In this document: in pieces, positions 1 through 64,000 of the stretch
Layout: every line of letters begins with the position of its first letter
Position numbering within the stretch: the first letter of the stretch is position 1
Virus record (IMG/VR): IMGVR_UViG_3300027956_000006
Source of the DNA: a virus
Reading direction: 5' to 3' (one strand)
Length of the DNA stretch: 64,000 nucleotides
Position numbers and translations under genes: made by a program
The notes under the pieces: generated by a model
What the model saw: the letters and a program-made list of their open reading frames with translations, nothing else
Told to the model about the DNA's origin: nothing
Database searches by the model: none

Positions 1-450
1 GCTGGAGCTGCTACTGCGTGATGAACTCGATTCACTTGAGCTGGAGCTGCTTCTACTCGACGACGATTGAGAGCTGGAGCTGCTACTGCGTGATGAACTT
101 GATTCACTTGAGCTTGAACTGCTTCTACTCGACGACGATTGAGAGCTGGAGCTGCTACTGCGTGATGAAGAAGAACTTGCGCCAGAGCTGCTACTACTCG
201 AAGATGATTGAGAACTGGAGCTGCTACTACGTGATGAAGAAGAACTTGCGCCAGAGCTGCTACTACTCGAAGATGATTGAGAACTGGAACTGCTACTACG
301 TGATGAACTTGATTTACTTGAGCTTGAACTGCTTCTACTCGACGACGATTGAGAGCTGGAGCTGCTTTTACTAGAAGACGAAGAACTTTTTGAGCTTGAG
401 GAAGAACTTAACGCTACTATACTAGAAGATGAACTAGATGATTCACTTGT
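1..450 (-). repeat. Poly-Ser linker 4 (SSESSSSRSSSSSSQSSSS-type units)
   Basis: Repeated blocks gagctggagctgctactgcgtgatgaa and ctactcgacgacgattgaga. Confidence 0.9.
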
Positions 451-3400
451 GATATATTCAAATGCCCCTATATCAAAAACTGCTCCTCGCAACAATCCAT
501 CATAATCTCTAGTGAGTACTGCTGATAAGTCTGTTCCTGACCCTATCAATGTTGATGTGGCTTGTAGGTGGAAATCAGTTGTCGGACTTACCAACAACGG
601 ATTAATGTTACTCAAACAATTAGATCCAGCCCACTCCGGCTTTGTTCCATTACCATAGTAATCATCATAATCTGAAGTAACAGTTCCTAAAAAAGAACTA
701 AAATAATCAATCCCAGAATAAGAATAGAAAATATTATTACGAAAAGTAACATTAGCACTCTGATTATCACCCGCTAAATTTATTAAAGGATTAGCAGTTT
801 TAGCTAAATAAATAGTGTTATTATAAAACCGGATATTAGAAACTGGAGTTGAAGGACAATCCAACTGAACTGAAGGACGAATAGAAGAACCACAATTAAC
901 AACTAGATTATTATAAATATAAATGTCTTGATTTCTTGAATTAACAAACAATCCACCGTGCCCCATGTTATAACAGAAATTATCGTGAATATAAACTTCA
1001 TCAGCATACCCAGTACCATCACTATCAACGGGATGACTATAGATACCTGAAGCTTCATCATACAAATCATGAAACTCATTCCAACCAATTTCAATATTTG
1101 TAGTGTTACAGTTTGGATTATTTGTATTGCAACCAAAATAAGTAGCGTGGTCATATCTATCCCTTCCCCAATCAGAAAGAGTGCAACCAAGCAATTTAAC
1201 ATTCGATATATTTTGAAGTGTATAATTTCCAGCCCAAGTTGAAGCATCATTCCTATTACTTGTATGTAAACTTACTGCTCTAATAAATCCAATAGGAGTT
1301 CCTCCCATATATGAACCTGCAATTACTAAAGCAGAATCAGTAACATAACAATTCATTTTTGCTAAAGTAAAATAACCTGCATATCCATCAGCATCTTCAG
1401 GATTATCTCGAATGCAACTTCTCGTATCATCAGACGTATAACTATGATCTAATGTTGGTAATTCTCCCGGATAACCGACATATGCAGTCATATTATTTGC
1501 GCTTCCATTCTGATTATAAGAAAGATATAAATTCCCAGCATAGTCATCTTCTTCTGTATACGTCCCCCCTCTAATATAAAGAATACTTCCACTACTTATT
1601 TGAAGTCGTGCATAAGGAAGCGTCTCCCATGCGGTCGTGTCAGTTTGCCCGTTATTAGCGTTATTACCATTCGTATGATCGACAAACCTGATAGCCCCGG
1701 AAGTGCGGACATAAAAAGGTATCGTACTCGAAGTACCCGAACTTGTAGTTACGGATATTGTTTGCGCTCCAGAAGTACAAGAAGAATTTAAGTAAAAGGT
1801 TATTCGCTCTAATCCTCTTGCGTTATTTGTAGTTACTCCCCATTCCGCATAGTCTGCAGCAGTAGTTAAATTCTGCCCAGCTACTGTAACATAACTTGAA
1901 CCTCTTGTAGAACCAAAATTCTGTCCCCAGATCGTCACCGCTGCACCCTTTGTAGCACTCCCATTCCAACCGCTTCTTGGACCATCGGTCAAATCGGAGA
2001 AATACAAAACTGGTATAATTTCCTCATAAATATTTGCAGAACTACTTGAAGATGAAGAACTAGAACGAGAAGAACTAGATTTACTACTTGAAGAACTCCT
2101 ACTTGAAGAACTTTTTGAACTTGAGCTACTTTTACTAGATGAAGAACTTCTAGAACTACTACTGCTCTTAGATGATGAACTCGAACTTGATTTTGAGGAA
2201 CTCGAACTAGATTTACTGGAGCTAGAACTACTGCTTCTTGCACTAGAACTACTTTTACTAGAACTAGATGAAGAAGATGATTTACTACTAGAAGAAGAAC
2301 TCGACTTAGAACTACTAGAACTAGAAGATTTACTTGAACTTGAAGAAGAACTTTTAGAGCTAGATGATGAACTACTTCTCGAACTACTAGACTTGCTTGA
2401 ACTTGAAGACGATGATTTACTTGAACTACTGCTAGAAGACTTTGATGATGAACTACTACGACTTGAAGAACTTCTACTAGAACGAGAAGAACTGCTTCTG
2501 CTAGAAGATGATTTACTAGAACTTGAAGATGAAGAACTAGAACTCTTAGATGAAGAAGAACTACTTCTCGAAGAACTAGAAGAAGACCTAGAACTACTAC
2601 TAGAAGTAATGTCTCCATATAAATAAAATATCGAATCTATAGAGGTATACCTATCCCATTCACCAATACGATATGCCTCTAAATAATTAGGATGAGTTGG
2701 AGAAGTACTATCTACACAAACATCTATATAATTAGTAGAATTTACAGTTCCAGAAGCTACTATAACTGTTACTCCATAATCATTTGGACTTAAATGAACT
2801 GGAGAAGAGAATGTAAAAGTATATAATAAATATGAAGTTGTTAAAGTACTTGTATCTAATGTAGAAGAATTACCTAAAGTAATATCAAAATCTTGAAATA
2901 CTGGATCATAAGTATATAATCTTGCCAATAAAGTGCCAGTAGGATTTCCTACTTTTTTCAAATAAAATTTACATTGATATATATTCCAATCCTGTGTTAA
3001 AGTAACTTTTTGACCAACACCGGAGTAATATGCACCTTCTGATGGATGAACTATGCTTAAACTGAAATTACTTTGATTAGCACTTGAATAGCTATCTATT
3101 AATGTATAAGGAGAAGACGAACTACTTGAACTAGATGATTTAGAAGAGCTTGATTTACTGCTGGAACTACTTCTACTACTTGACGAACTACTTTCTGAAC
3201 TACTAGATTTACTTGATGATGAACTACTACGTGATGAACTCGATTCACTTGAACTCGATTCACTTGAACTCGATTCACTTGAACTCGATTCACTTGAGCT
3301 AGAACTGCTTCTACTCGACGACGATTGAGAGCTGGAGCTGCTACTGCGTGATGAACTCGATTCACTTGAGCTGGAGCTGCTACTACTCGACGACGATTGA

Positions 3401-5622
3401 GAGCTGGAGCTGCTACTGCGTGATGAACTCGATTCACTTGAGCTGGAGCTGCTACTACGTGATGAAGAAGAACTTGAGCTACGACTACTAGATACTCCAC
3501 CTACAAATTCTATCCATGGGCAATAATCATCAGTTGAGGTATCATTTTCTGGTAAATCATTTATAGAATTATCTCCAATTCTTAAGTATCCCGTGTGACT
3601 TTGCATAAGAGTTGGGTTTCCACCTATACCTATTTCAAATATCAATCTATCACCTTCTTGCACGCTAATTTCATTGGATGTAGCAGAATCGCTTCTATTG
3701 GTATTATTGAAAAGCCCAATTAATTCAGTATTATCTCTTCTAAGATCAACTACTGTTCCTCTTATAATAGAACCGTCATTAGAACAAAGATAAACACCCC
3801 AAACAAGATATTCATTACAATCAGTATTCTGTTGACTACAACATATTTGTATTTTAACTGTTTGAGATGGAATAATTTGTGCAGATAGTGGGTCTGATAT
3901 ATATTGTATTCCAAGACAATCTTTATCTGTATCAGACGATTCCATTATAATTACATTAGTAAAAGGTGAACTTATTTTTTCTGTCACTGCTCTTAAACGA
4001 CTAGCAAAAGAGGTATCTTCCCAATTAACGTTATATGCAGGAGTTTCTGTTGATACACCAGTTGATGGGAGATAGAATCTTGTCCCATCTACATCACTTA
4101 TTTCGCCTAAACTTGACCTAGATGATTTAGAGCTTGAGCTGCTTCTACTTGACGACGATTGAGAGCTTGAGCTGCTACTGCGTGATGAACTCGATTTACT
4201 TGAGCTGGAGCTGCTTCTGCTCGACGACGATTGAGAACTGGAACTGCTACTGCGTGATGAACTCGATTCACTTGAACTCGATATTGACGAACTAGAACTC
4301 TCACTAGAACTCTCACTAGAACTCTCACTAGAACTACTTCTTGATGAGCTGGAACTTCTTGATGAAGATGAGCTGGAGCTGCCCGATGCGGTATTAAAAG
4401 CTACAAAGACGCAAGCATAGTGGTCTGATGGATTGCTTGTCATCGTAGCTGTATAGTCACCAGATGCTGTAAACGCTTTATCTTGAGTTTGATGAGTATG
4501 CCCGGCTTGTTCTGTCCTCTCTGTCCACCCCTGACCTGTGGTAGCTGATAACGCCGTTGCTCCCGCTTCATTAGCCCAATACGCAAATAATATTCCAGCG
4601 TTTGTACTTACTGCTAAATTTCCCGTTGTGTGAGTAGCAGTTGCAACTGTTTCTCCATAATTTAAAGAATTATCATAAGGGTCAGAAGTATCCATCCCTG
4701 AATACACATGGCAAGATAACCCAGGGTCGCCTTTAGACGAGCAAGTTATTGTACAGGTAGAATTAGTGGTGTTTGCAATCGCATACCAAACTTGGATTGC
4801 ACAATAAGCTGCTCCTCCATCACCATTCCAGTTCCCGATAGAATTGGCAAGAGTATATGTATTACTATTCTCGTCTGAAATAGTAGCATTAGCAGCAGCA
4901 TCATTAAAAGAATACCCCACTACTATTAAATCACCGGCAGTAACATTAACCGTGATTGCCCTTGTCGAACCATTGTAAACACTACTAAAACTATCATTTG
5001 CAATTACTGGATAAGTTGCAGTATCAAGGAAACTTTGAGGTATTGTAATAATATACTTATTTCCTTCAATCAATAATTTAGCGGGGCAAGTGTTACCTTT
5101 AGCATCTTTAAATATCGGCTGATAGAAAAACCCGAACTTCTCTCCCGTTGAAATCCTGTTTATTTTATACCCACCAATTTGTTCGGGGATATGCTGTGCT
5201 ACACCGTCTTTGAGTATTGATGCTGGTCGAACAAACTCTAAATCTTCCGCACCTGATATATTAAATTTCCAGCGATTCGATTTGGGTTTTTCATTCAATA
5301 TCAGCCCAAATTTCATCGTCTGGTCATCATATTGATTAAAATAGAAATCTTCTTCCCCACCGTACATCTTCAACCCTTCACCGTCTATCAGGGTCTTATC
5401 GGTCATACCGCCAGAAGTAGGATAACTTAAAATTAAACTTTCTTCTCCATCCCACTTGGTAAATTTAATAGTAGGCTCAATATATTCTTTAATAGAAGAA
5501 TCAGATAAAATTTTAGCGAACACCACATTTTCATTCCCAACTATTACTTCATCGTTGGCTTCGCCTAATGTAGTTTTATAGTTATCAAATTCTACTTTTG
5601 TTTTGTCTTTAAATAAAGCCAT
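1..5622 (-). CDS. Giant modular serine-rich protein, >=1874 aa, runs off the window; probable virion fibre/adhesin (modules incl. IPT/TIG + parallel beta-helix, joined by poly-Ser linkers)
   Basis: ATG at 5622 with GAGG RBS (MALFKDKTKVEFDNY...). No in-frame stop found on manual reading down to position 1. Motifs IPQSFLDTATYPVI, YLKKVGNPTG, VTIWGQNFGSTRG, ILYIRGGTY, IYIYNNLVV/IRFYNNTIY/VTFRNNIFY, DFHLQATSTLIGSG...DIGAFEY. Confidence 0.9.
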   Translation of the reverse strand, partial: MALFKDKTKVEFDNYKTTLGEANDEVIVGNENVVFAKILSDSSIKEYIEPTIKFTKWDGEESLILSYPTSGGMTDKTLIDGEGLKMYGGEEDFYFNQYDDQTMKFGLILNEKPKSNRWKFNISGAEDLEFVRPASILKDGVAQHIPEQIGGYKINRISTGEKFGFFYQPIFKDAKGNTCPAKLLIEGNKYIITIPQSFLDTATYPVIANDSFSSVYNGSTRAITVNVTAGDLIVVGYSFNDAAANATISDENSNTYTLANSIGNWNGDGGAAYCAIQVWYAIANTTNSTCTITCSSKGDPGLSCHVYSGMDTSDPYDNSLNYGETVATATHTTGNLAVSTNAGILFAYWANEAGATALSATTGQGWTERTEQAGHTHQTQDKAFTASGDYTATMTSNPSDHYACVFVAFNTASGSSSSSSSRSSSSSRSSSSESSSESSSESSSSSISSSSESSSSRSSSSSSQSSSSRSSSSSSKSSSSRSSSSSSQSSSSRSSSSSKSSRSSLGEISDVDGTRFYLPSTGVSTETPAYNVNWEDTSFASRLRAVTEKISSPFTNVIIMESSDTDKDCLGIQYISDPLSAQIIPSQTVKIQICCSQQNTDCNEYLVWGVYLCSNDGSIIRGTVVDLRRDNTELIGLFNNTNRSDSATSNEISVQEGDRLIFEIGIGGNPTLMQSHTGYLRIGDNSINDLPENDTSTDDYCPWIEFVGGVSSSRSSSSSSSRSSSSSSSESSSSRSSSSSSQSSSSSSSSSSSESSSSRSSSSSSQSSSSRSSSSSSESSSSESSSSESSSSESSSSRSSSSSSKSSSSESSSSSSRSSSSSKSSSSKSSSSSSSSSPYTLIDSYSSANQSNFSLSIVHPSEGAYYSGVGQKVTLTQDWNIYQCKFYLKKVGNPTGTLLARLYTYDPVFQDFDITLGNSSTLDTSTLTTSYLLYTFTFSSPVHLSPNDYGVTVIVASGTVNSTNYIDVCVDSTSPTHPNYLEAYRIGEWDRYTSIDSIFYLYGDITSSSSSRSSSSSSRSSSSSSKSSSSSSSSSSKSSSSRSSSSRSSRSSSSRSSSSSKSSSSSSSKSSSSSSSKSSSSRSSSSSSSKSSSSSSSKSSSSSSSKSSSSSSSKSSSSSSSSKSSSSARSSSSSSSKSSSSSSKSSSSSSSKSSSSSRSSSSSKSSSSSKSSSSRSSSSSKSSSSRSSSSSSSSSANIYEEIIPVLYFSDLTDGPRSGWNGSATKGAAVTIWGQNFGSTRGSSYVTVAGQNLTTAADYAEWGVTTNNARGLERITFYLNSSCTSGAQTISVTTSSGTSSTIPFYVRTSGAIRFVDHTNGNNANNGQTDTTAWETLPYARLQISSGSILYIRGGTYTEEDDYAGNLYLSYNQNGSANNMTAYVGYPGELPTLDHSYTSDDTRSCIRDNPEDADGYAGYFTLAKMNCYVTDSALVIAGSYMGGTPIGFIRAVSLHTSNRNDASTWAGNYTLQNISNVKLLGCTLSDWGRDRYDHATYFGCNTNNPNCNTTNIEIGWNEFHDLYDEASGIYSHPVDSDGTGYADEVYIHDNFCYNMGHGGLFVNSRNQDIYIYNNLVVNCGSSIRPSVQLDCPSTPVSNIRFYNNTIYLAKTANPLINLAGDNQSANVTFRNNIFYSYSGIDYFSSFLGTVTSDYDDYYGNGTKPEWAGSNCLSNINPLLVSPTTDFHLQATSTLIGSGTDLSAVLTRDYDGLLRGAVFDIGAFEYITSESSSSSSSIVALSSSSSSKSSSSSSKSSSSSQSSSSRSSSSSSKSSSSRSSSSSSQSSSSSSSSGASSSSSRSSSSSSQSSSSSSSSGASSSSSRSSSSSSQSSSSRSSSSSSESSSSRSSSSSSQSSSSRSSSSSSESSSSRSSSSS
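2036..2607 (-). repeat. Poly-Ser linker 3 (~190 codons; TCT/AGT/TCA-rich, with Lys/Arg)
   Basis: Low-complexity gaa/act/aga/tga repeats in frame with the giant ORF. Confidence 0.9.
3112..3492 (-). repeat. Poly-Ser linker 2, includes a 15-bp tandem unit (SSESS) x4
   Basis: tgaactcgattcact tandem at ~3234-3296. Confidence 0.9.
4111..4386 (-). repeat. Poly-Ser linker 1, includes a 12-bp tandem unit (SSES) x3
   Basis: actagaactctc tandem at ~4291-4335. Confidence 0.9.
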
Positions 5623-5635
5623 TTATCCTCTGAAT

Positions 5636-5884
5636 TTATTCACTTTTAGAATCAAACTTCTTTTGTTCATCAACTATTGCCTCAATAAATTGATTCATTA
5701 TATATCTATTTTCAAATGGTGCGTGCACATGTATATTCCCATCTTTATTCATTATTACCACCATATGTGGGACATCATCTTCACATAGCATACATTTAAA
5801 TTTATTTTTATCAGTAGCCGTAGCGCTAGTTTTACTTAAACTTCCATGTAATACTTCTTTTACATTTTTTATTTTAGTCTTCAT
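5636..5884 (-). CDS. Hypothetical protein (CxxC, HxH)
   Basis: ORF overlaps the end of the upstream gene. Confidence 0.6.
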   Translation of the reverse strand: MKTKIKNVKEVLHGSLSKTSATATDKNKFKCMLCEDDVPHMVVIMNKDGNIHVHAPFENRYIMNQFIEAIVDEQKKFDSKSE

Positions 5885-6623
5885 TTTTCATCTCCTTTGT
5901 TACTGTGTTTTGATTTTTGTTAGACAACGCTGTTGCTAACTTTGGGTAATATTGACGTATTAATTTTTCCAATCTATAACTGATGGATATACCACAACCA
6001 GTTCTATTTAACGCATGCGTTTCCCATGCTAATTTGTTTGTTGGATGAAAATGACATACATGTATTGGTTTAATACTTTTATTATACCTTTTTATAAATC
6101 CAGAACAACCAACATTATAAGTATAATTTAAAGTACTAACTCTATTTGGATATTTTCTTAAAATATAATTAAGGGTAGGCTCTTCTTTTCTTTCTTTCTT
6201 TTTAAGAAGGTGCGCGACTATCCTATCAATTATATCTATGGATTCTGGTTTCCAAAATAAACTCCCCCCATTAACTTTAGGTCTACTATATTGAGCGTAA
6301 CCAACATCTTTAAATTCAGGGCAGTTAAATTCTACATTTTGCCACGCATCCAAATCGTGTGACCATACAACATCTTTACATCCATTTTCGAATAGATACT
6401 TAACTCCAAACATCTTAGAACCAGTAAAACAGAAATCATTAAGGGGAATTATAATAGGCTTAATTCCCATATACTCAAAATCTATATTAGATAAAATAAT
6501 TATATCTTCTGATTTCCATCCTAATTCTAAACTGTTTTCTATTTGAGCTTTAACTAATAGAAGTAAACTATCTAAAGAATGATGGCACTTTTCTCTAAAG
6601 TTTAAAACTGTTAGATTTTTCAT
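5874..6623 (-). CDS. GT-A-type nucleotide-sugar transferase-like protein
   Basis: WSHDLDAW (DxD) and VNGGSLFW motifs; cluster context. Confidence 0.55.
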   Translation of the reverse strand: MKNLTVLNFREKCHHSLDSLLLLVKAQIENSLELGWKSEDIIILSNIDFEYMGIKPIIIPLNDFCFTGSKMFGVKYLFENGCKDVVWSHDLDAWQNVEFNCPEFKDVGYAQYSRPKVNGGSLFWKPESIDIIDRIVAHLLKKKERKEEPTLNYILRKYPNRVSTLNYTYNVGCSGFIKRYNKSIKPIHVCHFHPTNKLAWETHALNRTGCGISISYRLEKLIRQYYPKLATALSNKNQNTVTKEMKNED

Positions 6624-7447
6624 ATTTTAATTTTCTCACTGTATTTGAAATTCTTAAATACTTTTGCCGAACCCCACCGTATTCCTTTATTAGCAATCAA
6701 TTTTCCACGAGATAAATTAAACAATGAAAGTAATGCATTTCTTGATTCTGTGTATTTCCAATTTGAATACTGATATCTACCACTAGCATGAGGACTATGA
6801 TTTTTGACCATAGTGCAATAATTACTCCCAGTATATAAAATTTTAAATCCTGAATGAAATGCTCGCATTAATAAATCTTTATCATCATAACCATATCCTA
6901 TCATATCTTCATCATATCCACCTAAAGATAAGAAATCTTTTTTAAACATTCCTAATCTACCTCTATTTCTCCTGCCACTTTTAACAAAAACTACCTTTTC
7001 TGATATTTGATTAGCTAATTCATTTACTTTAGTAGCAAATCCTTTATTAACAAAATGGTCAGTATCTACATTTAAAACTATATCTCCTGTAGCCAAACGA
7101 AAGGTAATATTTCTAGAATGAGACATGCTATAATATTTAGCTGTAGTTTCATAATAATTTACTAATCCCCTGTCAATATAGGGGGTTAATTTCTCTTTAG
7201 CCCAACTATTAATATTATCTTTACTTCCATAATTCAATAACACCCATTCTATATTAGGGTAATCTATATTATCTTCAATATTTTTTATATAAACATCTTG
7301 TAAAGTATAAAGTCTATCCATAGAATTAGTGCAAATACTGATTTTATAGAACTTTTTTATTTCAACTACTTTAGGGGCAGTATATATAGGAATAAAATAT
7401 TTATTCCATATATCCTGAGTTATTAGATCTAAAACAGGTCTACTCAT
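6620..7447 (-). CDS. Glycosyltransferase, GT2/GT7-C type
   Basis: NVDTDH; LGGYDEDMIGYGYDDKDL. Confidence 0.85.
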   Translation of the reverse strand: MSRPVLDLITQDIWNKYFIPIYTAPKVVEIKKFYKISICTNSMDRLYTLQDVYIKNIEDNIDYPNIEWVLLNYGSKDNINSWAKEKLTPYIDRGLVNYYETTAKYYSMSHSRNITFRLATGDIVLNVDTDHFVNKGFATKVNELANQISEKVVFVKSGRRNRGRLGMFKKDFLSLGGYDEDMIGYGYDDKDLLMRAFHSGFKILYTGSNYCTMVKNHSPHASGRYQYSNWKYTESRNALLSLFNLSRGKLIANKGIRWGSAKVFKNFKYSEKIKI

Positions 7448-8204
7448 TTTTATAGAAAACCATTAAATTAGTTAAAATATAATTAGGACATCCTGATCTT
7501 TGCCAAGCACTAAATAATTTATTTACTGCATTTTCAGAATATTTCCAACATCTATCTTCTAACTTATTTATCCAATAAATTTTAGGTTGCCTATTTATAT
7601 GATATTTACCCCCTGCATTAGAAGCAGTGAGAATTACAATTCTTTCAGATGCATTCACTAAATTATCCACAAAAATATCTGCTTGTTCCTCTATTAAATG
7701 TTCAGCTACTTCAATAGATATAGCACAATCCCATTTACCACAATCTATAGATTCTCCCGCATTACCGTAACTAATATATTGTCTAATCCCTTCTGGTATA
7801 GCTTCTTTAGTAGTATTAAACAGTAAATCAAATCCTCTAACTTTTTCAACTCCTCCTAATATTAATCCTTCCAAATAAGACCCTAAGCCACACCCAAAAT
7901 CTACTGCATTTTTAATATTAAAAATAGGAACCAAAGCTTTTCCTAACTTAATTTCCCAATTTCTCATACTACCATGTCTCTTCCAATAATTATAATCTGA
8001 ATATAAATCATCAGGTTTAGTAAGATATAAAAATTTGCGTCTTAATAATTTAAGATTATTTCTAGCATTCCAAAATTCAATTTCTAAATTTTTAATGTCT
8101 TTTTGGTTATTTCTTTGTGCTAACTTTAAATTTCGTCTAGCTTCTCTAAAAACTATTTCTGAATTTTTTAAATCTCCTTCTATTTTAAATATTAGTTTTT
8201 CCAT
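7440..8204 (-). CDS. Class I SAM methyltransferase
   Basis: VDFGCGLG; SIEVAEHL; HINRQP. Confidence 0.85.
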   Translation of the reverse strand: MEKLIFKIEGDLKNSEIVFREARRNLKLAQRNNQKDIKNLEIEFWNARNNLKLLRRKFLYLTKPDDLYSDYNYWKRHGSMRNWEIKLGKALVPIFNIKNAVDFGCGLGSYLEGLILGGVEKVRGFDLLFNTTKEAIPEGIRQYISYGNAGESIDCGKWDCAISIEVAEHLIEEQADIFVDNLVNASERIVILTASNAGGKYHINRQPKIYWINKLEDRCWKYSENAVNKLFSAWQRSGCPNYILTNLMVFYKNE

Positions 8205-8848
8205 GCTATTTTATATTGTATTGTCCCTTCTTTATTATAACAATAATATTGTTTAATTTTATGATGTGTAAATAATTTCTTTATCCAATTGTCATATTCT
8301 TCTAATGATAACCACTCATTAAAATTAGTACTTGGAGACCTATAATGAATTTGAAAACATATATATTTAGCATTATAAAGAATCTCTTCTGATTTTTTAT
8401 CTCCAATAAGATACTTTTCTCCGCCCTCGCAGTTAAATTTTAATAAATAATTATCCGTCAATTTACAGTTATATATATTAAATAATTCCCATAAAGAAAT
8501 AGTTGGTATTAAAATCCCTTCATCTGTCTCTGTACATAATCCATCTAAAATATGACCACGTTCTTTAAAATGAATCGGTTTCCCATTACCCAGAGCTTTT
8601 TCTTCTAAATAAATATTATGACAAAAAAAGCTATTTTTCATCACTTCAGTAGCTTTAAAAAAAGGTTCGATAGCAATAATTTTGGTAAAAGGATGCCTCA
8701 TCTTCATAAATACAGAAAAAATACCAATATTCGCCCCAAAATCAAATATAGTATCTAAACTTCCGTTAGGTATATCTTTAACCCTATAGCAATCTTTTAA
8801 AATTATTTTTCTATATTCATTGCCTGGTTTTTTTATTTCAATAAGCAT
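8192..8848 (-). CDS. FkbM-family methyltransferase
   Basis: FDFGANIG, IAIEP, LKFNCEGGE. Confidence 0.85.
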   Translation of the reverse strand: MLIEIKKPGNEYRKIILKDCYRVKDIPNGSLDTIFDFGANIGIFSVFMKMRHPFTKIIAIEPFFKATEVMKNSFFCHNIYLEEKALGNGKPIHFKERGHILDGLCTETDEGILIPTISLWELFNIYNCKLTDNYLLKFNCEGGEKYLIGDKKSEEILYNAKYICFQIHYRSPSTNFNEWLSLEEYDNWIKKLFTHHKIKQYYCYNKEGTIQYKIAWKN

Positions 8849-9510
8849 TGTCTAACTACCTCTTTAGTTAAAGATATGTACCAACTATCTCCAGAAGGTC
8901 TACAGTTATCGTACGCATAGCATATTTCCAATACTCTTGGATGTTTCATAGCTTCGGCTAAAGAAAACCCAAAAGATTGATTTCCTATAAATAATTTACT
9001 TCCTTTTATAATTCTAGCCATTTCTAATCCATCTTTACAAAATTTATATCTATATAAAGCAGGAAATCGTTTCAATTTAAACCTTTCATATTCTTTTTTA
9101 GTACCTAAAAACAATATTTTATCAACATATTCTTTTAATAAAGTCCAATCTATTTCTTCTTTATCGTGGTAACGTCTTGTTCTTGATACAATTATTTCAG
9201 CTTCTTTTATCGGTTCTATATTAAAAAGCCATGGTTTAGATAAATCTACAAAAGTATTTAATACTTCTGCGTGACTTTGTGCTAAATGTTTTTTATGATT
9301 AGAGTGATAATCTATTTTTCTATATTTATCTAAATTAATTCCTTTACATGTACAATTAATTTTAATATTAGGTTGAATTTCTAAAAGAGAATACAAAGTA
9401 TCATAATGAGCTTTTTTAACTATATTAATAATCCCACCACCCAAAGATAGAATAGCGGGTAAAGAATAAATTATATCACCTAAAGAACCTTTATGACTAT
9501 ATTCATTCAT
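8833..9510 (-). CDS. GT9-like (heptosyltransferase-fold) glycosyltransferase
   Basis: GSLGDIIYSLP; LFIGNQS...LAEAM. Confidence 0.7.
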   Translation of the reverse strand: MNEYSHKGSLGDIIYSLPAILSLGGGIINIVKKAHYDTLYSLLEIQPNIKINCTCKGINLDKYRKIDYHSNHKKHLAQSHAEVLNTFVDLSKPWLFNIEPIKEAEIIVSRTRRYHDKEEIDWTLLKEYVDKILFLGTKKEYERFKLKRFPALYRYKFCKDGLEMARIIKGSKLFIGNQSFGFSLAEAMKHPRVLEICYAYDNCRPSGDSWYISLTKEVVRQCLLK

Positions 9511-10052
9511 TGTTGATAATAAGGTCTATTTAAATCCTTTTTAAGTACTACAGTTAACCCACACCAAGCTGCAGTATAAGGAAAAGTCATGGTATAAACA
9601 TCTGAATTCTTTTCTAAATCTTGTCTAATTTTATAGGTATCCGACTCTTTTCCTATTTTTAAATAACGTTTATACCACCTTTTACATATATAAGTATCAT
9701 GTAAAAACATTATCCCACCACAAACTAACTTAGGTAAAAAGAAATCTACCTCCTGTTTAACTACTGAATAAGAGTGATTACCATCAATAAAGATTATTGC
9801 GGGGCAATCTTTAAATTGCTTTATAAAATCAAAAGATAAACAATTATATAAATTTATATTATTTCCTATATTATTTTTAATCCAATCACAAACTCTCTTT
9901 TTTTTATCACATGCATAATGTTTTCTATTAAATTGTTTAGCATATGTATTAAGTATCGTAGTAGAATTGCCCAACCCTATTTCCACTATACATCCTTTAA
10001 TATTTGACAAAACTATTGGAACTAAAGAATTTATTATTTCCCATTCCTTCAT
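9507..10052 (-). CDS. Methyltransf_24-type methyltransferase
   Basis: VEIGLG; IFIDGNHSY; GGIMFLHD. Confidence 0.85.
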   Translation of the reverse strand: MKEWEIINSLVPIVLSNIKGCIVEIGLGNSTTILNTYAKQFNRKHYACDKKKRVCDWIKNNIGNNINLYNCLSFDFIKQFKDCPAIIFIDGNHSYSVVKQEVDFFLPKLVCGGIMFLHDTYICKRWYKRYLKIGKESDTYKIRQDLEKNSDVYTMTFPYTAAWCGLTVVLKKDLNRPYYQQ

Positions 10053-12307
10053 TCAATTAATTCCTCTATAATATCAACCCATTTAATAGGATTTATGTTT
10101 TGTCGTGCCCAATCTTTGCAAAATAGTCCAATCTTATGTCTATATTCTTCTTTACGTTGTAATAATTTTATTGCATAAAGAAATGAATCATAATCAATGC
10201 AATAGAAGCCGGTTTCACCATGTATTATTCTATCTTTAGTCCCATCTCTTGGTTCTGACAAAATTGGTAACCCAACAGCTAATGCTTCGGCTACAGTTCT
10301 TGGATATTGATCGCGCCACATATTACTAGTCCTATATAAGTAAATATGACCTTTACTTAAAAATTCTTCAACTGACATACTATTCCATTTATGAAATACC
10401 ATTCTTGGTTCATTTTTAAAATAATCAACAAGTTCTTTGTGTGCTTCCATAAACTCAAATCTAGTATTATGGGTATCTTTAAGAAGACGTTCATAGAATT
10501 TAGTATCTAATTCTTTATCTAAGTTCTTTTGCCATAAATGAATTTTTTCACCAGAGCCAACAGATTCTTTAGTGGTATATTTACGATAATCATTAACTGA
10601 GTGTTTTAATATCACTAATTGTTCTTTTTCAGTACGTTGTTTAGTACAAACTTCTAAAAATTTATCCAATTCAATAGCACCAAATAATTCTATACGTTTA
10701 GTATTTTCAAATCCAAGTGCATCTTTATCAAATTCATTACGTTTTTCAGAATTTTGAAATATTATTGCTCTTATTTTATTTGTTTTTGCTAACCAATCTG
10801 TTTTTGGCAGCTCACCATTACAATAGTTGATACCTATAATAAGATCTGAAGATTTTTCTACAAATGGTTGACCGGTTTTACAAAAATCCCAGATACAATC
10901 ATTAGCATAAAATAATAATGGTATGTGAGATTTCATATTTTTTAACATCCCATTTTCATATGAATGCTTCATGATAGGCAATTGTTGATTTAAATAGTTT
11001 GCATGTACACTACCCCATGGATATAAATTAACTTTCCATCCACGATTCATTAATAATTTAGTGATTGTAATTAATGATTGTTCACCACCACCTGATGTAT
11101 TAAGATTACCTAATAAATTAATAGTCTTTTTAAGTTTTTTTACATGCAATTCAATTATACCTTGTTTTATTTTTTCTTTCTTTTTTAGTATTATATTCTC
11201 TTTTAAATATGTATATATGTTCCCATCATAGTATTTAGAAATCGCACGTATAACATCATTTGCAGTTATAGCGTACATACATGCTTGAATTGTACGACCA
11301 GTACTTACAACAGTAGTATTGCATAAATTATCATTATGTGCCGGATCTTTTGGTAATGGTATTGTTCTAGCTTTCCAACAACCACCATTATCACAACATT
11401 CAAAAGCACCATTTGTATGTAAAACTTGATGATTACAGTACCATGTCCATGATGAAGGTTCTCTCCCACCAAGAATAGTTACACAAGGTTTCCGTTCTTT
11501 ATCCCATCTTGAAGGAATCGCTGCGGCTATATGCATTAAAGCGCTTGGACCACAAACGCATCCTTCTGCGTTATAGACAAGTGAAAACAACCCCCTTATA
11601 TCTTTATTAAATTTATCTGTTAAATCTATAACCCCATTTAATTTTTCAACTAATAAATCACTTTTACCAATAGTAACAAATTGTATTCTACCTTTAAAAT
11701 GATTAATAACATCTTGAAATTTACGCCAATCCCAAATCTTTGTAGTACAATCTCTTTTTCCACCTGGTGCTATTACCCAATATTTATCAATATCATACAA
11801 TTCACGTATAATATTCTTTTTTTTCTCTTCATCTGTTAAATGTAAATCACCGCGTTGACGTATAAATTCTTCACAAAAATTTTTATATTTATTACGTAAA
11901 GATATAAATGGTTCTTTTGAAATTGCTTTATGTTTTTCTATATCACCCAATGGTGGGTCACAAACTGTACCATTAGCAAATGTTGCACAAAATTCTCCCA
12001 ATTTTATGGGTAATGCATTATGCAAATCTGCTACCGCTATCATATCAAAAAGAAACATTGTAGAAAAATGCATAGCACTATTATTAACATTCCCTATCAT
12101 CGGATAGCCAACATTATAACGCTCTACACCATCGTCATTTCTTGTAATTGTTTTATCTATATACAGATTGTTTTCAAATACAGCAGGTTGATTTGTATCA
12201 ACATTAATGCTAATGTCTGGAAAAAGAAGTTTAAAGTCTCTTACCCCTGCAGAAAACATGATCGCGTCACCAAGTGCTCGATGATGTGAAAAAATAATTT
12301 TACGCAT
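10049..12307 (-). CDS. GT9-like + GT4-like glycosyltransferase fusion
   Basis: ALGDAIM, APGGKRD...KIW, SALMHIAAA; C-terminal SGGGEQS, EALAVGLP, IIHGETGF. Confidence 0.8.
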   Translation of the reverse strand: MRKIIFSHHRALGDAIMFSAGVRDFKLLFPDISINVDTNQPAVFENNLYIDKTITRNDDGVERYNVGYPMIGNVNNSAMHFSTMFLFDMIAVADLHNALPIKLGEFCATFANGTVCDPPLGDIEKHKAISKEPFISLRNKYKNFCEEFIRQRGDLHLTDEEKKKNIIRELYDIDKYWVIAPGGKRDCTTKIWDWRKFQDVINHFKGRIQFVTIGKSDLLVEKLNGVIDLTDKFNKDIRGLFSLVYNAEGCVCGPSALMHIAAAIPSRWDKERKPCVTILGGREPSSWTWYCNHQVLHTNGAFECCDNGGCWKARTIPLPKDPAHNDNLCNTTVVSTGRTIQACMYAITANDVIRAISKYYDGNIYTYLKENIILKKKEKIKQGIIELHVKKLKKTINLLGNLNTSGGGEQSLITITKLLMNRGWKVNLYPWGSVHANYLNQQLPIMKHSYENGMLKNMKSHIPLLFYANDCIWDFCKTGQPFVEKSSDLIIGINYCNGELPKTDWLAKTNKIRAIIFQNSEKRNEFDKDALGFENTKRIELFGAIELDKFLEVCTKQRTEKEQLVILKHSVNDYRKYTTKESVGSGEKIHLWQKNLDKELDTKFYERLLKDTHNTRFEFMEAHKELVDYFKNEPRMVFHKWNSMSVEEFLSKGHIYLYRTSNMWRDQYPRTVAEALAVGLPILSEPRDGTKDRIIHGETGFYCIDYDSFLYAIKLLQRKEEYRHKIGLFCKDWARQNINPIKWVDIIEELIE

Positions 12308-12313
12308 AAAAAT

Positions 12314-12373
12314 AAAAAACCCTTTTTAGACAGTTCTTCTATTAACAAAAATAAAAGAATTGCCCAAAAAGGG
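12314..12373 (-). terminator. Long hairpin plus U-tract directly before the GT9/GT4 start codon
   Basis: CCCTTTTTGGGCAATTCTTTTATT / AATAGAAGAACTGTCTAAAAAGGG followed by TTTTTT. Confidence 0.65.
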
Positions 12374-12394
12374 CGTGCTTATAAGAAGCGAGAA

Positions 12395-12655
12395 CTACAT
12401 TTTTTTAAATGCTTGTAGTTCGATTAATAAAGATTGTATTCTTTTCTTTAAAACAGCAATATTACGATTACGTTTACGAACAGTATCTTTTAAATGAATA
12501 TTTATTTCTTGTATATTATAAATAATACAATAAATATTCTCATCAATAGCTAAAAGAGTATGTCCTTTAGCTAGACAAAATTTATTAAAAACATCTTTTT
12601 GTTCACCAAATAATGCACCACAAGAACAGATATAATGCATTATTTTACCCACCAA
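12395..12655 (-). CDS. Hypothetical protein (Cys/His N-terminus, coiled coil)
   Basis: ORF track. Confidence 0.55.
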   Translation of the reverse strand: MVGKIMHYICSCGALFGEQKDVFNKFCLAKGHTLLAIDENIYCIIYNIQEINIHLKDTVRKRNRNIAVLKKRIQSLLIELQAFKKM

Positions 12656-12689
12656 TCAAATAATCTATAGCATAACCTTGAGTAATATA

Positions 12690-12718
12690 AGTATAACATA
12701 TAACTCCTTTAATATCAA
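12690..12718 (-). promoter_or_regulatory. sigma70-like promoter
   Basis: TTGATA-17-TATACT with TG extension. Confidence 0.5.
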
Positions 12719-13683
12719 CTTTCTTGTAATAATTTAATATCATTTTCTACCATTTCTTTTACTAATTCTTTAAAATTATGTTTTTGTTTCCATTTGAGCA
12801 CTTTTTTAGCTTTAGTGCAATCGCCTAATAAAATATTTACTTCAGCTGGACGCATAAATTTTTGATCAATTACAACATATGGTGCCCAATCATTAATACC
12901 AATTAATTTAAAAGCTTCAGTTAAAAACTCTTTAATTGAATGTGTCTCACCAGAACATAATACAAAATCATCTGGATCATGATGTTGCATAATAAGATAG
13001 ATACCTTGCACTATATCTTTAGCATGAGACCAATCACGTTTAGCCTCTAAATTTCCTAAGTATATCTTATTAGTGAGACCTAATTTAATTTTAGCTACTC
13101 CAATAGATATTTTACGTGTTACAAATTCTTGCCCTCGTCTTGGTGATTCATGGTTAAATGATATCGCATTACATGCAAACATGTTATAACTAAAACGATA
13201 TGTACGCATCATCGAATATGCAAAACATTTTGATACGGCATATGGAGAAACTGGGTTAAAAGGTGTTTTTTCCAATTGAGGTGTTTCTAAAACTCTACCA
13301 AATTGTTCAGAACTTGATGCTTGTAATATTTTAATCGTAGTATTATATTTTCTAATTGCTTCTAATAATCTTAATACACCAAGACCAGTAATATTAGCAG
13401 TTAATTCAGGTTGTTCCCAAGAAGCAGCAACATATGATTGAGCAGCAAAATTATAAACTTCATCTGGTCGAGAAATAGCCAATGCTTCTAATAAAGAACT
13501 TTGGTCTGTTAGATCTCCATGTATAAGAGTAACATCATTTAGAATATGTTGTATATTATCAAATTTTTCATTACTTTGCCTACGGACTAATCCGTACACA
13601 TCGTAACCTTTTTCTAATAATAATTCAGACATGTAAGAACCACTTTGTCCATTAATCCCTGTAATCAATGCTCTTTTTTTCAT
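12715..13683 (-). CDS. gmd: GDP-mannose 4,6-dehydratase
   Basis: ALITGINGQSG, QASSSE, SPYAVSK, FNHESPRRG, GNLEAKRDW. Confidence 0.93.
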   Translation of the reverse strand: MKKRALITGINGQSGSYMSELLLEKGYDVYGLVRRQSNEKFDNIQHILNDVTLIHGDLTDQSSLLEALAISRPDEVYNFAAQSYVAASWEQPELTANITGLGVLRLLEAIRKYNTTIKILQASSSEQFGRVLETPQLEKTPFNPVSPYAVSKCFAYSMMRTYRFSYNMFACNAISFNHESPRRGQEFVTRKISIGVAKIKLGLTNKIYLGNLEAKRDWSHAKDIVQGIYLIMQHHDPDDFVLCSGETHSIKEFLTEAFKLIGINDWAPYVVIDQKFMRPAEVNILLGDCTKAKKVLKWKQKHNFKELVKEMVENDIKLLQES

Positions 13684-13725
13684 CTTATCCTCTATGGTAG
13701 TAATATTTGGCTGTACTAAAAAGTG

Positions 13726-14160
13726 TTAAAATTTTATACTTAACTTGATAATAGCACCTCCTGAACATCCTTGTGATTTTGGATGATCGAAAATATTATC
13801 AATATATACGCCAGCTGGATATAATGTGATTGTAATTTTATCTTTTAAGGGGAAATTAATTGGTAAATAATTACCTATGGTCCCAAATTCTCTACCTATT
13901 AAGATTGCACCATTACTGATTGAACTAGCATCATACGCAAACCCACAATCTAATGACCATCCAGCCCATAAAATATTCCATTTTCCCCATGATTCAACCT
14001 CTTGCGTTTTAGCTAATTCAAAAGTAGTAAGATTTTTTACTGTTTGATTTTTCCAAGTAAATAAAGCACCTTGCTTAAGTGCAATATTTAAATCTTCAGC
14101 TAAAACAAAATTAAACATAGTTAATACTAATACAGTTATTAGAAAAATTAGTTTTTTCAT
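13726..14160 (-). CDS. Exported or membrane protein with signal peptide
   Basis: MKKLIFLITVLVLTMFNFVLA|E; C-terminal Phe. Confidence 0.6.
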   Translation of the reverse strand: MKKLIFLITVLVLTMFNFVLAEDLNIALKQGALFTWKNQTVKNLTTFELAKTQEVESWGKWNILWAGWSLDCGFAYDASSISNGAILIGREFGTIGNYLPINFPLKDKITITLYPAGVYIDNIFDHPKSQGCSGGAIIKLSIKF

Positions 14161-14406
14161 TACTTTGTCTCCTTTTTTATAGTACAGCCAAATAAAATTA
14201 TAACCAGTCTATCTTTTTTCTAAATTTGAGATTCGTGTACATCAATTAAAATAATTAAACAACTAGTTTATTATTTCTGATGATTTATATGATATATTCT
14301 AGGAAATTTATCTATATTATTATTTCTCCTAAAAAAAGTATAACACGCTACACATAAACTACGTACAAACACAGTATTTTTATCACAATTAATACACTTT
14401 TTACTT

Positions 14407-15216
14407 TTACCAATCATGATTTTTTCTAAAAATAAAATTACTTCTCCAAATTTCTTCTAAGAGCGCTGGTCTATAACCATATTCTCTAGATAAATAAATT
14501 AGAGCCGACAAATCTTTAGGTAAACATTTTCCTGAAAAACCACGTTCATTGTCATCACCTGGAACTTTAGTAAATTTCCCAATACGATCGTCATAACTCA
14601 AGGCTAACCTAATCTCTTCCCAATTTATACCTAATAATTGAGCTATTTCATAAAGTTCATTTGATGTACTAATCTGTGAAGCTAAAAATATATTCGAACA
14701 ATATTTTATATACTCTGCTGTCTTTATATTAACTCTTATAATGGGACAAGTGAATTTGGCTTCTTTATACACTTTTTCTAATACATTAAATACTCGATCA
14801 GTATCCGAGCCAATAACAATTCGTTTACTATTTAGAAAATCTTGATTCGCATTTTTATCTGTTAAGAACTCTGGATTAAAAGCGAAATCAAATTTAGGAA
14901 ATTCTTTTGCTAAACTATTTGTCGTTCCACTTACAGCTGTCGATCGTATAACTATAATCGTTTTTTCTTCATCATCATATGATGCATATTCATTTAAAAT
15001 ACTAATTGATTCATAAATAGCACTAAGATCTATTTCACCAGACTTCTTCATTGGTGTTGGAACAGTAATAAATATTACAGAACAATTATTAGCAATTTCT
15101 TTTAATGTGCCATACTCTTTTTTGTATTTATCATAATAAAAAAGTTTATGTCCACGCTCTAGCCCTCCGGCAGTAGCAAGCCCTACAACACCACACCCCA
15201 CGATTCCAATATCCAT
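14407..15216 (-). CDS. UDP-glucose/GDP-mannose 6-dehydrogenase family (short form)
   Basis: GCGVVG, VPTP, FNPEFL, GFSGKCLPKD. Confidence 0.9.
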   Translation of the reverse strand: MDIGIVGCGVVGLATAGGLERGHKLFYYDKYKKEYGTLKEIANNCSVIFITVPTPMKKSGEIDLSAIYESISILNEYASYDDEEKTIIVIRSTAVSGTTNSLAKEFPKFDFAFNPEFLTDKNANQDFLNSKRIVIGSDTDRVFNVLEKVYKEAKFTCPIIRVNIKTAEYIKYCSNIFLASQISTSNELYEIAQLLGINWEEIRLALSYDDRIGKFTKVPGDDNERGFSGKCLPKDLSALIYLSREYGYRPALLEEIWRSNFIFRKNHDW

Positions 15217-15225
15217 ATTAATCTC

Positions 15226-16218
15226 CTATCGCCATATTTCTGGTGTTTTTTCATTCACCAATTCTAATTTATCTTTTGTCCATGGTTGAGGGCCTAATGT
15301 TTTAGCCCAAGTCACCATTTCTTGTAAACATGTTCTTAAATCTTTTGTTTCTTTATACCCTAATTCATGCATCGACTTCTCAAAACTAGAATACGCATTT
15401 TTAACTTCACGAGGTCTATCTGGTAAATGTGTAATAATAACCTTATCTTGAACTCCCATTACATCTATTAGCATTTCTGCAGCTTCATTCAATGTAATAG
15501 GGTTTATTCCACCAATATTATATGTTTGTCCATTAGTAAAATCTTCAAGACATTTCACATAGCATGGTAACGAAAATTCTATTGGACTAAATGCTCGCTT
15601 TTGCATACCATCACCAAAAATATAAATCTCTTTTTCACCATGCATAATTCTATTTATCCAAATAGCAAAAACATTGCGATAACGGTCTGATAAACTTTGT
15701 CTAATACCCATTACATTATGTGGCTTAATAATAGTGTATTTAAATCCGTGTACTTCTGCTAAAATTTTTGTTGATTCTTCCATTATTGTCTTATTCCAAC
15801 CATATATATCAGTTGGTCGATTCGGCATATCTTCAGTAAATGGTGGCGTTTGTTCTCCGAATGTTGCCATCGACGAAAACATAACCATTTTTTTAAATTT
15901 ATATTTAATGCATGCGTTTAAAACATTCATATATGCCATAACATTGTCTTCTGTGGATTTTAATGGTTCGAATAATGACCCAATTTCTCTCGCGCTCGCA
16001 CAAAGATAAAACACAACCTCTGGTTGCCATTGTGAAATTAACTTTTCAGTTGCATTTTTATCTTTTAAATCAATAAAAAAACATAAATGATCCAATGTGT
16101 TACGCATAAATCCACCACTAAGATTGTCTACACCTATAACCGCATGTCCTTGTTTACTTAACTCATCAGCTATCCAAGACCCCATGAATCCAGCAGAACC
16201 TGTCACGAGAATTTTCAT
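15226..16218 (-). CDS. NAD-dependent NDP-sugar epimerase/dehydratase
   Basis: TGSAGFMG; YGWNK. Confidence 0.9.
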   Translation of the reverse strand: MKILVTGSAGFMGSWIADELSKQGHAVIGVDNLSGGFMRNTLDHLCFFIDLKDKNATEKLISQWQPEVVFYLCASAREIGSLFEPLKSTEDNVMAYMNVLNACIKYKFKKMVMFSSMATFGEQTPPFTEDMPNRPTDIYGWNKTIMEESTKILAEVHGFKYTIIKPHNVMGIRQSLSDRYRNVFAIWINRIMHGEKEIYIFGDGMQKRAFSPIEFSLPCYVKCLEDFTNGQTYNIGGINPITLNEAAEMLIDVMGVQDKVIITHLPDRPREVKNAYSSFEKSMHELGYKETKDLRTCLQEMVTWAKTLGPQPWTKDKLELVNEKTPEIWR

Positions 16219-16230
16219 TTTACCTCCAAA

Positions 16231-17013
16231 TTATGCTTCTTTTATATAAAAATCATTTCCAATTGATTTTAAATATAAATTATTCAATATTTTCATCCAT
16301 TCAGGATGATAATGTACATTACCTTCAGATCCATAACCAAATTTATCATGATTTTCTTTCAAATGGAAAGCACCTTCAGTAAATGTAACTGTTATAAATA
16401 AAATACCACCAATTTTTAAATGTTGTACAAGATATTTAATCACACTTTCAGGGTCTTTCACATGTTCAAGAACTTCGTGTGTAAAGATAATATCAAAGTT
16501 ATCATTTTCACTTAAAAATGTATGATTATTATATGTATATTTAAAATCTATATTTACACCATATTTTTTACAACGATATTCAATAAATTTTATCCAATCT
16601 ATTGGCATATCAATTACAGTTGTTGCATACCCTATGTCATAAAAACAAATTGCATTTGTTAAGTCTCCACACCCATAATCTAATATTTTTTTACCAGGAT
16701 AACAAAATTCATATATATTTTTCATCCATGGTCTATCAGATGAGTTTAAATGGTCGTTAGTGTGGTAACTTTTATGTGATAATTCAGCATATCCATATGC
16801 ATTATAAATAGGATGATTACATATTTTAATTAATTCATCGTGTGTATAATTTTTACTACTATCAATTAAATCATCTGTATTATTATTATGTGTTATATGC
16901 CAACCATGTCTCATCCCTTTCCAATAAGATAAAGGAAATCCACTAAAAGTCAAAACATCTTGTTCAAAAGTTGTTTCTGTAAGGTATTCATTATTCCTTA
17001 CTGGTATTTTCAT
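16231..17013 (-). CDS. Class I SAM methyltransferase
   Basis: ILDYGCG; EVLEHV; LKIGGILF. Confidence 0.85.
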   Translation of the reverse strand: MKIPVRNNEYLTETTFEQDVLTFSGFPLSYWKGMRHGWHITHNNNTDDLIDSSKNYTHDELIKICNHPIYNAYGYAELSHKSYHTNDHLNSSDRPWMKNIYEFCYPGKKILDYGCGDLTNAICFYDIGYATTVIDMPIDWIKFIEYRCKKYGVNIDFKYTYNNHTFLSENDNFDIIFTHEVLEHVKDPESVIKYLVQHLKIGGILFITVTFTEGAFHLKENHDKFGYGSEGNVHYHPEWMKILNNLYLKSIGNDFYIKEA

Positions 17014-17779
17014 TTTTCTCCTTAATTAATTTATAGGGAATAGGGATATCAGCATCTATTTCAAAACAATGTTTACATATCAATGCCGCTTCTTTATTTT
17101 TAATATTATTATGAATTTTTTTAATACCTTTTTTAATTTTATTCACAATATTTATATCAGTAATTTTACCATAAGATATTTCTTGATCTGCTATTCTACA
17201 ACATGGCACAACGATTCCATCAAAGTAAATAAAAAATAATCTATCAATTATGGCACAATCATGTTTCCTTATTATGTTAAGATTATTAATAATACATCTC
17301 TGATATCTTACTTTTTTATCATATAAAAGATCAGAAAAATATTTAAAATCTTCTGTAGAAAAAATGACCGTTCTAAAATGACAATTTATTCCTATTTGGT
17401 TAGCAATAATATATATATTTAATAAATGTGATATATATTCCTTTGGCGTGTTTTTATTTAAACTTAAGTCGAGATATGTTAACCCAGCATATTTTAAATT
17501 ATGTACCATTGGTTCAGTTAATAAAGTACCATTTGTAGTAAATCCAATACTAAAATATGGTGCAGCATATTTTATAAATTTTATTAATTCAGGATGTAAT
17601 AATGGTTCACCCCAATTATGGAGCCAAAGTTCTTTTAATTTAAGCTTTTTACATAGACTAATCGCTTGTCTAAAAGTTTCAAATGACATATATCCATATC
17701 CACGTTTTAGCTTATTTCTAAAACAACCTATACACATTAAATTACATTGATTAGTTAATTCTATTTGACAGTATTGCAT
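16991..17779 (-). CDS. Radical SAM/SPASM(twitch) protein
   Basis: CNLMCIGC, WGEPLLHP, TTNG, DGIVVPCC, CKHC. Confidence 0.9.
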   Translation of the reverse strand: MQYCQIELTNQCNLMCIGCFRNKLKRGYGYMSFETFRQAISLCKKLKLKELWLHNWGEPLLHPELIKFIKYAAPYFSIGFTTNGTLLTEPMVHNLKYAGLTYLDLSLNKNTPKEYISHLLNIYIIANQIGINCHFRTVIFSTEDFKYFSDLLYDKKVRYQRCIINNLNIIRKHDCAIIDRLFFIYFDGIVVPCCRIADQEISYGKITDINIVNKIKKGIKKIHNNIKNKEAALICKHCFEIDADIPIPYKLIKEKNENTSKE

Positions 17780-18321
17780 ATTTTTACTAATACTATAATA
17801 TTATACATGTTATTTTCTAAAGTGTTAAATTGTACTATTTTTACATCATGTAATTGTAATACAATATTTTTCCATTCTTCCGCAGTATGTTCATTTGGTG
17901 CTTGATATTCAAGCTTTATTTCTTCTTCATTATTATGTTGAAATGCTTTAATATCTGGTGCAAAACAAACAAGCATACCACCCTTACGTAATGCTCTAAT
18001 CCATTCTTGAAAAATAGCTACTGGGTTTCCTGGTATATGCTCAATAGAAGCTATAGATGTGATGTAGTCTAAGGAATTATCTTGAAATGGCAAACAATTA
18101 CCATCGCCTACTACTGCATTATGTGCTGGAGAAGCATGTACATCAAGACCTAAAGAGTACATCTCCGGCCCTCCAGGACCACCAACATCAACACCAAACG
18201 CTGCATGTTCTCTATCTCTTGCGCATAATCCTTTAACAAAATCAAAAAGTAAATCTCTTTGTATATCAGAAACCATATTTCTATTTACAAAATGGTATCG
18301 CGCAGGCCCGTCCCACCACAT
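17761..18321 (-). CDS. Methyltransf_11-like methyltransferase
   Basis: GDGNCLPFQDNSLD; IEHI; ALRKGG. Confidence 0.8.
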   Translation of the reverse strand: MWWDGPARYHFVNRNMVSDIQRDLLFDFVKGLCARDREHAAFGVDVGGPGGPEMYSLGLDVHASPAHNAVVGDGNCLPFQDNSLDYITSIASIEHIPGNPVAIFQEWIRALRKGGMLVCFAPDIKAFQHNNEEEIKLEYQAPNEHTAEEWKNIVLQLHDVKIVQFNTLENNMYNIIVLVKICNTVK

Positions 18322-19088
18322 ATCTCATCCTTTCTTATTTGTTTTACTAATTTGTGTTTTATTTTATCATGACACTGTTTACATAATATTTTTCCATTAT
18401 TAATATCCCAAAAAGGTTGATATGTAATTGCTAATCTAATTAATATATTTTTATCATCAATTGGTGAAAATTGTGGATATTGTTGTAAAAATTCATTTAA
18501 TATAATACAAAATTCTTTAATATGATGAGCTTCTAATGTATTATCATGTTTAAAACATTCTTGACATTCATAATTATCTTTTTTAAATACATTTCTCATC
18601 CACTCTCCATATTCAAATGAGTGTCTTATCATTAAATGTAATGGCGTCCTACCATCAATCCAAAAATAACATTTTTTACCACGATTATTAACACCTATTT
18701 TTTTTCTTATTTCGGGATTTAAAAATGCTTTTTTAGTACCATCACTAATCTTTTGTCTCATTATAGGACTCGATAATGACTTTTTAACCTTAATCCCTAT
18801 ACTTCTTCTTAATTTAGAATCTTTATATAAATTGATTAATATTCTTTTTATTTTTTTTCGAGTTGCTGGAACAGACATAGCTTTTTTTGATCTTACACTC
18901 ATTAATTGTTTAATTTTAGGATCGTTGCAGCGTATTTGATTTCTTATTTTATTATTCAATCTAAATTGTGGATCTAAAAATTTATTTTTAATCGCAATAC
19001 CTATCTTTTCTCTCTCTTTTAATTTAGAGAAACGTTTTCTTTGGGCTTGAGATCTATTATTAAAAATTATAGTTTTTTTATTATGCAT
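18285..19088 (-). mobile_element. Free-standing HNH homing endonuclease (basic NUMOD-like repeats + HNH)
   Basis: WIDGRT, VFKKDNYECQEC, LEAHHIK, WDINNGKILCKQCH. Confidence 0.85.
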
Positions 19089-19096
19089 ATAATTTT

Positions 19097-19291
19097 TTAT
19101 ACATTATAATTTTGTTTGTATCTTCTCGCATATTCAGCTTCATCTGTTAATAATATTGGAACATCGCTTTTAGTAATATTATATATTTTGTTACATCTAA
19201 CACAAGTTAATGTTCTTGCTTCTTGATTCCAGCTTAATCTACTTTTACATATCGGACATCCATAAATATTTAATAATTCTTCATTAACCAT
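19097..19291 (-). CDS. Trm112-like zinc-binding protein
   Basis: LLNIYGCPICKSRL...LTCVRCNKIYNI...VPILL. Confidence 0.8.
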   Translation of the reverse strand: MVNEELLNIYGCPICKSRLSWNQEARTLTCVRCNKIYNITKSDVPILLTDEAEYARRYKQNYNV

Positions 19292-19317
19292 ATATACTCC
19301 TTATATATAAATAAATA

Positions 19318-20145
19318 TTATCTACAATGTTGACATGTCCAAGACCCTTTATGCATAGCGACAAACATTTCTTCATAAGAAACTTCTTTACCCGCTTTAT
19401 GTATTGAACATTTATTACAAATTAAAGGATAATGTGCTAAACCACGATTTATATAATAACCATATAAAGGCGTAAGGTCTCTAAAAATATTTGGAAAATG
19501 GTAAGAAAAAGCACTTTTTACAGTAAAATTATTCCCCCCTTGGCACCCTAGTCTATATTTTAATCCATCTTCATGGTGGATATGCATATCATCATTCCAT
19601 GTAAATGTAGTATATCCTCCTAATTTATTAAATGTGTCTTTAGCAATTATTTCTGGAAAATGTCCAAATATTTCTTGTATTAAACCTTCTTTTGTATTAA
19701 TATTACAATATTCATTAAATTCATCCATATGAAAATCATCTTGTGTAAGAACACCAATTTTTGATCCTGTTTCAAATCCAAACCCATTTCCAATTTCAAA
19801 ACCTTGTAAATATGTAGGTGCTAAAATAACATGATGATTTAAATATTTACTCATATTAATATCCCAATCTTTTGATACTAATAAATCATCTTGAAAAAAA
19901 GCGAGATATTCTTTAGTGGCTTTTGTTGCCCCCAAATTCATCAAAGCATACCAATTGCATAAATTGGCTTGATAATACATAATCTCATTATCTTGCAACC
20001 ATTTATATGTTTGCCAAGATGTATATATATCACAAATAATAATATATTCATGCTCTAATTTTGAATGTTTTTTGAGTGTTTCATAACAGAACTTTAATGC
20101 GCCCGATGTATATCTAGTAGGAATTATAACTGAAAAACCGTCCAT
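19318..20145 (-). CDS. GT2 glycosyltransferase
   Basis: FSVIIPT; NLGATKATKEYLAFFQDD; FNKLGGY. Confidence 0.85.
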   Translation of the reverse strand: MDGFSVIIPTRYTSGALKFCYETLKKHSKLEHEYIIICDIYTSWQTYKWLQDNEIMYYQANLCNWYALMNLGATKATKEYLAFFQDDLLVSKDWDINMSKYLNHHVILAPTYLQGFEIGNGFGFETGSKIGVLTQDDFHMDEFNEYCNINTKEGLIQEIFGHFPEIIAKDTFNKLGGYTTFTWNDDMHIHHEDGLKYRLGCQGGNNFTVKSAFSYHFPNIFRDLTPLYGYYINRGLAHYPLICNKCSIHKAGKEVSYEEMFVAMHKGSWTCQHCR

Positions 20146-20152
20146 AGAAATC

Positions 20153-21097
20153 TTATCTTTCTTTTTCTAAATGTTGTTGTAATAGTTTTATACCAGTATC
20201 TAAATTTACTTTAAATTCATATTTATATGGTATTTCGGGTCTAAACCATGTATCTGCTAATCTAAAAAAATAGTTTTCTTTTGGTGCATTTTCTATATCC
20301 CAAGTTATATCTAGATTCTCTATACCACAGATCTCTGCTACAAATTGAACTAATGTCTCTATGGTGATTGGATTACAATAACCAAAATCAACTGTCTGAT
20401 TTTTAAATTCATGATTTGATACCATTAATATCCAATCAATTGTATCTTGTACATACATTGCATCTATTAAATTTTGTCCATTACCTATCAATGTTATTGT
20501 CTGCTTTTTATCAAAATAAAAATTCTTAATTAATTTGGTAGATATTTTATCTGCACGTTGATAAGGCCCATATGCACCAAAAAAACGAACATTTAAGTAT
20601 TCCTCGACTTCCCCATTTAACCTAAAGTATTCTAATAGTAGCTCGCTTGTGCGTTTTGCAATCGCATATGGTGTAAATGGATGTATATTTATTGTATTTG
20701 CAGCACTAACTATTCCTGCATTACCTTCATAAATACATCCACTTGAAAAATGAATCAATTTACTACATGTATGATATTTAAAAAATCCAATTAATGCCAA
20801 GGGATCTGACTTAAAATTTTGTAATGGTAACAAAGTACTATCCAACTTGCGCGTATCACCAATAAGTGAAATAACTAAATCAAAATGTTTTGGGACAAGA
20901 TTTAAATTTTCTGAACATGTATATGTTGCAAGATCTTGTTGTACAAGGATGGTGCAAGTATTTATTTTATGTGTTTTAAACCATTCTGGGAAATCTTTTG
21001 CTGTATTATAAAAAGCAAATACTTCCCAATTTTTATTGAGATTTAACATTAAATTACGACCAACAAAGCCAGAGGCACCCAAAATGGCTACACGCAT
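20153..21097 (-). CDS. NAD-dependent epimerase/dehydratase
   Basis: GASGFVG; YAIAK; RFFGAYGP. Confidence 0.88.
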   Translation of the reverse strand: MRVAILGASGFVGRNLMLNLNKNWEVFAFYNTAKDFPEWFKTHKINTCTILVQQDLATYTCSENLNLVPKHFDLVISLIGDTRKLDSTLLPLQNFKSDPLALIGFFKYHTCSKLIHFSSGCIYEGNAGIVSAANTINIHPFTPYAIAKRTSELLLEYFRLNGEVEEYLNVRFFGAYGPYQRADKISTKLIKNFYFDKKQTITLIGNGQNLIDAMYVQDTIDWILMVSNHEFKNQTVDFGYCNPITIETLVQFVAEICGIENLDITWDIENAPKENYFFRLADTWFRPEIPYKYEFKVNLDTGIKLLQQHLEKER

Positions 21098-22044
21098 TTT
21101 TCTTTCTCTTTTTTAATTAAAAATCCAATACTTTCATCAATAGGTATTAGAGTTGGATATTTTTGATTAATATTTGTTTCAATTCCAACAAGACAATCTA
21201 TATCACCAGGCCGTTCTTTTTCAAAAATAACATTACATTTAAAATCACCTATTTCAGCGATTAATTTTACTAAATCGATAATACGTATAGCTTGTCCTGA
21301 ACAAATTTGATAAATAATATTTTTATATTTATTTTTTACATCAAAATGATAATCTAAGATCATGAACAAACGTGTTAACATATCTTCGACGTAAATAAAA
21401 TCTCTTTTTTGTTCACCACTACCATTAATAATCACTGGCTTATTAGAATTAAACAATCTAATTGTTTTAGGAATAATACCTTGATATTCAAAATTTATTT
21501 GTCTATAACCAAAATTATTAAATGGGCGTATAATAACAGCGTCTAAATTAAATATATCAATCATTGTTTTAATTAAATTATCAGCAGCATTTTTACCAAC
21601 AGCATATGGTGTTGTTGGTGATTTTTTATTACGATCATCTAATGGAACAATAGATACATTACCATAAACTTCAGATGATGAAAAATGTACATATTTTTTA
21701 ATTATTTTATTTCTAGATAAAGAGCAGCATGTTTGTGCAATTTTTAATTCTTCAACACAACACCATTCAGGCATTACTAATGAATATAATAAACCAGCTG
21801 TAGCTAAATTAAACAATGTATCTATATCCTGATTGATTAAGTTAGCAGTAACTTTATCAATATCTTGTATATCTAAATGAATAAATTTAAAATTTTTATT
21901 TTTCATAGCATCTTGTAAATTCTTCATTGATCCAGAATAAAGGTTATCAATTACAATAACTCTATCTCCACGCTTAAGCAAAGCATCAACAAGATGACTC
22001 CCAATAAAACCAGCACCACCAACAACTACATGTTTAAGACTCAT
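21088..22044 (-). CDS. NAD-dependent epimerase/dehydratase
   Basis: GGAGFIGSH; SSSEVYG; YAVGK; RPFNNFG; RDFIYV. Confidence 0.9.
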   Translation of the reverse strand: MSLKHVVVGGAGFIGSHLVDALLKRGDRVIVIDNLYSGSMKNLQDAMKNKNFKFIHLDIQDIDKVTANLINQDIDTLFNLATAGLLYSLVMPEWCCVEELKIAQTCCSLSRNKIIKKYVHFSSSEVYGNVSIVPLDDRNKKSPTTPYAVGKNAADNLIKTMIDIFNLDAVIIRPFNNFGYRQINFEYQGIIPKTIRLFNSNKPVIINGSGEQKRDFIYVEDMLTRLFMILDYHFDVKNKYKNIIYQICSGQAIRIIDLVKLIAEIGDFKCNVIFEKERPGDIDCLVGIETNINQKYPTLIPIDESIGFLIKKEKEKCV

Positions 22045-22582
22045 TTTGTCTCCTGTGCATTATAACTATTCCATATCCATAAGGTAATTCTATCATATCC
22101 CATTGATTGGTGTTTCTAATTTCTTTAATTACTATTGGTATATCTGGCCACCAATGATTATTTGTATCATGAATTAAAATATAACCATTATTAGATAAAT
22201 ATTTTGACCATTGTTCAAAATCTCTTTTAAATTGTTCATAATGGTGATTGCCATCAATATAAAGCAAATCTATTGACCTATTTTTACCCCATATATTAAA
22301 CGCCTCATCTGATGTTCCAATATATGAACATAGAAAAGGATGATTAACCATACTTTTTTCTATATGTGGATTTGGGTCAATAGTATATAATAACGCTGGC
22401 TTATTTATTTCATCTAAAGCTTCTAAAAATGCTGATGTTGTATGAGATGTACCTGTACCAATCTCTACTATTATATTTGGTTTTAATCCTCTTGTCATAT
22501 TATAAAGAAGCAATAGAATACCCCCTTCTTCTGTAACTTGATTGCTGATATATTTAAAAATTCTATATGGATAATCGTTCAT
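22034..22582 (-). CDS. Methyltransf_24-type methyltransferase
   Basis: VEIGTG; LYIDGNHHY; ILIHD. Confidence 0.85.
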   Translation of the reverse strand: MNDYPYRIFKYISNQVTEEGGILLLLYNMTRGLKPNIIVEIGTGTSHTTSAFLEALDEINKPALLYTIDPNPHIEKSMVNHPFLCSYIGTSDEAFNIWGKNRSIDLLYIDGNHHYEQFKRDFEQWSKYLSNNGYILIHDTNNHWWPDIPIVIKEIRNTNQWDMIELPYGYGIVIMHRRQNES

Positions 22583-23063
22583 TTGATAATTCCTGTACTA
22601 ATAATGTACTAATACCATAATTATTACCTGCTAAAATATCAATATTTCTATCACCAATAAAAATAACTTCTTCTTTTGGTATTTTAAATGTATCTATAAT
22701 TATTCGTAAACCTTCTGGATGAGGTTTTTTATGAAACACAGAATCCCTAGAAACAATTATATCAAATTCTGATAATAAATTAAATTGTTTCAATACTGCT
22801 GTTATTGTATCTTTATAATTCATTGAAAATAAAGCTTTTTTACCCTTAAAGTGTCTTAATAAGTGAATGACACTAACTACGGGAATACTTTCGTTTACTC
22901 CTTCCAATTCAATTTTTCGTGCTTCTTCTTCTTGCCCTAAATTACGTAATTGTTTAACTTTTTCCCAATCACATCTCAAAGTAACTAGAGTACCATCAAG
23001 ATCCATGATTAGAAGTTTATACTTTTTTACAATAAGATTCGTCAGCTTTGAATTTTTCATCAT
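22563..23063 (-). CDS. HAD-family phosphatase
   Basis: DLDGTL; KPHP; IGDRNIDILAG. Confidence 0.9.
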   Translation of the reverse strand: MMKNSKLTNLIVKKYKLLIMDLDGTLVTLRCDWEKVKQLRNLGQEEEARKIELEGVNESIPVVSVIHLLRHFKGKKALFSMNYKDTITAVLKQFNLLSEFDIIVSRDSVFHKKPHPEGLRIIIDTFKIPKEEVIFIGDRNIDILAGNNYGISTLLVQELSNERLSI

Positions 23064-24081
23064 AAATTAAAACTGCTGGGCAATCAATATGTCTTATCCA
23101 ATAAACATTATCTTTAATTGCATTGTATTGTAACAAATTTGGTAATTTTTCATTATATGCAAGTTTAACATAATAATATGGCATATTAATACCTGCTGTA
23201 CTAAAAAATAAACTTGTTGTAAAAAATCTTCCTGCATTAATTTCTGTTGGATAAATAACACCATTACTATCTTCTTTTAAATCAACACAAAAAATACCAG
23301 TTGCATTTTTATCTATAGAAGTAATAGCTGTGGTAGCCACCTTATTAATATCATCTCTTGCTATGGTCCGAGCAACAGCTGGAGTTCCAGTAATTCTTGA
23401 TGGAGCTAGATATGGATAAATATATTCTAGACGTTCACGTGCTTGTGATACAATTAATTTACCTTTATTCCATAAAGATTGAAAAGCAAAATCTTTACCA
23501 TTTAAAAATTTTTGTGCTATAAATACCCAATCAACATCTCTTGCTTTCCAATATCCAAACCAATGGATAGCCATATCCAAACTTTCTACTTTAGTACTAC
23601 CACGACCTCCTGCGCCAGAAGAAGCACGCATCCAATATGGATACCCTAAAATTTTACCGACCCTTCGTATATCAATAATATTTTTAATAGTATAAGACTT
23701 AACAGAATGTATTCCATTTTTTTCCCAAATGTTAGCACTAATAAATTTATTTTGACAAATATCAATTGTTTTTTTATTAGGTAATAACATCATGGCATTA
23801 ATTTTTTTACGATTTTCAGATAAAGTACGCACTTCAATATCAGGTTGAGCATGAATAAATTCTATCTTTTCTTTTTTGATAATATCATTAAGAAATTTAA
23901 TGTAATTAGGGTGTGTCGCTTCATAGGGAGCTACATATGCTTTATCTAAATCTGGCCATTCTAAATGCCATTTATTCATATCTGTACCAACTAAATACAT
24001 TGGTTCATCAACTAAACGTAAAGAATTAATAAAATTAACTGCTGGCGCCCCACCAGCACCCGTAATTAATATCCGTTTCAT
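23017..24081 (-). CDS. ATP-grasp ligase (carbamoyl-phosphate-synthase-like)
   Basis: ILITGAGG; GAGGRGS; TEINAGRF. Confidence 0.85.
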   Translation of the reverse strand: MKRILITGAGGAPAVNFINSLRLVDEPMYLVGTDMNKWHLEWPDLDKAYVAPYEATHPNYIKFLNDIIKKEKIEFIHAQPDIEVRTLSENRKKINAMMLLPNKKTIDICQNKFISANIWEKNGIHSVKSYTIKNIIDIRRVGKILGYPYWMRASSGAGGRGSTKVESLDMAIHWFGYWKARDVDWVFIAQKFLNGKDFAFQSLWNKGKLIVSQARERLEYIYPYLAPSRITGTPAVARTIARDDINKVATTAITSIDKNATGIFCVDLKEDSNGVIYPTEINAGRFFTTSLFFSTAGINMPYYYVKLAYNEKLPNLLQYNAIKDNVYWIRHIDCPAVLIYDEKFKADESYCKKV

Positions 24082-24110
24082 TCCTTTTTTCTCCTTTTAT
24101 CTTAAAATTA

Positions 24111-25058
24111 TCAATCTTCATTACTAATGCGCATAAAATCAATTTTTTCTTGAGCAGTGTTCATATCGTACATATCTTGTATAGTAAAATCTTTCCATTC
24201 TTTTTCCATATCCTCATTAGGCATTCGGATATCTTTATATACTAAATTTCCTTGCCAATCCCCCTTCGCCATTGCAACAGGATTAATAAAACCTTCTTTA
24301 ATATTTTTAAAAATATATTTTCCCGTATCACCATTTTTAGCGTATTTAATTTGTTTAAAAAATAATTGTATCATAAAACGTCTAAAATTTTTACGATAAA
24401 ATAAACCAGGATATACAAAAGAATGATTACCTCTCCAATAACCTTTTTGATCTTCTGCTTCAGGGAAAGTTACTACTAATTCACCATTTTCTTTTAAAAC
24501 TCTTTTAATTTCCATACATGCATGCATAGGATCACTTAAGTGTTCTACTGTTTCTGTAAAAAAAACAATATCAAAAACATTATCGGGAAAGGGGAATCTA
24601 TCACGCGAAACATCCATATATAATAATGTACAATATTCATACCTTTTTTCATCATAATATAATTTCTGTGCCGCTAAACCAGCGTCAAGTCCTATAATTT
24701 TATTACCAAATCTTGATAAATATACCATTAAATCACCCCGCCCAGCGCCAACATCTAAAATTATTTTATTAGAAGGGGTTTTATAAAAGCCATCAGTAAT
24801 AATAGTTGCTTGCATACCAATACCTGCCTGGTCAAAATTTTCCCAATAAGGATCATATGTATATTTTAGTCTTGGTACCCAATACTTACGTAATTCACCA
24901 TATAATTCACCATGTTCATTTTCAAATCCCCAACGTTCAAATTCATTGTGCCATGGATATTCTGGTAAATTTCTACATTTAGCTATTTCAGATTTAGATA
25001 ATGTTGTTAATGTATCATCTTTGTTTTCATTTTTATCCATTTTACCCCCTAATATCAA
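24111..25058 (-). CDS. Methyltransf_11-type methyltransferase
   Basis: LDVGAGRG; FPFPDNVFD; EIKRVLKENG. Confidence 0.88.
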   Translation of the reverse strand: MILGGKMDKNENKDDTLTTLSKSEIAKCRNLPEYPWHNEFERWGFENEHGELYGELRKYWVPRLKYTYDPYWENFDQAGIGMQATIITDGFYKTPSNKIILDVGAGRGDLMVYLSRFGNKIIGLDAGLAAQKLYYDEKRYEYCTLLYMDVSRDRFPFPDNVFDIVFFTETVEHLSDPMHACMEIKRVLKENGELVVTFPEAEDQKGYWRGNHSFVYPGLFYRKNFRRFMIQLFFKQIKYAKNGDTGKYIFKNIKEGFINPVAMAKGDWQGNLVYKDIRMPNEDMEKEWKDFTIQDMYDMNTAQEKIDFMRISNED

Positions 25059-26035
25059 AATTTAAAATCAGTTTTAATAATCTCAGCTTTTTTTAACATC
25101 ATATGGGCTCTATCAAGATATGTATGTTTAGAACGCACTTCTATAAAAGCATTACGTCTTATACGCTCAACAAGGTCTTTGTTTCTTCTACAAAGCATAA
25201 TTTTATCATACAAGTCATTTACATTTAGTGCGGTTCGCCCATCATCTAATTTATCTGTTTTAACAGATAAGTAATGAACACCTTCAGTAAATAATTGTTC
25301 CATTAAAAAGAATTTATCGCTTAACACAATACACCCCATAGACATCGCTTCAAAAACACGCCATTTAATATATTCTTGACCATTAGAGCATGCATAAGTA
25401 GTTAAAGACTTATTATGTATAATAGCATATTCATCAATTCCTACATTACCAAATTTAATACGTAACCCCTTATCTTGCAACGCATTACATATACGAGGTC
25501 TTGGGTCATACATCATTGCTAATAAAGCGAAATCAAATTCCCTCTCATAATCAAATAATGGATGTATAGCGGGTAAACAAGCACCAGGTAACCATGTAAA
25601 ACCTTGATATATTGCTTTTCTTGGTTCTGCATGAACTCCAAATGGTTGCCCTGTAAAAGCTGCGGTTGGTTTAAACTCTTCGATACGTTTTAAATTAGCT
25701 TCCCACCCCTCATGTTCAATTAATAAAAAAGGTATTCTGTTTTCTGTTTTTTCTATTTTAAAATCCCACCAATCATTTAATATTAATACATCAGGAGTAA
25801 AACCATTTTTCACTGCAGTATCTACAACATTAGTTAAATCAATTGGGTCATGTTTAGGAACATCCATAATAACTTTTGGTAAATCTTTTTCTTGCCATGT
25901 TATCCCATAATGATTTGTAACAACAGTACCAGCCAATTTAACATTACATCCAATATATCTGAATCCTTCAGCCAACCACCTTTGTATATTAGCTGGATAC
26001 CATTCAGCTAAAAATAAAATATTTAATTTTTTCAT
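25055..26035 (-). CDS. CgeB-like (Glyco_trans_1_2) glycosyltransferase
   Basis: RVFEAMSMG; HTYLDRA. Confidence 0.82.
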   Translation of the reverse strand: MKKLNILFLAEWYPANIQRWLAEGFRYIGCNVKLAGTVVTNHYGITWQEKDLPKVIMDVPKHDPIDLTNVVDTAVKNGFTPDVLILNDWWDFKIEKTENRIPFLLIEHEGWEANLKRIEEFKPTAAFTGQPFGVHAEPRKAIYQGFTWLPGACLPAIHPLFDYEREFDFALLAMMYDPRPRICNALQDKGLRIKFGNVGIDEYAIIHNKSLTTYACSNGQEYIKWRVFEAMSMGCIVLSDKFFLMEQLFTEGVHYLSVKTDKLDDGRTALNVNDLYDKIMLCRRNKDLVERIRRNAFIEVRSKHTYLDRAHMMLKKAEIIKTDFKF

Positions 26036-27054
26036 ATTTTATCCCTAATAATATCAATAAAATATGCTGCTTGTGCAAAATTAGTATGGTATTTGAAAGT
26101 ATGCTGTCTACATGCTTCTGCTATTTGTTTACGTTCTTGTTCATGTGATAAATAATAATCTATTTTTTCACGTAAATCATAAATATCATTAAAATAAACA
26201 CAATGCACTTTATCAATATATGGATTAGGAATTATAATCCCTGGATCTTTAATTAACATTAATGTCTCAAAAGATGCTGCTTCCCAATACCGTACTGTAT
26301 CTCTACCATGTCCACGGACAATTATATTTATTTTAGCTGATGCCATAGTTTTTAAGTAATCAATATACCCCTTTAATGGAGGAATATGGAATCTCTTTTC
26401 ATCTTGCCATGGTAATGCACCAGTATCAATTCCAATATATGAATTGTTTAAATTCTGCTCTAAAAGAAACTTGATCACTCTTTCACGCAACGGATGTGTA
26501 TTACCAAATAAAGCAAAAACATCAAGTGTTTTATCTAGCTTGCATAAATCCTCATAAATATCTAAATGTGGAACACATGCAGAAAATGGTAATGGATAAA
26601 TATTATCAATTTGACGTATCAATTCACGTTTAAATATAAATTGTGGTTTATATTCTTCTATAATATCGGTACAGATATTATCACCATCTTCAAAATCACA
26701 AAATGCTAATGGTTTAGGTGATTTACCGCCATATAATTTCTTAATAAATTCCATTGCGTGTAACGGATAATGACGTGGCGATGTTAGAACTATCAAATCT
26801 ATATGTTGCATTTCTTCTACTATTTCTTCAAATGGATATAAACGTATTTTACGTGATTTAACATATGCAGCTGGTGCTGTCATACCTCTTTTATTTTCGT
26901 TATGCAACATATACGACATATCCATAAATCCCATATAACTTAATTTAAATGGGTATAATATAATATTATCTTCACCTAATAATTCACACAGACCATTATA
27001 TAAGAAATATTCACCATAATCTTGCTCTGGATTCAAAAGAAATAAAATTTTCAT
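26032..27054 (-). CDS. CgeB-like glycosyltransferase
   Basis: GHGRDTVRYWEA; KIDYYLSHEQERKQIA; YHT. Confidence 0.82.
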   Translation of the reverse strand: MKILFLLNPEQDYGEYFLYNGLCELLGEDNIILYPFKLSYMGFMDMSYMLHNENKRGMTAPAAYVKSRKIRLYPFEEIVEEMQHIDLIVLTSPRHYPLHAMEFIKKLYGGKSPKPLAFCDFEDGDNICTDIIEEYKPQFIFKRELIRQIDNIYPLPFSACVPHLDIYEDLCKLDKTLDVFALFGNTHPLRERVIKFLLEQNLNNSYIGIDTGALPWQDEKRFHIPPLKGYIDYLKTMASAKINIIVRGHGRDTVRYWEAASFETLMLIKDPGIIIPNPYIDKVHCVYFNDIYDLREKIDYYLSHEQERKQIAEACRQHTFKYHTNFAQAAYFIDIIRDKI

Positions 27055-27665
27055 ATTCGTCTCCCTACATAATTTAAAGAAAAAAAGTTATGCAAATCAT
27101 TAAAAACTTCTGTTTTTATAAGATCGGTATTTAATTTAATTATATTTTGTTCAAAATCTTCTGGTGTATAAAAATTCTTATGTGTAGGGTCCCATTTACC
27201 TTTTTCATATCTAGCATCGGGCATTAATAATATCATAATACCATCCTTACACAATAACTTACACCATTGTCTAAAAACTATAATTGGATTACAAACATGT
27301 TCCAAAATATGGCTCATTACAATAAAAGAAAATGTGTTTTTGTTAAATAATTTATAACTTTGTTCAGCTAAACCTGTTATTTGTGGTGAATATCTACCAC
27401 CATATATAGGGTGTTGTTCACCACAATAATCATTTACACCAATACAAGCTAAATGAGGGTCCTGTCCACACCCAATATCTAACCCAACACCATAATGTTC
27501 ACGTAATTGTTTTAAAATCCAATATAAAATAAACGCTTCTTGCTGCATACCAACAAGATTGTCTATCAAAGAAAAATCAAGTCTGTGCGGTTGCTTGCAA
27601 TTAAAATATTCAAAATTTGGAAAAAATTCTAATAGATCATCTCTGACATGTATATCAAGATTCAT
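27051..27665 (-). CDS. Class I SAM methyltransferase
   Basis: GLDIGCG; SHILEH; LLMPD; DPTH. Confidence 0.85.
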   Translation of the reverse strand: MNLDIHVRDDLLEFFPNFEYFNCKQPHRLDFSLIDNLVGMQQEAFILYWILKQLREHYGVGLDIGCGQDPHLACIGVNDYCGEQHPIYGGRYSPQITGLAEQSYKLFNKNTFSFIVMSHILEHVCNPIIVFRQWCKLLCKDGIMILLMPDARYEKGKWDPTHKNFYTPEDFEQNIIKLNTDLIKTEVFNDLHNFFSLNYVGRRI

Positions 27666-27668
27666 ATT

Positions 27669-28601
27669 TTATATCTCACAAATACATTCTTTTAAATTTT
27701 TATCTAGATATTTCATCTGAAGCTTAGGTAATATATCAACTAATCTATGATGCACCTCAACTTGTGGAATATCGTAATAATCTTTACATCCCCACTTTTT
27801 TGCAAAATAAACTCGTGAATAATCCATACGATATACTTTACCTGGTATTGGTTCTATTCTAGACATATCATATTTCTTGCTCATAATTTCACGATATTCT
27901 TCCATTGAACAAATTTTATCATCCGGGGACATAATATTTAATTCAAAATTATTAGCAAATGTTTGTGAACCCCAATGCTCAATTGGTGGATAAGGAAGCA
28001 TCACTGAATAATATCCTAATTTAGCAATCTGAAATCCATAATCAGTTTCCTCGTAAAAACTCTTAATATTTTCATCAAACCCACCAATTTCATCAAAAAT
28101 TTTACGTTTAAAAGCAAAACAACATCCAACAACCGCTCCTACGCGGCCAGGTAAAGTATCATAATTAGGTAAACTATAATTTTTATTTGGTAGACCAGAT
28201 AAAGGATCTATTTGTATTAATGGATACCCAACTGCGGCAACTTTTTCATTATTTTGTAATGCATAAACTATACATTTCAACCAATTATCATTACAAATAC
28301 ATATATCATCATTAAATAAAATAGATATATCAGTATCGAAATGTCTCGTTAAATCATTCCATGATTTAGGAATACCACAATTATTTGTATGTTGAATAAA
28401 ATCAACTTTAAAGCGTTTTGCTAATTCTTCTACACCCAAACGCATTTCTTGATTAGGTGTGCCATCATCTAAAATAACTGTTCGATATGAATAATTAAAG
28501 TCTTGATGAAAATATAATGAGGTTAATAGTCTTTCTAATCTTACTGTAGAATTATATGTAGGTGCACCAATTCCAATCTTAATATTATTCTCCATTTTCA
28601 T
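27669..28601 (-). CDS. GT2 glycosyltransferase
   Basis: PTYN, LDDGT, FNDD, IGGFDE...YEETD. Confidence 0.9.
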   Translation of the reverse strand: MKMENNIKIGIGAPTYNSTVRLERLLTSLYFHQDFNYSYRTVILDDGTPNQEMRLGVEELAKRFKVDFIQHTNNCGIPKSWNDLTRHFDTDISILFNDDICICNDNWLKCIVYALQNNEKVAAVGYPLIQIDPLSGLPNKNYSLPNYDTLPGRVGAVVGCCFAFKRKIFDEIGGFDENIKSFYEETDYGFQIAKLGYYSVMLPYPPIEHWGSQTFANNFELNIMSPDDKICSMEEYREIMSKKYDMSRIEPIPGKVYRMDYSRVYFAKKWGCKDYYDIPQVEVHHRLVDILPKLQMKYLDKNLKECICEI

Positions 28602-28604
28602 CCT

Positions 28605-30899
28605 TTATTTTGCATACAAATCTAAATGTTTTTGAGCTATTTTACCCCAATTATTTAATTCTATATATCGATTTGCTGCAGTAACTAATGTATGTTGTAG
28701 AGAAACATCACCAAATACCTTAAGAATTGTTTTTGCTATTACTTCTGGATTTATAGAATTAAACTTTAAAACTTCATTATTTAAATCTAAAAATGCTAAT
28801 GAATCATTAACAATAATCGGGCGTTGTGTTCTAAATAATGTTTTCACAGCTGCAGAAATACCACCACCAGTCGGAGCATCATGATAATTTAAAACAAATA
28901 AATCAGCACATTGTAAAACAGCAAGCAATTTATCCTCTGGTAAATATTCTCTAATTAATAAAACATTATTTTGTAGATCATGTCTTTCAATAAAATTGAA
29001 GAATGATGCATCATATGCTTGGCTACCAAATTCATGTTTAGGGCAAATTAATAACGCTAAAACATCATTATACTGCTCTTTTAATAATTTAACCGCTAAT
29101 AAATAATCATGAAAACCTTTTTGATCTCTTAAAAAACCAAATGATCCAATAATTGGTGTATTATGGCTTATATTAAGATTCTTTTTAGTTAGATCTACAT
29201 TCTCCTGTTTTAAAATTGCTAAATCACTTACTCCCATAGCAATAACATCTATATCGCAAATATTAGGTAAAAACCCTTTTGTTTCAGAAGAACGTTCTAC
29301 TAATTTATCTTTAAATTGTTGACAATGTACAATTAAATTATCAGCGCGTGATAATAATAACTCATTATATGAAGATAATCCTGGGACTAAACTATGTAAA
29401 GTAATAACAACTTTAACATTTAAAGTATGTAGTTGATCTAATAAAATTCTTAATTGTTCTTTATCTTTAAAAAATGAAAATTCATGTTGTATATGAATTA
29501 CATTATAATTACCTTCTTTTATTATTTTAGGTAATTCTTGATACTCATATGATGAGTATACTACAACATGTTGCCCTAATTTACGTATTGCATCAAATAG
29601 ATATTTTGTATATTCTGCAATACCACAATGAGTTCCCCAACTAGGTATGACAATTAAAGGATTAATTTCTTTAATTTTAACATGTTCTTTAATAAAATTA
29701 AAGTTCTTTTTTGTCATTACTTTATTTATCCTTTGCATTAAAGCAGAACTTGTCTCATCCCAAGTTAATTGATCTGTGAATTTTTGCGATTTTGTACTAA
29801 TTTCTTTCCGTAAAGTATGCTGATTCTTGAAATCATTGTATAAAACATTTAATTTCTCTACTAAATCACTCTGCGATGCTATCGCTCTTTTAATACCATT
29901 AAATCCATATAGATATCCTGATGTTTTTAATAAAAACCCGCCACCTTGATTAATTAATTCTGTTGTAGCGGCATAATCAGTAGTTAAAACAGGTGTTCCA
30001 ACAGCCATAGCTTCTAAGGTAGGCAATGATAAACCTTCACCTATGCTTGTATTAACACTTGCAGAAGCCAAATTATATATTAAATTCAGTTGTTGATCTG
30101 ACATTCCTTTTAAAGGGCCCGCTTCTTTAGTAATAGCAACTTTTTTTCTTAAATCAAAATATTTTACAAAATCCCATAAATCAAAACCAAAAGGATCTGC
30201 TGGATCAGTTACAAGTAATAAAAATACATCATCTTTATCAATAGCAAAATCTTTAAAAGCCTCTATCGTTAAAGGTATATTTTTTCTATCAGTATTTTGA
30301 TTAATATTTAGTACTAAAAATGTATCTTTTAAATTAAATGGAAGTGTATTCTCTTTTATAATTGGAGCTGAAGGGAAAAAAATAGTTTTATCAACTCCTG
30401 GATAAATAACATTTGTTTGAATATCGGCATACTTATATATTTCCTGTTTTGCAAAGTATGAAAATACATTAATATCATCTGCTGAATTTAATATAGAATG
30501 CCAACTAGGGTGTAAATGCTCCCCATCAACAGTAAGCCATAAAACCCATTTAGTATTTGGAAAAGATTCCTTATGTACATTTATAACATGTTGTATATGT
30601 TCAAAATTCCAAAGATCTCCTATAGAAAGAATTATATCAGGCTGTGCATCAGCTAAAATATGAGAGAATTGTTCCGCTTCTTTACTAGAAGATTTTTCTA
30701 AAGGGTATAAAAAATAAGGTAAATCGTGTTTAGTATTACGATAATGCCATGCAGCATATACTACATCATATATTTTTATATTATTATTCGTTTTGGCATC
30801 AAATGTAGTATATTCAACTAAACGTTTTGCTATTTCCTTACCACAACGAGCTAATCCTGAATATAACAATGGCGAGTCAGTGTGTAGCAGTATTTTCAT
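28605..30899 (-). CDS. Tandem GT4 (two GT-B units) glycosyltransferase
   Basis: RKNIP, EGLSLPTLEAMAVGTP; CGIAEYT, HIQHEF, FGFLRDQKG. Confidence 0.9.
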   Translation of the reverse strand: MKILLHTDSPLLYSGLARCGKEIAKRLVEYTTFDAKTNNNIKIYDVVYAAWHYRNTKHDLPYFLYPLEKSSSKEAEQFSHILADAQPDIILSIGDLWNFEHIQHVINVHKESFPNTKWVLWLTVDGEHLHPSWHSILNSADDINVFSYFAKQEIYKYADIQTNVIYPGVDKTIFFPSAPIIKENTLPFNLKDTFLVLNINQNTDRKNIPLTIEAFKDFAIDKDDVFLLLVTDPADPFGFDLWDFVKYFDLRKKVAITKEAGPLKGMSDQQLNLIYNLASASVNTSIGEGLSLPTLEAMAVGTPVLTTDYAATTELINQGGGFLLKTSGYLYGFNGIKRAIASQSDLVEKLNVLYNDFKNQHTLRKEISTKSQKFTDQLTWDETSSALMQRINKVMTKKNFNFIKEHVKIKEINPLIVIPSWGTHCGIAEYTKYLFDAIRKLGQHVVVYSSYEYQELPKIIKEGNYNVIHIQHEFSFFKDKEQLRILLDQLHTLNVKVVITLHSLVPGLSSYNELLLSRADNLIVHCQQFKDKLVERSSETKGFLPNICDIDVIAMGVSDLAILKQENVDLTKKNLNISHNTPIIGSFGFLRDQKGFHDYLLAVKLLKEQYNDVLALLICPKHEFGSQAYDASFFNFIERHDLQNNVLLIREYLPEDKLLAVLQCADLFVLNYHDAPTGGGISAAVKTLFRTQRPIIVNDSLAFLDLNNEVLKFNSINPEVIAKTILKVFGDVSLQHTLVTAANRYIELNNWGKIAQKHLDLYAK

Positions 30900-30939
30900 A
30901 TCCCATATCCTTTCTATTAATCAATCAAAAAATAACTAT

Positions 30940-31317
30940 CTATAACTCTCCACCCATTTTTAATTCTATTAATTCAAGAATAGGTTCACCTAATTTTAAT
31001 TTATCAACCTTAGAAAAAATTCGTGAAAGCGTTTCTTTGGAATAACTGCCATTTTTTATTTCGTTCATAACCATAGCTTTTGAACGACGTAATAAATTAT
31101 CAATCTGGTCATCAGTTAAATCCATTAACTTCTTATAACGAACTAATTCACCATCAGCAGAAACCTCAGAAATACGTTCTTCCATTAATAAACGAGTTCT
31201 TTCATTTGGGTCTAATTCTGGACATCCCTCACCAGGGCCAAGTCTTACCCCTGTTTTTGATTTTCCATCTTTACCACGATAATCAAAACTCTGTATAATT
31301 TTATATTTTTTTGACAT
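30940..31317 (-). CDS. Hypothetical protein following the capsid gene (start MSKKY)
   Basis: GGAGG RBS before ATG at 31317. Confidence 0.7.
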   Translation of the reverse strand: MSKKYKIIQSFDYRGKDGKSKTGVRLGPGEGCPELDPNERTRLLMEERISEVSADGELVRYKKLMDLTDDQIDNLLRRSKAMVMNEIKNGSYSKETLSRIFSKVDKLKLGEPILELIELKMGGEL

Positions 31318-31332
31318 TTTAATCCTCCATAT

Positions 31333-31372
31333 TAATAAAGATAGGGCAATACATACTATGCATTGCCCTATC
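31333..31372 (-). terminator. Hairpin/terminator after the major capsid gene
   Basis: GATAGGGCAAT...ATTGCCCTATC-TTT. Confidence 0.65.
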
Positions 31373-31425
31373 AATTTGTTCTATATAAAATAAGCTTATC
31401 ATTTTCATATTTAGAATACTACCTT

Positions 31426-32445
31426 TTAGTCAGCTTGTATTACATTAGTTGTAACTGTAGGATTAGTGTAATCACCAGTAGTTAACTGATATACAACACC
31501 CGCTCCTCTTAATACTACTAACGCTTCTAACCAATGGATATAGTCTGCATCAATCATAGGATATTTAGGATCATAACTTCCAGGAGTTAAAATTAAACCC
31601 TTAGCAGAAGGATTTTTTTTCTGAATATAACGTACAGGTTTATCAGCTCCAGTTGCTTGTGTTCCTAAAATTATTAAATAATCGGTTGGCATCCATTCTG
31701 TTTCTTTCCAATCGATACCTAATAATCTTCCAGCGAAACCTTCAACATTAACATTATCGACTATTTTACCAGGAAGAGTTGTGGTACCTGCAGCAGCGCC
31801 ATAGAAACCAGCAATATCTTCGATATTTTTAGTCATATCAGCATTCATGAAACCCCAAAGTTGCCCCTTAAACCCGTGCTCTTTTAAATGCAATTTCATA
31901 GCTGTTAGTGTTGCTAACGTAATTGTTGCAGATCCAGCAGAAACATAATGCGTATGACTTCCAGCGAATTCATTAGCACCATAAGTTGGTGGTGCTGACA
32001 TTTTCTCATTTGCAGAGAAAGAACCATCGAAAAACCCACCAGTTGTTAATAATTCGTCTAAAATCACAGCAGTTTGTAACGCACGATCTCTTTCGATTGC
32101 TTTACGAGCTAAACCTTCAATTTCAGCAGCACTTGAAGAATCGCTCATCAACCAATCATATGTATAACCGATATCAAGACCATACTTTGCACAGTCTTTT
32201 TGCATCTTACCCCAAACTTTCTTCTTCGAAGAAGGTTTTTCAGATTCAGCTAACTTCTGAAATTTCCATTGTCCCGAAGCGTCAAATTTGATGTAACTTT
32301 CATCCCAATCTGAGCAAAGAAGTGCCCTTAAATCTAATACTTCTTCAAGATTGTATAAATCTACAATTGGAAGAACAGTATTATATAGGACTTCATTTAA
32401 GTCTATACCATCAGTTGTTGTAAAACCACGTGTAATATCACCCAT
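31426..32445 (-). CDS. Major capsid protein (probable HK97 fold)
   Basis: 339 aa; follows protease and decoration genes; strong GGAGGT RBS; HLKEHGF and GRLLGIDW...WMP motifs; followed by terminator. Confidence 0.8.
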   Translation of the reverse strand: MGDITRGFTTTDGIDLNEVLYNTVLPIVDLYNLEEVLDLRALLCSDWDESYIKFDASGQWKFQKLAESEKPSSKKKVWGKMQKDCAKYGLDIGYTYDWLMSDSSSAAEIEGLARKAIERDRALQTAVILDELLTTGGFFDGSFSANEKMSAPPTYGANEFAGSHTHYVSAGSATITLATLTAMKLHLKEHGFKGQLWGFMNADMTKNIEDIAGFYGAAAGTTTLPGKIVDNVNVEGFAGRLLGIDWKETEWMPTDYLIILGTQATGADKPVRYIQKKNPSAKGLILTPGSYDPKYPMIDADYIHWLEALVVLRGAGVVYQLTTGDYTNPTVTTNVIQAD

Positions 32446-32474
32446 TTTACTTTGTCACCTCCTTTATATATATT

Positions 32475-32864
32475 TTATGCACCTAATTGCATGTCTAGAT
32501 CAACAAATACTTCATAAGCACCTACAGCAAATCCAACTTTCTGTGTACCAGTAATTGCATATTTGCCGTCTTCGCCAAGATATACTGTTTGACCAGGACT
32601 CATTGTTAAATAACTTACATTAGTTACCTTACCTACTCTATCAATACGCACTTTTTGTGCCGTTCCAGCTACTTTTGTTCCAGCACCAGATGTTAACGCA
32701 AAACCATGTGCCCAACGACTATCACCATGATCTGCTAAACGTCCAGTCAATTTACCACTTGAGACACCTGCCCCGGAATACAAATTCAATAACGTACCAG
32801 GACCAACAGATACTCCAGCGGCTAAATCAACACCTATATGTGTTTGTAATAAAGATACATCCAT
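32475..32864 (-). CDS. Capsid decoration/cement protein
   Basis: Gly-rich 129 aa; PGQTVYLGEDG, QKVGFAV; lies between protease and capsid. Confidence 0.7.
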   Translation of the reverse strand: MDVSLLQTHIGVDLAAGVSVGPGTLLNLYSGAGVSSGKLTGRLADHGDSRWAHGFALTSGAGTKVAGTAQKVRIDRVGKVTNVSYLTMSPGQTVYLGEDGKYAITGTQKVGFAVGAYEVFVDLDMQLGA

Positions 32865-32881
32865 TTAATGTCACCTCCTCC

Positions 32882-34501
32882 TTATACGATTCTTGTTTTA
32901 ATGCCACCTTTTCTTAATAATTCTTTTCTACGTTCTTCGGTAAGACCCTTTTTAATAACACTAACGTGTTCACCACCAATTCTTAATTCATCATTATTCA
33001 ATTTTTTCACAACTAAAGCTTCTGTCTCTTCTGGTGTTAATGCAATACCAGAAATAGATTTCTTTAAGATAGATTTAATTGCAATAGCATCATTTGCATC
33101 GTATTCATTTTTCATGTTATCCCAACGTTTTTCTACTTCTTTATCAGCATTTAAATTAGCAATTTGTTTTTCTAAGTCACTAATTTTAGCTTGGTTATCA
33201 GCAAGGCTTTTCACCATAATTTCAATTTCTTCTTGCGTATATAACTCACCAGTAGATTTTTTAGGTCCAACATTACTTTTTGTAATAGAATCAGGATAAG
33301 GGAATTTATCTGCTTGTGTTTTTCTAATTTCTTCAGACAAATCAACAATTTCCTTCATCTCAACATCAGTCATCTCATTCAAACCTTTAAGCACCTTTTT
33401 TTGCTTTTCAACATCTAAAGCTGCTTGTAGATCTGCAATCGATTTTTCTAAAAGATCAACACTTTCTTGTGTTAACTCTTCACCTGATTTTTTCTTTAAT
33501 TTCATAGGCATGTTTTCCTTACCTTCCTTACCATTAACAGGTTTACATGCTTTTTCAATCTCAACCTTTAGTGTTTCAAGAAGAGTTTTATCTTCATCCG
33601 CGACTAACCGTTTAGATATCTGTTCAATTAAGTCTGTTATAGTTTTCATAGTTTCTTTTCCAGACACGCTTTGTTCAACGTGTTCTTTTGGAATTTCACC
33701 TCCTCCTAGTTCAAACTGTTGTAATGATTTTGTAATATACCATCGTAATGCACGTGCTTCAGGATTAGCTGGAAGTGCAACTAGGGACGCTTCAATTAAA
33801 TATAATTCATTAATGACATTTACCACCTTACCAATATCTTTAATAAATTTTTTAATTGCATTAATTACCCTACCTCTAATACTGAATTTATTTATTACCC
33901 CTTCTTTTACTTTTTGCCAAGTGTCAGGCACCGTTTTACTAATTAAGACTTTCACCCATAACCCTTCTTTAGTAGCTTTAACATCTTCTATTTTACCAAT
34001 AGGTTGTTCTGGGTCATGATTATATAAAACTGTTGAATTATTTAATAAATCATCCTCTGCGTTTTTAAATGCATCTTCTGTAATTAAGTCACCAGTTAAA
34101 TCTAATTCAGTACTACCAGCATAACCCTCAATATACCACTTTTCAGAATCCTCATATGTTTTTGTAATTTCAAAAGGACATTCAAATGGTACATCTAAAG
34201 ATTTTTTTGTAGTTTCTGCAACATTAACCCCAACTTTTTTTGCAGCTGAAACTAACTTTCTGCGTGCTGTTACCTTAGCTTCGTCAGAAATATCAGTTAT
34301 AGGTAATCTAGCTAATGCATTACGTACATGATCAGCATCAATTTTATTATCTTTATCTTTATATGGTAAATGACGTAACGATCTAGGTACTGTCTTATTA
34401 TCTTTATCTTTAGTACCACCAGATTCAATATATGCAAAAGATGCATCCGGTAAATCATTTATATATGCTGCTGTCCAAATAGCCTTTTCTACTTCTGCCA
34501 T
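32882..34501 (-). CDS. HK97-type prohead protease with extra N-terminal domain and C-terminal scaffold-like coiled coil
   Basis: IEGYA, VLYNHD...PIGKI, FSIRG, LIEASLVALPANPEA. Confidence 0.9.
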   Translation of the reverse strand: MAEVEKAIWTAAYINDLPDASFAYIESGGTKDKDNKTVPRSLRHLPYKDKDNKIDADHVRNALARLPITDISDEAKVTARRKLVSAAKKVGVNVAETTKKSLDVPFECPFEITKTYEDSEKWYIEGYAGSTELDLTGDLITEDAFKNAEDDLLNNSTVLYNHDPEQPIGKIEDVKATKEGLWVKVLISKTVPDTWQKVKEGVINKFSIRGRVINAIKKFIKDIGKVVNVINELYLIEASLVALPANPEARALRWYITKSLQQFELGGGEIPKEHVEQSVSGKETMKTITDLIEQISKRLVADEDKTLLETLKVEIEKACKPVNGKEGKENMPMKLKKKSGEELTQESVDLLEKSIADLQAALDVEKQKKVLKGLNEMTDVEMKEIVDLSEEIRKTQADKFPYPDSITKSNVGPKKSTGELYTQEEIEIMVKSLADNQAKISDLEKQIANLNADKEVEKRWDNMKNEYDANDAIAIKSILKKSISGIALTPEETEALVVKKLNNDELRIGGEHVSVIKKGLTEERRKELLRKGGIKTRIV

Positions 34502-34515
34502 TTATTAACCTCCTA

Positions 34516-37119
34516 CTAAGATCGTCCCTTAATATCCCTAATTAATTTGCGTTGTTCTAGTAATTTCTCTAAAGATTTTAATAACGCTTGCGGCATATCT
34601 AGCGTATCCTCTTTTTGTATAATTTGAGCAAATCTACAAATTTCTTTTATATGTGCCCCAGAAAAACCTTCTGTTTGTTTTAAAACAGACTCTAATATTG
34701 CATCGCTAATATCTTCTTTTAAAAAATGTAATAACATTTCTTTTCTTATTTCTTTATTAGGTAAATTAAAATATATAATATCGTGGAATCTCCCAGGTCT
34801 ATCAATTAATGCTTCAGGTAATTTTTCTGGAAAATTAGATGTTAATATTGTAAATATGCCATTATTTAATTTTAAACCATCTAATTCTGTTTTTAAAAGA
34901 TCTATCATCCCATATTCTATGTAAGAATCAATGTCTTCCATAAAAAGAATAGAAGGTCGAAGATTACGCGCTAAAGAAAAAGCTATAGAAAAAGCACTAC
35001 TAGGCCCGATAGCTGAACAATCTTTTGCCGTGACCCAAATAAATGTTGGAGCCATTTTAGATAATAATTTACCAGTAAGTGTTTTCCCACACCCAGGTGG
35101 TCCAATAAAAATTAATCCTCGTGAATCAAGATTAGGGTCATTTTTAGAAATCAATGATTCAACTTTTCTTAATTTATCTTTAATTGAATTACTAAGTTTT
35201 AAATCTTCCCAAGTAATAGTTTGTTCATCCAGAAATTCACCAGTAACAGAAAATTTTTCGTTTCTTAAAAAATTATTTTCTTGCGCGTAAAGTAATATGG
35301 CTCTTAACAATTTATTATTATATTCTTTTTCATTAATATGCGTAATAATTTTAGCCTGATATCCACCCCATACTGGATAACGCTGTATTATTATTGGCAT
35401 ATTTTTTGTATCATCATAATAAAAACTAGTTCCTTCTACTAAAAATGTTTTAGAAAGATTCTTTTTTAATTTTATTTCTTGATATAATGGTGGTATTTCA
35501 TAACTAGAAAAATTTCTAGTTTCTATTAAAGTAAAGTTTTTTAATAATACTTCTACTGAATTAAAAATATTACCAGATTCTACATGTGGTATGTGCATTA
35601 CATTAATATAAATATCTTTAATTTCACAATTCAAAAAATTACATAATATTGATATTTCATTAATATTATTTTCATTTTTACATATAGATACACATTTTTT
35701 AATTTCTTTATTATAAATAAATAAACCAGGTTGTTTATACGACAAAGTATAAGGCATATCTACTCTAATTACAACACCATTATTATCAATTAAGTTTAAT
35801 CTTTGTAATGCTTTTTCTAATTCATCTCTTTTTTTACAAAAAATATAAGGTAATTTATTTAATTGATAATCAGATTTTGTTAATGTAAATGTTGATTGTT
35901 TAATATTTAATATATCTAAAAATTTTCTACGTTCTGAAAAATTTAATTTATGTAAATCAGTATCAAAATATAATACATCATTTATATTACAAACGATATT
36001 ATTATCCTTATTATCTGTTTTTAAATATTCTAACACTCCATTAGTATCAGTCTGTGTACCTACTAACTCTAAAGTCCCTAAAACAATCAAACTGTCTACA
36101 GACAAAGTTTTTATAACTTTTATAATATTCGGAAGATATTCGTTTAACTTAATTCCTTCTTCTGTATAAATAGAAATAATATCCCCATCTTTATGTATTT
36201 GACAATTTAAACCAAAAGAATTTTTAGTAATATACAAAGGATAATCTTGTTCAACAAAATTAGAAACAATAAAGTTACTTTCAGTATAAGGTAACGACTT
36301 ATCTACTAAATTAAGAAAAAAAGTGCTAACTAATAACTTATCAGTATCCTTTATATAACGAGCCTGTTTCAATAATTCTCCCTTTATGCATACTGCTGAT
36401 TTTAGAAAATCTGTATTATTATTATAGGCAGACTCAACATAGCGGTTATCCTCAACTATACGCGAACAATTTAAAGAAAAAACAGTCTTTGAATCTAAAC
36501 ATTCATCTAAGGTGTTATTTTCTTTTAAAAATTTAAACGCTCCCCAATAACGTCTAGGGAGTAATTTTAATGTCTTCCAAATAGCGATCTTCAAAAAGGC
36601 TGTTTTTTCTGTTTCTTCTTTGGTAGTATTAATAATAAACTCATTATCTTTAGTCAAGTATATAAAAGGATCCTTTATTTTAAAACTTTTTAAATATTGT
36701 AACAATTCATCAATATTTACTTCATCTTTTATATCAAATTCTTGTTTGTCAAATTTATAATAATCATCTAAAAAATCTTCTTTATATTTATGAAATACAT
36801 TGCGCTGTTCTAATGCCTTTATAACATTCAGGTGTCGCTCATATAAATTTAAAAAGTCATAATAATTATCAAAATCATCAACTTCGCAAGATAAATGTAG
36901 CTGCTCATGTTCATTTGTTAAATTTTTTATTTCTTCCTGTACATTACTTGGTAAAATAGGTTTAACTAATATATTACCATTAGTATCTAATGTACAACTA
37001 CATTTAGGACAATTAATGGCCTGTGATTTTAAACTATTCATATTAAAATAAATAATCTCTTGATCACAATTTTTACAAGTTACTGTATAGCTTTTTTCTA
37101 CTGTCATCAATAACCCCAC
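34516..37119 (-). CDS. Zn-ribbon + degenerate ATP-dependent-ligase-like domain + AAA+ ATPase
   Basis: CKNC/CPKC; NCQIHKDGD, NDVLYFDTDL...ERRKFL; GPPGCGKT, LFMEDID, RPGRF. Confidence 0.8.
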   Translation of the reverse strand: MGLLMTVEKSYTVTCKNCDQEIIYFNMNSLKSQAINCPKCSCTLDTNGNILVKPILPSNVQEEIKNLTNEHEQLHLSCEVDDFDNYYDFLNLYERHLNVIKALEQRNVFHKYKEDFLDDYYKFDKQEFDIKDEVNIDELLQYLKSFKIKDPFIYLTKDNEFIINTTKEETEKTAFLKIAIWKTLKLLPRRYWGAFKFLKENNTLDECLDSKTVFSLNCSRIVEDNRYVESAYNNNTDFLKSAVCIKGELLKQARYIKDTDKLLVSTFFLNLVDKSLPYTESNFIVSNFVEQDYPLYITKNSFGLNCQIHKDGDIISIYTEEGIKLNEYLPNIIKVIKTLSVDSLIVLGTLELVGTQTDTNGVLEYLKTDNKDNNIVCNINDVLYFDTDLHKLNFSERRKFLDILNIKQSTFTLTKSDYQLNKLPYIFCKKRDELEKALQRLNLIDNNGVVIRVDMPYTLSYKQPGLFIYNKEIKKCVSICKNENNINEISILCNFLNCEIKDIYINVMHIPHVESGNIFNSVEVLLKNFTLIETRNFSSYEIPPLYQEIKLKKNLSKTFLVEGTSFYYDDTKNMPIIIQRYPVWGGYQAKIITHINEKEYNNKLLRAILLYAQENNFLRNEKFSVTGEFLDEQTITWEDLKLSNSIKDKLRKVESLISKNDPNLDSRGLIFIGPPGCGKTLTGKLLSKMAPTFIWVTAKDCSAIGPSSAFSIAFSLARNLRPSILFMEDIDSYIEYGMIDLLKTELDGLKLNNGIFTILTSNFPEKLPEALIDRPGRFHDIIYFNLPNKEIRKEMLLHFLKEDISDAILESVLKQTEGFSGAHIKEICRFAQIIQKEDTLDMPQALLKSLEKLLEQRKLIRDIKGRS

Positions 37120-37124
37120 AATTA

Positions 37125-37577
37125 TTATACTTTACGGCAATTAATACTTACTAAAGTTTTTTGTTGTTCGTCTAATACATTAATCATTTTTTCATGTTCA
37201 CGTTGTCTATTTGTACAAGCACTATCAAATTCTTTTCTTAATTCACGTAAACCAGAACAACACTCTGCTGTCGCACTAAGTATAATTTTATGCTCCTCTT
37301 GAAAACGGTTAAAAGAAGCTGTAATTGTAAGCATGTACTGTCTATAATCACTCGCTTGTGTATCTAAAGTTTTTTGGAATTGTTGTACTAAGGTTACCCA
37401 TTGTAACCTTTCTTCTTTAGCATCATTTAAAATTTTTTCTTTTAATTTTAATGTTGATCGCAAAAGAAACATAAACCCAAAAAATATCAACCCGGCAAAA
37501 CCAAATTGTGTTACTAAATCTTTTGTAGCCGCTTCTTGTAAAATCGCAGAAGTTGCTGTTGTCGTAGTAGGGTCCAT
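37125..37577 (-). CDS. Single-TM coiled-coil protein (holin-like?)
   Basis: FGFAGLIFFGFMFLL followed by a heptad-rich tail. Confidence 0.5.
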   Translation of the reverse strand: MDPTTTTATSAILQEAATKDLVTQFGFAGLIFFGFMFLLRSTLKLKEKILNDAKEERLQWVTLVQQFQKTLDTQASDYRQYMLTITASFNRFQEEHKIILSATAECCSGLRELRKEFDSACTNRQREHEKMINVLDEQQKTLVSINCRKV

Positions 37578-37596
37578 AATAACCTAAATTTAAAAA

Positions 37597-37860
37597 TTAT
37601 TTTAAAGCAATCATACAAGATGCACTTGTCCCTGTAAGAGTTGCAAAAATACCAACCTTATATGTAATATTTAAAATTGATAAACCAGAAGATGTGTTTG
37701 CAACTGCACTTAATTCCCATAATATTGTGCCGCTTGCTTCTGTATTATCATAAAGAACAATGGTAGCAGTATCGCTACCGGCTTTTAATCCAATAGCGTC
37801 TAAAATTCCCTTACCAGTTAATACTGCACCTGTAGCAGTAATTCTTTTAGGACATGCCAT
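37597..37860 (-). CDS. Small beta-rich protein, probably virion-associated
   Basis: ATIVLYDNTEASGTIL; position in head module. Confidence 0.5.
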   Translation of the reverse strand: MACPKRITATGAVLTGKGILDAIGLKAGSDTATIVLYDNTEASGTILWELSAVANTSSGLSILNITYKVGIFATLTGTSASCMIALK

Positions 37861-37861
37861 A

Positions 37862-39619
37862 TTATTTCTCCTTCGCAGTACCCTTATTTGGTCTACCTTG
37901 TTGTTCTAATGGTGATATTTGTGTTTTATTCTTTTTTTTAGTTTGCTCAATATTATTATCAGGTTCATTTTTAGTTGTAGGATTAACTTTTGCTTGAACA
38001 TATGAAACTGGTACTTGACGATCAGTTAATTCCTTCTCGCCAGAAGATATTTCTTGTGCAATGCGTTCAATCTCAACTTTATCATCTAATCCATAGGCTT
38101 GTAATAAACTACGTGTTGATATTTTACCTATTTTAATTAAATTTAATAAACCCATTTTAAATGCTTCTGTTTTTGTATTAAGTGGTTTAAACGACATGTT
38201 TGGAATAGCAGTTAATTTACCTTTATTACGTTCTACAATTGCTGTAGTCAATGCTTCCCAAAAACGTCTTATATGATTTAAACGGATATTATCAACAAAT
38301 TGTTCAAAATTTTGAATATTAATACCAGAAAAATCCATTCTTTTATCAGCAGGAGAAAGTAATATCCCAAATGCTTGATATACTTCTACCGTAGATTGTA
38401 CATATTTAGTAGTATTTAATAAAACAGATGTGTCAGGAGTTTTTATATTAAGTTTAAAATAATAAGGATGGAATAATTGCATTACATTACCACGCGTGTC
38501 AGATGTAATAATTTCTTTCGCCATTTCAATAGTGCTTTTCTCTATCTTACTTCCACTTGAGTCATATTTTGCAGGTCTAGGTTGATTTGGTAAAATTTCT
38601 TTATTTTGACCATTTTGCAATATTGTATTATCACCTATTTCCCAATCTAAAATAAAATTTATTACACCATCTAAAATAGCGAGATCTGCAGCGGTTAACG
38701 CCCTTCTCATAACGAGAATTTCATATAATCCAATAAAAGGTGGCGAAGGATATAGACCTTGTCCAGTTTGAACATTACGTCCATATACTAAAGACGTATT
38801 ATCTGCTGGTGTCCAATCATATTTAACCGCAAAACCTTCTAATTTTGGTTTAATTGCAGTTCCCATTAAAACGATTTTGTGCCATTCATCAGGATTATGT
38901 GTTATCGTAGTGCCAGTACCTAAAGGTGTCTCCTTGTATGATTCAGCAATACTTTTTCCTGCTAAAGATAATTTTAAATACATCTCTTCATTAGAAAAAG
39001 TTTGTTTTGGACGTTCTAATGCGATAGATAAAGAATTATGTATTACCATTTTAATAGGCATTTGATAATCAATATTATCAACAGTAATAGTGCCCCATTC
39101 CCATTCTAGTGGAGCCATGCCACCTAACAACAAATGTTTCACGATCCACTTATTTATTTCATCAATACCTGGTAAAACATTTGCTACCCGTTTATTAATA
39201 GTAGCCGCCCATTTATTCCATACACGTCTTTCCTTATCTTCTTTGCTCTCTATTTTAAAAACTTTATTTTTTAACCATTCTGAAAAATTTATTTTTCTCT
39301 CTACTGGAACTTCCCACTCAAATCCATTAGCAGCAAAATCTACACACCTACTGATTAAATATCTGAATAACCGATCAGTTTCATACATCTCCCATGCTTT
39401 CTTAACTTGTTCATGATAACCATGAGGAATTCTAATATCGATTACTCTTCCATAATCAGATCGGTTAGATTTATTGAAATAGTCTGAAGTTTCTTCTTCA
39501 GCTGGTAAGGGACCATATAGAACTCGGGATTTTACTGATGATATAACACCAACATGTTGATCATTTTGATGTTTTATAAAAGTAGGGCTTACTTTTTGTG
39601 ATTTTGTTTTTTTTGGCAT
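37862..39619 (-). CDS. Portal protein (likely start MPKK)
   Basis: Size and position between TerL and protease; helical, MYETDRLFRYLISRCVDFAANGF. Confidence 0.75.
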   Translation of the reverse strand: MPKKTKSQKVSPTFIKHQNDQHVGVISSVKSRVLYGPLPAEEETSDYFNKSNRSDYGRVIDIRIPHGYHEQVKKAWEMYETDRLFRYLISRCVDFAANGFEWEVPVERKINFSEWLKNKVFKIESKEDKERRVWNKWAATINKRVANVLPGIDEINKWIVKHLLLGGMAPLEWEWGTITVDNIDYQMPIKMVIHNSLSIALERPKQTFSNEEMYLKLSLAGKSIAESYKETPLGTGTTITHNPDEWHKIVLMGTAIKPKLEGFAVKYDWTPADNTSLVYGRNVQTGQGLYPSPPFIGLYEILVMRRALTAADLAILDGVINFILDWEIGDNTILQNGQNKEILPNQPRPAKYDSSGSKIEKSTIEMAKEIITSDTRGNVMQLFHPYYFKLNIKTPDTSVLLNTTKYVQSTVEVYQAFGILLSPADKRMDFSGINIQNFEQFVDNIRLNHIRRFWEALTTAIVERNKGKLTAIPNMSFKPLNTKTEAFKMGLLNLIKIGKISTRSLLQAYGLDDKVEIERIAQEISSGEKELTDRQVPVSYVQAKVNPTTKNEPDNNIEQTKKKNKTQISPLEQQGRPNKGTAKEK

Positions 39620-39623
39620 GCAA

Positions 39624-39663
39624 TAAAAAAGAGCTGCACAATACCAAAGTATCATGCAGCTCT
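39624..39663 (-). terminator. Intrinsic terminator/attenuator ahead of the portal gene
   Basis: AGAGCTGCATGATAC-TTTG-GTATTGTGCAGCTCT then TTTTT. Confidence 0.7.
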
Positions 39664-39695
39664 CATTTGAATAATGTCGAGCTATCCTTTATATT

Positions 39696-39845
39696 TTATT
39701 TTATCTCTTTATATTTTCTTATTGGTGGAGAAGTCTCTTCAAAAGCAATCCCTCTCCCTTGGTGTACTGTAATTTTTATATTAATTTCACCATATTTTAA
39801 ATCATTACAATATTCATCTAAAATTTGCCAAATAGTTTTTTCCAT
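39696..39845 (-). CDS. 49-aa YezD/DUF2292-like protein (not in ORF track)
   Basis: MEKTIWQILDEYCNDLKYGEINIKITVHQGRGIAFEETSPPIRKYKEIK. Confidence 0.6.
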   Translation of the reverse strand: MEKTIWQILDEYCNDLKYGEINIKITVHQGRGIAFEETSPPIRKYKEIK

Positions 39846-39898
39846 TATCATTATATTAAATAAAGTAATTATTATTTATTATACTTTATCTCATGTTA

Positions 39899-39927
39899 AG
39901 TATAACGCATATTCCTATATTTGTCAA
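39899..39927 (-). promoter_or_regulatory. sigma70-like promoter for the structural operon
   Basis: TTGACA-17-TATACT. Confidence 0.7.
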
Positions 39928-39946
39928 CTATTTTATTACCAAAATG

Positions 39947-42766
39947 TTACATATTTTCTAAAGATTGTTTTTGTGTTTTAAATAAGTTTAAAGTGTTTTC
40001 TTCTTTAGAGGGAAATTGCATTTCGTAAGCTTCATCATCTTCCATATTTTCTAATGGTGGTTTTTCAATTAATATATGCAATTTCCACCATGCACCAGCA
40101 AAACATCTATACGCTTCTGGTATATGCACTGTTGGTGGGGTATGTATAGAAACACGACCACTAGGGTCGGTTTTCTGCGTTTCAGAAATAAATTCTGGTA
40201 TCATTTCTTCGTCATAATTTAAAAGAAATTCAGTACTATAAAATTTTTCACGCAAAATACGAGTAGTAAGATTTTTCATATAATCTTTTACTTCTTCTAA
40301 GATATCTCCAGCTCCTTCTTTTTTACGCTTATATCCGGTAATAATGGCTTCACGAAAATCTATGAAAAAAATCCTTTTATCATATTGTTTAGATTTATAT
40401 TGTTCATTTTTGGGATTACATAATTTTGTCGCTATATCTCTACCATCCGCAGAAGTACAATCTATGCCTGCATATGCTTTATAAAATGTTAATACATAAT
40501 CAACTAATTCTGTTTGATCATCTGAAATCATACGATCTAATAATAAAATTTTTACTTTTAAATTCCATTTTCCTTTATATTTAAAAAAAGGTAACAGAAT
40601 AGTGGGCTGCGAATAACCTGCATCTATACCAACAATAACTTCTTCTACACCTTCAGGTAAACCTGGTAAATTACATAATACCTGACACGGATCCATATTC
40701 ACATAATCTTTTGCTAAAATTGTAATAATACGAATTTGGTTTTCAATTAACCCAGGAATATCTTTTGATTCACTAAAATCAATATTCTTTTTAATATCAG
40801 CTTCATTCCATACACCAAAAGAAGGCTCTCCATCCTGTGCTTCAATTTGTTGAATCCAATCATTAGAATTAGGGCCTTTTAATGTAGCTAATTTTTCACG
40901 TTTTAATTCTTGATTCCAATTAGGTTCCATTGCGCGATGAACCCTAAATTTTTTATTTTTAAATTTCTTTAAACGATGCGTAATCTCATAAAATGGAGAA
41001 TCAAGGATCCCATTTGATACGCCATAATAACGGTCAACAGAACCAGAAGGATGTTGCGTGTTTTGATATTTCATCCAAGCGTCTTGTATATAGAATTGGC
41101 CTTCTTCGATAAATCTAAAACAATTAGCGACTAATGTATGACTAACAAAATAATTATGTGTATTTTTAATACTAAGATCACATACCTTATTAATTTGTTT
41201 ATCTATTATAATTTCTTTAACCATTTTTTTCTGCAATAGAAATTCTTCATTAAAAAATTCATTAAGCTTAGATCCAATGCTAGATGTATCTGTTTCTATA
41301 TTAACTACTTTATATAAAAAAATTGGATGTAAGTAAGGTAAAATTAAATTAATAAATTTTAATGCATTTTTACGATTAAGATATAAATGATATAAGAAAT
41401 GCCCAAAACGTTTATTTTTTACTATTTTTACATCAATATCAAATTTAGATTTTAAAAATATTTTTAATAACTTATTTTCATTTAATGTAAATCCTTGTGT
41501 ATGCAATATAATACAATATATTACACCGCTTTTACCTAGAGTTCTACCCCCATCATCCATATACCAAATAGCTAAAGATTTTTCATCCACAAATTTTAAA
41601 AATTCTTCTGTAATAGTTTTTTTCTTATTTTTAATACATGTTAATGCAATTGGATCAAATGCAGATAAACAACGAGTGCTAAAAGATGCTTGATAGTGTC
41701 CATGTATACGGGGAACTTGTTTAATAATTTTTACTTTTTTATCTGAAACAAAATTTTTTAATACTTTATATTTAAATTCTATATATTCTCCATGTAAAGC
41801 TGTATGCGTAAATCTTATTCTATGTGATGCATCTGGAATATTACGTTGTTTATTAATTTTTCTACCAATTCTATGATTATTCCATGGATGAATAGATATT
41901 GATGCATCACCCAACAAACTACCAACAACAAGCGACCTTTGCGCACATGTCAAACTTGGCTCATCAGATAATAAAAAATCTGAAAATGGAATAATATCTT
42001 GCGCTTGTTTTTTAGTAATAATATTATTACTTTCAACATAAATACTATGATTATTAGTAACTAAAAGATGTGTATTATCTTCTAAAATAATACGTAATAT
42101 TTTTTTATCTTCAATTGGTGACACCCAACCATCAATAATTTCACTATCAACAATTTGTTGTTTATGAAAATCAAAACTTTTAACAAATAATTTTTTACCC
42201 CTTCTAATTTCTCTAATAATTTTAATAATAGAAATATTTCTCCCATCAGAAAGACGAACTCTTTGCCAAGGATGAATACATGGGTGATGTCCCTGAATCA
42301 TAACGGCTTGAGGATCTTCACCCGTAGAAATACCACAAATTTCATGATTATTTTTAAAACGAATTGAATAAATTGGAGTACGTGTAACAGCCTCGCGTAA
42401 AGAAACGCTTGTGTCACCTTTTAAGAAACTTCGCAAATAAGGAACATTCGCAAGATAAGTAATAACCTTCTCTAAACGATCCTTAACATGTGTTTTACGA
42501 AATGCTGTAAGAAAAGTTTCTTCTCCTGGATATAAATATGGGTTTTGCATAATTGAAAACTCAAGATCAAAACTTTTTCCAGTTCCACGTGCTCCTGCCC
42601 ACACAAGTTCGTCACATAACGCAGGTGCATATTGATAATAATATGTATAAAAAACTTTTCCTGTTGCTTGGGGTATAAAAAAATCTCGAAATGCTATTTT
42701 ATGATGAAAAACAAAATATAACCCTAGTTTTTGCTCAATGGTTGTGTTCTTTGTAGTAGTCGTCAT
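39947..42766 (-). CDS. terL: Terminase large subunit with intein
   Basis: Walker A GARGTGKS, Walker B CFRFIEE, RNase H-like VGIDAGYS. Confidence 0.88.
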   Translation of the reverse strand: MTTTTKNTTIEQKLGLYFVFHHKIAFRDFFIPQATGKVFYTYYYQYAPALCDELVWAGARGTGKSFDLEFSIMQNPYLYPGEETFLTAFRKTHVKDRLEKVITYLANVPYLRSFLKGDTSVSLREAVTRTPIYSIRFKNNHEICGISTGEDPQAVMIQGHHPCIHPWQRVRLSDGRNISIIKIIREIRRGKKLFVKSFDFHKQQIVDSEIIDGWVSPIEDKKILRIILEDNTHLLVTNNHSIYVESNNIITKKQAQDIIPFSDFLLSDEPSLTCAQRSLVVGSLLGDASISIHPWNNHRIGRKINKQRNIPDASHRIRFTHTALHGEYIEFKYKVLKNFVSDKKVKIIKQVPRIHGHYQASFSTRCLSAFDPIALTCIKNKKKTITEEFLKFVDEKSLAIWYMDDGGRTLGKSGVIYCIILHTQGFTLNENKLLKIFLKSKFDIDVKIVKNKRFGHFLYHLYLNRKNALKFINLILPYLHPIFLYKVVNIETDTSSIGSKLNEFFNEEFLLQKKMVKEIIIDKQINKVCDLSIKNTHNYFVSHTLVANCFRFIEEGQFYIQDAWMKYQNTQHPSGSVDRYYGVSNGILDSPFYEITHRLKKFKNKKFRVHRAMEPNWNQELKREKLATLKGPNSNDWIQQIEAQDGEPSFGVWNEADIKKNIDFSESKDIPGLIENQIRIITILAKDYVNMDPCQVLCNLPGLPEGVEEVIVGIDAGYSQPTILLPFFKYKGKWNLKVKILLLDRMISDDQTELVDYVLTFYKAYAGIDCTSADGRDIATKLCNPKNEQYKSKQYDKRIFFIDFREAIITGYKRKKEGAGDILEEVKDYMKNLTTRILREKFYSTEFLLNYDEEMIPEFISETQKTDPSGRVSIHTPPTVHIPEAYRCFAGAWWKLHILIEKPPLENMEDDEAYEMQFPSKEENTLNLFKTQKQSLENM
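41123..42280 (-). mobile_element. 386-aa intein with LAGLIDADG homing endonuclease
   Basis: Starts CIHPWQRVRLSDG; block B VTNNH; LVVGSLLGDASI and LAIWYMDDGG; ends HNYFVSHTLVAN|C. Confidence 0.92.
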
Positions 42767-43667
42767 ATACCTTTTGTAAATCCTTTAAAAAACTTTCTTC
42801 TTTCTCTAACAGAGGTACATCTTCTTGCACTGGCTTAACACCATATTCACCTCTAGCAGCTGCAGTTACTAAAATACCTTCAGGAGAAGTACGTAAAACA
42901 AACGCTACATAATGTAATGGAATTAATTGTTTATGATATAAATACCATAATTCTGGTGAAAAAACATGATAAATTGTTTCACCATTATTATCTAATGTAG
43001 TCTTAATTGCAAAACTAGGTAAACCTTGTGTATTTACAATCGCACCACAAGTACAACGAAAAGTAAATTCCCCAATGTGTGACTTAATAAAAGACTCAGC
43101 AGCTTCCATTGTTTCAGCATGTAAATCAGTAACATCCTTAATCTTTTTACGTTTATCAAGCATCCCTTCTAACGAACGCTGTAATGAAGCTACCTGTTCT
43201 GACACATTACGCATTTCTTTTAACCAACTGATATTTTCAGCATCATCCTCACTTGTCCCTTTTTTACGATTTAATTTAGCATGCATACGCTGATAAATAA
43301 TCTGTAATTTACGACTCATTGTCGCCCAAAACAAAAATTCATTTAAAGCTGAACAATCGGGGTATCCCTCCTCAAGCATACTCTGTCTTACTTTTTTTAA
43401 ATAATCTAATGAATTAAATTTATCATATTTAGAGGAAAAAATTTCCTGTAAATATGATAAATCACCAACATATTTTAAATCGAATTCTTCGGGAAGTTTA
43501 TTCTCGTCATCTCTTTGTTTTGCCAATATATCTTTATCTGGAGATAATGAGGTGGGATTAATTATAGGAAGTGCTTGTTGGTCAGAAAAACTTTTTAATA
43601 TTTTTTCGTTATATTCTTGTTCTATAGCATCTGGTACTGGTTCTTGATCTTCGGACATATTTATCAA
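42735..43667 (-). CDS. Putative terminase small subunit
   Basis: Overlaps terL start; helical; called on position only. Confidence 0.45.
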   Translation of the reverse strand: MINMSEDQEPVPDAIEQEYNEKILKSFSDQQALPIINPTSLSPDKDILAKQRDDENKLPEEFDLKYVGDLSYLQEIFSSKYDKFNSLDYLKKVRQSMLEEGYPDCSALNEFLFWATMSRKLQIIYQRMHAKLNRKKGTSEDDAENISWLKEMRNVSEQVASLQRSLEGMLDKRKKIKDVTDLHAETMEAAESFIKSHIGEFTFRCTCGAIVNTQGLPSFAIKTTLDNNGETIYHVFSPELWYLYHKQLIPLHYVAFVLRTSPEGILVTAAARGEYGVKPVQEDVPLLEKEESFLKDLQKVYDDYYKEHNH

Positions 43668-43758
43668 TGCATTGTTCTTATTAAAAATTAATAAAATATT
43701 CTAATTTTTTTCTATTGAATAAATCTACCATTATAATCACGTTTTCTTAAAAAAGTTG

Positions 43759-44349
43759 TTAACACTTTCTAATAGCTCCTATAGTAGTACTAAATAAATC
43801 AGCAGTATGAATTAAGCACGCTAAACTTGTCATTTTACCCTTATCAATAGAAAACCCACCATGATGAAATACCAAAGAATTTAATTGTATATCTGTTAAA
43901 AAAATACCATATTTACTAATTAAATTAACTACCTCAGCACTATCGTTCATATCTACCTTATTATCATTATATAGAAATTCAGTTTCATATTTATTATGCC
44001 CAACATTCGGTGATATATTTCTTTTATATTTAGTAATTTTTTCTAAATCATGTATAAAAGATATACAAATTACATCATCTCTATTAAAATCATGCAAAAA
44101 ACGTTCTTTATAAAGATCAAACATATCTAATGCAAATTCCATTACTTCTAAAGTATGCACATAAAGCCCACCTTTATAATTATGATGATATTTGATAGAA
44201 GCGGGATTATTTCTAAGCTTTTCTTCTACTGCCGCATATAATTTTAATACATTCTTTCTTAATGCTGGCATCCTAATTTCTTCCAAATAATCTTTAATTT
44301 GTTTTTGTATTGCTATTGTTTCTGATAATTTGCTATCCATGAGTATCAA
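43759..44349 (-). CDS. HD-domain hydrolase (YhaM/Cbf1-like)
   Basis: PASIKYHHNYKGGLYVHTLEV, IHDLEK, HHG, IHTAD. Confidence 0.88.
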   Translation of the reverse strand: MILMDSKLSETIAIQKQIKDYLEEIRMPALRKNVLKLYAAVEEKLRNNPASIKYHHNYKGGLYVHTLEVMEFALDMFDLYKERFLHDFNRDDVICISFIHDLEKITKYKRNISPNVGHNKYETEFLYNDNKVDMNDSAEVVNLISKYGIFLTDIQLNSLVFHHGGFSIDKGKMTSLACLIHTADLFSTTIGAIRKC

Positions 44350-44566
44350 TTTGGTTAGGGAAAATTTCTTCTACAGCATGATTAAGTGCTTCAGAAAGTT
44401 TTACCTTTTCTCTTGTTGTAGGTTTAACTAAATGATTTTCAATTAATGAAATACGAGATTGTTTTACACCACTACGGAGAGCTAAATCCCATTGTGATAT
44501 CTTAGGTATAACTCTATATTCTCTAAGACGATTTTGTAATGTTTTTTGTTCTTGCGGGTTGTTCAT
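44333..44566 (-). CDS. XRE-family HTH regulator
   Basis: ISQWDLALRSGVKQSRISLIEN. Confidence 0.9.
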   Translation of the reverse strand: MNNPQEQKTLQNRLREYRVIPKISQWDLALRSGVKQSRISLIENHLVKPTTREKVKLSEALNHAVEEIFPNQIDTHG

Positions 44567-44873
44567 TTATTTTATTTTCTATTATACATATACATATTTT
44601 AACAAATTTTTTAAAATCTAAAATATAAATATTTGGAAGTTTGTTCTGTAATAAATATTTATAAAATAAATATGTTGCTTCTTTATCTCCATAGCCCCCA
44701 AACACCCCTAATACCATTGCACATAAAGTCCATGCTTCAAATTGTTTATATGTAACCTTACTTCTAGATAACTGTGAGTATCTTTTTTTAGTATGTTTCT
44801 TTAAAACTATAAATTCTTCCTTATCAATATTTATAGCCTTAATTATATAATGTGTCTTTTGCTCATCCATCAA
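44523..44873 (-). CDS. Hypothetical protein
   Basis: ORF track; downstream of a promoter. Confidence 0.5.
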   Translation of the reverse strand: MMDEQKTHYIIKAINIDKEEFIVLKKHTKKRYSQLSRSKVTYKQFEAWTLCAMVLGVFGGYGDKEATYLFYKYLLQNKLPNIYILDFKKFVKICICIIENKINEQPARTKNITKSS

Positions 44874-44911
44874 AGTTGAAATTATTATTAATTATAGTTA
44901 TTTACATGATA

Positions 44912-44940
44912 AGTATAACACCCTTTCTCTATCTTGTCAA
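44912..44940 (-). promoter_or_regulatory. sigma70-like promoter
   Basis: TTGACA-17-TATACT with TG extension. Confidence 0.7.
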
Positions 44941-46136
44941 AGGTTTTTATATATTTGTTCTTGTTTAAATGAAGCTATAAGATCACCTTGTGCGATAACC
45001 TTTTTTTCTAAGTCTTCAATATATTTTCTTAAGGGTAATAAATTATATTGTTGATGCATATTATTAATAGTTTTTCCTAAAATATTAACTACATCAATTA
45101 ATGTGTCTATTTTTTCCACAATATCAATTATGTCTAAATCAATATACTGTTCTTCTGCTATATTACAATCTGTTAGCATGTTTTTAACTTTAATTCTGTA
45201 ATATTTTTTATCCTTTTCAAATATCTTTTTCATCAGATACCTCTATTATTGTATCATCATTAATATTTTTATATTGATTATAAAATAAACAAATATTACA
45301 TTTTACATCCCGATTTAAACAATCTGTTCTATAACAAAAACCTATTCTATAATTACTTCGAGATTTAGTCGTCATTCTTCACATCTCCTGCTAAATTAAC
45401 ACATGTTATTAACTGAATTGATTTATCTACATCAAAATGAAAAGTACAGTTCGAAACTTTTATAGCATCCTTATCTTTTTCATTCAAAATAATAACTGTA
45501 CCTGGATAAAAATGAACTCCACAAATAGTACCACGACCTCTAAGAATGTTCCAGCAAGCTAAAAATCTCAATTTAAGTGTATAAAAAATCATGCTATCTC
45601 CTTTTTATACTAAAATTACACAATATTATATAAAAAAGTTCATACTTATTATTTTAATGCTTATAATCTTTATTAGTCAAACAATGCTCTAAATACATTA
45701 TCGGATCACTACTAATCACCATTTCTTGCAATCGATATTTATATTCCAATATAGTAAAACAAGCACGTTCATAACTCTCTAAATTAGCTAAAGCTTCTTT
45801 TTTTGTCATCCCTGCTTGTAAACAACGTTTTTCATATTGTTCATATGTTGTACCATTTTTAAAACGACGTTTTGAACCCCAAAAAGCAAGTGCAAATGCA
45901 TGCGAAAATATGATCTTTTCTTTATTCCTTTCCCATATACGTTCTATAAGTGCTAAAAATTGTTTTTTATTGAATTTTCTATTATTTTTACCATTTTTAT
46001 AAGATAAAAATAAAGGTAAAAAAGATAAATGTTCTTTAAAACCATTTTTTTCAGCTATTTTTATCACTTTTGCTAAAATTGATGCATTTTTCAATTCATT
46101 TTTATCTCTTTTTTGTGGTAAAATCATTTTTTTCAT
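44937..46136 (-). CDS. Three hypothetical ORFs (44937-45233, 45365-45592, 45654-46136)
   Basis: ORF track, GGAG/GAGG RBSs. Confidence 0.55.
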
Positions 46137-46164
46137 ATTTCTCCATAATTTTATTATATTTTTA

Positions 46165-46842
46165 TTAATATTTAAAATTTTCCCATGGAGTTTTACTATA
46201 TCTTTGCCAAATTAACGCGTCTAACTCCGCAGAAGACAATTTATTCTGTTTTGCAATATCTTGAAATATCATTTCCATTTCTAAATAATGTTTATTTGTT
46301 CTTGGAGTACCGAAAGTTATTACCCAATCACCGCCTTGTGTCTCAAAAAACTGTTTTCCATCATTTGGAGTTAATGTATTTAAGAATTTAATAATGTGAG
46401 TATCAATTATGGCAAGATCTTTATCACCTAAATTACGCATAAAATGCGATGCTGTCTTCATACCTAAGCCTTTAACATTTTTTACTAACCATTCACGTAA
46501 TTTTTGAGAAGATAACAATTCTTCATAATCTTCCCATTTATAAATTTGATAAAGTATGTCTTGAAACTTACTTTTACCTTCTAATAAATATTTAGCTTTA
46601 TTTCTATAAAACCTAACAGGTTTACAAATTTCTTCCAATTCAGATTTGGCTATATCTATATAATAAAATTCCTTATCAATTAAAATATCAATTACTTTGC
46701 GATTATTAATAAATTTTGTTTGTGGAGCGCAGATACAGAAGCAAAGGTCATAAAAAACCTCTTCCACATTTTTTTTACGACCAAAATGTTTAAAAGTTTC
46801 TTTTAACCCTTGCTTCTCTTTATCTGTAATTACTAAAAGCAT
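46165..46842 (-). CDS. ogg: 8-oxoguanine DNA glycosylase/AP lyase (HhH, OGG2/Thermotoga-archaeal type)
   Basis: LCFCI, VRFYRNKAKY, VKNVKGLGMKTASHFMRNLG...AIIDTHI. Confidence 0.85.
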   Translation of the reverse strand: MLLVITDKEKQGLKETFKHFGRKKNVEEVFYDLCFCICAPQTKFINNRKVIDILIDKEFYYIDIAKSELEEICKPVRFYRNKAKYLLEGKSKFQDILYQIYKWEDYEELLSSQKLREWLVKNVKGLGMKTASHFMRNLGDKDLAIIDTHIIKFLNTLTPNDGKQFFETQGGDWVITFGTPRTNKHYLEMEMIFQDIAKQNKLSSAELDALIWQRYSKTPWENFKY

Positions 46843-46844
46843 TA

Positions 46845-47223
46845 TTAATCTTTCATAAAATTCTTATATTTCGAACAAACTTTATGAGTTGCACTAACAC
46901 GTTTTATAACAGGAGCTGCATTACAAATATAATGTTCTGGATCGTTTTCATATTGAACTCTGCTACCACATGTACCACATGTTTTCTTCATACTACCCCC
47001 TTGTTTATATACTAAATAATTTTAGTATATTAATTATTTTATAAATATTTTATCCCAATATCTCTCTATCTTTAGCTGTAAAAGGTAAATCAAAAATTTT
47101 ATTACATACATAACAATGTATTTTCTTATAATATCGATAATCTTGATAATAAACTTTTAATACAATCGTAAAATCACCACCACATTCAGGGCAATCAAAA
47201 ACATTATAACGTTCGTCATACAT
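46845..47223 (-). CDS. Two small Cys-rich ORFs (46845-46991, 47050-47223) not in ORF track
   Basis: MKKTCGTCG...; MYDERYNVFDCPECGG...HCYVCN. Confidence 0.55.
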
Positions 47224-47226
47224 TAA

Positions 47227-48479
47227 TTAAAGTGTCCATTTTACCTTCATCATAGCTTCAACTTGATCGCGTATTTGATGGAAATTAAGGTGTTCTTCTA
47301 AATACGGTTGTTGAGGCTCTAATTTATCTCTTTTTAAAGAACACCATGCCTCAATACCAATTCTACCATATTGATTAAAGATATTATACACTAAAGGTAG
47401 CTCTTTGTCTTCAACTAATTCACAATCTGCAGTTGCCCAAGCAAAAACATCATTGCATACAACACAAAATTGAATCCCGATAAATTCTTCATTAATATTA
47501 TTATTTTTAAAGTTAGACCCCCAAAAAGCTACATCATGATATAATAATTCTGCTTGCATTTTATGTATATTTTTTAATCGATCAGCAGCTTTTAACTCTT
47601 CGATAACTTTTTGTAAATAATCTATTATCGCAGTATCAATATCTGCATCTAACAAATTATCTGTCTTAACCACAAATTCTCTTGGTAATTGTTTTTGTAA
47701 ATGAAGTAATAAATCCAACCTTTTAGTAACACAACTAATATGGTGATACTGAGCAACACCTGGTTGATCAACATGACAAAACATTAATGGCCATTCACTA
47801 GGATTGCCAGCAATGCTATTCGTGTTTTTTCCACAATAGTAGCAGACACCATCTTCTAATGATGTACATGTTTCATCTGGATTATTCATTTATATTTCTC
47901 TCCTTTCTATTTCTCTTAACCCAAAAGGGTCTTTATTATCTTCAACATACTTTATAAATGTCTTTTTGATATTAATTTGTGTTCCCCAAACAGCTAAATG
48001 ACATCTACCACATTCTAATAATTTTCTATTTTCTAATGGTGGGAAATTACTTTCATACAAATGCTCTGTTTCATTAATTTCTTCCATACATATTGGGCAA
48101 CGTGCTTGATATGTACAATCAAATGTTAATGCTGAAACTTCCCTTGGCTTTTGTTTAAAAAACATTATATCACCCCTTGTTTTAAATCTTTTAATGTCTC
48201 CAACAAATTCTCATAAGGTTCTTTTTCTGTGAGCATATTATCTAAATCATCTTCACCATAATTATTCTCAATTTCTTCAATTTGATCTTCTGTATCATAT
48301 ATTGCGTCATCTAATGCCTCTATTATATTCTTAGATTTTAATATATTATTAAATAAAATTATTTCACGATCTAAAGATTCCCAATTATTATTACCGAGCA
48401 TAGAAAATTCCTTAATACTTTGTCTCGTCTTAACTAATTCTTTCAATTCTTTTTCTATCGCTTGTTTTAGTTTTTTCAT
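47227..48479 (-). CDS. Three hypothetical ORFs (47227-47889, 47890-48165, 48165-48479)
   Basis: Abutting ORFs. Confidence 0.6.
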
Positions 48480-48493
48480 TTTTCTCCTTTATC

Positions 48494-48607
48494 AATAATG
48501 CGCCAGCACGAGCATGCAATTTGCCGAGGTATCGAACCACACGGACTCTGCCATCTTATATTTCTATCTATAAGAACAAATCAGGTTGCTAACCATGGCG
48601 CACTATT
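48494..48607 (-). ncRNA. tRNA-like element D (GAUAG family)
   Basis: Closing stem AATAGTGCGCCA/TGGCGCATTATT; TCTTATA-GATAGAAA-TATAAGA; GGT-TCGAT-ACC. Confidence 0.55.
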
Positions 48608-50731
48608 TTAACCTAATTCTTGTTGTAACTCACATTGTTTTCTTCTGCAAATCTCATCAAAAGCACCAAAAATTACTTCTAACCAAGGATTTAATTTCTT
48701 TATTATCGGGATATATTCATAATCTCTCCCTTGTGGTAAATGATCATAAGCATAAACTATATATCTCTCTTCACATTCATCAACGTATTCTAATAAATTT
48801 TCCAAATATTCTCTTTCATCAGTCTCTAATTCGTCCTCATCAATATTATCGTGCCTTAGTCTGTTTTCAATTTCTAATCTTGTAGCTTTAGGGTCATAAT
48901 CACTAAACTTTTGTGTTGATGCTATTGAAAGTTTTTCACACCAATATGAATCACTAACAAATCCATCAGGAGAAGGGTGAAATTCTCTACAAAATATCCA
49001 ATTACCATAATCACCAGTAACAGCTAATACCCCTTTTGCATTAATAAATATTATAGAACCACATCTTGTGTCAGGTTTTTTAAACTCAGTAATCAATACA
49101 TCCTGATACCGAGTTTCTATAATTATGTATTGATCAAAATTTACATCCGTCCTATGTTCTCTCATTTTTATCCTTTCCTACTCTATCACATATTTTAACC
49201 AATAATGCTATCAATACACTAAATAATATTATAACACAAACAAGAATGGAAGAAAAAAATATAGTTATATTTTCACTTAATTTTTGATAATTTATTTTTT
49301 TGTGCATTTAAAATAGCCTCAGTAATTTTATTAGACATTTTAGAATCATACATCATTTTTAATTTATTTTCACCAACTTCTATAAATTTATCAAATTCTT
49401 TTCGAATTTCATCTTTACTCAAAATACAATCCCGTTTAATTAATTTACCATCTATTACTGCGAACCCTAATTTCAAAAATACATTAAATGCTTTAATCAA
49501 TGCTTGTTCATGAGTCCCACAATCTATGGCTTTAATACATCCATACTGATATAAAATTTCTATTGCCTCTTCCAGTTTCATCTTCTCCCTTTCTTATTTC
49601 GTAATATTTCTGTTGAATCAAAATAATTTTCATCCCGTATAAGGTTTTTAGGTATATCATCCGGTAAAATTATTACTTTATCAGTAACAATATCTGAATA
49701 AAAAATAAGATTCTGTGCACACACTCTTATACCTTTTTTAAACTTAATTCTCACCTTACCATAAATGGAAATATTATATAGTACTTGACTTCCTATAAAA
49801 ACATGAAAACACACTTTTAATTTATCTAATAAATTCATCAATACTCCCCCTAATCTATATTTAACATAAAACCTATTATCATAATAGGAATAAAAATAAT
49901 TAATGGGTTAATAAAAGAAAATTGATAACACATTAACCAACCAATCATAAATCCTACTCCAACCATATATAATACTGTTCCAATAACATGTTTCACATTT
50001 AACATTAATGCTCTCTCTTATATTTTATTTCAATTCTAATTGTTAAATATTTATTACTTATTTATTACTTATTTCAGTTTTAAATATAATTTATTATATC
50101 ATAATTTATTATATCATAATTTGTTCCGCATTGAAAATCATCTCTCCTTACCAATTCTATTCTCTTACAAAAACTATATTATGTGTAACATCTCTATCAC
50201 CAGAATCAGTCCTAGATCCAATTTTATCATACAAATATCCGCCTTCTACCTTTAATCTAAATGTATTTTCAGCAATCATTTCCCAATCAGAAGTTTCTAT
50301 AGTCTCTGGGTTAATCTTTTCACATTTAGCGCATTGCCATTTATCCCTAAAATAACCTATATTTACTATAGTTGATTTACAACATTTTGAAATTTTCATT
50401 TACTCCATCCCTTCCCATTAAAGTACCTTAGCTGCACAATTTTCTATTAACTAATGGATAGTTAAGTTGCGACTAAATTTGAACATGTTCCTGTTGACAA
50501 ATTTAAAACTTTAATATCTTCTAATTTTATCTCATGAACAAATATATCATCTTCATCACGCATAATAAAAACTAACCCCCAATCACTTGATTTTGCATTA
50601 CCCCCAATATTAGTATGATCCCATTTTTTTATTGTTATCACATAATTAGAATTAATCACTCTATCTTTTACAAGATACATATATTTTACTTTTTCATTAA
50701 TATTAGTTTCTACTAAAGTTGTGTCAAACAT
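48608..50731 (-). CDS. Run of hypothetical ORFs (48608-49165, 49273-49581, 49578-49841, 50157-50399, 50462-50731)
   Basis: ORF track, co-oriented, RBSs. Confidence 0.55.
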
Positions 50732-50732
50732 T

Positions 50733-51146
50733 CTACTCCCCCTTTGTTAATAGTGCGTGGATTGCTGGAAACACATCTACACTGTTTACATCTGCCGTAT
50801 ATTTACATCTATAGCCGCAATATTCTTTTATTCTCACCGTTGTGTAATAATCCTGGATATCGACAGCTGTTATTATTGCTCTTACAAAAATCACATCTCC
50901 GATTTTGAGTTTTTCTAAAGGGACTCTATCGTAATGTTCTGACGGATGATGATAGTTTTTTTTACATAAATCACAGTCTTCGATTGTCGGCACCTTTCCC
51001 CACCCTAACGCTCTGAGCTTGGTTTCGTTGACTTCTTCTAACTTGCAATCTCCAAGTGCATGATTATACCCTTTATCATATTCACAATACTGACCTCGTT
51101 CAACTTTTCTTGCTTCAGGCACATCCACAATCTCAGATAGTTTCAT
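50733..51146 (-). CDS. MKLS...VNETKLR family paralog 1
   Basis: Shares N-terminal motif with 51143-51392 and 52081-52467. Confidence 0.7.
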   Translation of the reverse strand: MKLSEIVDVPEARKVERGQYCEYDKGYNHALGDCKLEEVNETKLRALGWGKVPTIEDCDLCKKNYHHPSEHYDRVPLEKLKIGDVIFVRAIITAVDIQDYYTTVRIKEYCGYRCKYTADVNSVDVFPAIHALLTKGE

Positions 51147-51392
51147 TTTATTATTCCTTTCTTAACAGGATGAGCACAAGCATTACAAGCCGAACACAGT
51201 TTATCTCTTAGTATGTCTTCGCTCGGCACCTTCCCCCCACCCTAACGCTCGGAGTTTGGTTTCGTTGACGGGGAGATTAGAGACTTTTAATATTGCATCA
51301 TTAAAGCCTCGATTGTAATGTTTTGTTGGGCAAGCCTGAGTTTCAGACTCAAATTTTCCAACAGGCATATTCACTAAATCAGATAGTTTCAT
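51143..51392 (-). pseudogene. MKLS family paralog 2, +1 frameshift in a G6 run
   Basis: TGGGGGGAAGGTG versus paralog TGGGGAAAGGTG; removing one base restores GWGKVP and an ATGA overlap with the next gene. Confidence 0.7.
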
Positions 51393-51494
51393 TTTATCCT
51401 TCCTTTCTCATCACTTCAATCAACTCTGGAACATAGACTAAACAGAATACTATGATACTTAAATCTCTTAAACATGAGATAAACAGTAAAATGT

Positions 51495-52115
51495 TCATTC
51501 TGTCCTCCTCAACTCTTTGATTACATCTTTTACAAACGCATCGTAAAACTCGCCGTTCCCTTTCATCCCCTCCACCCGCTTGACTGCAAGGGAGATGATT
51601 TTATCTGCGTTTTCTTTAACATCATTTTGAGAAGAAACACACAAATCTTTAAACTCAGTTTCGTATATTGCTTTACTTAGTGATTCAATCACCTCATCCC
51701 TAAACGTCTTTGTCATTCAGCACCTCGCTTTTATTATTTCTCTTACTAAATCTAACTAGGAATGAATATCTTCTGTTTATTCTTTTTGTTACACTCTGGA
51801 CAAGGGCGGCACTCTTCTTCAATAAAATGGCATTCCGTAACTTCAATTGAATAATATCCTTTGTCACCACACCTTTTACACTTCTTCATCGGTGAGTGTC
51901 CTTTCTGTAAATAAAGAATCCGTTATGAAACCACAACTTATCAATCTTAGGCTTAATTCTTTTTTCACTTCACCAAACTCCCATGCTCCTTTTTGAGTGA
52001 AGCACCCATCATAATCATCGCCCTGAGCAGAGCATATAACTTCTTCCACTAACTCTTGGTTGGATAATTCTTTAAGATGTTTAAGATATTCTTTTTGATA
52101 TTCTAACTCTTTCAT
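51495..52115 (-). CDS. Two hypothetical ORFs (51495-51716, 51876-52115)
   Basis: ORF track. Confidence 0.55.
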
Positions 52116-52467
52116 CTCCTTCCCCCCTCTCCATTAGTGCGTGGATGAAACTTGCTATCGCTTCACAATCTGGCTCTGTTAACATAGCTTGTACATGGAA
52201 TTCTTCACAATCCGGTTCTGTAAGTATAGCTTGTACATGAATTACTTCGCTCAGATGAAACTTACACTTCAATAACATCCTTTTTATATCAGCTTGGCTC
52301 GGCACCTTACACCACCCCTGCTTTCGGAGTTTGGTTTCGTTGACGGGGAGATTAGAGACTTTTAATACTGCATCATTAAAACCTCGATTGTAATGTTTTG
52401 TTGGGCAAGCCTGAGTTTCAGACTCAAATTTTCCAACAGGCATATTCACTAAATTAGATAGCTTCAT
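52081..52467 (-). CDS. MKLS family paralog 3 (internal HVQAxLTEPDCE duplication)
   Basis: ~145 bp near-identical to 51250-51395. Confidence 0.7.
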   Translation of the reverse strand: MKLSNLVNMPVGKFESETQACPTKHYNRGFNDAVLKVSNLPVNETKLRKQGWCKVPSQADIKRMLLKCKFHLSEVIHVQAILTEPDCEEFHVQAMLTEPDCEAIASFIHALMERGEGDERVRISKRIS

Positions 52468-52533
52468 TTTAGCTCCTTTCTTATCACATCATCTAAGCTG
52501 GACTGGGTCATCTTAGGCTACTCCTTTTGTTAA

Positions 52534-53651
52534 TTAAAAATAGTTAGTACCATTTAGTTGTTTTGCTTTTTCCCAATTATAATATACCCACATATAAAGT
52601 ATTAAACTAATAAATAATAAAACCAAAAGAGTTAAAAATGAAAGAAACATAAATATAACTCTTTCTTTTGAACTGCCTATCCACCAAAAGAGCTTTACAA
52701 AAAGACAGAATCCTATAATTTCTGCTATTTTTAAACCAATAAATGTTAAGACTACCTTTAATCTGCGCTTTGTTATTTCTCTCATTTTATCAGTCCTTTC
52801 TGCGTTGTTATGGCGTAGGTAATTGTTTTTGCTTGTCAAATTCTTTTGTTAAATAATCGCAGTGTATTTTCAAAATGCTTATATTAGCACCAATACAAGT
52901 AACCACATCCATTAAATGCGAGGTTTTAGAATTAGCTGTCTGCTTTAATAATTTCGATACTTCTGAAATACTCTTTCTTATTTTAGGATAATTTTTTAGT
53001 CCGTTCCAACTATGATTACTCATTCCCCCTCCAATCTGCCCGTAGGTTGGTTAGTAATTCCTAATTTCTTTTTCTTCTATAAAATCCTTTAAAATAACTT
53101 TTCCACACTTAGGGAACACGACAGGTAATTGCGGATACCACGCCTCACGATGAATAGTAAGATACTTTTTGGCAAAAATCCATCTTACAGGAAATTTTTG
53201 CTTCAACCATTTAGGAAATTTTTCCTCTTTGAATTGTTGCCACCATGTAGGGCACATTTTGAATACTGCAACATAAAGTTCTTTAGGTTCTTCTTCGGCT
53301 AAAATTTCAGTTTTTAATTTATAAACCAATCCATTTATAACAACGCTTTCAATTTTCTCTATTGTCAAACTTTGCAATGAATGACCATCCAAAAACTTAT
53401 CAGCTTCACAATGAACTCTTTTAAGTTCAACGCTCATATACTCCCTCACATCATCTTTCATTCAGCACCTCGCTTTAGATTTCTTCTATTGTGATGCGGA
53501 CTTTAATAACAGATTCTCGGTACTCCATACTTTTCTTAACCTTTCCAATGTCTGGCAAGCGTCCTGCATTATAAAAATGTGCTTTTATATATTTTAAATC
53601 ACAACTGCCAATCCACCCCACCAAACTTTTCTTCCGCTTCTTATCCTTCAT
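52534..53651 (-). CDS. Hypothetical ORFs (52534-52839 two-TM, 52808-53023, 53051-53461, 53475-53651)
   Basis: ORF track plus manual MKDKKRKKSLVGW ORF. Confidence 0.55.
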
Positions 53652-53667
53652 GGCTCTCCTTTTTAAT

Positions 53668-53843
53668 CAGTGCGCCGGCAGGATTACGTTTGCATCGCCA
53701 TATTATAGGTCGCCTGCAAAACTCCACTGTCTATCACAGTACCTGCGTAGGTTCATAGTCTCGGAATTTGTTTCTGTATGGTTATCCGCAAACTCCAAAG
53801 ATAGTTATTACTGGTGTCCATACGCCACAACCACCGCCTTGAT
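53668..53843 (-). ncRNA. tRNA-like element C (expanded D- and T-loops)
   Basis: AAGGCGGTGGTTG-TG-GCGTA...TACGC; ACTGT-GATAG-ACAGT; GCAGG...CCTGC; CGGCGCACTG. Confidence 0.6.
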
Positions 53844-53846
53844 GGT

Positions 53847-54104
53847 TTAATAGCCGTAGCCGTTGCCGTTGCCGTCGCCGTAGCCGTAGCCGTAGCCGTT
53901 GCCGTCGCCGTAGCCGTAGCCGTAGCCGTAGCCGTTGCCGTCGCCGTAGCCGTTGCCGTCGCCGTAGCCGTAGCCGTAGCCGTAGCCGTAGCCGTCGCCG
54001 TCGCCGTCGCCGTTGCCGTTGCCGTCGCCGTAGCCGTTGCCGTAGCCGTAGCCGTTGCCGTTGCCTATAATACTATGAGCATCTTCTAAAGTTTTGTTTG
54101 CCAT
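53847..54104 (-). CDS. Gly-rich G(Y/D/N) dipeptide-repeat protein
   Basis: GGCTAC/GGCGAC/GGCAAC hexamer repeats; overlaps upstream gene. Confidence 0.65.
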   Translation of the reverse strand: MANKTLEDAHSIIGNGNGYGYGNGYGDGNGNGDGDGDGYGYGYGYGYGDGNGYGDGNGYGYGYGYGDGNGYGYGYGDGNGNGYGY

Positions 54105-54424
54105 TTAGACACCTCACAGTCAAGAGTTAATACAACGGTCATGTAATCAAATTCAACTACCCCATGACATTTATCCAATTTTGTTGTAGAAGTAACTCCG
54201 TCTTTAGCAAGTTCTCCCAAACCTTTTGTTGTACCCCATATTCTAATTACTGAGGCATTATACAATTTACATTGAGATCCTAACCTCGCAAACCTGCCAA
54301 CAACAATCCAACCACGTTGTAACACTACAATCTTTATATCACTGTTAATATCTTTTTCCTGTATTGTACTTTTTTGCACATATACTACCCCATTGATACT
54401 GACCTCTTTTTCTTGTATTTCCAT
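54086..54424 (-). CDS. Conserved phage protein (DUF6948-like)
   Basis: IVVLQRGWIVVG...IRIWGTTKGLGELA. Confidence 0.6.
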   Translation of the reverse strand: MEIQEKEVSINGVVYVQKSTIQEKDINSDIKIVVLQRGWIVVGRFARLGSQCKLYNASVIRIWGTTKGLGELAKDGVTSTTKLDKCHGVVEFDYMTVVLTLDCEVSKWQTKL

Positions 54425-54454
54425 TCTTCACTTCCTTTCCGCCTTGATAGTTAA

Positions 54455-54628
54455 TTATTTTACCCAGATAACCCCAGATTCACCGAGCTTTTGTTGTTGA
54501 TGGTATCCATTTTTTATAAACTGAGAATTCATTTTGTAACTGTAAATCGACAAACAGAGAATCAACCCAATAGATATAATCATTATAACAACAGCCCAAA
54601 TGATACATTCATTATCCCAATTATCCAT
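54455..54628 (-). CDS. 57-aa single-TM protein, copy 1 (not in ORF track)
   Basis: MDNWDNECIIWAVVIMIISIGLILCLSIYSYKMNSQFIKNGYHQQQKLGESGVIWVK. Confidence 0.7.
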   Translation of the reverse strand: MDNWDNECIIWAVVIMIISIGLILCLSIYSYKMNSQFIKNGYHQQQKLGESGVIWVK

Positions 54629-54786
54629 ATCTCCCTTTCCGCCTTATCGGCTTGGTTATTTGTTCTCAAGTTCTTTTATCTTATCTTCCACAACAATTAC
54701 ACCTTACACAAATTTCTCCATAACTCCACATAACAGCATAACAATCTTTTACTACAGCTATACTCATCTCCCCTCCTCATTTAATC

Positions 54787-54921
54787 GGCGGTGATTGGCA
54801 GGATTTGACCTGCAGGACTTGTTTTATTTCCTTTACGGTTAATACGGCTCTACGATTTTAAGGACTTTATCAAGTCAACACCGTAACCGTTTGGCGTATT
54901 CAATACGCCTCAACCACCGCC
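54787..54921 (-). ncRNA. tRNA-like element B (expanded anticodon arm)
   Basis: 11-bp GGCGGTGGTTG/CAATCACCGCC; GGCGTA-TTGAA-TACGCC; ACGGTTA/TAACCGT; GACTT-GATA-AAGTC; GCAGG-TCAAAT-CCTGC. Confidence 0.7.
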
Positions 54922-54932
54922 TTGATTGTTAG

Positions 54933-55133
54933 TTACTTATCAATAACTATAACAAGGGTGGCATCAACAACTGAAGTTGTTTTCTTTACTTCTCCAGCCA
55001 ACCGATAAGTAGACGCTTTACTAATTGCGTGCTTCAGATTCTTAGCTAATACATTGATTATTGTTGTATCATCTTCTGTTCCTGGTAAATAACCCGTCTT
55101 TTTAACTGCTATGGTACATTTATAAACATTCAT
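54933..55133 (-). CDS. Hypothetical protein
   Basis: ORF track, GGGAG RBS. Confidence 0.6.
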   Translation of the reverse strand: MNVYKCTIAVKKTGYLPGTEDDTTIINVLAKNLKHAISKASTYRLAGEVKKTTSVVDATLVIVIDK

Positions 55134-55161
55134 TTCTCCCTTTCCACCTTATCGGCTTTGG

Positions 55162-55671
55162 TTATTCCACTAACCTGTATTTTGCATTGTTAATTATAAC
55201 CTCTTTTGGATTACTAATCTTTTCAGGTGCTTTTATAATCTCTAACTTCCCGTCTAAACAAATAGGTACTTGGTGTGCCTCTCGTTTGGCTTTAATCGAA
55301 ACACATTTTATCGAGTTGTAAACACAACAGAAAGCGTAATATATGATGTCCCTGGCGGTGATGTTCCCGGCGTTGATGTCACAGGCGGTGATGTTCCTGG
55401 CGTTGATGTCACAGGCGGTGATGTTCCCGGCGTTGATGTTCCTGGCGTTGATGTTCCTGGCGGTGATGTCACAGGCGTTGATGTTCCCGGCGTTGATGTT
55501 CCCGGCGGTGATGTCCCAGGCGTTGATGTCACAGGCGGTGATGTCCCCGGCGGTAACAACTATGCTCGCACTAATTGAAATCGAACACTCAAACTTTACA
55601 TTCCCCTCGATTGCCAAAACTCCATCTTTAATATCTGCCTCAACCTCTTGCTGCGTTTTGTAAATCTTCAT
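55162..55671 (-). CDS. Pentapeptide-repeat (xI[N/T]Ax) beta-solenoid protein
   Basis: 15-bp repeats encoding DITAC/NINAG/NINAR. Confidence 0.75.
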   Translation of the reverse strand: MKIYKTQQEVEADIKDGVLAIEGNVKFECSISISASIVVTAGDITACDINAWDITAGNINAGNINACDITARNINARNINAGNITACDINARNITACDINAGNITARDIIYYAFCCVYNSIKCVSIKAKREAHQVPICLDGKLEIIKAPEKISNPKEVIINNAKYRLVE

Positions 55672-55685
55672 ACTCCCCTCCCTGT

Positions 55686-56513
55686 TTACCTCGGTTTGTC
55701 CAACTCCCCCAACTTCTTCCTCTTGATGATAGCGCTTCTACTCCATCGTCTTTGAAAGTTTTTCCACCCTTTTGAGTATTCAATATCGTTTTCTTTATTT
55801 TTGAATAATTGCGCAAAAGGTAAGCACCCCATACGATATACTTCGTTTAGTCTATGGATGTTTTCTCTTGCATTATCTCCGATTAAAACATAACAATAAA
55901 TATGGTTTTTAGTAAACCCTGCTTTATGTAAAATATCAATCGCTTTTCTTAACGGCTCAATTCCATTCGGTTGATCACACGCTAACCATAAAGTTTTTAT
56001 TCTTAACCCTCGCAAATCTTCTGCTATCTTAGGAGTAATTCGATACTTTTCTAATCCACCCTTAAACTCGATAGATTTTTGTTTTTTAAGCATACTTATA
56101 ACTAATCTCCAATAGCGATCTGAACACGCTAAAATATTGTTGTCTTGAATAATGTTACCTTCGGGGAAATCATCAAACTCAATCACTCCTTTTCTTACTA
56201 TACAAAAACTACAATTATTCGGGCAACCTCTTGAAGTAATTGTAATGCCTTTTTTAAGATACATACCAGGTACAAAGGGTTTATCACTTTCACCGTTAAT
56301 AGCAACTCCTCCAAGTTTTACTTTATGAATACCGTCTGACCATTTTTCTACCAATTCTTTAGCTTTTGGGATATCCCAAGTAAATTGACAAGAGATGTGG
56401 ACTTCTTCATATCTTGGGAACCATAAATCTCTGGGATCATCTTTATACGAAAAAGATAAAGAATCTATTGGCGTCATACTTGTTCTACTTGGGAATACTC
56501 TTGCTATTCTCAT
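55686..56513 (-). CDS. Radical SAM protein
   Basis: TSRGCPNNCSFCIV; QDNN; YCYVLIG. Confidence 0.85.
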   Translation of the reverse strand: MRIARVFPSRTSMTPIDSLSFSYKDDPRDLWFPRYEEVHISCQFTWDIPKAKELVEKWSDGIHKVKLGGVAINGESDKPFVPGMYLKKGITITSRGCPNNCSFCIVRKGVIEFDDFPEGNIIQDNNILACSDRYWRLVISMLKKQKSIEFKGGLEKYRITPKIAEDLRGLRIKTLWLACDQPNGIEPLRKAIDILHKAGFTKNHIYCYVLIGDNARENIHRLNEVYRMGCLPFAQLFKNKENDIEYSKGWKNFQRRWSRSAIIKRKKLGELDKPR

Positions 56514-56677
56514 TTGGTTATCTCCCCTCTCTCAATAGCCTCAGTTAATCTACGCTCTAACCTTTCTCTATCCATCTTTTCTTACCTCTTCATTCTTTTT
56601 AGAAAACCTTTATATGCCGCTATCCTACGAAGCAAACTTTTATTCGCTTCTTGTTCTTCTTCATTTACCCTCCTTTC

Positions 56678-57183
56678 TTAAGAATAAACATCTATTTCTT
56701 TCTCACATTTTGGACATTCTATATAAACCCCATATACACCACAACTTTCACAAGATAAAATATGCAAACAAATCGGAGTATCTTGTTTTTTGGCATCTGA
56801 ATATTCCCAATGCGATAACAAACCTTCTACTTTTGACTTACATTCAGGACAAACAAATTTAATGTGTATGCTCATAATTTCTTCCGCTTCTTATCCTTCA
56901 TGGTTACTCCTTTTTAAATTATTAAAAATTCATTTGGTTCTTGGATATTAAGTTTCAAGATAATCCTATTAAGTTTTTTCTCAATACGAAAGAGATAATC
57001 TTTAACACTGTCCGACTTAGCTTCTGATAGCCTTTCAACCTTGTCTTTCATAGCTTGCAATTCTTCATATGTTCCAAAATGAATTGCCTTAGTTTTAGCC
57101 ATTTCTTTAGGATCACTTAACGCATCTATTAAAGACTCTTGCACTAAAATCTTACTAAATGTTCCATCATTATATTCTTGCAT
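56678..57183 (-). CDS. Zn-ribbon ORF (56678-56875) and hypothetical ORF (56914-57183)
   Basis: CPEC/CESC/CPKC; ORF track. Confidence 0.6.
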
Positions 57184-57200
57184 TAGCTCTCCTTTTTAAT

Positions 57201-57284
57201 CAGTGCACCGGCAGGATTTGAACCTACGATTATCCTCTATCGAAGATGCGCTTAACCAGACTACGCCACAACCACCGCCTTGAT
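57201..57284 (-). ncRNA. tRNA-like element A (near tRNA size; pseudo-tRNA with GAU in loop)
   Basis: TG-GCG-TAGTCTGGTTAAG-CGC; ATCTTC-GATA-GAGGAT; GTAGG-TTCAAAT-CCTGC; imperfect acceptor stem, no CCA. Confidence 0.7.
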
Positions 57285-57290
57285 AGTTAA

Positions 57291-57464
57291 TTATTTTACC
57301 CAAATAACCCCAGATTCACCGAGCTTTTGTTGTTGATGGTACCCATTTTTTATAAACTGAGAATTCATTTTGTAACTGTAAATCGGCAAACAGATAACCA
57401 ACCCAATAGATACAATCATTATAACAACAGCCAAAATGATACCTTCATTACTCCAATTATCCAT
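57291..57464 (-). CDS. 57-aa single-TM protein, copy 2
   Basis: Direct repeat of 54455-54628. Confidence 0.7.
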   Translation of the reverse strand: MDNWSNEGIILAVVIMIVSIGLVICLPIYSYKMNSQFIKNGYHQQQKLGESGVIWVK

Positions 57465-57488
57465 TCTTCACTCCCTTTCCGCCTTTGG

Positions 57489-58065
57489 TTATTTGTTCTC
57501 CTGTGTAGGTATTGATTTAAGCCTAACCTTGTGATTTCCACTATAAATTTCTCTATCAAATTCTTCTAAGTATCCTAACTTTATCAGTTTATCAACCGTT
57601 GCCAATTTGTAATGATTCATTGTTTTATGCATAAAATAATAAGAAGTAGGATTGTAACTCCCCATGTAAGGCATATAATGGAGAAAATCACCCATCTTTA
57701 AATCATTTAACAATTCTTGTTGTGTTTTACTTAGTTTCATACCCTCTCCTTTACTTGTCCGGATTCTGTTTGTTTAAATCAAAATATTCACAAAGACTTT
57801 CTATTAATTCTTTCTTACTACTACTTTCTTCAATTAACATTTTTACATCATCCTGAGTAATTTTCTGATCATAAGTTGTTTCTTCTATTCTTGATATGAT
57901 TGTGCTTGCATAATAATTTGTTTTAGATAATCCTGTAAAATATTCATATACTTTACTTGCTTGTTCCATTAGAAAACCATAGTCTAATAATTCATTCATC
58001 ACTTTTCTTTTGCTTAACCTACCTTTTACATAAATTATCCCTTCCCAATCTTTTTTATTTAGCAT
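57489..58065 (-). CDS. Two hypothetical ORFs (57489-57740, 57751-58065)
   Basis: ORF track. Confidence 0.6.
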
Positions 58066-58128
58066 TTGCCTACCTCCCCCAACTTCTGTTTGTATGTGGT
58101 GATGAGTCCTTCGAGTTTAAATTATATA

Positions 58129-58836
58129 TTATTGCTCCATATTAATACCTAACCTTTTCAAATTAATTTTCTTTTTTATAGTAATATTATTTGCTTGGAG
58201 TAATTTTATAAATTCTAAAATCTTTTCCTTACTTGGTTCTTTTAATCCACAATTCTTACTGTCTATACCTATATTAACAAAACTTGGTTTAGCATTAACA
58301 ATTAATAATGCAAAATCTTGAGCATCGAAATCTAAAGCTGGTTCAATCGTAATAAATGTTTTAAAACCCGCAGCAGCAATTTGCGTTATCCCCTCTATGC
58401 GCTCCATAGATAGTGGTGCTTTACTTATATTATCCATATTACGATTAGTTTCTATGGTAGTCCCAATAAGCGAATTCTTAGGAAATAAAGCAAGAAATTC
58501 TACCATCCGTTTAGGGTTTTTACTCTGAAACACATATTGATTACCAGAATATTTCCGACAATGATTAAGAATCTTTACTATCCACAACCTATCTATTTCT
58601 TTAGCAAACATATCATTCATATGCTCAATAAATATTATTTTATTAAAACCATAATCAACCCCAAACTCTGATTCAATTAATCTAAGATCACCTAAATAAC
58701 GTGGACTGACCCCAAACCTATTCTTCTGCACATAACAATAACTACATTTATGTAGACATGCACCAGCTAAATGAGAATGCATATGTGTAACCCAGTCATA
58801 CATATTTCCCTTAGATATTTTTAACATGCTGCCCAC
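58129..58836 (-). CDS. Radical SAM / DUF5131 (Gp37/Gp68)-like protein
   Basis: CLHKCSYCY; IFIEHMND; QSKNP; GTTIET; TIEP. Confidence 0.75.
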   Translation of the reverse strand: MGSMLKISKGNMYDWVTHMHSHLAGACLHKCSYCYVQKNRFGVSPRYLGDLRLIESEFGVDYGFNKIIFIEHMNDMFAKEIDRLWIVKILNHCRKYSGNQYVFQSKNPKRMVEFLALFPKNSLIGTTIETNRNMDNISKAPLSMERIEGITQIAAAGFKTFITIEPALDFDAQDFALLIVNAKPSFVNIGIDSKNCGLKEPSKEKILEFIKLLQANNITIKKKINLKRLGINMEQ

Positions 58837-59071
58837 CCCTTTATATTTTATAATATTTATTTAATAAACTTAAATCTAAAGCAACTTTACTTGCTCTTTT
58901 TATTCAATACTATCTCCAATCTCTTGATAAAAATATCGTACCCCTCACTAACAGTCTCGCCAAATTCTTGTAACAATTCCTGAGACAATTTTTCATCATC
59001 TTCCTTAATTTTTATAATCCTCATTATCCATTTTTTTTGTTTTTCTTTTAACATTTTAGCTCCATTTAAAA

Positions 59072-59227
59072 GGCCTTAACAAGATTCTTACTTGATTTTA
59101 GAGATAGCATATGGTCATTTATCTATCATAACACGGCTCTCAATCCTCGCCAAGCCATATGAAACCGTGATTATCTATCTAGTTCGAGGTTTCCTCTAGA
59201 GCGTTTTCATCAGAACGCCATAAGGCC
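59072..59227 (-). ncRNA. tRNA-like element E (expanded central arm)
   Basis: 7-bp GGCCTTA/TAAGGCC; TG-GCGTT...AACGC; CATATGG/CCATATG; TTAT-GATAG-ATAA; CAAG-TAAGAAT-CTTG. Confidence 0.6.
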
Positions 59228-59238
59228 AACTTTAAAGT

Positions 59239-59484
59239 TTAAATATTGTGTATTCTATCCTCTGCTTTGGTAAAATCTATATAATACTCCTTACCTATTT
59301 TAAAAAAATCATACGCTTGTTCATTAGTGATAGTAAGTGCTATTTTACCAGAAGGAGTGTACTTAGAAAATGTTTTATTCTCTTCACTCCCAGTTATAGC
59401 CGGAAGTAATTCTACGTTAATATTACCTACGAAAATTTCTAATCTTGATACAACAAACTTTGCTCTTAATATATTATCTCCCAT
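59239..59484 (-). CDS. Conserved small phage protein
   Basis: LRAKF...ENKTFSKYTPSGKI...GKEYYIDF. Confidence 0.65.
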   Translation of the reverse strand: MGDNILRAKFVVSRLEIFVGNINVELLPAITGSEENKTFSKYTPSGKIALTITNEQAYDFFKIGKEYYIDFTKAEDRIHNI

Positions 59485-59532
59485 TTAAAGTCTCCTTATT
59501 TTGTCCCTGTCTATTATATTTAAAACATTAAT

Positions 59533-59604
59533 CACTGTTTTAAGTTAAACACTGTTTTAAGTTAAACACTGTTTTAAGTTAAACACTGTTTTAAGTTAAA
59601 CACT
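59533..59604. repeat. Perfect 17-bp tandem repeat x4.2
   Basis: CACTGTTTTAAGTTAAA. Confidence 0.9.
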
Positions 59605-60248
59605 TAGTCTGTGCCCCATATTTACGGATATTGAACCTTCGTAATCTTGCCATAATTTCCTTATATATAATATCAACATCTTTCTTCTTTACTTTTTTCT
59701 TACCATGTAAATATGCATAATCTGTTAATCTAGTCACTAAAGATTTCATTCCTATATTTTTTAATTCACTTTTATTCTGCATCTGATACCCCTATTAATT
59801 TAACTAACAATTCATAAAGTCCCTTTGCAACATTCCAATGTTTTTTCTTCCCATTAACCATAACCGTAATAAAAACACGACCTCGTTTTAAATTTACATT
59901 TTTCTTAACAATCTCAATCTTATCATCATAACGCGTTAATTCTGTAAGTAATGCTTCCCCAATATGCTTTTCTATTGCGTAATGATCTACTAAAACCGTA
60001 CAATTATAATGAGCACCTTGTAAAGATAAATTATTCCAATCAAAGTTCCCTAGAGAAGCTGTAGTTTCAACTTTTATACCGAATTTATTATTATAAGGAC
60101 TTTCATTACCTAATAATAAAGCTATTCTTCTCCTTTCTTGTTCATCAACAGCAATAATATACACCGCCCTACCTAAAAGAGCTAGTTTTTTAGCCTCTTC
60201 CAACATCCTAGTAGTTCTCCCAGTATTTCTTTTGTTTTTCATATTCAC
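59591..60248 (-). CDS. Hypothetical ORF (59591-59782) and P-loop-like ORF (59772-60248)
   Basis: RNTGRTTRML...VLVDH. Confidence 0.55.
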
Positions 60249-60278
60249 CCCTATTCAATCTCTTCCTTTTTTAGTCCT

Positions 60279-60569
60279 CTATAACCCACAATCATAATTC
60301 AACATATTCAATTTATCCTGTAAACCTAATTTATTCAGTTCTCTTATCATTGAACTAGAAATATGAGATAATTTTCTATCACAAATAAAATATACTACTG
60401 GAATTTCTAATCCTAAATCTTCGTTCCAATATTGCATATTTGTCTCATATTGTAAATCAGCACCATTTCTTAGCCCTCTAATTACCGCAGAAGCTTGAAC
60501 TTCTTTACAAAAATAAACCTCATATTTTGTTCTAATTATTTTCATTTCTAAACTTTTTTTATAACTCAT
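60279..60569 (-). CDS. C-terminal half of a CoaD (phosphopantetheine adenylyltransferase)-like protein
   Basis: VIRGLRNGADLQYE...N...HISSSMIREL; no HxGH motif. Confidence 0.7.
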   Translation of the reverse strand: MSYKKSLEMKIIRTKYEVYFCKEVQASAVIRGLRNGADLQYETNMQYWNEDLGLEIPVVYFICDRKLSHISSSMIRELNKLGLQDKLNMLNYDCGL

Positions 60570-61197
60570 CGCAATTTCTTTTTTATATTTTGACAAAATT
60601 TCTTAAACTTAATTTTAAACTTTACTTTATCTAAATCAATACCCCTTTTATTAACCCACAAACAATCATTCCACAGACATCTTTCGAGACCTGTATAAGT
60701 ATCAAATTCTACGCCAAATCTTTTACATCTAGGACATCGTTTCATTAACGATCATTACCTCAAATATTAAAATCAGAATTTTGAATTTCGAATTTCGAAT
60801 TTCGAGATTTAAGACTTATTTAAACCCATTCTGATCTTAATCGTTTTATCTTGCTTTTCTTTTTTAACAATTTTATATTCTTATTTATAGAGGGTATTGA
60901 TATAGTTAATTTATCAGTAGCACAAAAACCACAACTTGATACCAACTGAAATCCTATACACCCTGATGCGTTAGGGCCACCAGTCATTCCACAATTAGCA
61001 CATTTCCAACCCATTTATTCCACCCCTATCTTACTTGTATTATTATCATTATACCAAATCCTATCAACAAGAACTTTTAAACCACCAGCCTTATCTATTT
61101 TTCTACAAAACCTATTTGTTAAAACTATAACCGCATATACCTCAATTACTATAAGTATTGCCAAAAATATCATTGATACTTGAGCTTCTCGATTCAT
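60566..61197 (-). CDS. Small ORFs (60566-60745 MKRCPRC, 60820-61014 Cys-rich, 61015-61197 single TM)
   Basis: Manual translation and ORF track. Confidence 0.55.
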
Positions 61198-61354
61198 GTT
61201 GTTAAGCTCCTTTCTTTAAAAAACACATATTATTATTAATAATACTTATAAAGAAGATAACTATATATAGGCATAAGTATTATTATTAATAATTCCTTTG
61301 AAAAAAAACATATATATAAAGAAAAGTTATTTATTATAAAATAAATAAAAGACA

Positions 61355-61537
61355 CTACTTATACTTACTAAACTCTACTTCTGGAAAACTAGTTGGTTCA
61401 TCTAGATAAGTGTCAACCAAAGCTTCTATTATAATCCCATAAGGGATGTTACGTCGCGCAGAAAAAATCTTTAATTTAGTAAAGATCTCTTGACGCATAG
61501 TAAATGTCTTCTTCTGCTTCTTTACTTTGTCAGTCAT
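61355..61537 (-). CDS. Ribbon-helix-helix-like DNA-binding protein
   Basis: KKTFTMRQEIFTKLKIFSARRNIPYGIIIEALVDTYL. Confidence 0.6.
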   Translation of the reverse strand: MTDKVKKQKKTFTMRQEIFTKLKIFSARRNIPYGIIIEALVDTYLDEPTSFPEVEFSKYK

Positions 61538-61663
61538 GTTTCTCCAATCATTAAACCTAATAGAAAAAGAAGCATTTTTTGTTGTTTTAATTCAATCTCT
61601 TTTTCATCAGGTATTTCTTCTATCTCTTCAAAGTTAAACAAATCACCCATATTATGTCTTTCT

Positions 61664-61921
61664 TTAATATACATCTCCATTTAAAGTGATCTTATTGTTT
61701 TCATATAAGCTTAGTACTCTGCGATAAAATTCAAGTTTGGCGCATTCGAGTATACCAATAACTTCGTTATAAGTACTATAACTATTAGCACGATGATTCG
61801 CGTAAGCAATACATAGTTTAGTAATAACATAATTAAGATCACCCGGATCTTTAATATTGTCAACTAAAGCAGCAAGACCAGTTGCGAAGTTTGTTCTTGA
61901 CTCTTTTTTAATATAGGGCAT
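61664..61921 (-). CDS. Conserved phage protein (DUF6899-like)
   Basis: MPYI...PGDLNYVIT...NEVIGILECAKLEFYRR...NGDVY. Confidence 0.7.
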   Translation of the reverse strand: MPYIKKESRTNFATGLAALVDNIKDPGDLNYVITKLCIAYANHRANSYSTYNEVIGILECAKLEFYRRVLSLYENNKITLNGDVY

Positions 61922-61922
61922 A

Positions 61923-62822
61923 TTATGCTTTCCTCACTTCTTGTGTAAACATCTTAAATCCAGTAACAATACGCTGCCAAACTGTAGGTTTAACTGTTTG
62001 TTGCAAAGGTGCCGCTATGTTTTTGGGTAAAGAGTTTAATTTTAAAATTTCTTTAAACTGTTCTTTTGTTAAGTGAATATTGTGCTTTGTAGCTAGATGT
62101 TTTAAAATACGTGCCCGTACTTGGTGCGAGCCCTTATATTTTAATACTTCTATTAATTCATTAGTATTTAAAATAGGATAAGTATTAGTTGGTGTGTATA
62201 TATTACTATTCGCATTATATGGCTTGTTAATATGATATCGTATAGTAGTATATTTAGGCGACCATCCGAAGGTAGCTTTTAATTGTGTTTCAATAGCAGA
62301 AGTAGTGAAATGCTGTTTATGATAAAGCTGCATTATAGTGCTTATCATATTAAGAGGGACTTTCTTATATAGATGCGAAGATGTAGGAGATGTAGAAGAT
62401 GAAGAAGATCTGTCAGAAGTTGAAGAAGCGCTCTTTATATATCGATTGAATCTCTTCTGTTTATTTTTACGATAGTTCTTCGTTTTTGATGATGTCCAAT
62501 AAGATATAGTAGGAGAAGCAACTGTACGATTAAATTGCTGTTGGAATGCGGCAATAATTTCAGTATGTGTTTTAAATTGTTTACGTAAAGAGACAATAAA
62601 ATGTATCTGTTCTCTTGATAACCTTAGCGTTGTTTGATTTGAATTGAATCTAACAGCAGATACTTGTATAGTCGGGGTAGAAGGTAGCACTAACTGTTCT
62701 TCTTGATGTAAGACTGGGGATGGTGTTATTGTTGGGCTAGGAGAGAGAGTTGCTTCGATTATAGCGGGAGTTTCTACTTTAGGTGTTTCTGTGACTGATG
62801 TTTCTACTTTAACTTCTTCCAT
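61923..62822 (-). CDS. Basic protein with two HTH-like repeats; first gene after a strong promoter
   Basis: IIAAFQQQFNRTVASPTISYW / IETQLKATFGWSPKYTTIRYH; AGGAGG RBS. Confidence 0.55.
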   Translation of the reverse strand: MEEVKVETSVTETPKVETPAIIEATLSPSPTITPSPVLHQEEQLVLPSTPTIQVSAVRFNSNQTTLRLSREQIHFIVSLRKQFKTHTEIIAAFQQQFNRTVASPTISYWTSSKTKNYRKNKQKRFNRYIKSASSTSDRSSSSSTSPTSSHLYKKVPLNMISTIMQLYHKQHFTTSAIETQLKATFGWSPKYTTIRYHINKPYNANSNIYTPTNTYPILNTNELIEVLKYKGSHQVRARILKHLATKHNIHLTKEQFKEILKLNSLPKNIAAPLQQTVKPTVWQRIVTGFKMFTQEVRKA

Positions 62823-62870
62823 TTTACTTCCTCCTTTTATAAGGTTGGTTGTTTTTCTGATCGTAAGTGT

Positions 62871-62898
62871 ATTATAACATATTATCTGTTTTTGTCAA
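62871..62898 (-). promoter_or_regulatory. Consensus sigma70 promoter
   Basis: TTGACA-16-TATAAT with TG extension. Confidence 0.7.
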
Positions 62899-63140
62899 GA
62901 AATATTTATTTATGTATAGAGATCAAAAAAAATACTGGAAAAATTTTTATTAAACAGTTGCGTTTTTTCTGAAAAAAATTAAAAGAATTTTATAAGAAAA
63001 AAAAAGTGGGGGGTCTGTTGTCTTTTCTTTTTTATCTTTTGTTGTATCTTGTTTATATCATTGAATATTTAAAATACATTTTTTTGTTGAAAGTCTTATG
63101 AGCTATTTTTTTAAAAAAAAATATCCAAAGCTTTGAGCCT

Positions 63141-63180
63141 AACTATACTTAACTATACTTAACTATACTTAACTATAGTT
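63141..63180. repeat. 10-bp tandem repeat x4
   Basis: AACTATACTT x3 + AACTATAGTT. Confidence 0.9.
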
Positions 63181-63193
63181 ATCAACACTCATA

Positions 63194-63783
63194 AAAAAAT
63201 GCAAGCTATTTTTTATATTAATGCTTTGTGTTTTTATAATATGTTGAGTATCTTCTCTCTCTATAATAAAATATACACTTATGAATAAGCGTATATATAG
63301 CTATATAAAATAAAAAATATATGAGCAATGCTGTAACGCTCATTTATTTTTTAGCTGTTGACTTCACAGCTTTTTTTTGTGCTGTTGTGTTATCAACATG
63401 CTTGTTGATATACTTAACAGCATCATTTTGCAAAAAACGGGCAAGATTATCTGCACTTGTGCAATACGCTGTATTTTTACATAAGTGCTGTTTTTTAGCT
63501 TCACTATCGACTTTTAACTGCGAAGCTATTTTATAAGTCTTATGCAATTTATGCAAAAAAACTGCACGCTCTTTTGTCTTAAGCAAGTCTTCAACTTGCG
63601 AGCGTGTTAGTTTTGCACTATCAACACGCTTTGAATCGTTAGCAAAATACTTGATAGATTGCAAGACAACATTTTTATTTTTGTCTTGCTCAATATTAAT
63701 CTTCTCTCTTACTATCTCAACAACTTTTTTTGTACTCATTTTTTTTTCTCTCTCTGTGATATAAAAAATAGCTTGCATTTTTT
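63194..63783. repeat. Perfect 25-bp inverted repeat pair (63194-63218 / 63759-63783)
   Basis: AAAAAATGCAAGCTATTTTTTATAT and its reverse complement. Confidence 0.85.
63344..63739 (-). CDS. Lys-rich protein lacking Gly, Pro and Trp (likely start MSTKK)
   Basis: ORF track; AGAGAGAG upstream of ATG 63739. Confidence 0.65.
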   Translation of the reverse strand: MSTKKVVEIVREKINIEQDKNKNVVLQSIKYFANDSKRVDSAKLTRSQVEDLLKTKERAVFLHKLHKTYKIASQLKVDSEAKKQHLCKNTAYCTSADNLARFLQNDAVKYINKHVDNTTAQKKAVKSTAKK

Positions 63784-64000
63784 GCTTGCAAAATTAGCAC
63801 TACGCAACAAGCTTCTGTTAAGCTTCAACTGCTTATCGCTTTGAGTATGTTTTGTTATACATACATATATTAAAGAACTATGCTGTTATTATCTCATAAT
63901 GATATTTTAAGTCAAGTCTTTTTTTTAATATTTTTTATGTTATATTTTTTATCATAATTTTAGACTTATTGTAGTTACAATAAGTATCATATATGCAGTA

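Follow-up and report, generated by a model that had tools for sequence, protein, structure and literature searches.

A glycosylation gene island behind the major capsid gene of an uncultured tailed phage, with particle glycosylation as its most likely use

The 64,000-nucleotide stretch of DNA analyzed here (the window; IMG/VR virus record IMGVR_UViG_3300027956_000006) carries, after its major capsid gene, an island of about 29 genes that share one orientation (5874-31317, about 25 kb) and most likely serves the sugar-coating of the phage's own particle. We place the probability at about 0.55 that the island is a capsid-linked, expandable and cytoplasmic virion-glycosylation system, in which the adjoining serine-rich fibre may serve as an extra acceptor or simply bear flexible linkers. 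The virus belongs to a lineage of large, low-GC, uncultured siphophage-like viruses from sediment and groundwater and seems to be lytic, with a genome of 130-175 kb, of which the island occupies roughly a seventh. All genes of the window lie on the minus strand, to which every coordinate given below refers.

Gene content of the island and its surroundings

The major capsid protein (339 aa; 31426-32445) is identified by its match to phrog_3990 (E 4e-38) as well as by 26% identity to annotated capsid proteins of Mycobacterium and Gordonia phages. It is followed by a terminator-like hairpin with a 15-bp stem and a T-run (31340-31372) and by the gene of a 125-aa protein (30940-31317), conserved by alignment and synteny, which separates the capsid gene from the first transferase. 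The hairpin falls inside a spurious TTG-started 5' extension of the ORF at 30940-31374. The AF2 model of the 125-aa protein (pLDDT 80.7) has no convincing fold match, and no obvious Ser/Thr tag is seen in either protein except a short, conserved Thr-rich tail at the capsid C-terminus.

Pfam and NCBIfam resolve seven firm glycosyltransferase genes and one weak one, with about 10 domains. The invariant core enzyme is a double GT-B glycosyltransferase of 764 aa (28605-30899; Pfam Glycos_transf_1 and Glyco_transf_4; phrog_2170), which is kept in about 20 contigs at 37-62% identity and whose first half matches PDB 3oy2, the chlorovirus NY-2A protein B736L (E 9e-8). Next comes a GT2 glycosyltransferase (27669-28601; Pfam), which takes second place in the core here and in nearly all relatives. 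The remainder comprises two PF13524 glycosyltransferase-like genes (26032-27054 and 25055-26035; Pfam), a further GT2 gene (19318-20145; Pfam), a two-domain fusion of a GT9-like enzyme with GT1 (10049-12307), a GT2 plus Glyco_transf_7C protein (6620-7447) and the weak, nucleotide-sugar-transferase-like gene (5874-6623; E 0.009). The families are of a generic type (GT2, GT4). All the genes stay below the NCBIfam equivalog cut-offs, with exopolysaccharide and LPS enzymes as the best of their weak matches. Six of the genes (28605, 27669, 19318, 10049, 6620 and 5874) gave no match to GtfA/GtfB models at E up to 1e-3, the NCBIfam scan of the transferases returned no Maf-type model, and the two PF13524 genes had no NCBIfam match at E up to 1e-5.

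The SAM methyltransferases likewise comprise seven firm members and one weak one. Two were assigned by Pfam (27051-27665 and 24111-25058); Pfam and NCBIfam together identify two Methyltransf_24 proteins (22034-22582 and 9507-10052), two other methyltransferases (17761-18321 and 16231-17013), an FkbM methyltransferase (8192-8848) and the weak candidate (7440-8204). Other tailoring functions include an ATP-grasp protein (23017-24081), an HAD phosphatase (22563-23063), two SDR sugar dehydratases/epimerases (21088-22044 and 20153-21097), an SDR epimerase (15226-16218), a radical-SAM/SPASM protein (16991-17779), a short NDP-sugar dehydrogenase (14407-15216) and a GDP-mannose 4,6-dehydratase, Gmd (12715-13683), scoring 397 bits, just below its equivalog cut-off of 415. 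A nucleotidyltransferase is not encoded, and one gene (8833-9510) is of unknown type. The first-pass annotation had likewise described some 30 co-oriented genes behind the capsid gene with this same set of tailoring enzymes; its GT-rich reading holds at slightly lower counts than the nine genes and 11 domains it gave, and its eight methyltransferases are reached by including the weak one. Non-structural genes also lie in the block. One encodes an AAA plus ligase-like protein; two others, which the first-pass annotation had not mentioned, lie within the island and specify an inserted HNH homing endonuclease (18285-19088; phrog_5956, E 4e-10) and a signal-peptide protein found by hydrophobic-segment scan (13726-14160).

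A scan for hydrophobic 19-mers, at most one of which occurs per protein, revealed no multi-pass membrane proteins in the island, and together with Pfam it detected no flippase, polymerase, integral-membrane priming transferase or ABC permease, as the initial reading of the sequence had also concluded. By the same evidence, the island contains neither the membrane priming phosphoglycosyltransferase nor the flippase and polymerase or ABC exporter that mark Wzx/Wzy- or ABC-dependent surface-polysaccharide loci. Since export machinery is missing, the target is most economically sought among cytoplasmic acceptors, for example a virion protein; this supports the earlier proposal of such an acceptor.

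Beyond the island, a beads-on-a-string protein of at least 1874 aa (1-5622) runs off the window edge. It combines a beta-supersandwich N-domain with three more beta modules, of which the last is a TIG plus right-handed beta-helix, and, as first described, with four mostly-Ser tracts (residues 410-506, 708-841, 1004-1199 and 1723-1874 or beyond), which measure 97-196 residues and are each 77-82% Ser. No N-terminal hydrophobic segment or signal peptide is present; the C-terminus lies outside the window. The tracts are poly-S interrupted by K/R/E/Q every 4-7 residues and use all six Ser codons, so simple triplet slippage does not account for them.

Conservation of the island and its likely target

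The order of capsid gene, 125-aa gene and double transferase recurs in about 18 contigs besides the window, that is, in every relative with enough sequence, usually with the GT2 gene next, and capsid proteins of the relatives are 53-80% identical to that of the window. Behind this core, the smallest island has 2 genes and the largest at least 30, a graded series that amounts to a natural experiment on island growth. The distal part of the window's island (5874-12307) is specific to it, as none of its genes has a homologue in the close relative G001. In four relatives (G001, G002, G005 and G006) the island lies between the capsid gene and genes for a head-tail connector, a tail tube and a tape-measure-sized protein. 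The readings of the source virus as a phage and of the island as part of a head-to-tail morphogenesis block are both supported.

Based upon these features, a course of events can be proposed. The hairpin behind the capsid gene would probably act as a leaky terminator, admitting lower-level late transcription into the island. Judging from the gene families, its soluble enzymes would draw upon host pools of GDP-mannose and UDP-sugars to yield 6-deoxy, possibly uronic and amino-acid-amidated, and heavily O-methylated sugars. Soluble transferases would then, still in the cytoplasm, assemble these on an acceptor protein, either ahead of particle assembly or in its course. A conserved core (double GT-B, GT2, PF13524 transferase, methyltransferase and SDR enzyme) travels with the capsid gene, and for this reason a head component or another lineage-wide protein is a more likely acceptor than poly-Ser. 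Within the subclade of the window the island has expanded to about 29 genes, and the CAZyme-like fibre comes next, with Ser tracts that could provide a second, mucin-like acceptor. That a multiply O-methylated complex glycan decorates both the head and the 100-200-residue Ser tracts of the long fibre (at least 1874 aa) in this subclade is a more tentative suggestion, and we consider it rather doubtful. On this reading a tailed phage would bear a true mucin-like glycocalyx, at a genetic cost comparable to that of mimivirus fibril glycosylation.

Several features speak against the virion reading: the generic nature of the transferase families, the scarcity of Ser/Thr tags on the capsid and 125-aa proteins, and the non-structural genes within the block. 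The missing export genes are no proof of a protein acceptor, since transferases of the peripheral type could modify lipid-linked intermediates of the host even if the phage supplies no membrane protein. Many exopolysaccharide and LPS transferases are indeed peripheral and have no need for a transmembrane segment, and it is to such enzymes that the best weak matches of the island point. The island could accordingly be an auxiliary metabolic cluster with a target outside the virion, either host lipid-linked envelope glycans or a soluble glycoconjugate, with the Ser tracts as ordinary linkers of a captured CAZyme-like fibre. Envelope targets under this scheme would be O-antigen, capsule or teichoic-acid precursors, handled by host priming, flipping and polymerising machinery. 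Polyserine linkers are frequent between the carbohydrate-active modules of enzymes from Saccharophagus and Cellvibrio, including S. degradans and C. japonicus (PMC2386152), and the giant protein similarly places Ser runs between beta-sandwich and beta-helix modules that resemble such enzymes in fold and features (supersandwich N-domain, VIA Z about 10 to lyases and hydrolases; TIG plus beta-helix). Unlike bacterial linkers, however, the window tracts bear regularly spaced K/R/E/Q residues and belong to a phage protein that lacks a signal peptide and is encoded next to a glycosylation island. They are also several-fold longer than typical bacterial polyserine linkers. Furthermore, no membrane-associated components are encoded, and the island holds its place behind the capsid gene in about 19 contigs; such a fixed position in the late structural block of a seemingly lytic 130-175-kb phage is hard to explain by a host-envelope function. 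We therefore regard an auxiliary role as unlikely, although it survives better than the remaining alternatives.

The serine-rich protein as a candidate partner

Among the viruses compared, Ser-rich proteins are confined to the window, G001 and G002. The first-pass annotation had proposed a dedicated glycosylation cassette that decorates poly-Ser linkers and/or the capsid. Read as a dedicated partnership, with the poly-Ser tracts as main acceptor, the island would create a mucin-like bristle in the manner of the serine-rich repeat adhesins of streptococci and staphylococci, which are glycosylated by GtfA/GtfB and served by an accessory Sec system. As with those adhesins, a very long Ser-rich protein here adjoins several cytoplasmic transferases. 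In both the window and G001 it directly follows a large island (25-28 kb), and the transferases and methyltransferases just upstream are non-homologous between the two, as the Ser-rich sequences also differ (SPS(I/L/V/A) repeats in G001 versus interrupted poly-S in the window). The use of all six Ser codons further suggests selection on composition.

Despite these parallels, the pairing breaks down across the lineage. G005 (105 kb) and G006 (130 kb, with terminal repeats) possess 8-10-gene islands and no Ser-rich ORF anywhere in their contigs, and none occurs within 10 kb of the core island at about ten further metagenome loci. Conversely, G002 encodes two nearly pure poly-Ser proteins, the longest and purest of all, and its island consists only of the double transferase, its sole transferase gene, and an intein-bearing epimerase. 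Among the 150 homologues that best match the giant protein's N-domain, only 3 contain Ser-rich tracts, and a 414-aa member of this family in another phage has no transferase cluster nearby. The arrangement shared by the window and G001 counts as one evolutionary event, as these are close kin (capsid proteins 78-80% identical). In contrast to the adhesins, there is no GtfA/GtfB match (nor a Maf-type one), SecA2/SecY2, signal peptide or, in the part of the protein covered by the window, LPXTG, and the window tracts join folded modules instead of forming a single SRR region. Both situations that were named at the outset as contrary to the pairing, a cluster kept by relatives that lack Ser-rich proteins and the reverse, thus occur, whereas the window and G001 do retain it; a dedicated partnership appears improbable, more so than an auxiliary role. 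What the island invariably adjoins is the capsid gene and not a Ser-rich gene. The giant serine-rich protein is an optional extra rather than the obligate partner of the island, and proximity to transferases is insufficient ground for calling a poly-Ser protein their acceptor. In the window and G001 the tracts may be an additional acceptor; equally, they could be plain flexible linkers.

Systems of phage DNA hypermodification with glycans have reportedly been described by Pyle and colleagues in 2024. While phage transferase clusters can target DNA according to work cited in PMC12619734, a T-even-like hypermodification of phage DNA is highly improbable here, given that no ThyA-family hydroxymethylase is found in G001, G005 and G006 (contigs 60-77% complete), that the island sits in the late structural block, and that eight methyltransferases, an ATP-grasp protein and 6-deoxy-sugar enzymes far exceed the tailoring of any known DNA glycan.

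Relation to known glycosylation systems

Should the island indeed glycosylate the virion, its size, its tie to the capsid gene and the graded series in relatives would imply that some environmental phages invest in a surface glycan as heavily as giant viruses do. Possible benefits are a shield against grazers, enzymes, adsorption sinks and host defences, or adhesion to sediment polysaccharide matrices. To our knowledge, self-glycosylation of the tailed-phage particle has been experimentally shown only for mycobacteriophages, with one to a few transferases; Freeman and colleagues reportedly found virion O-glycosylation in Che8, Corndog and Myrna in 2023. According to work cited in PMC12619734, it is established that mycobacteriophages carry glycans on the C-termini of their capsid and tail-tube subunits; in the virus studied here, the matching feature is the short Thr-rich capsid tail, while the tail-tube gene falls outside the window. 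The island resembles that system in its phage-encoded soluble glycosyltransferases, presumed to act on structural proteins in the cytoplasm, and the accompanying capsid protein is distantly related to those of actinophages, as noted above. It is distinct in comprising about 29 genes against one to a few there, in supplying its own sugar-nucleotide tailoring enzymes, in its site directly behind the capsid gene, and in a double transferase and GT2 for which a tblastn search of 50,697 phage records revealed no Mycobacterium phage homologues.

Chloroviruses themselves supply the cytoplasmic transferases and methyltransferases that glycosylate their capsid, and B736L, the protein matched by the first half of the double transferase, is a soluble, GDP-mannose-binding GT-B enzyme (PMC9614988). 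The capsid glycosylation genes of chloroviruses and giant viruses (PBCV-1 A064R, A111/114R, A546L/B736L, GMD and UGD; PMC9614988) parallel the island in specifying soluble multi-domain transferases, sugar O-methyltransferases, a GDP-mannose 4,6-dehydratase and a UDP-sugar dehydrogenase. However, the window virus is not an NCLDV but a tailed virus of bacteria or archaea, and its genes form one operon-like island adjoining the capsid gene, whereas those of chloroviruses are dispersed and early.

A further parallel comes from the cultured Synechococcus siphophage S-CBS4, whose head-gene block includes a GT-B homologue (28% identity, E 6e-34) together with GT2 and methyltransferase genes (gp014-gp016; NC_016766). 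A literature search found no reported function for these genes, which, unlike the window's island, number three and lie between the portal and protease genes. They are annotated as a glycosyltransferase, a galactosyl transferase and a methyltransferase.

Gene content of the island

Every gene of the window is carried on the minus strand. Behind the major capsid gene (31426-32445), about 29 genes of the same orientation, most of them overlapping, run from 31317 to 5874 at a GC content of 26-32% and form an island of sugar-making and sugar-transfer genes. According to Pfam and NCBIfam, its transferases comprise a 764-aa enzyme with two GT-B domains (28605-30899, the double transferase), three GT2 enzymes (one with an additional match to Glyco_transf_7C), two transferase-like proteins with PF13524, a 752-aa fusion of GT9-like and GT1 domains and one weak nucleotide-sugar-transferase-like protein. 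These are accompanied by seven firm and one weak SAM methyltransferases, including two of the Methyltransf_24 type (rhamnosyl-O-methyltransferase/CmcI kind) and one FkbM-family enzyme, as well as a GDP-mannose 4,6-dehydratase (397 bits; equivalog cut-off 415), a short NDP-sugar dehydrogenase, three SDR dehydratases/epimerases, and one ATP-grasp enzyme, one HAD phosphatase and one radical-SAM/SPASM protein. An HNH homing endonuclease (18285-19088; phrog_5956, E 4e-10) is inserted mid-island. The gene counts of the first-pass annotation were accurate to within one gene. Its statement that flippase, polymerase, priming transferase and ABC exporter are all absent likewise agrees with our scan for hydrophobic 19-mers: the island encodes no multi-pass membrane protein, and since none of its products contains more than one such segment, a flippase, polymerase, integral-membrane priming transferase or ABC permease is not among them. 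No nucleotidyltransferase was found among the island genes either, and the pathway would therefore have to draw upon host NDP-sugar pools.

Several of these genes merit separate comment. The NDP-sugar dehydrogenase (14407-15216, 269 aa) matches profile positions 72-293 of 413; the nucleotide-sugar-binding domain at the C-terminus is missing. The enzyme probably still works, if in an altered manner, because the same short form is kept in the related contigs G005 and G006 and in several metagenome loci at 40-56% identity. For the GT2/7C enzyme and the GT9-GT1 fusion, a likeness to polypeptide GalNAc-transferases or autotransporter heptosyltransferases provides a candidate identity, which we treat as a lead, since phmmer against the PDB returned no match for the former and weak TreT matches for the latter. 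Between the GDP-mannose dehydratase and the sugar dehydrogenase, with small gaps on either side, lies a 144-aa protein (13726-14160) that begins with a signal or transmembrane segment; no homologue was found in the relatives examined, and it looks like a moron insertion.

Position and size of the island among relatives

Related loci were sought in IMG/VR and the JGI metagenomes using double-transferase alignments and the capsid protein as queries, followed by whole contigs; a single double-transferase sequence returned nothing in the locus search, and the alignment was needed. About 18 contigs besides the window were recovered, near-duplicates among them. Wherever a contig extends far enough, a 129-aa gene precedes the capsid gene, and a 125-aa gene and the double transferase come after it, nearly always with a GT2 gene next; the SDR of 15226-16218, a methyltransferase and a PF13524 transferase are common further members. 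Mycobacterium phage MrMiyagi has a counterpart of the 129-aa gene, annotated there as a minor capsid protein. The size of the island differs greatly: it comprises two genes in G002 (the second an epimerase split by an intein), five to six in several metagenome loci, eight in G005, about ten in G006, about 28 in G001 and at least 30 in G003, where it extends past the contig end. The genes that follow the island have the sizes of a head-tail connector, a tail tube and a tape measure. In MrMiyagi, the connector genes lie directly 3' of the capsid gene, from which it follows that the island is an insertion at the capsid-to-connector junction. What is out of the ordinary is its size (~29 genes, 25 kb), its strict attachment to the capsid gene in ~19 contigs, its graded growth from two to at least 30 genes and, in one subclade, an abutting Ser-rich gene for a putative fibre.

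The capsid gene itself matches phrog_3990 (major head protein, E 4e-38), and its product shares 26% identity, across 97% of its length, with capsid proteins annotated in phages of Mycobacterium, Gordonia and Microbacterium. Upstream of it lies a prohead-protease-like gene (32882-34501), and immediately 3' of it a strong 15-bp terminator-like hairpin (31372-31340, minus strand). This hairpin falls within the TTG-started extension of the ORF 30940-31374. Alignment with relatives places the true start of the 125-aa gene at the ATG at 31317 and identifies the TTG start as an artefact. Fold searches with the 125-aa protein yielded nothing above background (best VIA Z 6.3, helical C-terminal half only), and a complex prediction with the double transferase scored 0.00, which speaks neither for nor against binding.

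Likely function and known counterparts

The island is most likely a virion-protein glycosylation system, the core acceptor of which is common to the lineage. This reading is favored by the constant linkage to the capsid gene, the solubility of the enzymes, a match to a chlorovirus enzyme, the existence of small versions in other phages and the precedent of the mycobacteriophages. In its first half, the double transferase has a match to B736L of chlorovirus NY-2A (PDB 3oy2, E 9e-8), a GT-B enzyme that binds GDP-mannose; for their capsid glycans, chloroviruses rely on cytoplasmic transferases of their own and on subsequent O-methylation, and they also encode GMD and UGD (PMC9614988). In cultured phages, small versions of the island occur within or next to the head module. 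Synechococcus phage S-CBS4 encodes a homologous transferase (28% identity, E 6e-34) between its portal and protease genes together with a GT2 enzyme and a methyltransferase, and in Tetrasphaera phage TJE1 the terminase gene is preceded by genes for an epimerase, a methyltransferase and a transferase. An HNH gene directly follows the three-gene cassette of S-CBS4, and the island of the window has an HNH insert too. In mycobacteriophages, glycans on the C-termini of capsid and tail-tube proteins are established, as stated in the part of PMC12619734 that cites Freeman 2023. In its predicted working, the island resembles the self-glycosylation of mycobacteriophages and giant viruses. We do not file it as a member of either: among 50,697 phage records, no mycobacteriophage homologue was found for its two core transferases, and its glycan is a prediction. 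It also differs from the SRRP/accessory-Sec system, as GtfA/GtfB and the export genes are lacking from the island.

The capsid protein is one candidate acceptor, because its Thr-rich C-terminal tail is conserved among relatives; we sought capsid-protein relatives without an island for comparison of this tail and found none. Another head protein is possible as well. Based upon its position, the island is predicted to be expressed late alongside the structural proteins, and the hairpin suggests that its expression would be lower than that of the capsid protein. The gene families point to a product that would contain GDP-mannose-derived 6-deoxy sugars, may include a uronic acid that the ATP-grasp enzyme would amidate, and would bear many O-methyl groups.

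Serine-rich proteins, other possible targets and neighboring genes

The first-pass annotation regarded the island as a candidate dedicated cassette that decorates the poly-Ser tracts of the giant protein next to it, the capsid or both. The frame of the giant protein stays open across 1874 aa, from 5622 to 1, and continues past the window edge, with four tracts of 77-82% Ser (residues 410-506, 708-841, 1004-1199 and 1723-1874 or beyond), broken by K, R, E or Q at a spacing of 4-7 residues. Its modules and tracts have a GC content of 29-46%, highest in the tracts, where all six codons for Ser, from both boxes, are in use. A 72-nt (24-codon) repeat unit recurs in related form in tracts 1, 2 and 4 (4130-4275, 3280-3458 and 1-456), which suggests spread by duplication or recombination inside the gene; together, codon use and repeat fit selection on composition plus linker duplication. 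Residues 1-409 fall into a large family (900 representative matches) whose members mostly measure ~400 aa; among the best 150, just 3 are Ser-rich, and some of the closest homologues have signal peptides. Neither the four modules nor 50 members of the family had a match in Pfam or PHROGs. An AlphaFold model of these 409 residues is all-beta (pLDDT 87.5), and in residues 6-218 it is similar to beta-supersandwich domains that serve as accessory domains in polysaccharide lyases and glycoside hydrolases (VIA Z ~10, rmsd 3.6-3.9 over 163-181 residues), a similarity too generic to place the protein on the virion; Foldseek returned low-TM matches only. Language-model features liken the last module (residues 1200-1722) to TIG and right-handed beta-helix proteins (0.98, 203 shared), which we take as a lead only, and phmmer found no PDB match for it. 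The protein thus looks like carbohydrate-binding or carbohydrate-cutting modules strung on long linkers and is a plausible candidate fibre. In Saccharophagus and Cellvibrio enzymes, modules are set apart by polyserine linkers (PMC2386152), and the tracts may be nothing more than linkers of this type.

What still favors the tracts as dedicated acceptor comes from the window and G001, where the Ser-rich gene abuts a greatly enlarged island and its nearest enzymes are transferases and methyltransferases, non-homologous between the two just as the Ser-rich sequences are unlike. In G001, this gene encodes a 1002-aa protein with a homologous N-domain and ~570 residues of SPS(I/L/V/A) repeats. However, the two are close kin (capsid proteins 78-80% identical), and the abutting Ser-rich gene therefore counts as a single evolutionary observation. 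When whole contigs were scanned in six frames for ORFs (100 aa or longer) with a 30-residue window holding at least 14 Ser, the giant ORF was the match in the window, G005 (105 kb) had none and G006 (130 kb, terminal repeats) had just two marginal frames of 157-160 aa; about ten metagenome loci that extend 5-10 kb downstream had none either. Conversely, the most extreme tracts accompany the double transferase alone, in G002, with two nearly pure poly-Ser proteins: a 1772-aa tail-region protein (L013 641-5959) and the product of a 521-aa ORF (L014 17205-18767) that lies upstream of the capsid gene. Both contain a common ~150-residue beta-rich module amid Ser runs of 100-250 residues, interrupted solely by occasional Leu, and in one of them module and runs are fused N-terminally to a large tail-region protein. 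The N-domain family was not found in G002, G005 or G006; a locus scan with a 9-sequence N-domain alignment gave only two further loci, and an unrelated viral contig encodes a 414-aa member with no transferase genes nearby. The adjacency noted at first pass therefore holds within one subclade, while the dedicated pairing is weakened by islands without Ser tracts and Ser tracts without the larger island, in part the very outcome that the first-pass annotation had named as refuting it.

The island may instead act on host lipid-linked glycans. Many envelope glycosyltransferases are peripheral proteins, so such a role is feasible without membrane genes, and the weak NCBIfam matches of the transferases are to exopolysaccharide and LPS enzymes; the fixed position within the late structural block argues against it. 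Glycosylation of phage DNA is unlikely, given tailoring enzymes far beyond its needs and no ThyA-family enzyme in three relatives, the contigs of which are incomplete.

Virion-protein glycosylation remains our preferred reading. Elsewhere in the window, an 867-aa protein adjoining the prohead protease (34516-37119, minus strand) combines an ATP-dependent DNA-ligase-like domain (under the Pfam cut-off) with an AAA ATPase, an odd occupant for a head-gene block. A 939-aa ORF (39947-42766, minus strand) contains an intein splicing domain and a LAGLIDADG endonuclease (Pfam E 2e-29). Together with the intein-like insert of the 693-aa SDR epimerase in G002 (L012 4683-6764), this suggests that inteins are frequent in the lineage.

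What the first reader, a model, noticed from the sequence alone, without database searches (positions are those of the whole stretch)
63141..64000. Terminal 860 bp almost free of GG/CC dinucleotides, down to protein and RBS level
By eye, 63141-64000 has no CC and a single GGG (63439-63441), although G and C are common as GC, TG and CA; tens of occurrences would be expected at this composition. The encoded protein has no Gly, Pro or Trp, and the usual AGGAG RBS is replaced by AGAGAGAG. The change begins at the 10-bp tandem repeat. Inference: a first-injected or unprotected segment purged of a motif targeted by host defence (GG/CC-containing restriction sites, CRISPR PAMs or a base-modifying toxin), analogous to site avoidance in T5 pre-early DNA. 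The gene would then be an anti-defence candidate.
Basis: partly seen in the sequence, partly recalled or inferred. Interest (0 to 1): 0.75.

Follow-up and report, generated by a model that had tools for sequence, protein, structure and literature searches.

The report
GG/CC-free early gene island in phage
One small early gene unit of an uncultured freshwater-sediment phage has no GG or CC anywhere in its DNA, so its protein has no glycine, proline or tryptophan; distant relatives keep the same ban, which suggests that something still unidentified in infected cells reads that two-letter step.

Summary
Window 63139-64000 (862 bp) has 2 GG/CC, both in one GGG, against 34-41 expected. No other 862-bp stretch outside the poly-Ser gene has fewer than 21.

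The block ends exactly at the window edge. It lies between a 10-bp x4 repeat and a 9-bp tandem array of 22-60 copies seen in overlapping contigs.

It is one transcription unit:
- a sigma70-type promoter and a 140-nt leader;
- a GAGAG start region without a Shine-Dalgarno sequence;
- a 131-aa basic protein (pI 9.9) with a confidently predicted fold that matches nothing known;
- a perfect 25-bp inverted repeat that brackets the gene.

Exhaustive HMMER search found 20 homologues (31-54% identity). Twelve of the 21 family proteins have two or fewer Gly/Pro/Trp. DNA from six further lineages shows the same 0.7-1.3 kb ban (coding GG 1/88, CC 2/73; flanks 0/87). The trait changed at least four times on the family tree.

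Selection therefore acts on duplex DNA. Which factor reads GG:CC is unknown. My best guess is a foothold for defence evasion. The main rival is the phage's own guanine mark.

This scan has noted similar GG/CC-free cassettes in unrelated phage-plasmids.

The parts
63139..64000 (.). GG/CC-free island, 862 bp; its right border coincides with the window end
   Evidence: 2 GG/CC (one GGG) against 34-41 expected. The same 561 + 301 bp gaps occur in L001-L004 and L006.
63888..63915 (-). sigma70-type promoter of the island unit: TTGACT, 16 nt, (TG)GATAAT
   Evidence: (L002 3105-3132, 10 of 12 plus TG), mapped by window = 67020 - L002. Relatives have TTGACA-17-TATAAT-type promoters at the same place.
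63784..63880 (-). 5' leader of about 100 nt between the inferred transcription start and the 5' arm; no GG or CC at about 38% GC
   Evidence: The transcription start is inferred from the promoter, not measured.
63759..63783 (-). 5' arm (gene orientation) of a perfect 25-nt inverted repeat; it begins with an A-run and ends 19 nt before the ATG
   Evidence: I1, 100% complementary. An equivalent bracket with unrelated arm sequences occurs in L011, L013, L014, L016, L018 and L020.
63747..63755 (-). AGAGAGAGA followed by an A-run, in place of a Shine-Dalgarno sequence; a second copy lies downstream of the gene at 63254-63262
   Evidence: D6, D13. The same motif occurs in L011, L013, L014, L015, L016 and the unpurged L020.
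63344..63739 (-). Gene for a 131-aa basic protein (pI 9.9) with no Gly, Pro or Trp; new family
   Evidence: AlphaFold2 model with pLDDT 88. No Pfam, PHROG, PADLOC, PDB or BFVD match.
63439..63441 (+). The only exception: GGG (sense strand GCC-CGT, Ala-Arg)
63311..63353 (-). AT-rich hairpin with T-runs on both sides, overlapping the stop codon; possibly a weak two-way terminator
   Evidence: I12. It did not reach the GC-pair criterion of the terminator scan.
63194..63218 (-). 3' arm of the 25-nt inverted repeat; it ends in a T-run
   Evidence: The minimum-free-energy fold of the 698-nt transcript contains the arm-to-arm stem, z = -6.7.
63140..63189 (+). Tandem repeat TAACTATACT, 4 copies (the last one decayed), forming the left border
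63007..63013 (-). Context outside the island: C6 run followed by a T-run, conserved in relatives about 100 nt upstream of the next promoter
62871..62898 (-). Context outside the island: consensus promoter TTGACA-16-(TG)TATAAT of the next early gene (299 aa, 61923-62822), which has ordinary GG/CC content

Best explanation
The 862-bp block is one self-contained immediate-early transcription unit. It has a strong host-type promoter, a long leader, a start region without a Shine-Dalgarno sequence, and one small, very basic protein that probably binds nucleic acid. A long-range 25-bp stem encloses the gene. Purifying selection keeps the duplex DNA of this unit free of the GG:CC step.

Most likely, a DNA-directed activity in the infected cell needs a word containing GG or CC in order to bind. 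The CRISPR PAMs CC, CCN and NGG are the best-known such words. Short-site nickases and other nucleases are alternatives. The unit would encode the phage's first counter-measure or DNA-shielding protein. It therefore has to stay intact and transcribable during the first minutes. Two routes would allow that: it enters first, as at the T5 and T7 leading ends, or it keeps being expressed from a fragment after the rest of the genome has been hit.

Shown: the ban, its selection at the nucleotide level, its symmetry between strands, its conservation and repeated turnover, and the anatomy of the unit.
For: 1. The ban is extreme and local: 2 against 34-41 expected, and no other stretch falls below 21.
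2. It is conserved where the sequence is not. Homologues at 33-54% identity sit in islands of 905 bp (L011), 954 bp (L013), 705 bp or more (L014), 742 bp (L015) and 750 bp (L018), with 0-1 sites.
3. Summed over seven lineages, coding GG is 1 against 87.7 expected and coding CC is 2 against 72.9. In the flanks, GG is 0 against 55.5 and CC is 0 against 31.2. Both dinucleotides are banned on one strand, and leaders and promoters are covered. That fits recognition of duplex DNA.
4. Selection goes beyond the protein. With the protein held fixed, resampling synonymous codons gives about 5 sites, but 0 are seen in four of the six banned genes tested (P 0.003-0.08 each).
5. The protein was rewritten. 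Unpurged homologues have Gly at the N-G turn, at NTGY and at ADG, where purged ones have N, D, S or A.
6. Only GG/CC is affected. GA/TC is not, and GC, AGCT and TGCA are enriched.
7. The trait needs at least 4 changes on the family tree, as expected for an agent that is present in some host or phage backgrounds only.
8. The position fits. It is the first unit of the early gene run, next to tandem arrays and about 1 kb of ORF-free DNA at a point of divergent transcription. The next early gene, behind its own consensus promoter, is not purged.
9. Genome-wide PAM depletion in phages is documented (PMC4246573, PMC12174588).
Against: - No host, no CRISPR spacers and no genome termini are known, so neither first entry nor a PAM link has been tested.
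- Protecting 0.9 kb of a genome of more than 100 kb helps only under stepwise entry or expression from a fragment. Neither is shown.
- In L016 all 19 GG sites of the island are WGGTW, and 12 of them are ATGGTA, the word of its own upstream array. An NGG or CC PAM reader would not spare these.
- The protein has no similarity to known anti-defence proteins. It is basic, not a DNA mimic.
- The scan's similar islands are in phage-plasmids of rhizobia. I believe CRISPR is uncommon there, but that is my own knowledge and was not checked.
Confidence: 0.42

Rival explanations
1. The phage's own DNA mark. The virion DNA carries a base modification at GG-containing words, for example a guanine hypermodification. 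This one unit is kept free of the target word so that it stays unmarked. Host RNA polymerase and regulators can then read it at once, or modification-dependent host nucleases find nothing in it.
For: - Exceptions are lineage-specific (ours CGGGC, L015 AGGA, L016 only WGGTW). That fits enzymes whose word differs between lineages.
- The window encodes an Ogg2-like HhH glycosylase (PF22175, E 6e-38; NF002305 at 141 bits, below its cut-off of 183), a radical-SAM-like protein and a DUF5131 protein.
- A jumbo phage with G modified at GA and/or GG, and Ogg-like domains that sense modified G, are described in PMC12191111.
It is a lead, not evidence.
Against: - No TGT/DpdA, QueC, QueD or FolE and no DNA methyltransferase was found among the 29 proteins scanned from 31-64 kb and beyond. 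The rest of the genome could not be read.
- The next early genes sit behind a consensus sigma70 promoter and have normal GG/CC content. Host polymerase must therefore cope with those sites.
Confidence: 0.2
2. Self-exemption. The island protein itself, or the protein that binds the neighbouring arrays, binds duplex DNA at GG-containing words in order to coat, silence or organise DNA. Its own gene is kept free of such words so that its transcription is not blocked.
For: - All 21 family members are very basic (pI 9.8-11.0) and have Lys-rich tails.
- Arrays of a GG-containing word lie directly upstream: TAYGATTGG in 22-60 copies here, and TATGGTAR in L016.
- In L016 that word is the only GG word tolerated in the island, and it forms a palindrome just after the promoter.
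Against: - Nine of the 21 family members are not purged, although they share the fold and the unit architecture.
- In L016 the array word lies inside the gene, which is the opposite of what exemption predicts.
- There is no DNA-binding fold match.
Confidence: 0.1
3. RNA-level avoidance. It is the messenger RNA that must lack GG and CC. The purpose would be to escape an RNA-directed toxin or RNase, or to avoid any Shine-Dalgarno or anti-Shine-Dalgarno pairing because the message is translated in a way that does not use the Shine-Dalgarno sequence.
For: - The island roughly matches the transcript plus a short AT-rich margin.
- The start region has no Shine-Dalgarno sequence. The first island gene of L013 looks leaderless.
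- The RNA is predicted to be highly structured, with a stem that closes the whole message.
- A toxin that modifies RNA at a dinucleotide exists: CmdT at GA.
Against: - GG and CC are banned equally on the sense strand (1/87.7 and 2/72.9). A reader of single-stranded RNA should care about one of them, unless both strands are transcribed.
- The GAGAG start region is also used by the unpurged relative.
Confidence: 0.08
4. No selection on the motif. The pattern would come from hypermutation (for example a CC-specific deaminase), foreign or chimeric DNA, or a protein that simply needs no Gly, Pro or Trp.
For: One 860-bp case taken alone could be an oddity.
Against: - The island's GC content (28%) is about that of the genome (30%), and GC steps are 2.8 times enriched. 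Deamination would have driven the block AT-rich, not raised its GC steps.
- The ORF is intact and has a high-confidence fold.
- The same ban is present in six other lineages at 33-54% protein identity.
- Non-coding DNA and codon junctions are purged too.
- The junctions are identical in six assemblies, and the region is syntenic in L012/L013.
Confidence: 0.02

Closest known systems
Motif avoidance in phage genomes: restriction-site avoidance and CRISPR PAM depletion (PMC4246573; CC-PAM depletion in P. aeruginosa phages, PMC12174588)
   Same: A short DNA word is under-represented through selection. GG/CC is the core of common PAMs.
   Different: The published cases are modest, genome-wide statistical depletions of words of 2-6 bp. 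Here the ban is nearly absolute and confined to a 0.7-1.3 kb unit. It is strong enough to remove three amino acids from a protein. Palindromic 4-mers are enriched, not avoided.
Leading-end early regions: the T5 first-step-transfer DNA, and the first ~850 bp of T7 that enters before transcription pulls in the rest, followed by the anti-restriction gene 0.3 (textbook knowledge, not checked here)
   Same: A small block with a strong host-type promoter at the start of the early genes, next to arrays of short repeats, whose product could act before the rest of the genome is exposed.
   Different: The physical ends are not mapped. The protein is basic (pI 9.9), unlike the acidic DNA mimic Ocr, and there are no A1 or A2 homologues. 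Neither T5 nor T7 bans a dinucleotide or rewrites a protein.
Context-specific guanine modification of phage DNA (7-deazaguanines; Pa5Oct with G modified at GA and/or GG, PMC12191111)
   Same: The specificity is a dinucleotide-scale word centred on G. The phage is large and encodes an Ogg-like HhH protein and radical-SAM-like proteins.
   Different: No Dpd or Que genes were found in the part of the genome I could read. No unmodified island has been described for those phages.
Long-range processing stems that bracket a whole RNA, such as the RNase III stems around 16S and 23S rRNA, and the RNase III sites between T7 early messages (textbook knowledge)
   Same: The 5' and 3' flanks of the gene pair over 21-29 bp. 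The arms co-vary between lineages, and the stem appears in the minimum-free-energy fold.
   Different: Here the stem brackets a protein-coding message. Its arms carry A- and T-runs, as in a two-way terminator. Processing was not tested. A role at the DNA level (cruciform or inversion) is not excluded.
GG/CC-free cassettes noted earlier in this scan in SSU5-like and Rhizobium/Methylobacterium phage-plasmids (e1-5629546, e1-3543736, e1-5352931, e1-5343836)
   Same: A block of about 1 kb without GG or CC, proteins free of Gly, Pro and Trp, arrays of a word containing CCA/TGG next to the block, and conservation among relatives.
   Different: The phage group is unrelated and the protein is different. 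Those notes describe winged-helix regulators, whereas this fold matches nothing. They are AI notes that I did not re-test.

Membership tests
T5-type first-step-transfer / pre-early region | Lies in the terminal repeat at the DNA end that enters first, bounded by an injection stop signal | not testable with these tools
   No reads or termini are available, and every contig breaks in tandem arrays.
T5-type first-step-transfer / pre-early region | Encodes homologues of pre-early proteins (A1, A2, Dmp) | tested here: not met
   The island protein has no PHROG or Pfam hit. Exhaustive HMMER search finds only uncharacterised homologues.
T7 gene 0.3 (Ocr)-type leading-end anti-restriction gene | Small, highly acidic DNA-mimic protein | tested here: not met
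   pI 9.9, K+R 29 against D+E 14; the whole family has pI 9.8-11.0.
Anti-CRISPR (acr-aca) locus | Small acr gene next to an HTH aca repressor gene, with an inverted-repeat operator in the promoter | tested here: inconclusive
   Nine downstream early ORFs and the second island gene of L013 have no HTH family hit. The inverted repeat brackets the gene and does not sit in the promoter. An Acr cannot be recognised from sequence alone.
PAM or restriction-site avoidance | The target word is significantly under-represented | tested here: met
   2 against 34-41 expected; across seven lineages 3 against 247.
PAM or restriction-site avoidance | The depletion is genome-wide and matches the word used by the host's own system | tested here: not met
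   In the rest of the window the observed/expected ratio is 1.26 for GG and 1.18 for CC. The host and its systems are unknown.
7-Deazaguanine (Dpd/Que) DNA modification system | DpdA/TGT transglycosylase together with QueC, QueD, QueE and FolE genes | tested here: inconclusive
   The Pfam scan of 29 proteins found only Ogg-HhH, weak radical-SAM matches and DUF5131. More than 100 kb of the genome could not be read.
Invertible DNA segment (inverton) | Inverted repeats together with a recombinase, and both orientations present in the population | tested here: not met
   All six assemblies have the same orientation. No recombinase family was found among the proteins scanned. The arm sequences differ completely between lineages, which argues for pairing, not for a conserved recombinase site.
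RNase III long-range processing stem | Complementary 5' and 3' flanks, kept by co-variation, that form a duplex of 20 bp or more in the transcript | tested here: met
   Seven lineages have arms of 16-29 nt with unrelated sequences. The stem is in the minimum-free-energy fold. Cleavage itself was not tested.

The most novel reading that the evidence does not exclude
An undescribed activity, encoded by the host or by the phage, reads the bare GG:CC step of duplex DNA, so it is neither a classical restriction site nor simply a known PAM. It would be common enough in nature for unrelated phage groups (this large freshwater-sediment phage family and the phage-plasmids noted earlier in this scan) to have each evolved a roughly 1-kb foothold unit written without that step. 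The cost is the loss of Gly, Pro and Trp from the encoded proteins. In this family the foothold is also a gene held inside a long-range stem, with translation that does not use a Shine-Dalgarno sequence.
Probability: 0.35. Interest if true: 0.9.

Novelty: new variant of a known kind. Interest (0 to 1): 0.8.

Why it matters
Selection on a DNA dinucleotide that is strong enough to delete three amino acids from a protein is very unusual. Here the ban is kept across relatives with 33-54% protein identity and has been gained or lost at least four times.

It marks, at single-gene resolution, the stretch of a phage genome that must survive or be read first. It therefore points both to a probable new early counter-defence or DNA-shielding protein family and to an unidentified reader of GG:CC.

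The signature is easy to compute: a local absence of GG/CC together with proteins free of Gly, Pro and Trp. It could be used to find such foothold genes in any phage genome and to match them with the defence or modification system responsible.

Tried and rejected
**Searches that found nothing**
- DNA search of the island against 50,697 phage records, and tblastn of the protein against the same records.
- Word-indexed protein searches, which returned only the protein itself or a few family members.
- Scans of viral, genome and metagenome contigs with the 299-aa neighbour or with an alignment of three family members.
- DNA-pattern scans. The inverted-repeat arm gave no hit. The 9-bp array word gave four unrelated contigs, none with an island.
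- Rfam over 4.4 kb around the island.
- PDB by sequence profile.
- Structure searches with Foldseek against PDB, VIA-align against 48,161 chains (best Z 5.0) and BFVD (best TM 0.38). I read these as no match.
- PADLOC.

**Ideas I rejected**
The paper reports no consensus motif (PMC11543638).
- General palindrome or restriction avoidance. AGCT and TGCA are enriched.
- A wider ban on G followed by a purine. GA/TC is not consistently depleted.
- A link between the low-GG/CC stretches at 1-4400 and the island. They are poly-Ser codon repeats.
- Protection of GG-free DNA from guanine oxidation, with the neighbouring GG-rich array acting as a sink. This is my own reasoning, untested: damage at a single G is too rare to purge a protein.

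**Limits**
- The contig could not be extended past the arrays, because every assembly stops there.
- No whole genome is held for this window.

Full report
**1. The observation**

Window 63139-64000 has no CC. Its only GG are the two in the GGG at 63439-63441. The block has G 105 and C 136 in 862 bp. Mononucleotide shuffles give 34.0 +/- 5.0 GG+CC (lowest of 20,000 shuffles: 17). The window's own dinucleotide odds give 41.5, for a Poisson P of about 1e-15.

No other 862-bp stretch of 5700-62000 has fewer than 21, and the median is 48. The GG/CC-poor stretches at 1-4400 have a trivial cause. They are Ser-codon repeats in the linkers of a giant minus-strand protein of at least 1,874 aa.

Only GG/CC is affected in the island. 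GC is 2.8 times over-represented and AGCT and TGCA are 3.7-3.8 times enriched. This is therefore not general avoidance of palindromes or restriction sites.

**2. What the window is, and where the island ends**

The window is a novel phage. It has a major head protein, a head protease and many glycosyltransferases, about 30% GC, and all genes on the minus strand.

No whole genome is held. Identical proteins occur on contigs from several JGI freshwater-sediment metagenomes and one Logan run. Six assemblies match the last 4 kb of the window at 99.75-100%, so the block is not an assembly chimera.

Contig L002 runs 3 kb past the window end. The island stops exactly at 64000/64001. A 9-bp tandem array starts there (TAYGATTGG, one GG per unit; about 60 copies in L002 and 22 in L001). 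About 1 kb of ORF-free DNA follows, and then genes on the other strand.

The island is thus everything between that array and the TAACTATACT x4 repeat at 63140-63189. It lies at a point of divergent transcription.

**3. Anatomy**

Read on the minus strand, the island is one transcription unit:
- a sigma70-type promoter, TTGACT-16-(TG)GATAAT, at 63915-63888;
- a leader;
- the 5' arm of a perfect 25-nt inverted repeat (63783-63759);
- AGAGAGAGA plus an A-run in place of a Shine-Dalgarno sequence;
- the 131-aa ORF (63739-63344);
- an AT-rich hairpin at the stop codon;
- a second GAGAGAGA;
- the 3' arm (63218-63194).

The 698-nt RNA folds with z = -6.7, and the minimum-free-energy structure contains the arm-to-arm stem.

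Downstream, outside the island, lie a C6 run with a T-run and then a consensus promoter, TTGACA-16-(TG)TATAAT. This promoter serves the next early gene, which has ordinary GG/CC content.

**4. The protein**

The protein has no Gly, Pro or Trp, whereas the window's proteins average 10.4% of these three residues. It is strongly basic (pI 9.9) and has a Lys-rich tail.

It has no Pfam, PHROG, PADLOC or PDB-sequence match. An AlphaFold2 model built on the family alignment is confident (pLDDT 88). It shows three strands followed by helices.

The model matches nothing convincingly in PDB or BFVD. The best Z is 5.0 and the best TM-score is 0.38. I infer that it binds nucleic acid. That is not shown.

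**5. Conservation, the key result**

An exhaustive HMMER search of 1.84 billion representatives found 20 homologues at 31-54% identity. Eight of them have no Gly, Pro or Trp, and three more have one or two. Counting our own protein, that is 12 of 21.

I fetched DNA for nine homologues; for one of them (P0008) no DNA could be retrieved. The counts of GG/CC within the gene were:

| Locus | Observed | Expected |
|---|---|---|
| Ours | 2 | 21.7 |
| L011 | 0 | 31 |
| L013 | 0 | 17.8 |
| L014 | 0 | 18 |
| L015 | 1 | 20 |
| L017 | 0 | 24.5 |
| L018 | 0 | 27 |
| L016 | 10 | 21 |
| L019/L020 | 35 | 43 |

The islands extend beyond the genes. They cover 905 bp in L011, 954 bp (plus about 300 bp with 3 sites) in L013, and the whole 705-bp contig L014. 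The L013 island also includes a second gene of 80 aa that looks leaderless.

Summed over seven lineages, coding GG is 1 against 87.7 expected and coding CC is 2 against 72.9. Flanking GG is 0 against 55.5 and flanking CC is 0 against 31.2.

With each protein held fixed, resampling synonymous codons by the phage's codon usage still predicts about 5 sites per gene. Four of the six banned genes tested have none (P 0.003-0.08 each).

Where unpurged homologues have Gly (the N-G turn, NTGY, ADG), purged ones have N, D, S or A.

On a maximum-likelihood tree the purged state needs at least four changes.

From this I conclude that the ban is maintained by selection. It acts on nucleotides, not only on the protein. 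It is symmetric between strands and covers non-coding DNA, which points to duplex DNA as the level of recognition. It also switches on and off between lineages.

**6. Other conserved features**

The inverted-repeat bracket is present in every lineage for which both flanks are available. The arm sequences are unrelated: 29 nt in L011, 28 in L013, 22 in L014, 25 in L016, 21 in L018, and 16 in the unpurged L020. This is co-variation, so pairing matters and not a fixed protein site.

In four lineages, ours included, the 5' arm starts with an A-run and the 3' arm ends in a T-run. I propose an RNA stem that closes the message, acting as an RNase III site, a stabiliser or a terminator. This is inferred.

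The GAGAG start region is also family-wide, and the unpurged L020 has it too. It is therefore not merely a Shine-Dalgarno sequence rewritten under the ban.

In L016 all 19 GG sites of the island are WGGTW, and 12 are ATGGTA. That is the word of its own upstream tandem array and of a palindrome just after its promoter. Beyond the C6 motif the contexts become ordinary. So in that lineage the ban spares exactly one functional word. I have no full explanation for this.

**7. Mechanism**

Any explanation must say why only this unit is purged. Two kinds of account do so.

(a) The unit must be expressed before or while something acts on GG:CC words elsewhere. This could be because it enters first, as at the T5 and T7 leading ends. 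It could also be because it keeps being transcribed from a fragment, in the way anti-CRISPR producers immunosuppress cells for later phages. Both analogies come from my own knowledge and were not checked here.

(b) The rest of the genome carries something at GG:CC that this unit must not carry. That could be the phage's own base mark or a coating protein.

CC, CCN and NGG are the commonest PAM cores, and genome-wide PAM depletion is documented (PMC4246573, PMC12174588). The unit also sits first in the early run, next to arrays.

The own-mark rival (0.2) draws on three things: the lineage-specific exceptions, the Ogg2-like glycosylase and radical-SAM-like genes, and a report of a jumbo phage with G modified at GA and/or GG together with Ogg-like sensors of modified G (PMC12191111). 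Against it, no Que or Dpd genes were found in the readable part, and the next early genes tolerate GG/CC.

Self-exemption (0.1) and RNA-level avoidance (0.08) fit less well. Neutral or artefactual causes are excluded (0.02).

**8. Relation to what is known, and novelty**

Motif avoidance is a known kind of adaptation. A local, near-absolute ban on a dinucleotide that rewrites a protein, is conserved yet repeatedly toggled, and is tied to a gene bracketed by a stem is not described in the papers I could search.

Earlier notes of this scan report similar GG/CC-free cassettes in unrelated phage-plasmids and TC/CC-free early genes in jumbo phages. I used them as leads only. If those notes hold, this family is a further case in an unrelated phage group of what may be a general phenomenon.

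Noticed in passing
L002 1520-1960 (about 2.0-2.5 kb beyond the window end) and L013 1940-2370: An ORF-free element of about 450 nt is roughly 70% identical between two phages whose island proteins share only 33% identity. It has long invariant blocks. It lies between the leftward genes and the arrays and has no Rfam match. It could be a non-coding RNA or an origin or packaging element.
   Followed up: partly
Beyond 64000 (L002 2483-3021; also L001, L003, L004, L006): A 9-bp tandem array, TAYGATTGG, has 22 to about 60 copies depending on the assembly. Most sets of three units mimic a sigma70 promoter (TTGGTA-16-(TG)TATGAT; 35 such hits in L002). Further arrays lie nearby: an 11-bp unit x8.7 at the start of the L002 contig and a 14-bp unit x3.4. 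All assemblies break in these arrays.
   Followed up: partly
window 1-5622 (minus strand) and 5874-30899: A giant protein of at least 1,874 aa carries several poly-Ser linkers of about 90-190 residues. About 25 kb of glycosyltransferase, epimerase and related genes lie just upstream of it on the same strand, directly after the capsid gene. This suggests glycosylation of a virion fibre.
   Followed up: no
window 46165-46842 (minus strand): The phage encodes an Ogg2-like HhH DNA glycosylase (PF22175, E 6e-38; NF002305 at 141 bits, below its cut-off). An HD-domain protein (43759-44349), a radical-SAM-like protein (55686-56513) and a DUF5131 protein (58129-58836) lie nearby.
   Followed up: partly
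window 39947-42766 (minus strand): A 939-aa protein is interrupted by an intein with a LAGLIDADG homing endonuclease domain. In the related phage L012/L013 the gene just after the island is a 637-aa LAGLIDADG protein.
   Followed up: no
window 34516-37119 (minus strand): An 867-aa protein combines an ATP-dependent DNA ligase-like domain (weak match, E 1.7e-5) with a C-terminal AAA+ ATPase. It sits among the head genes.
   Followed up: no
window 63007-63013; L013 about 5083-5090; L016 1043-1048: A C6-7 run followed by a T-run is conserved in three lineages about 100 nt upstream of the consensus promoter of the next early gene. It lies just outside a block that bans CC.
   Followed up: partly
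L013 3953-4230: The first gene of the related island (80 aa) starts 6 nt after a perfect TTGACA-16-TATAAT promoter, so its message is probably leaderless.
   Followed up: no
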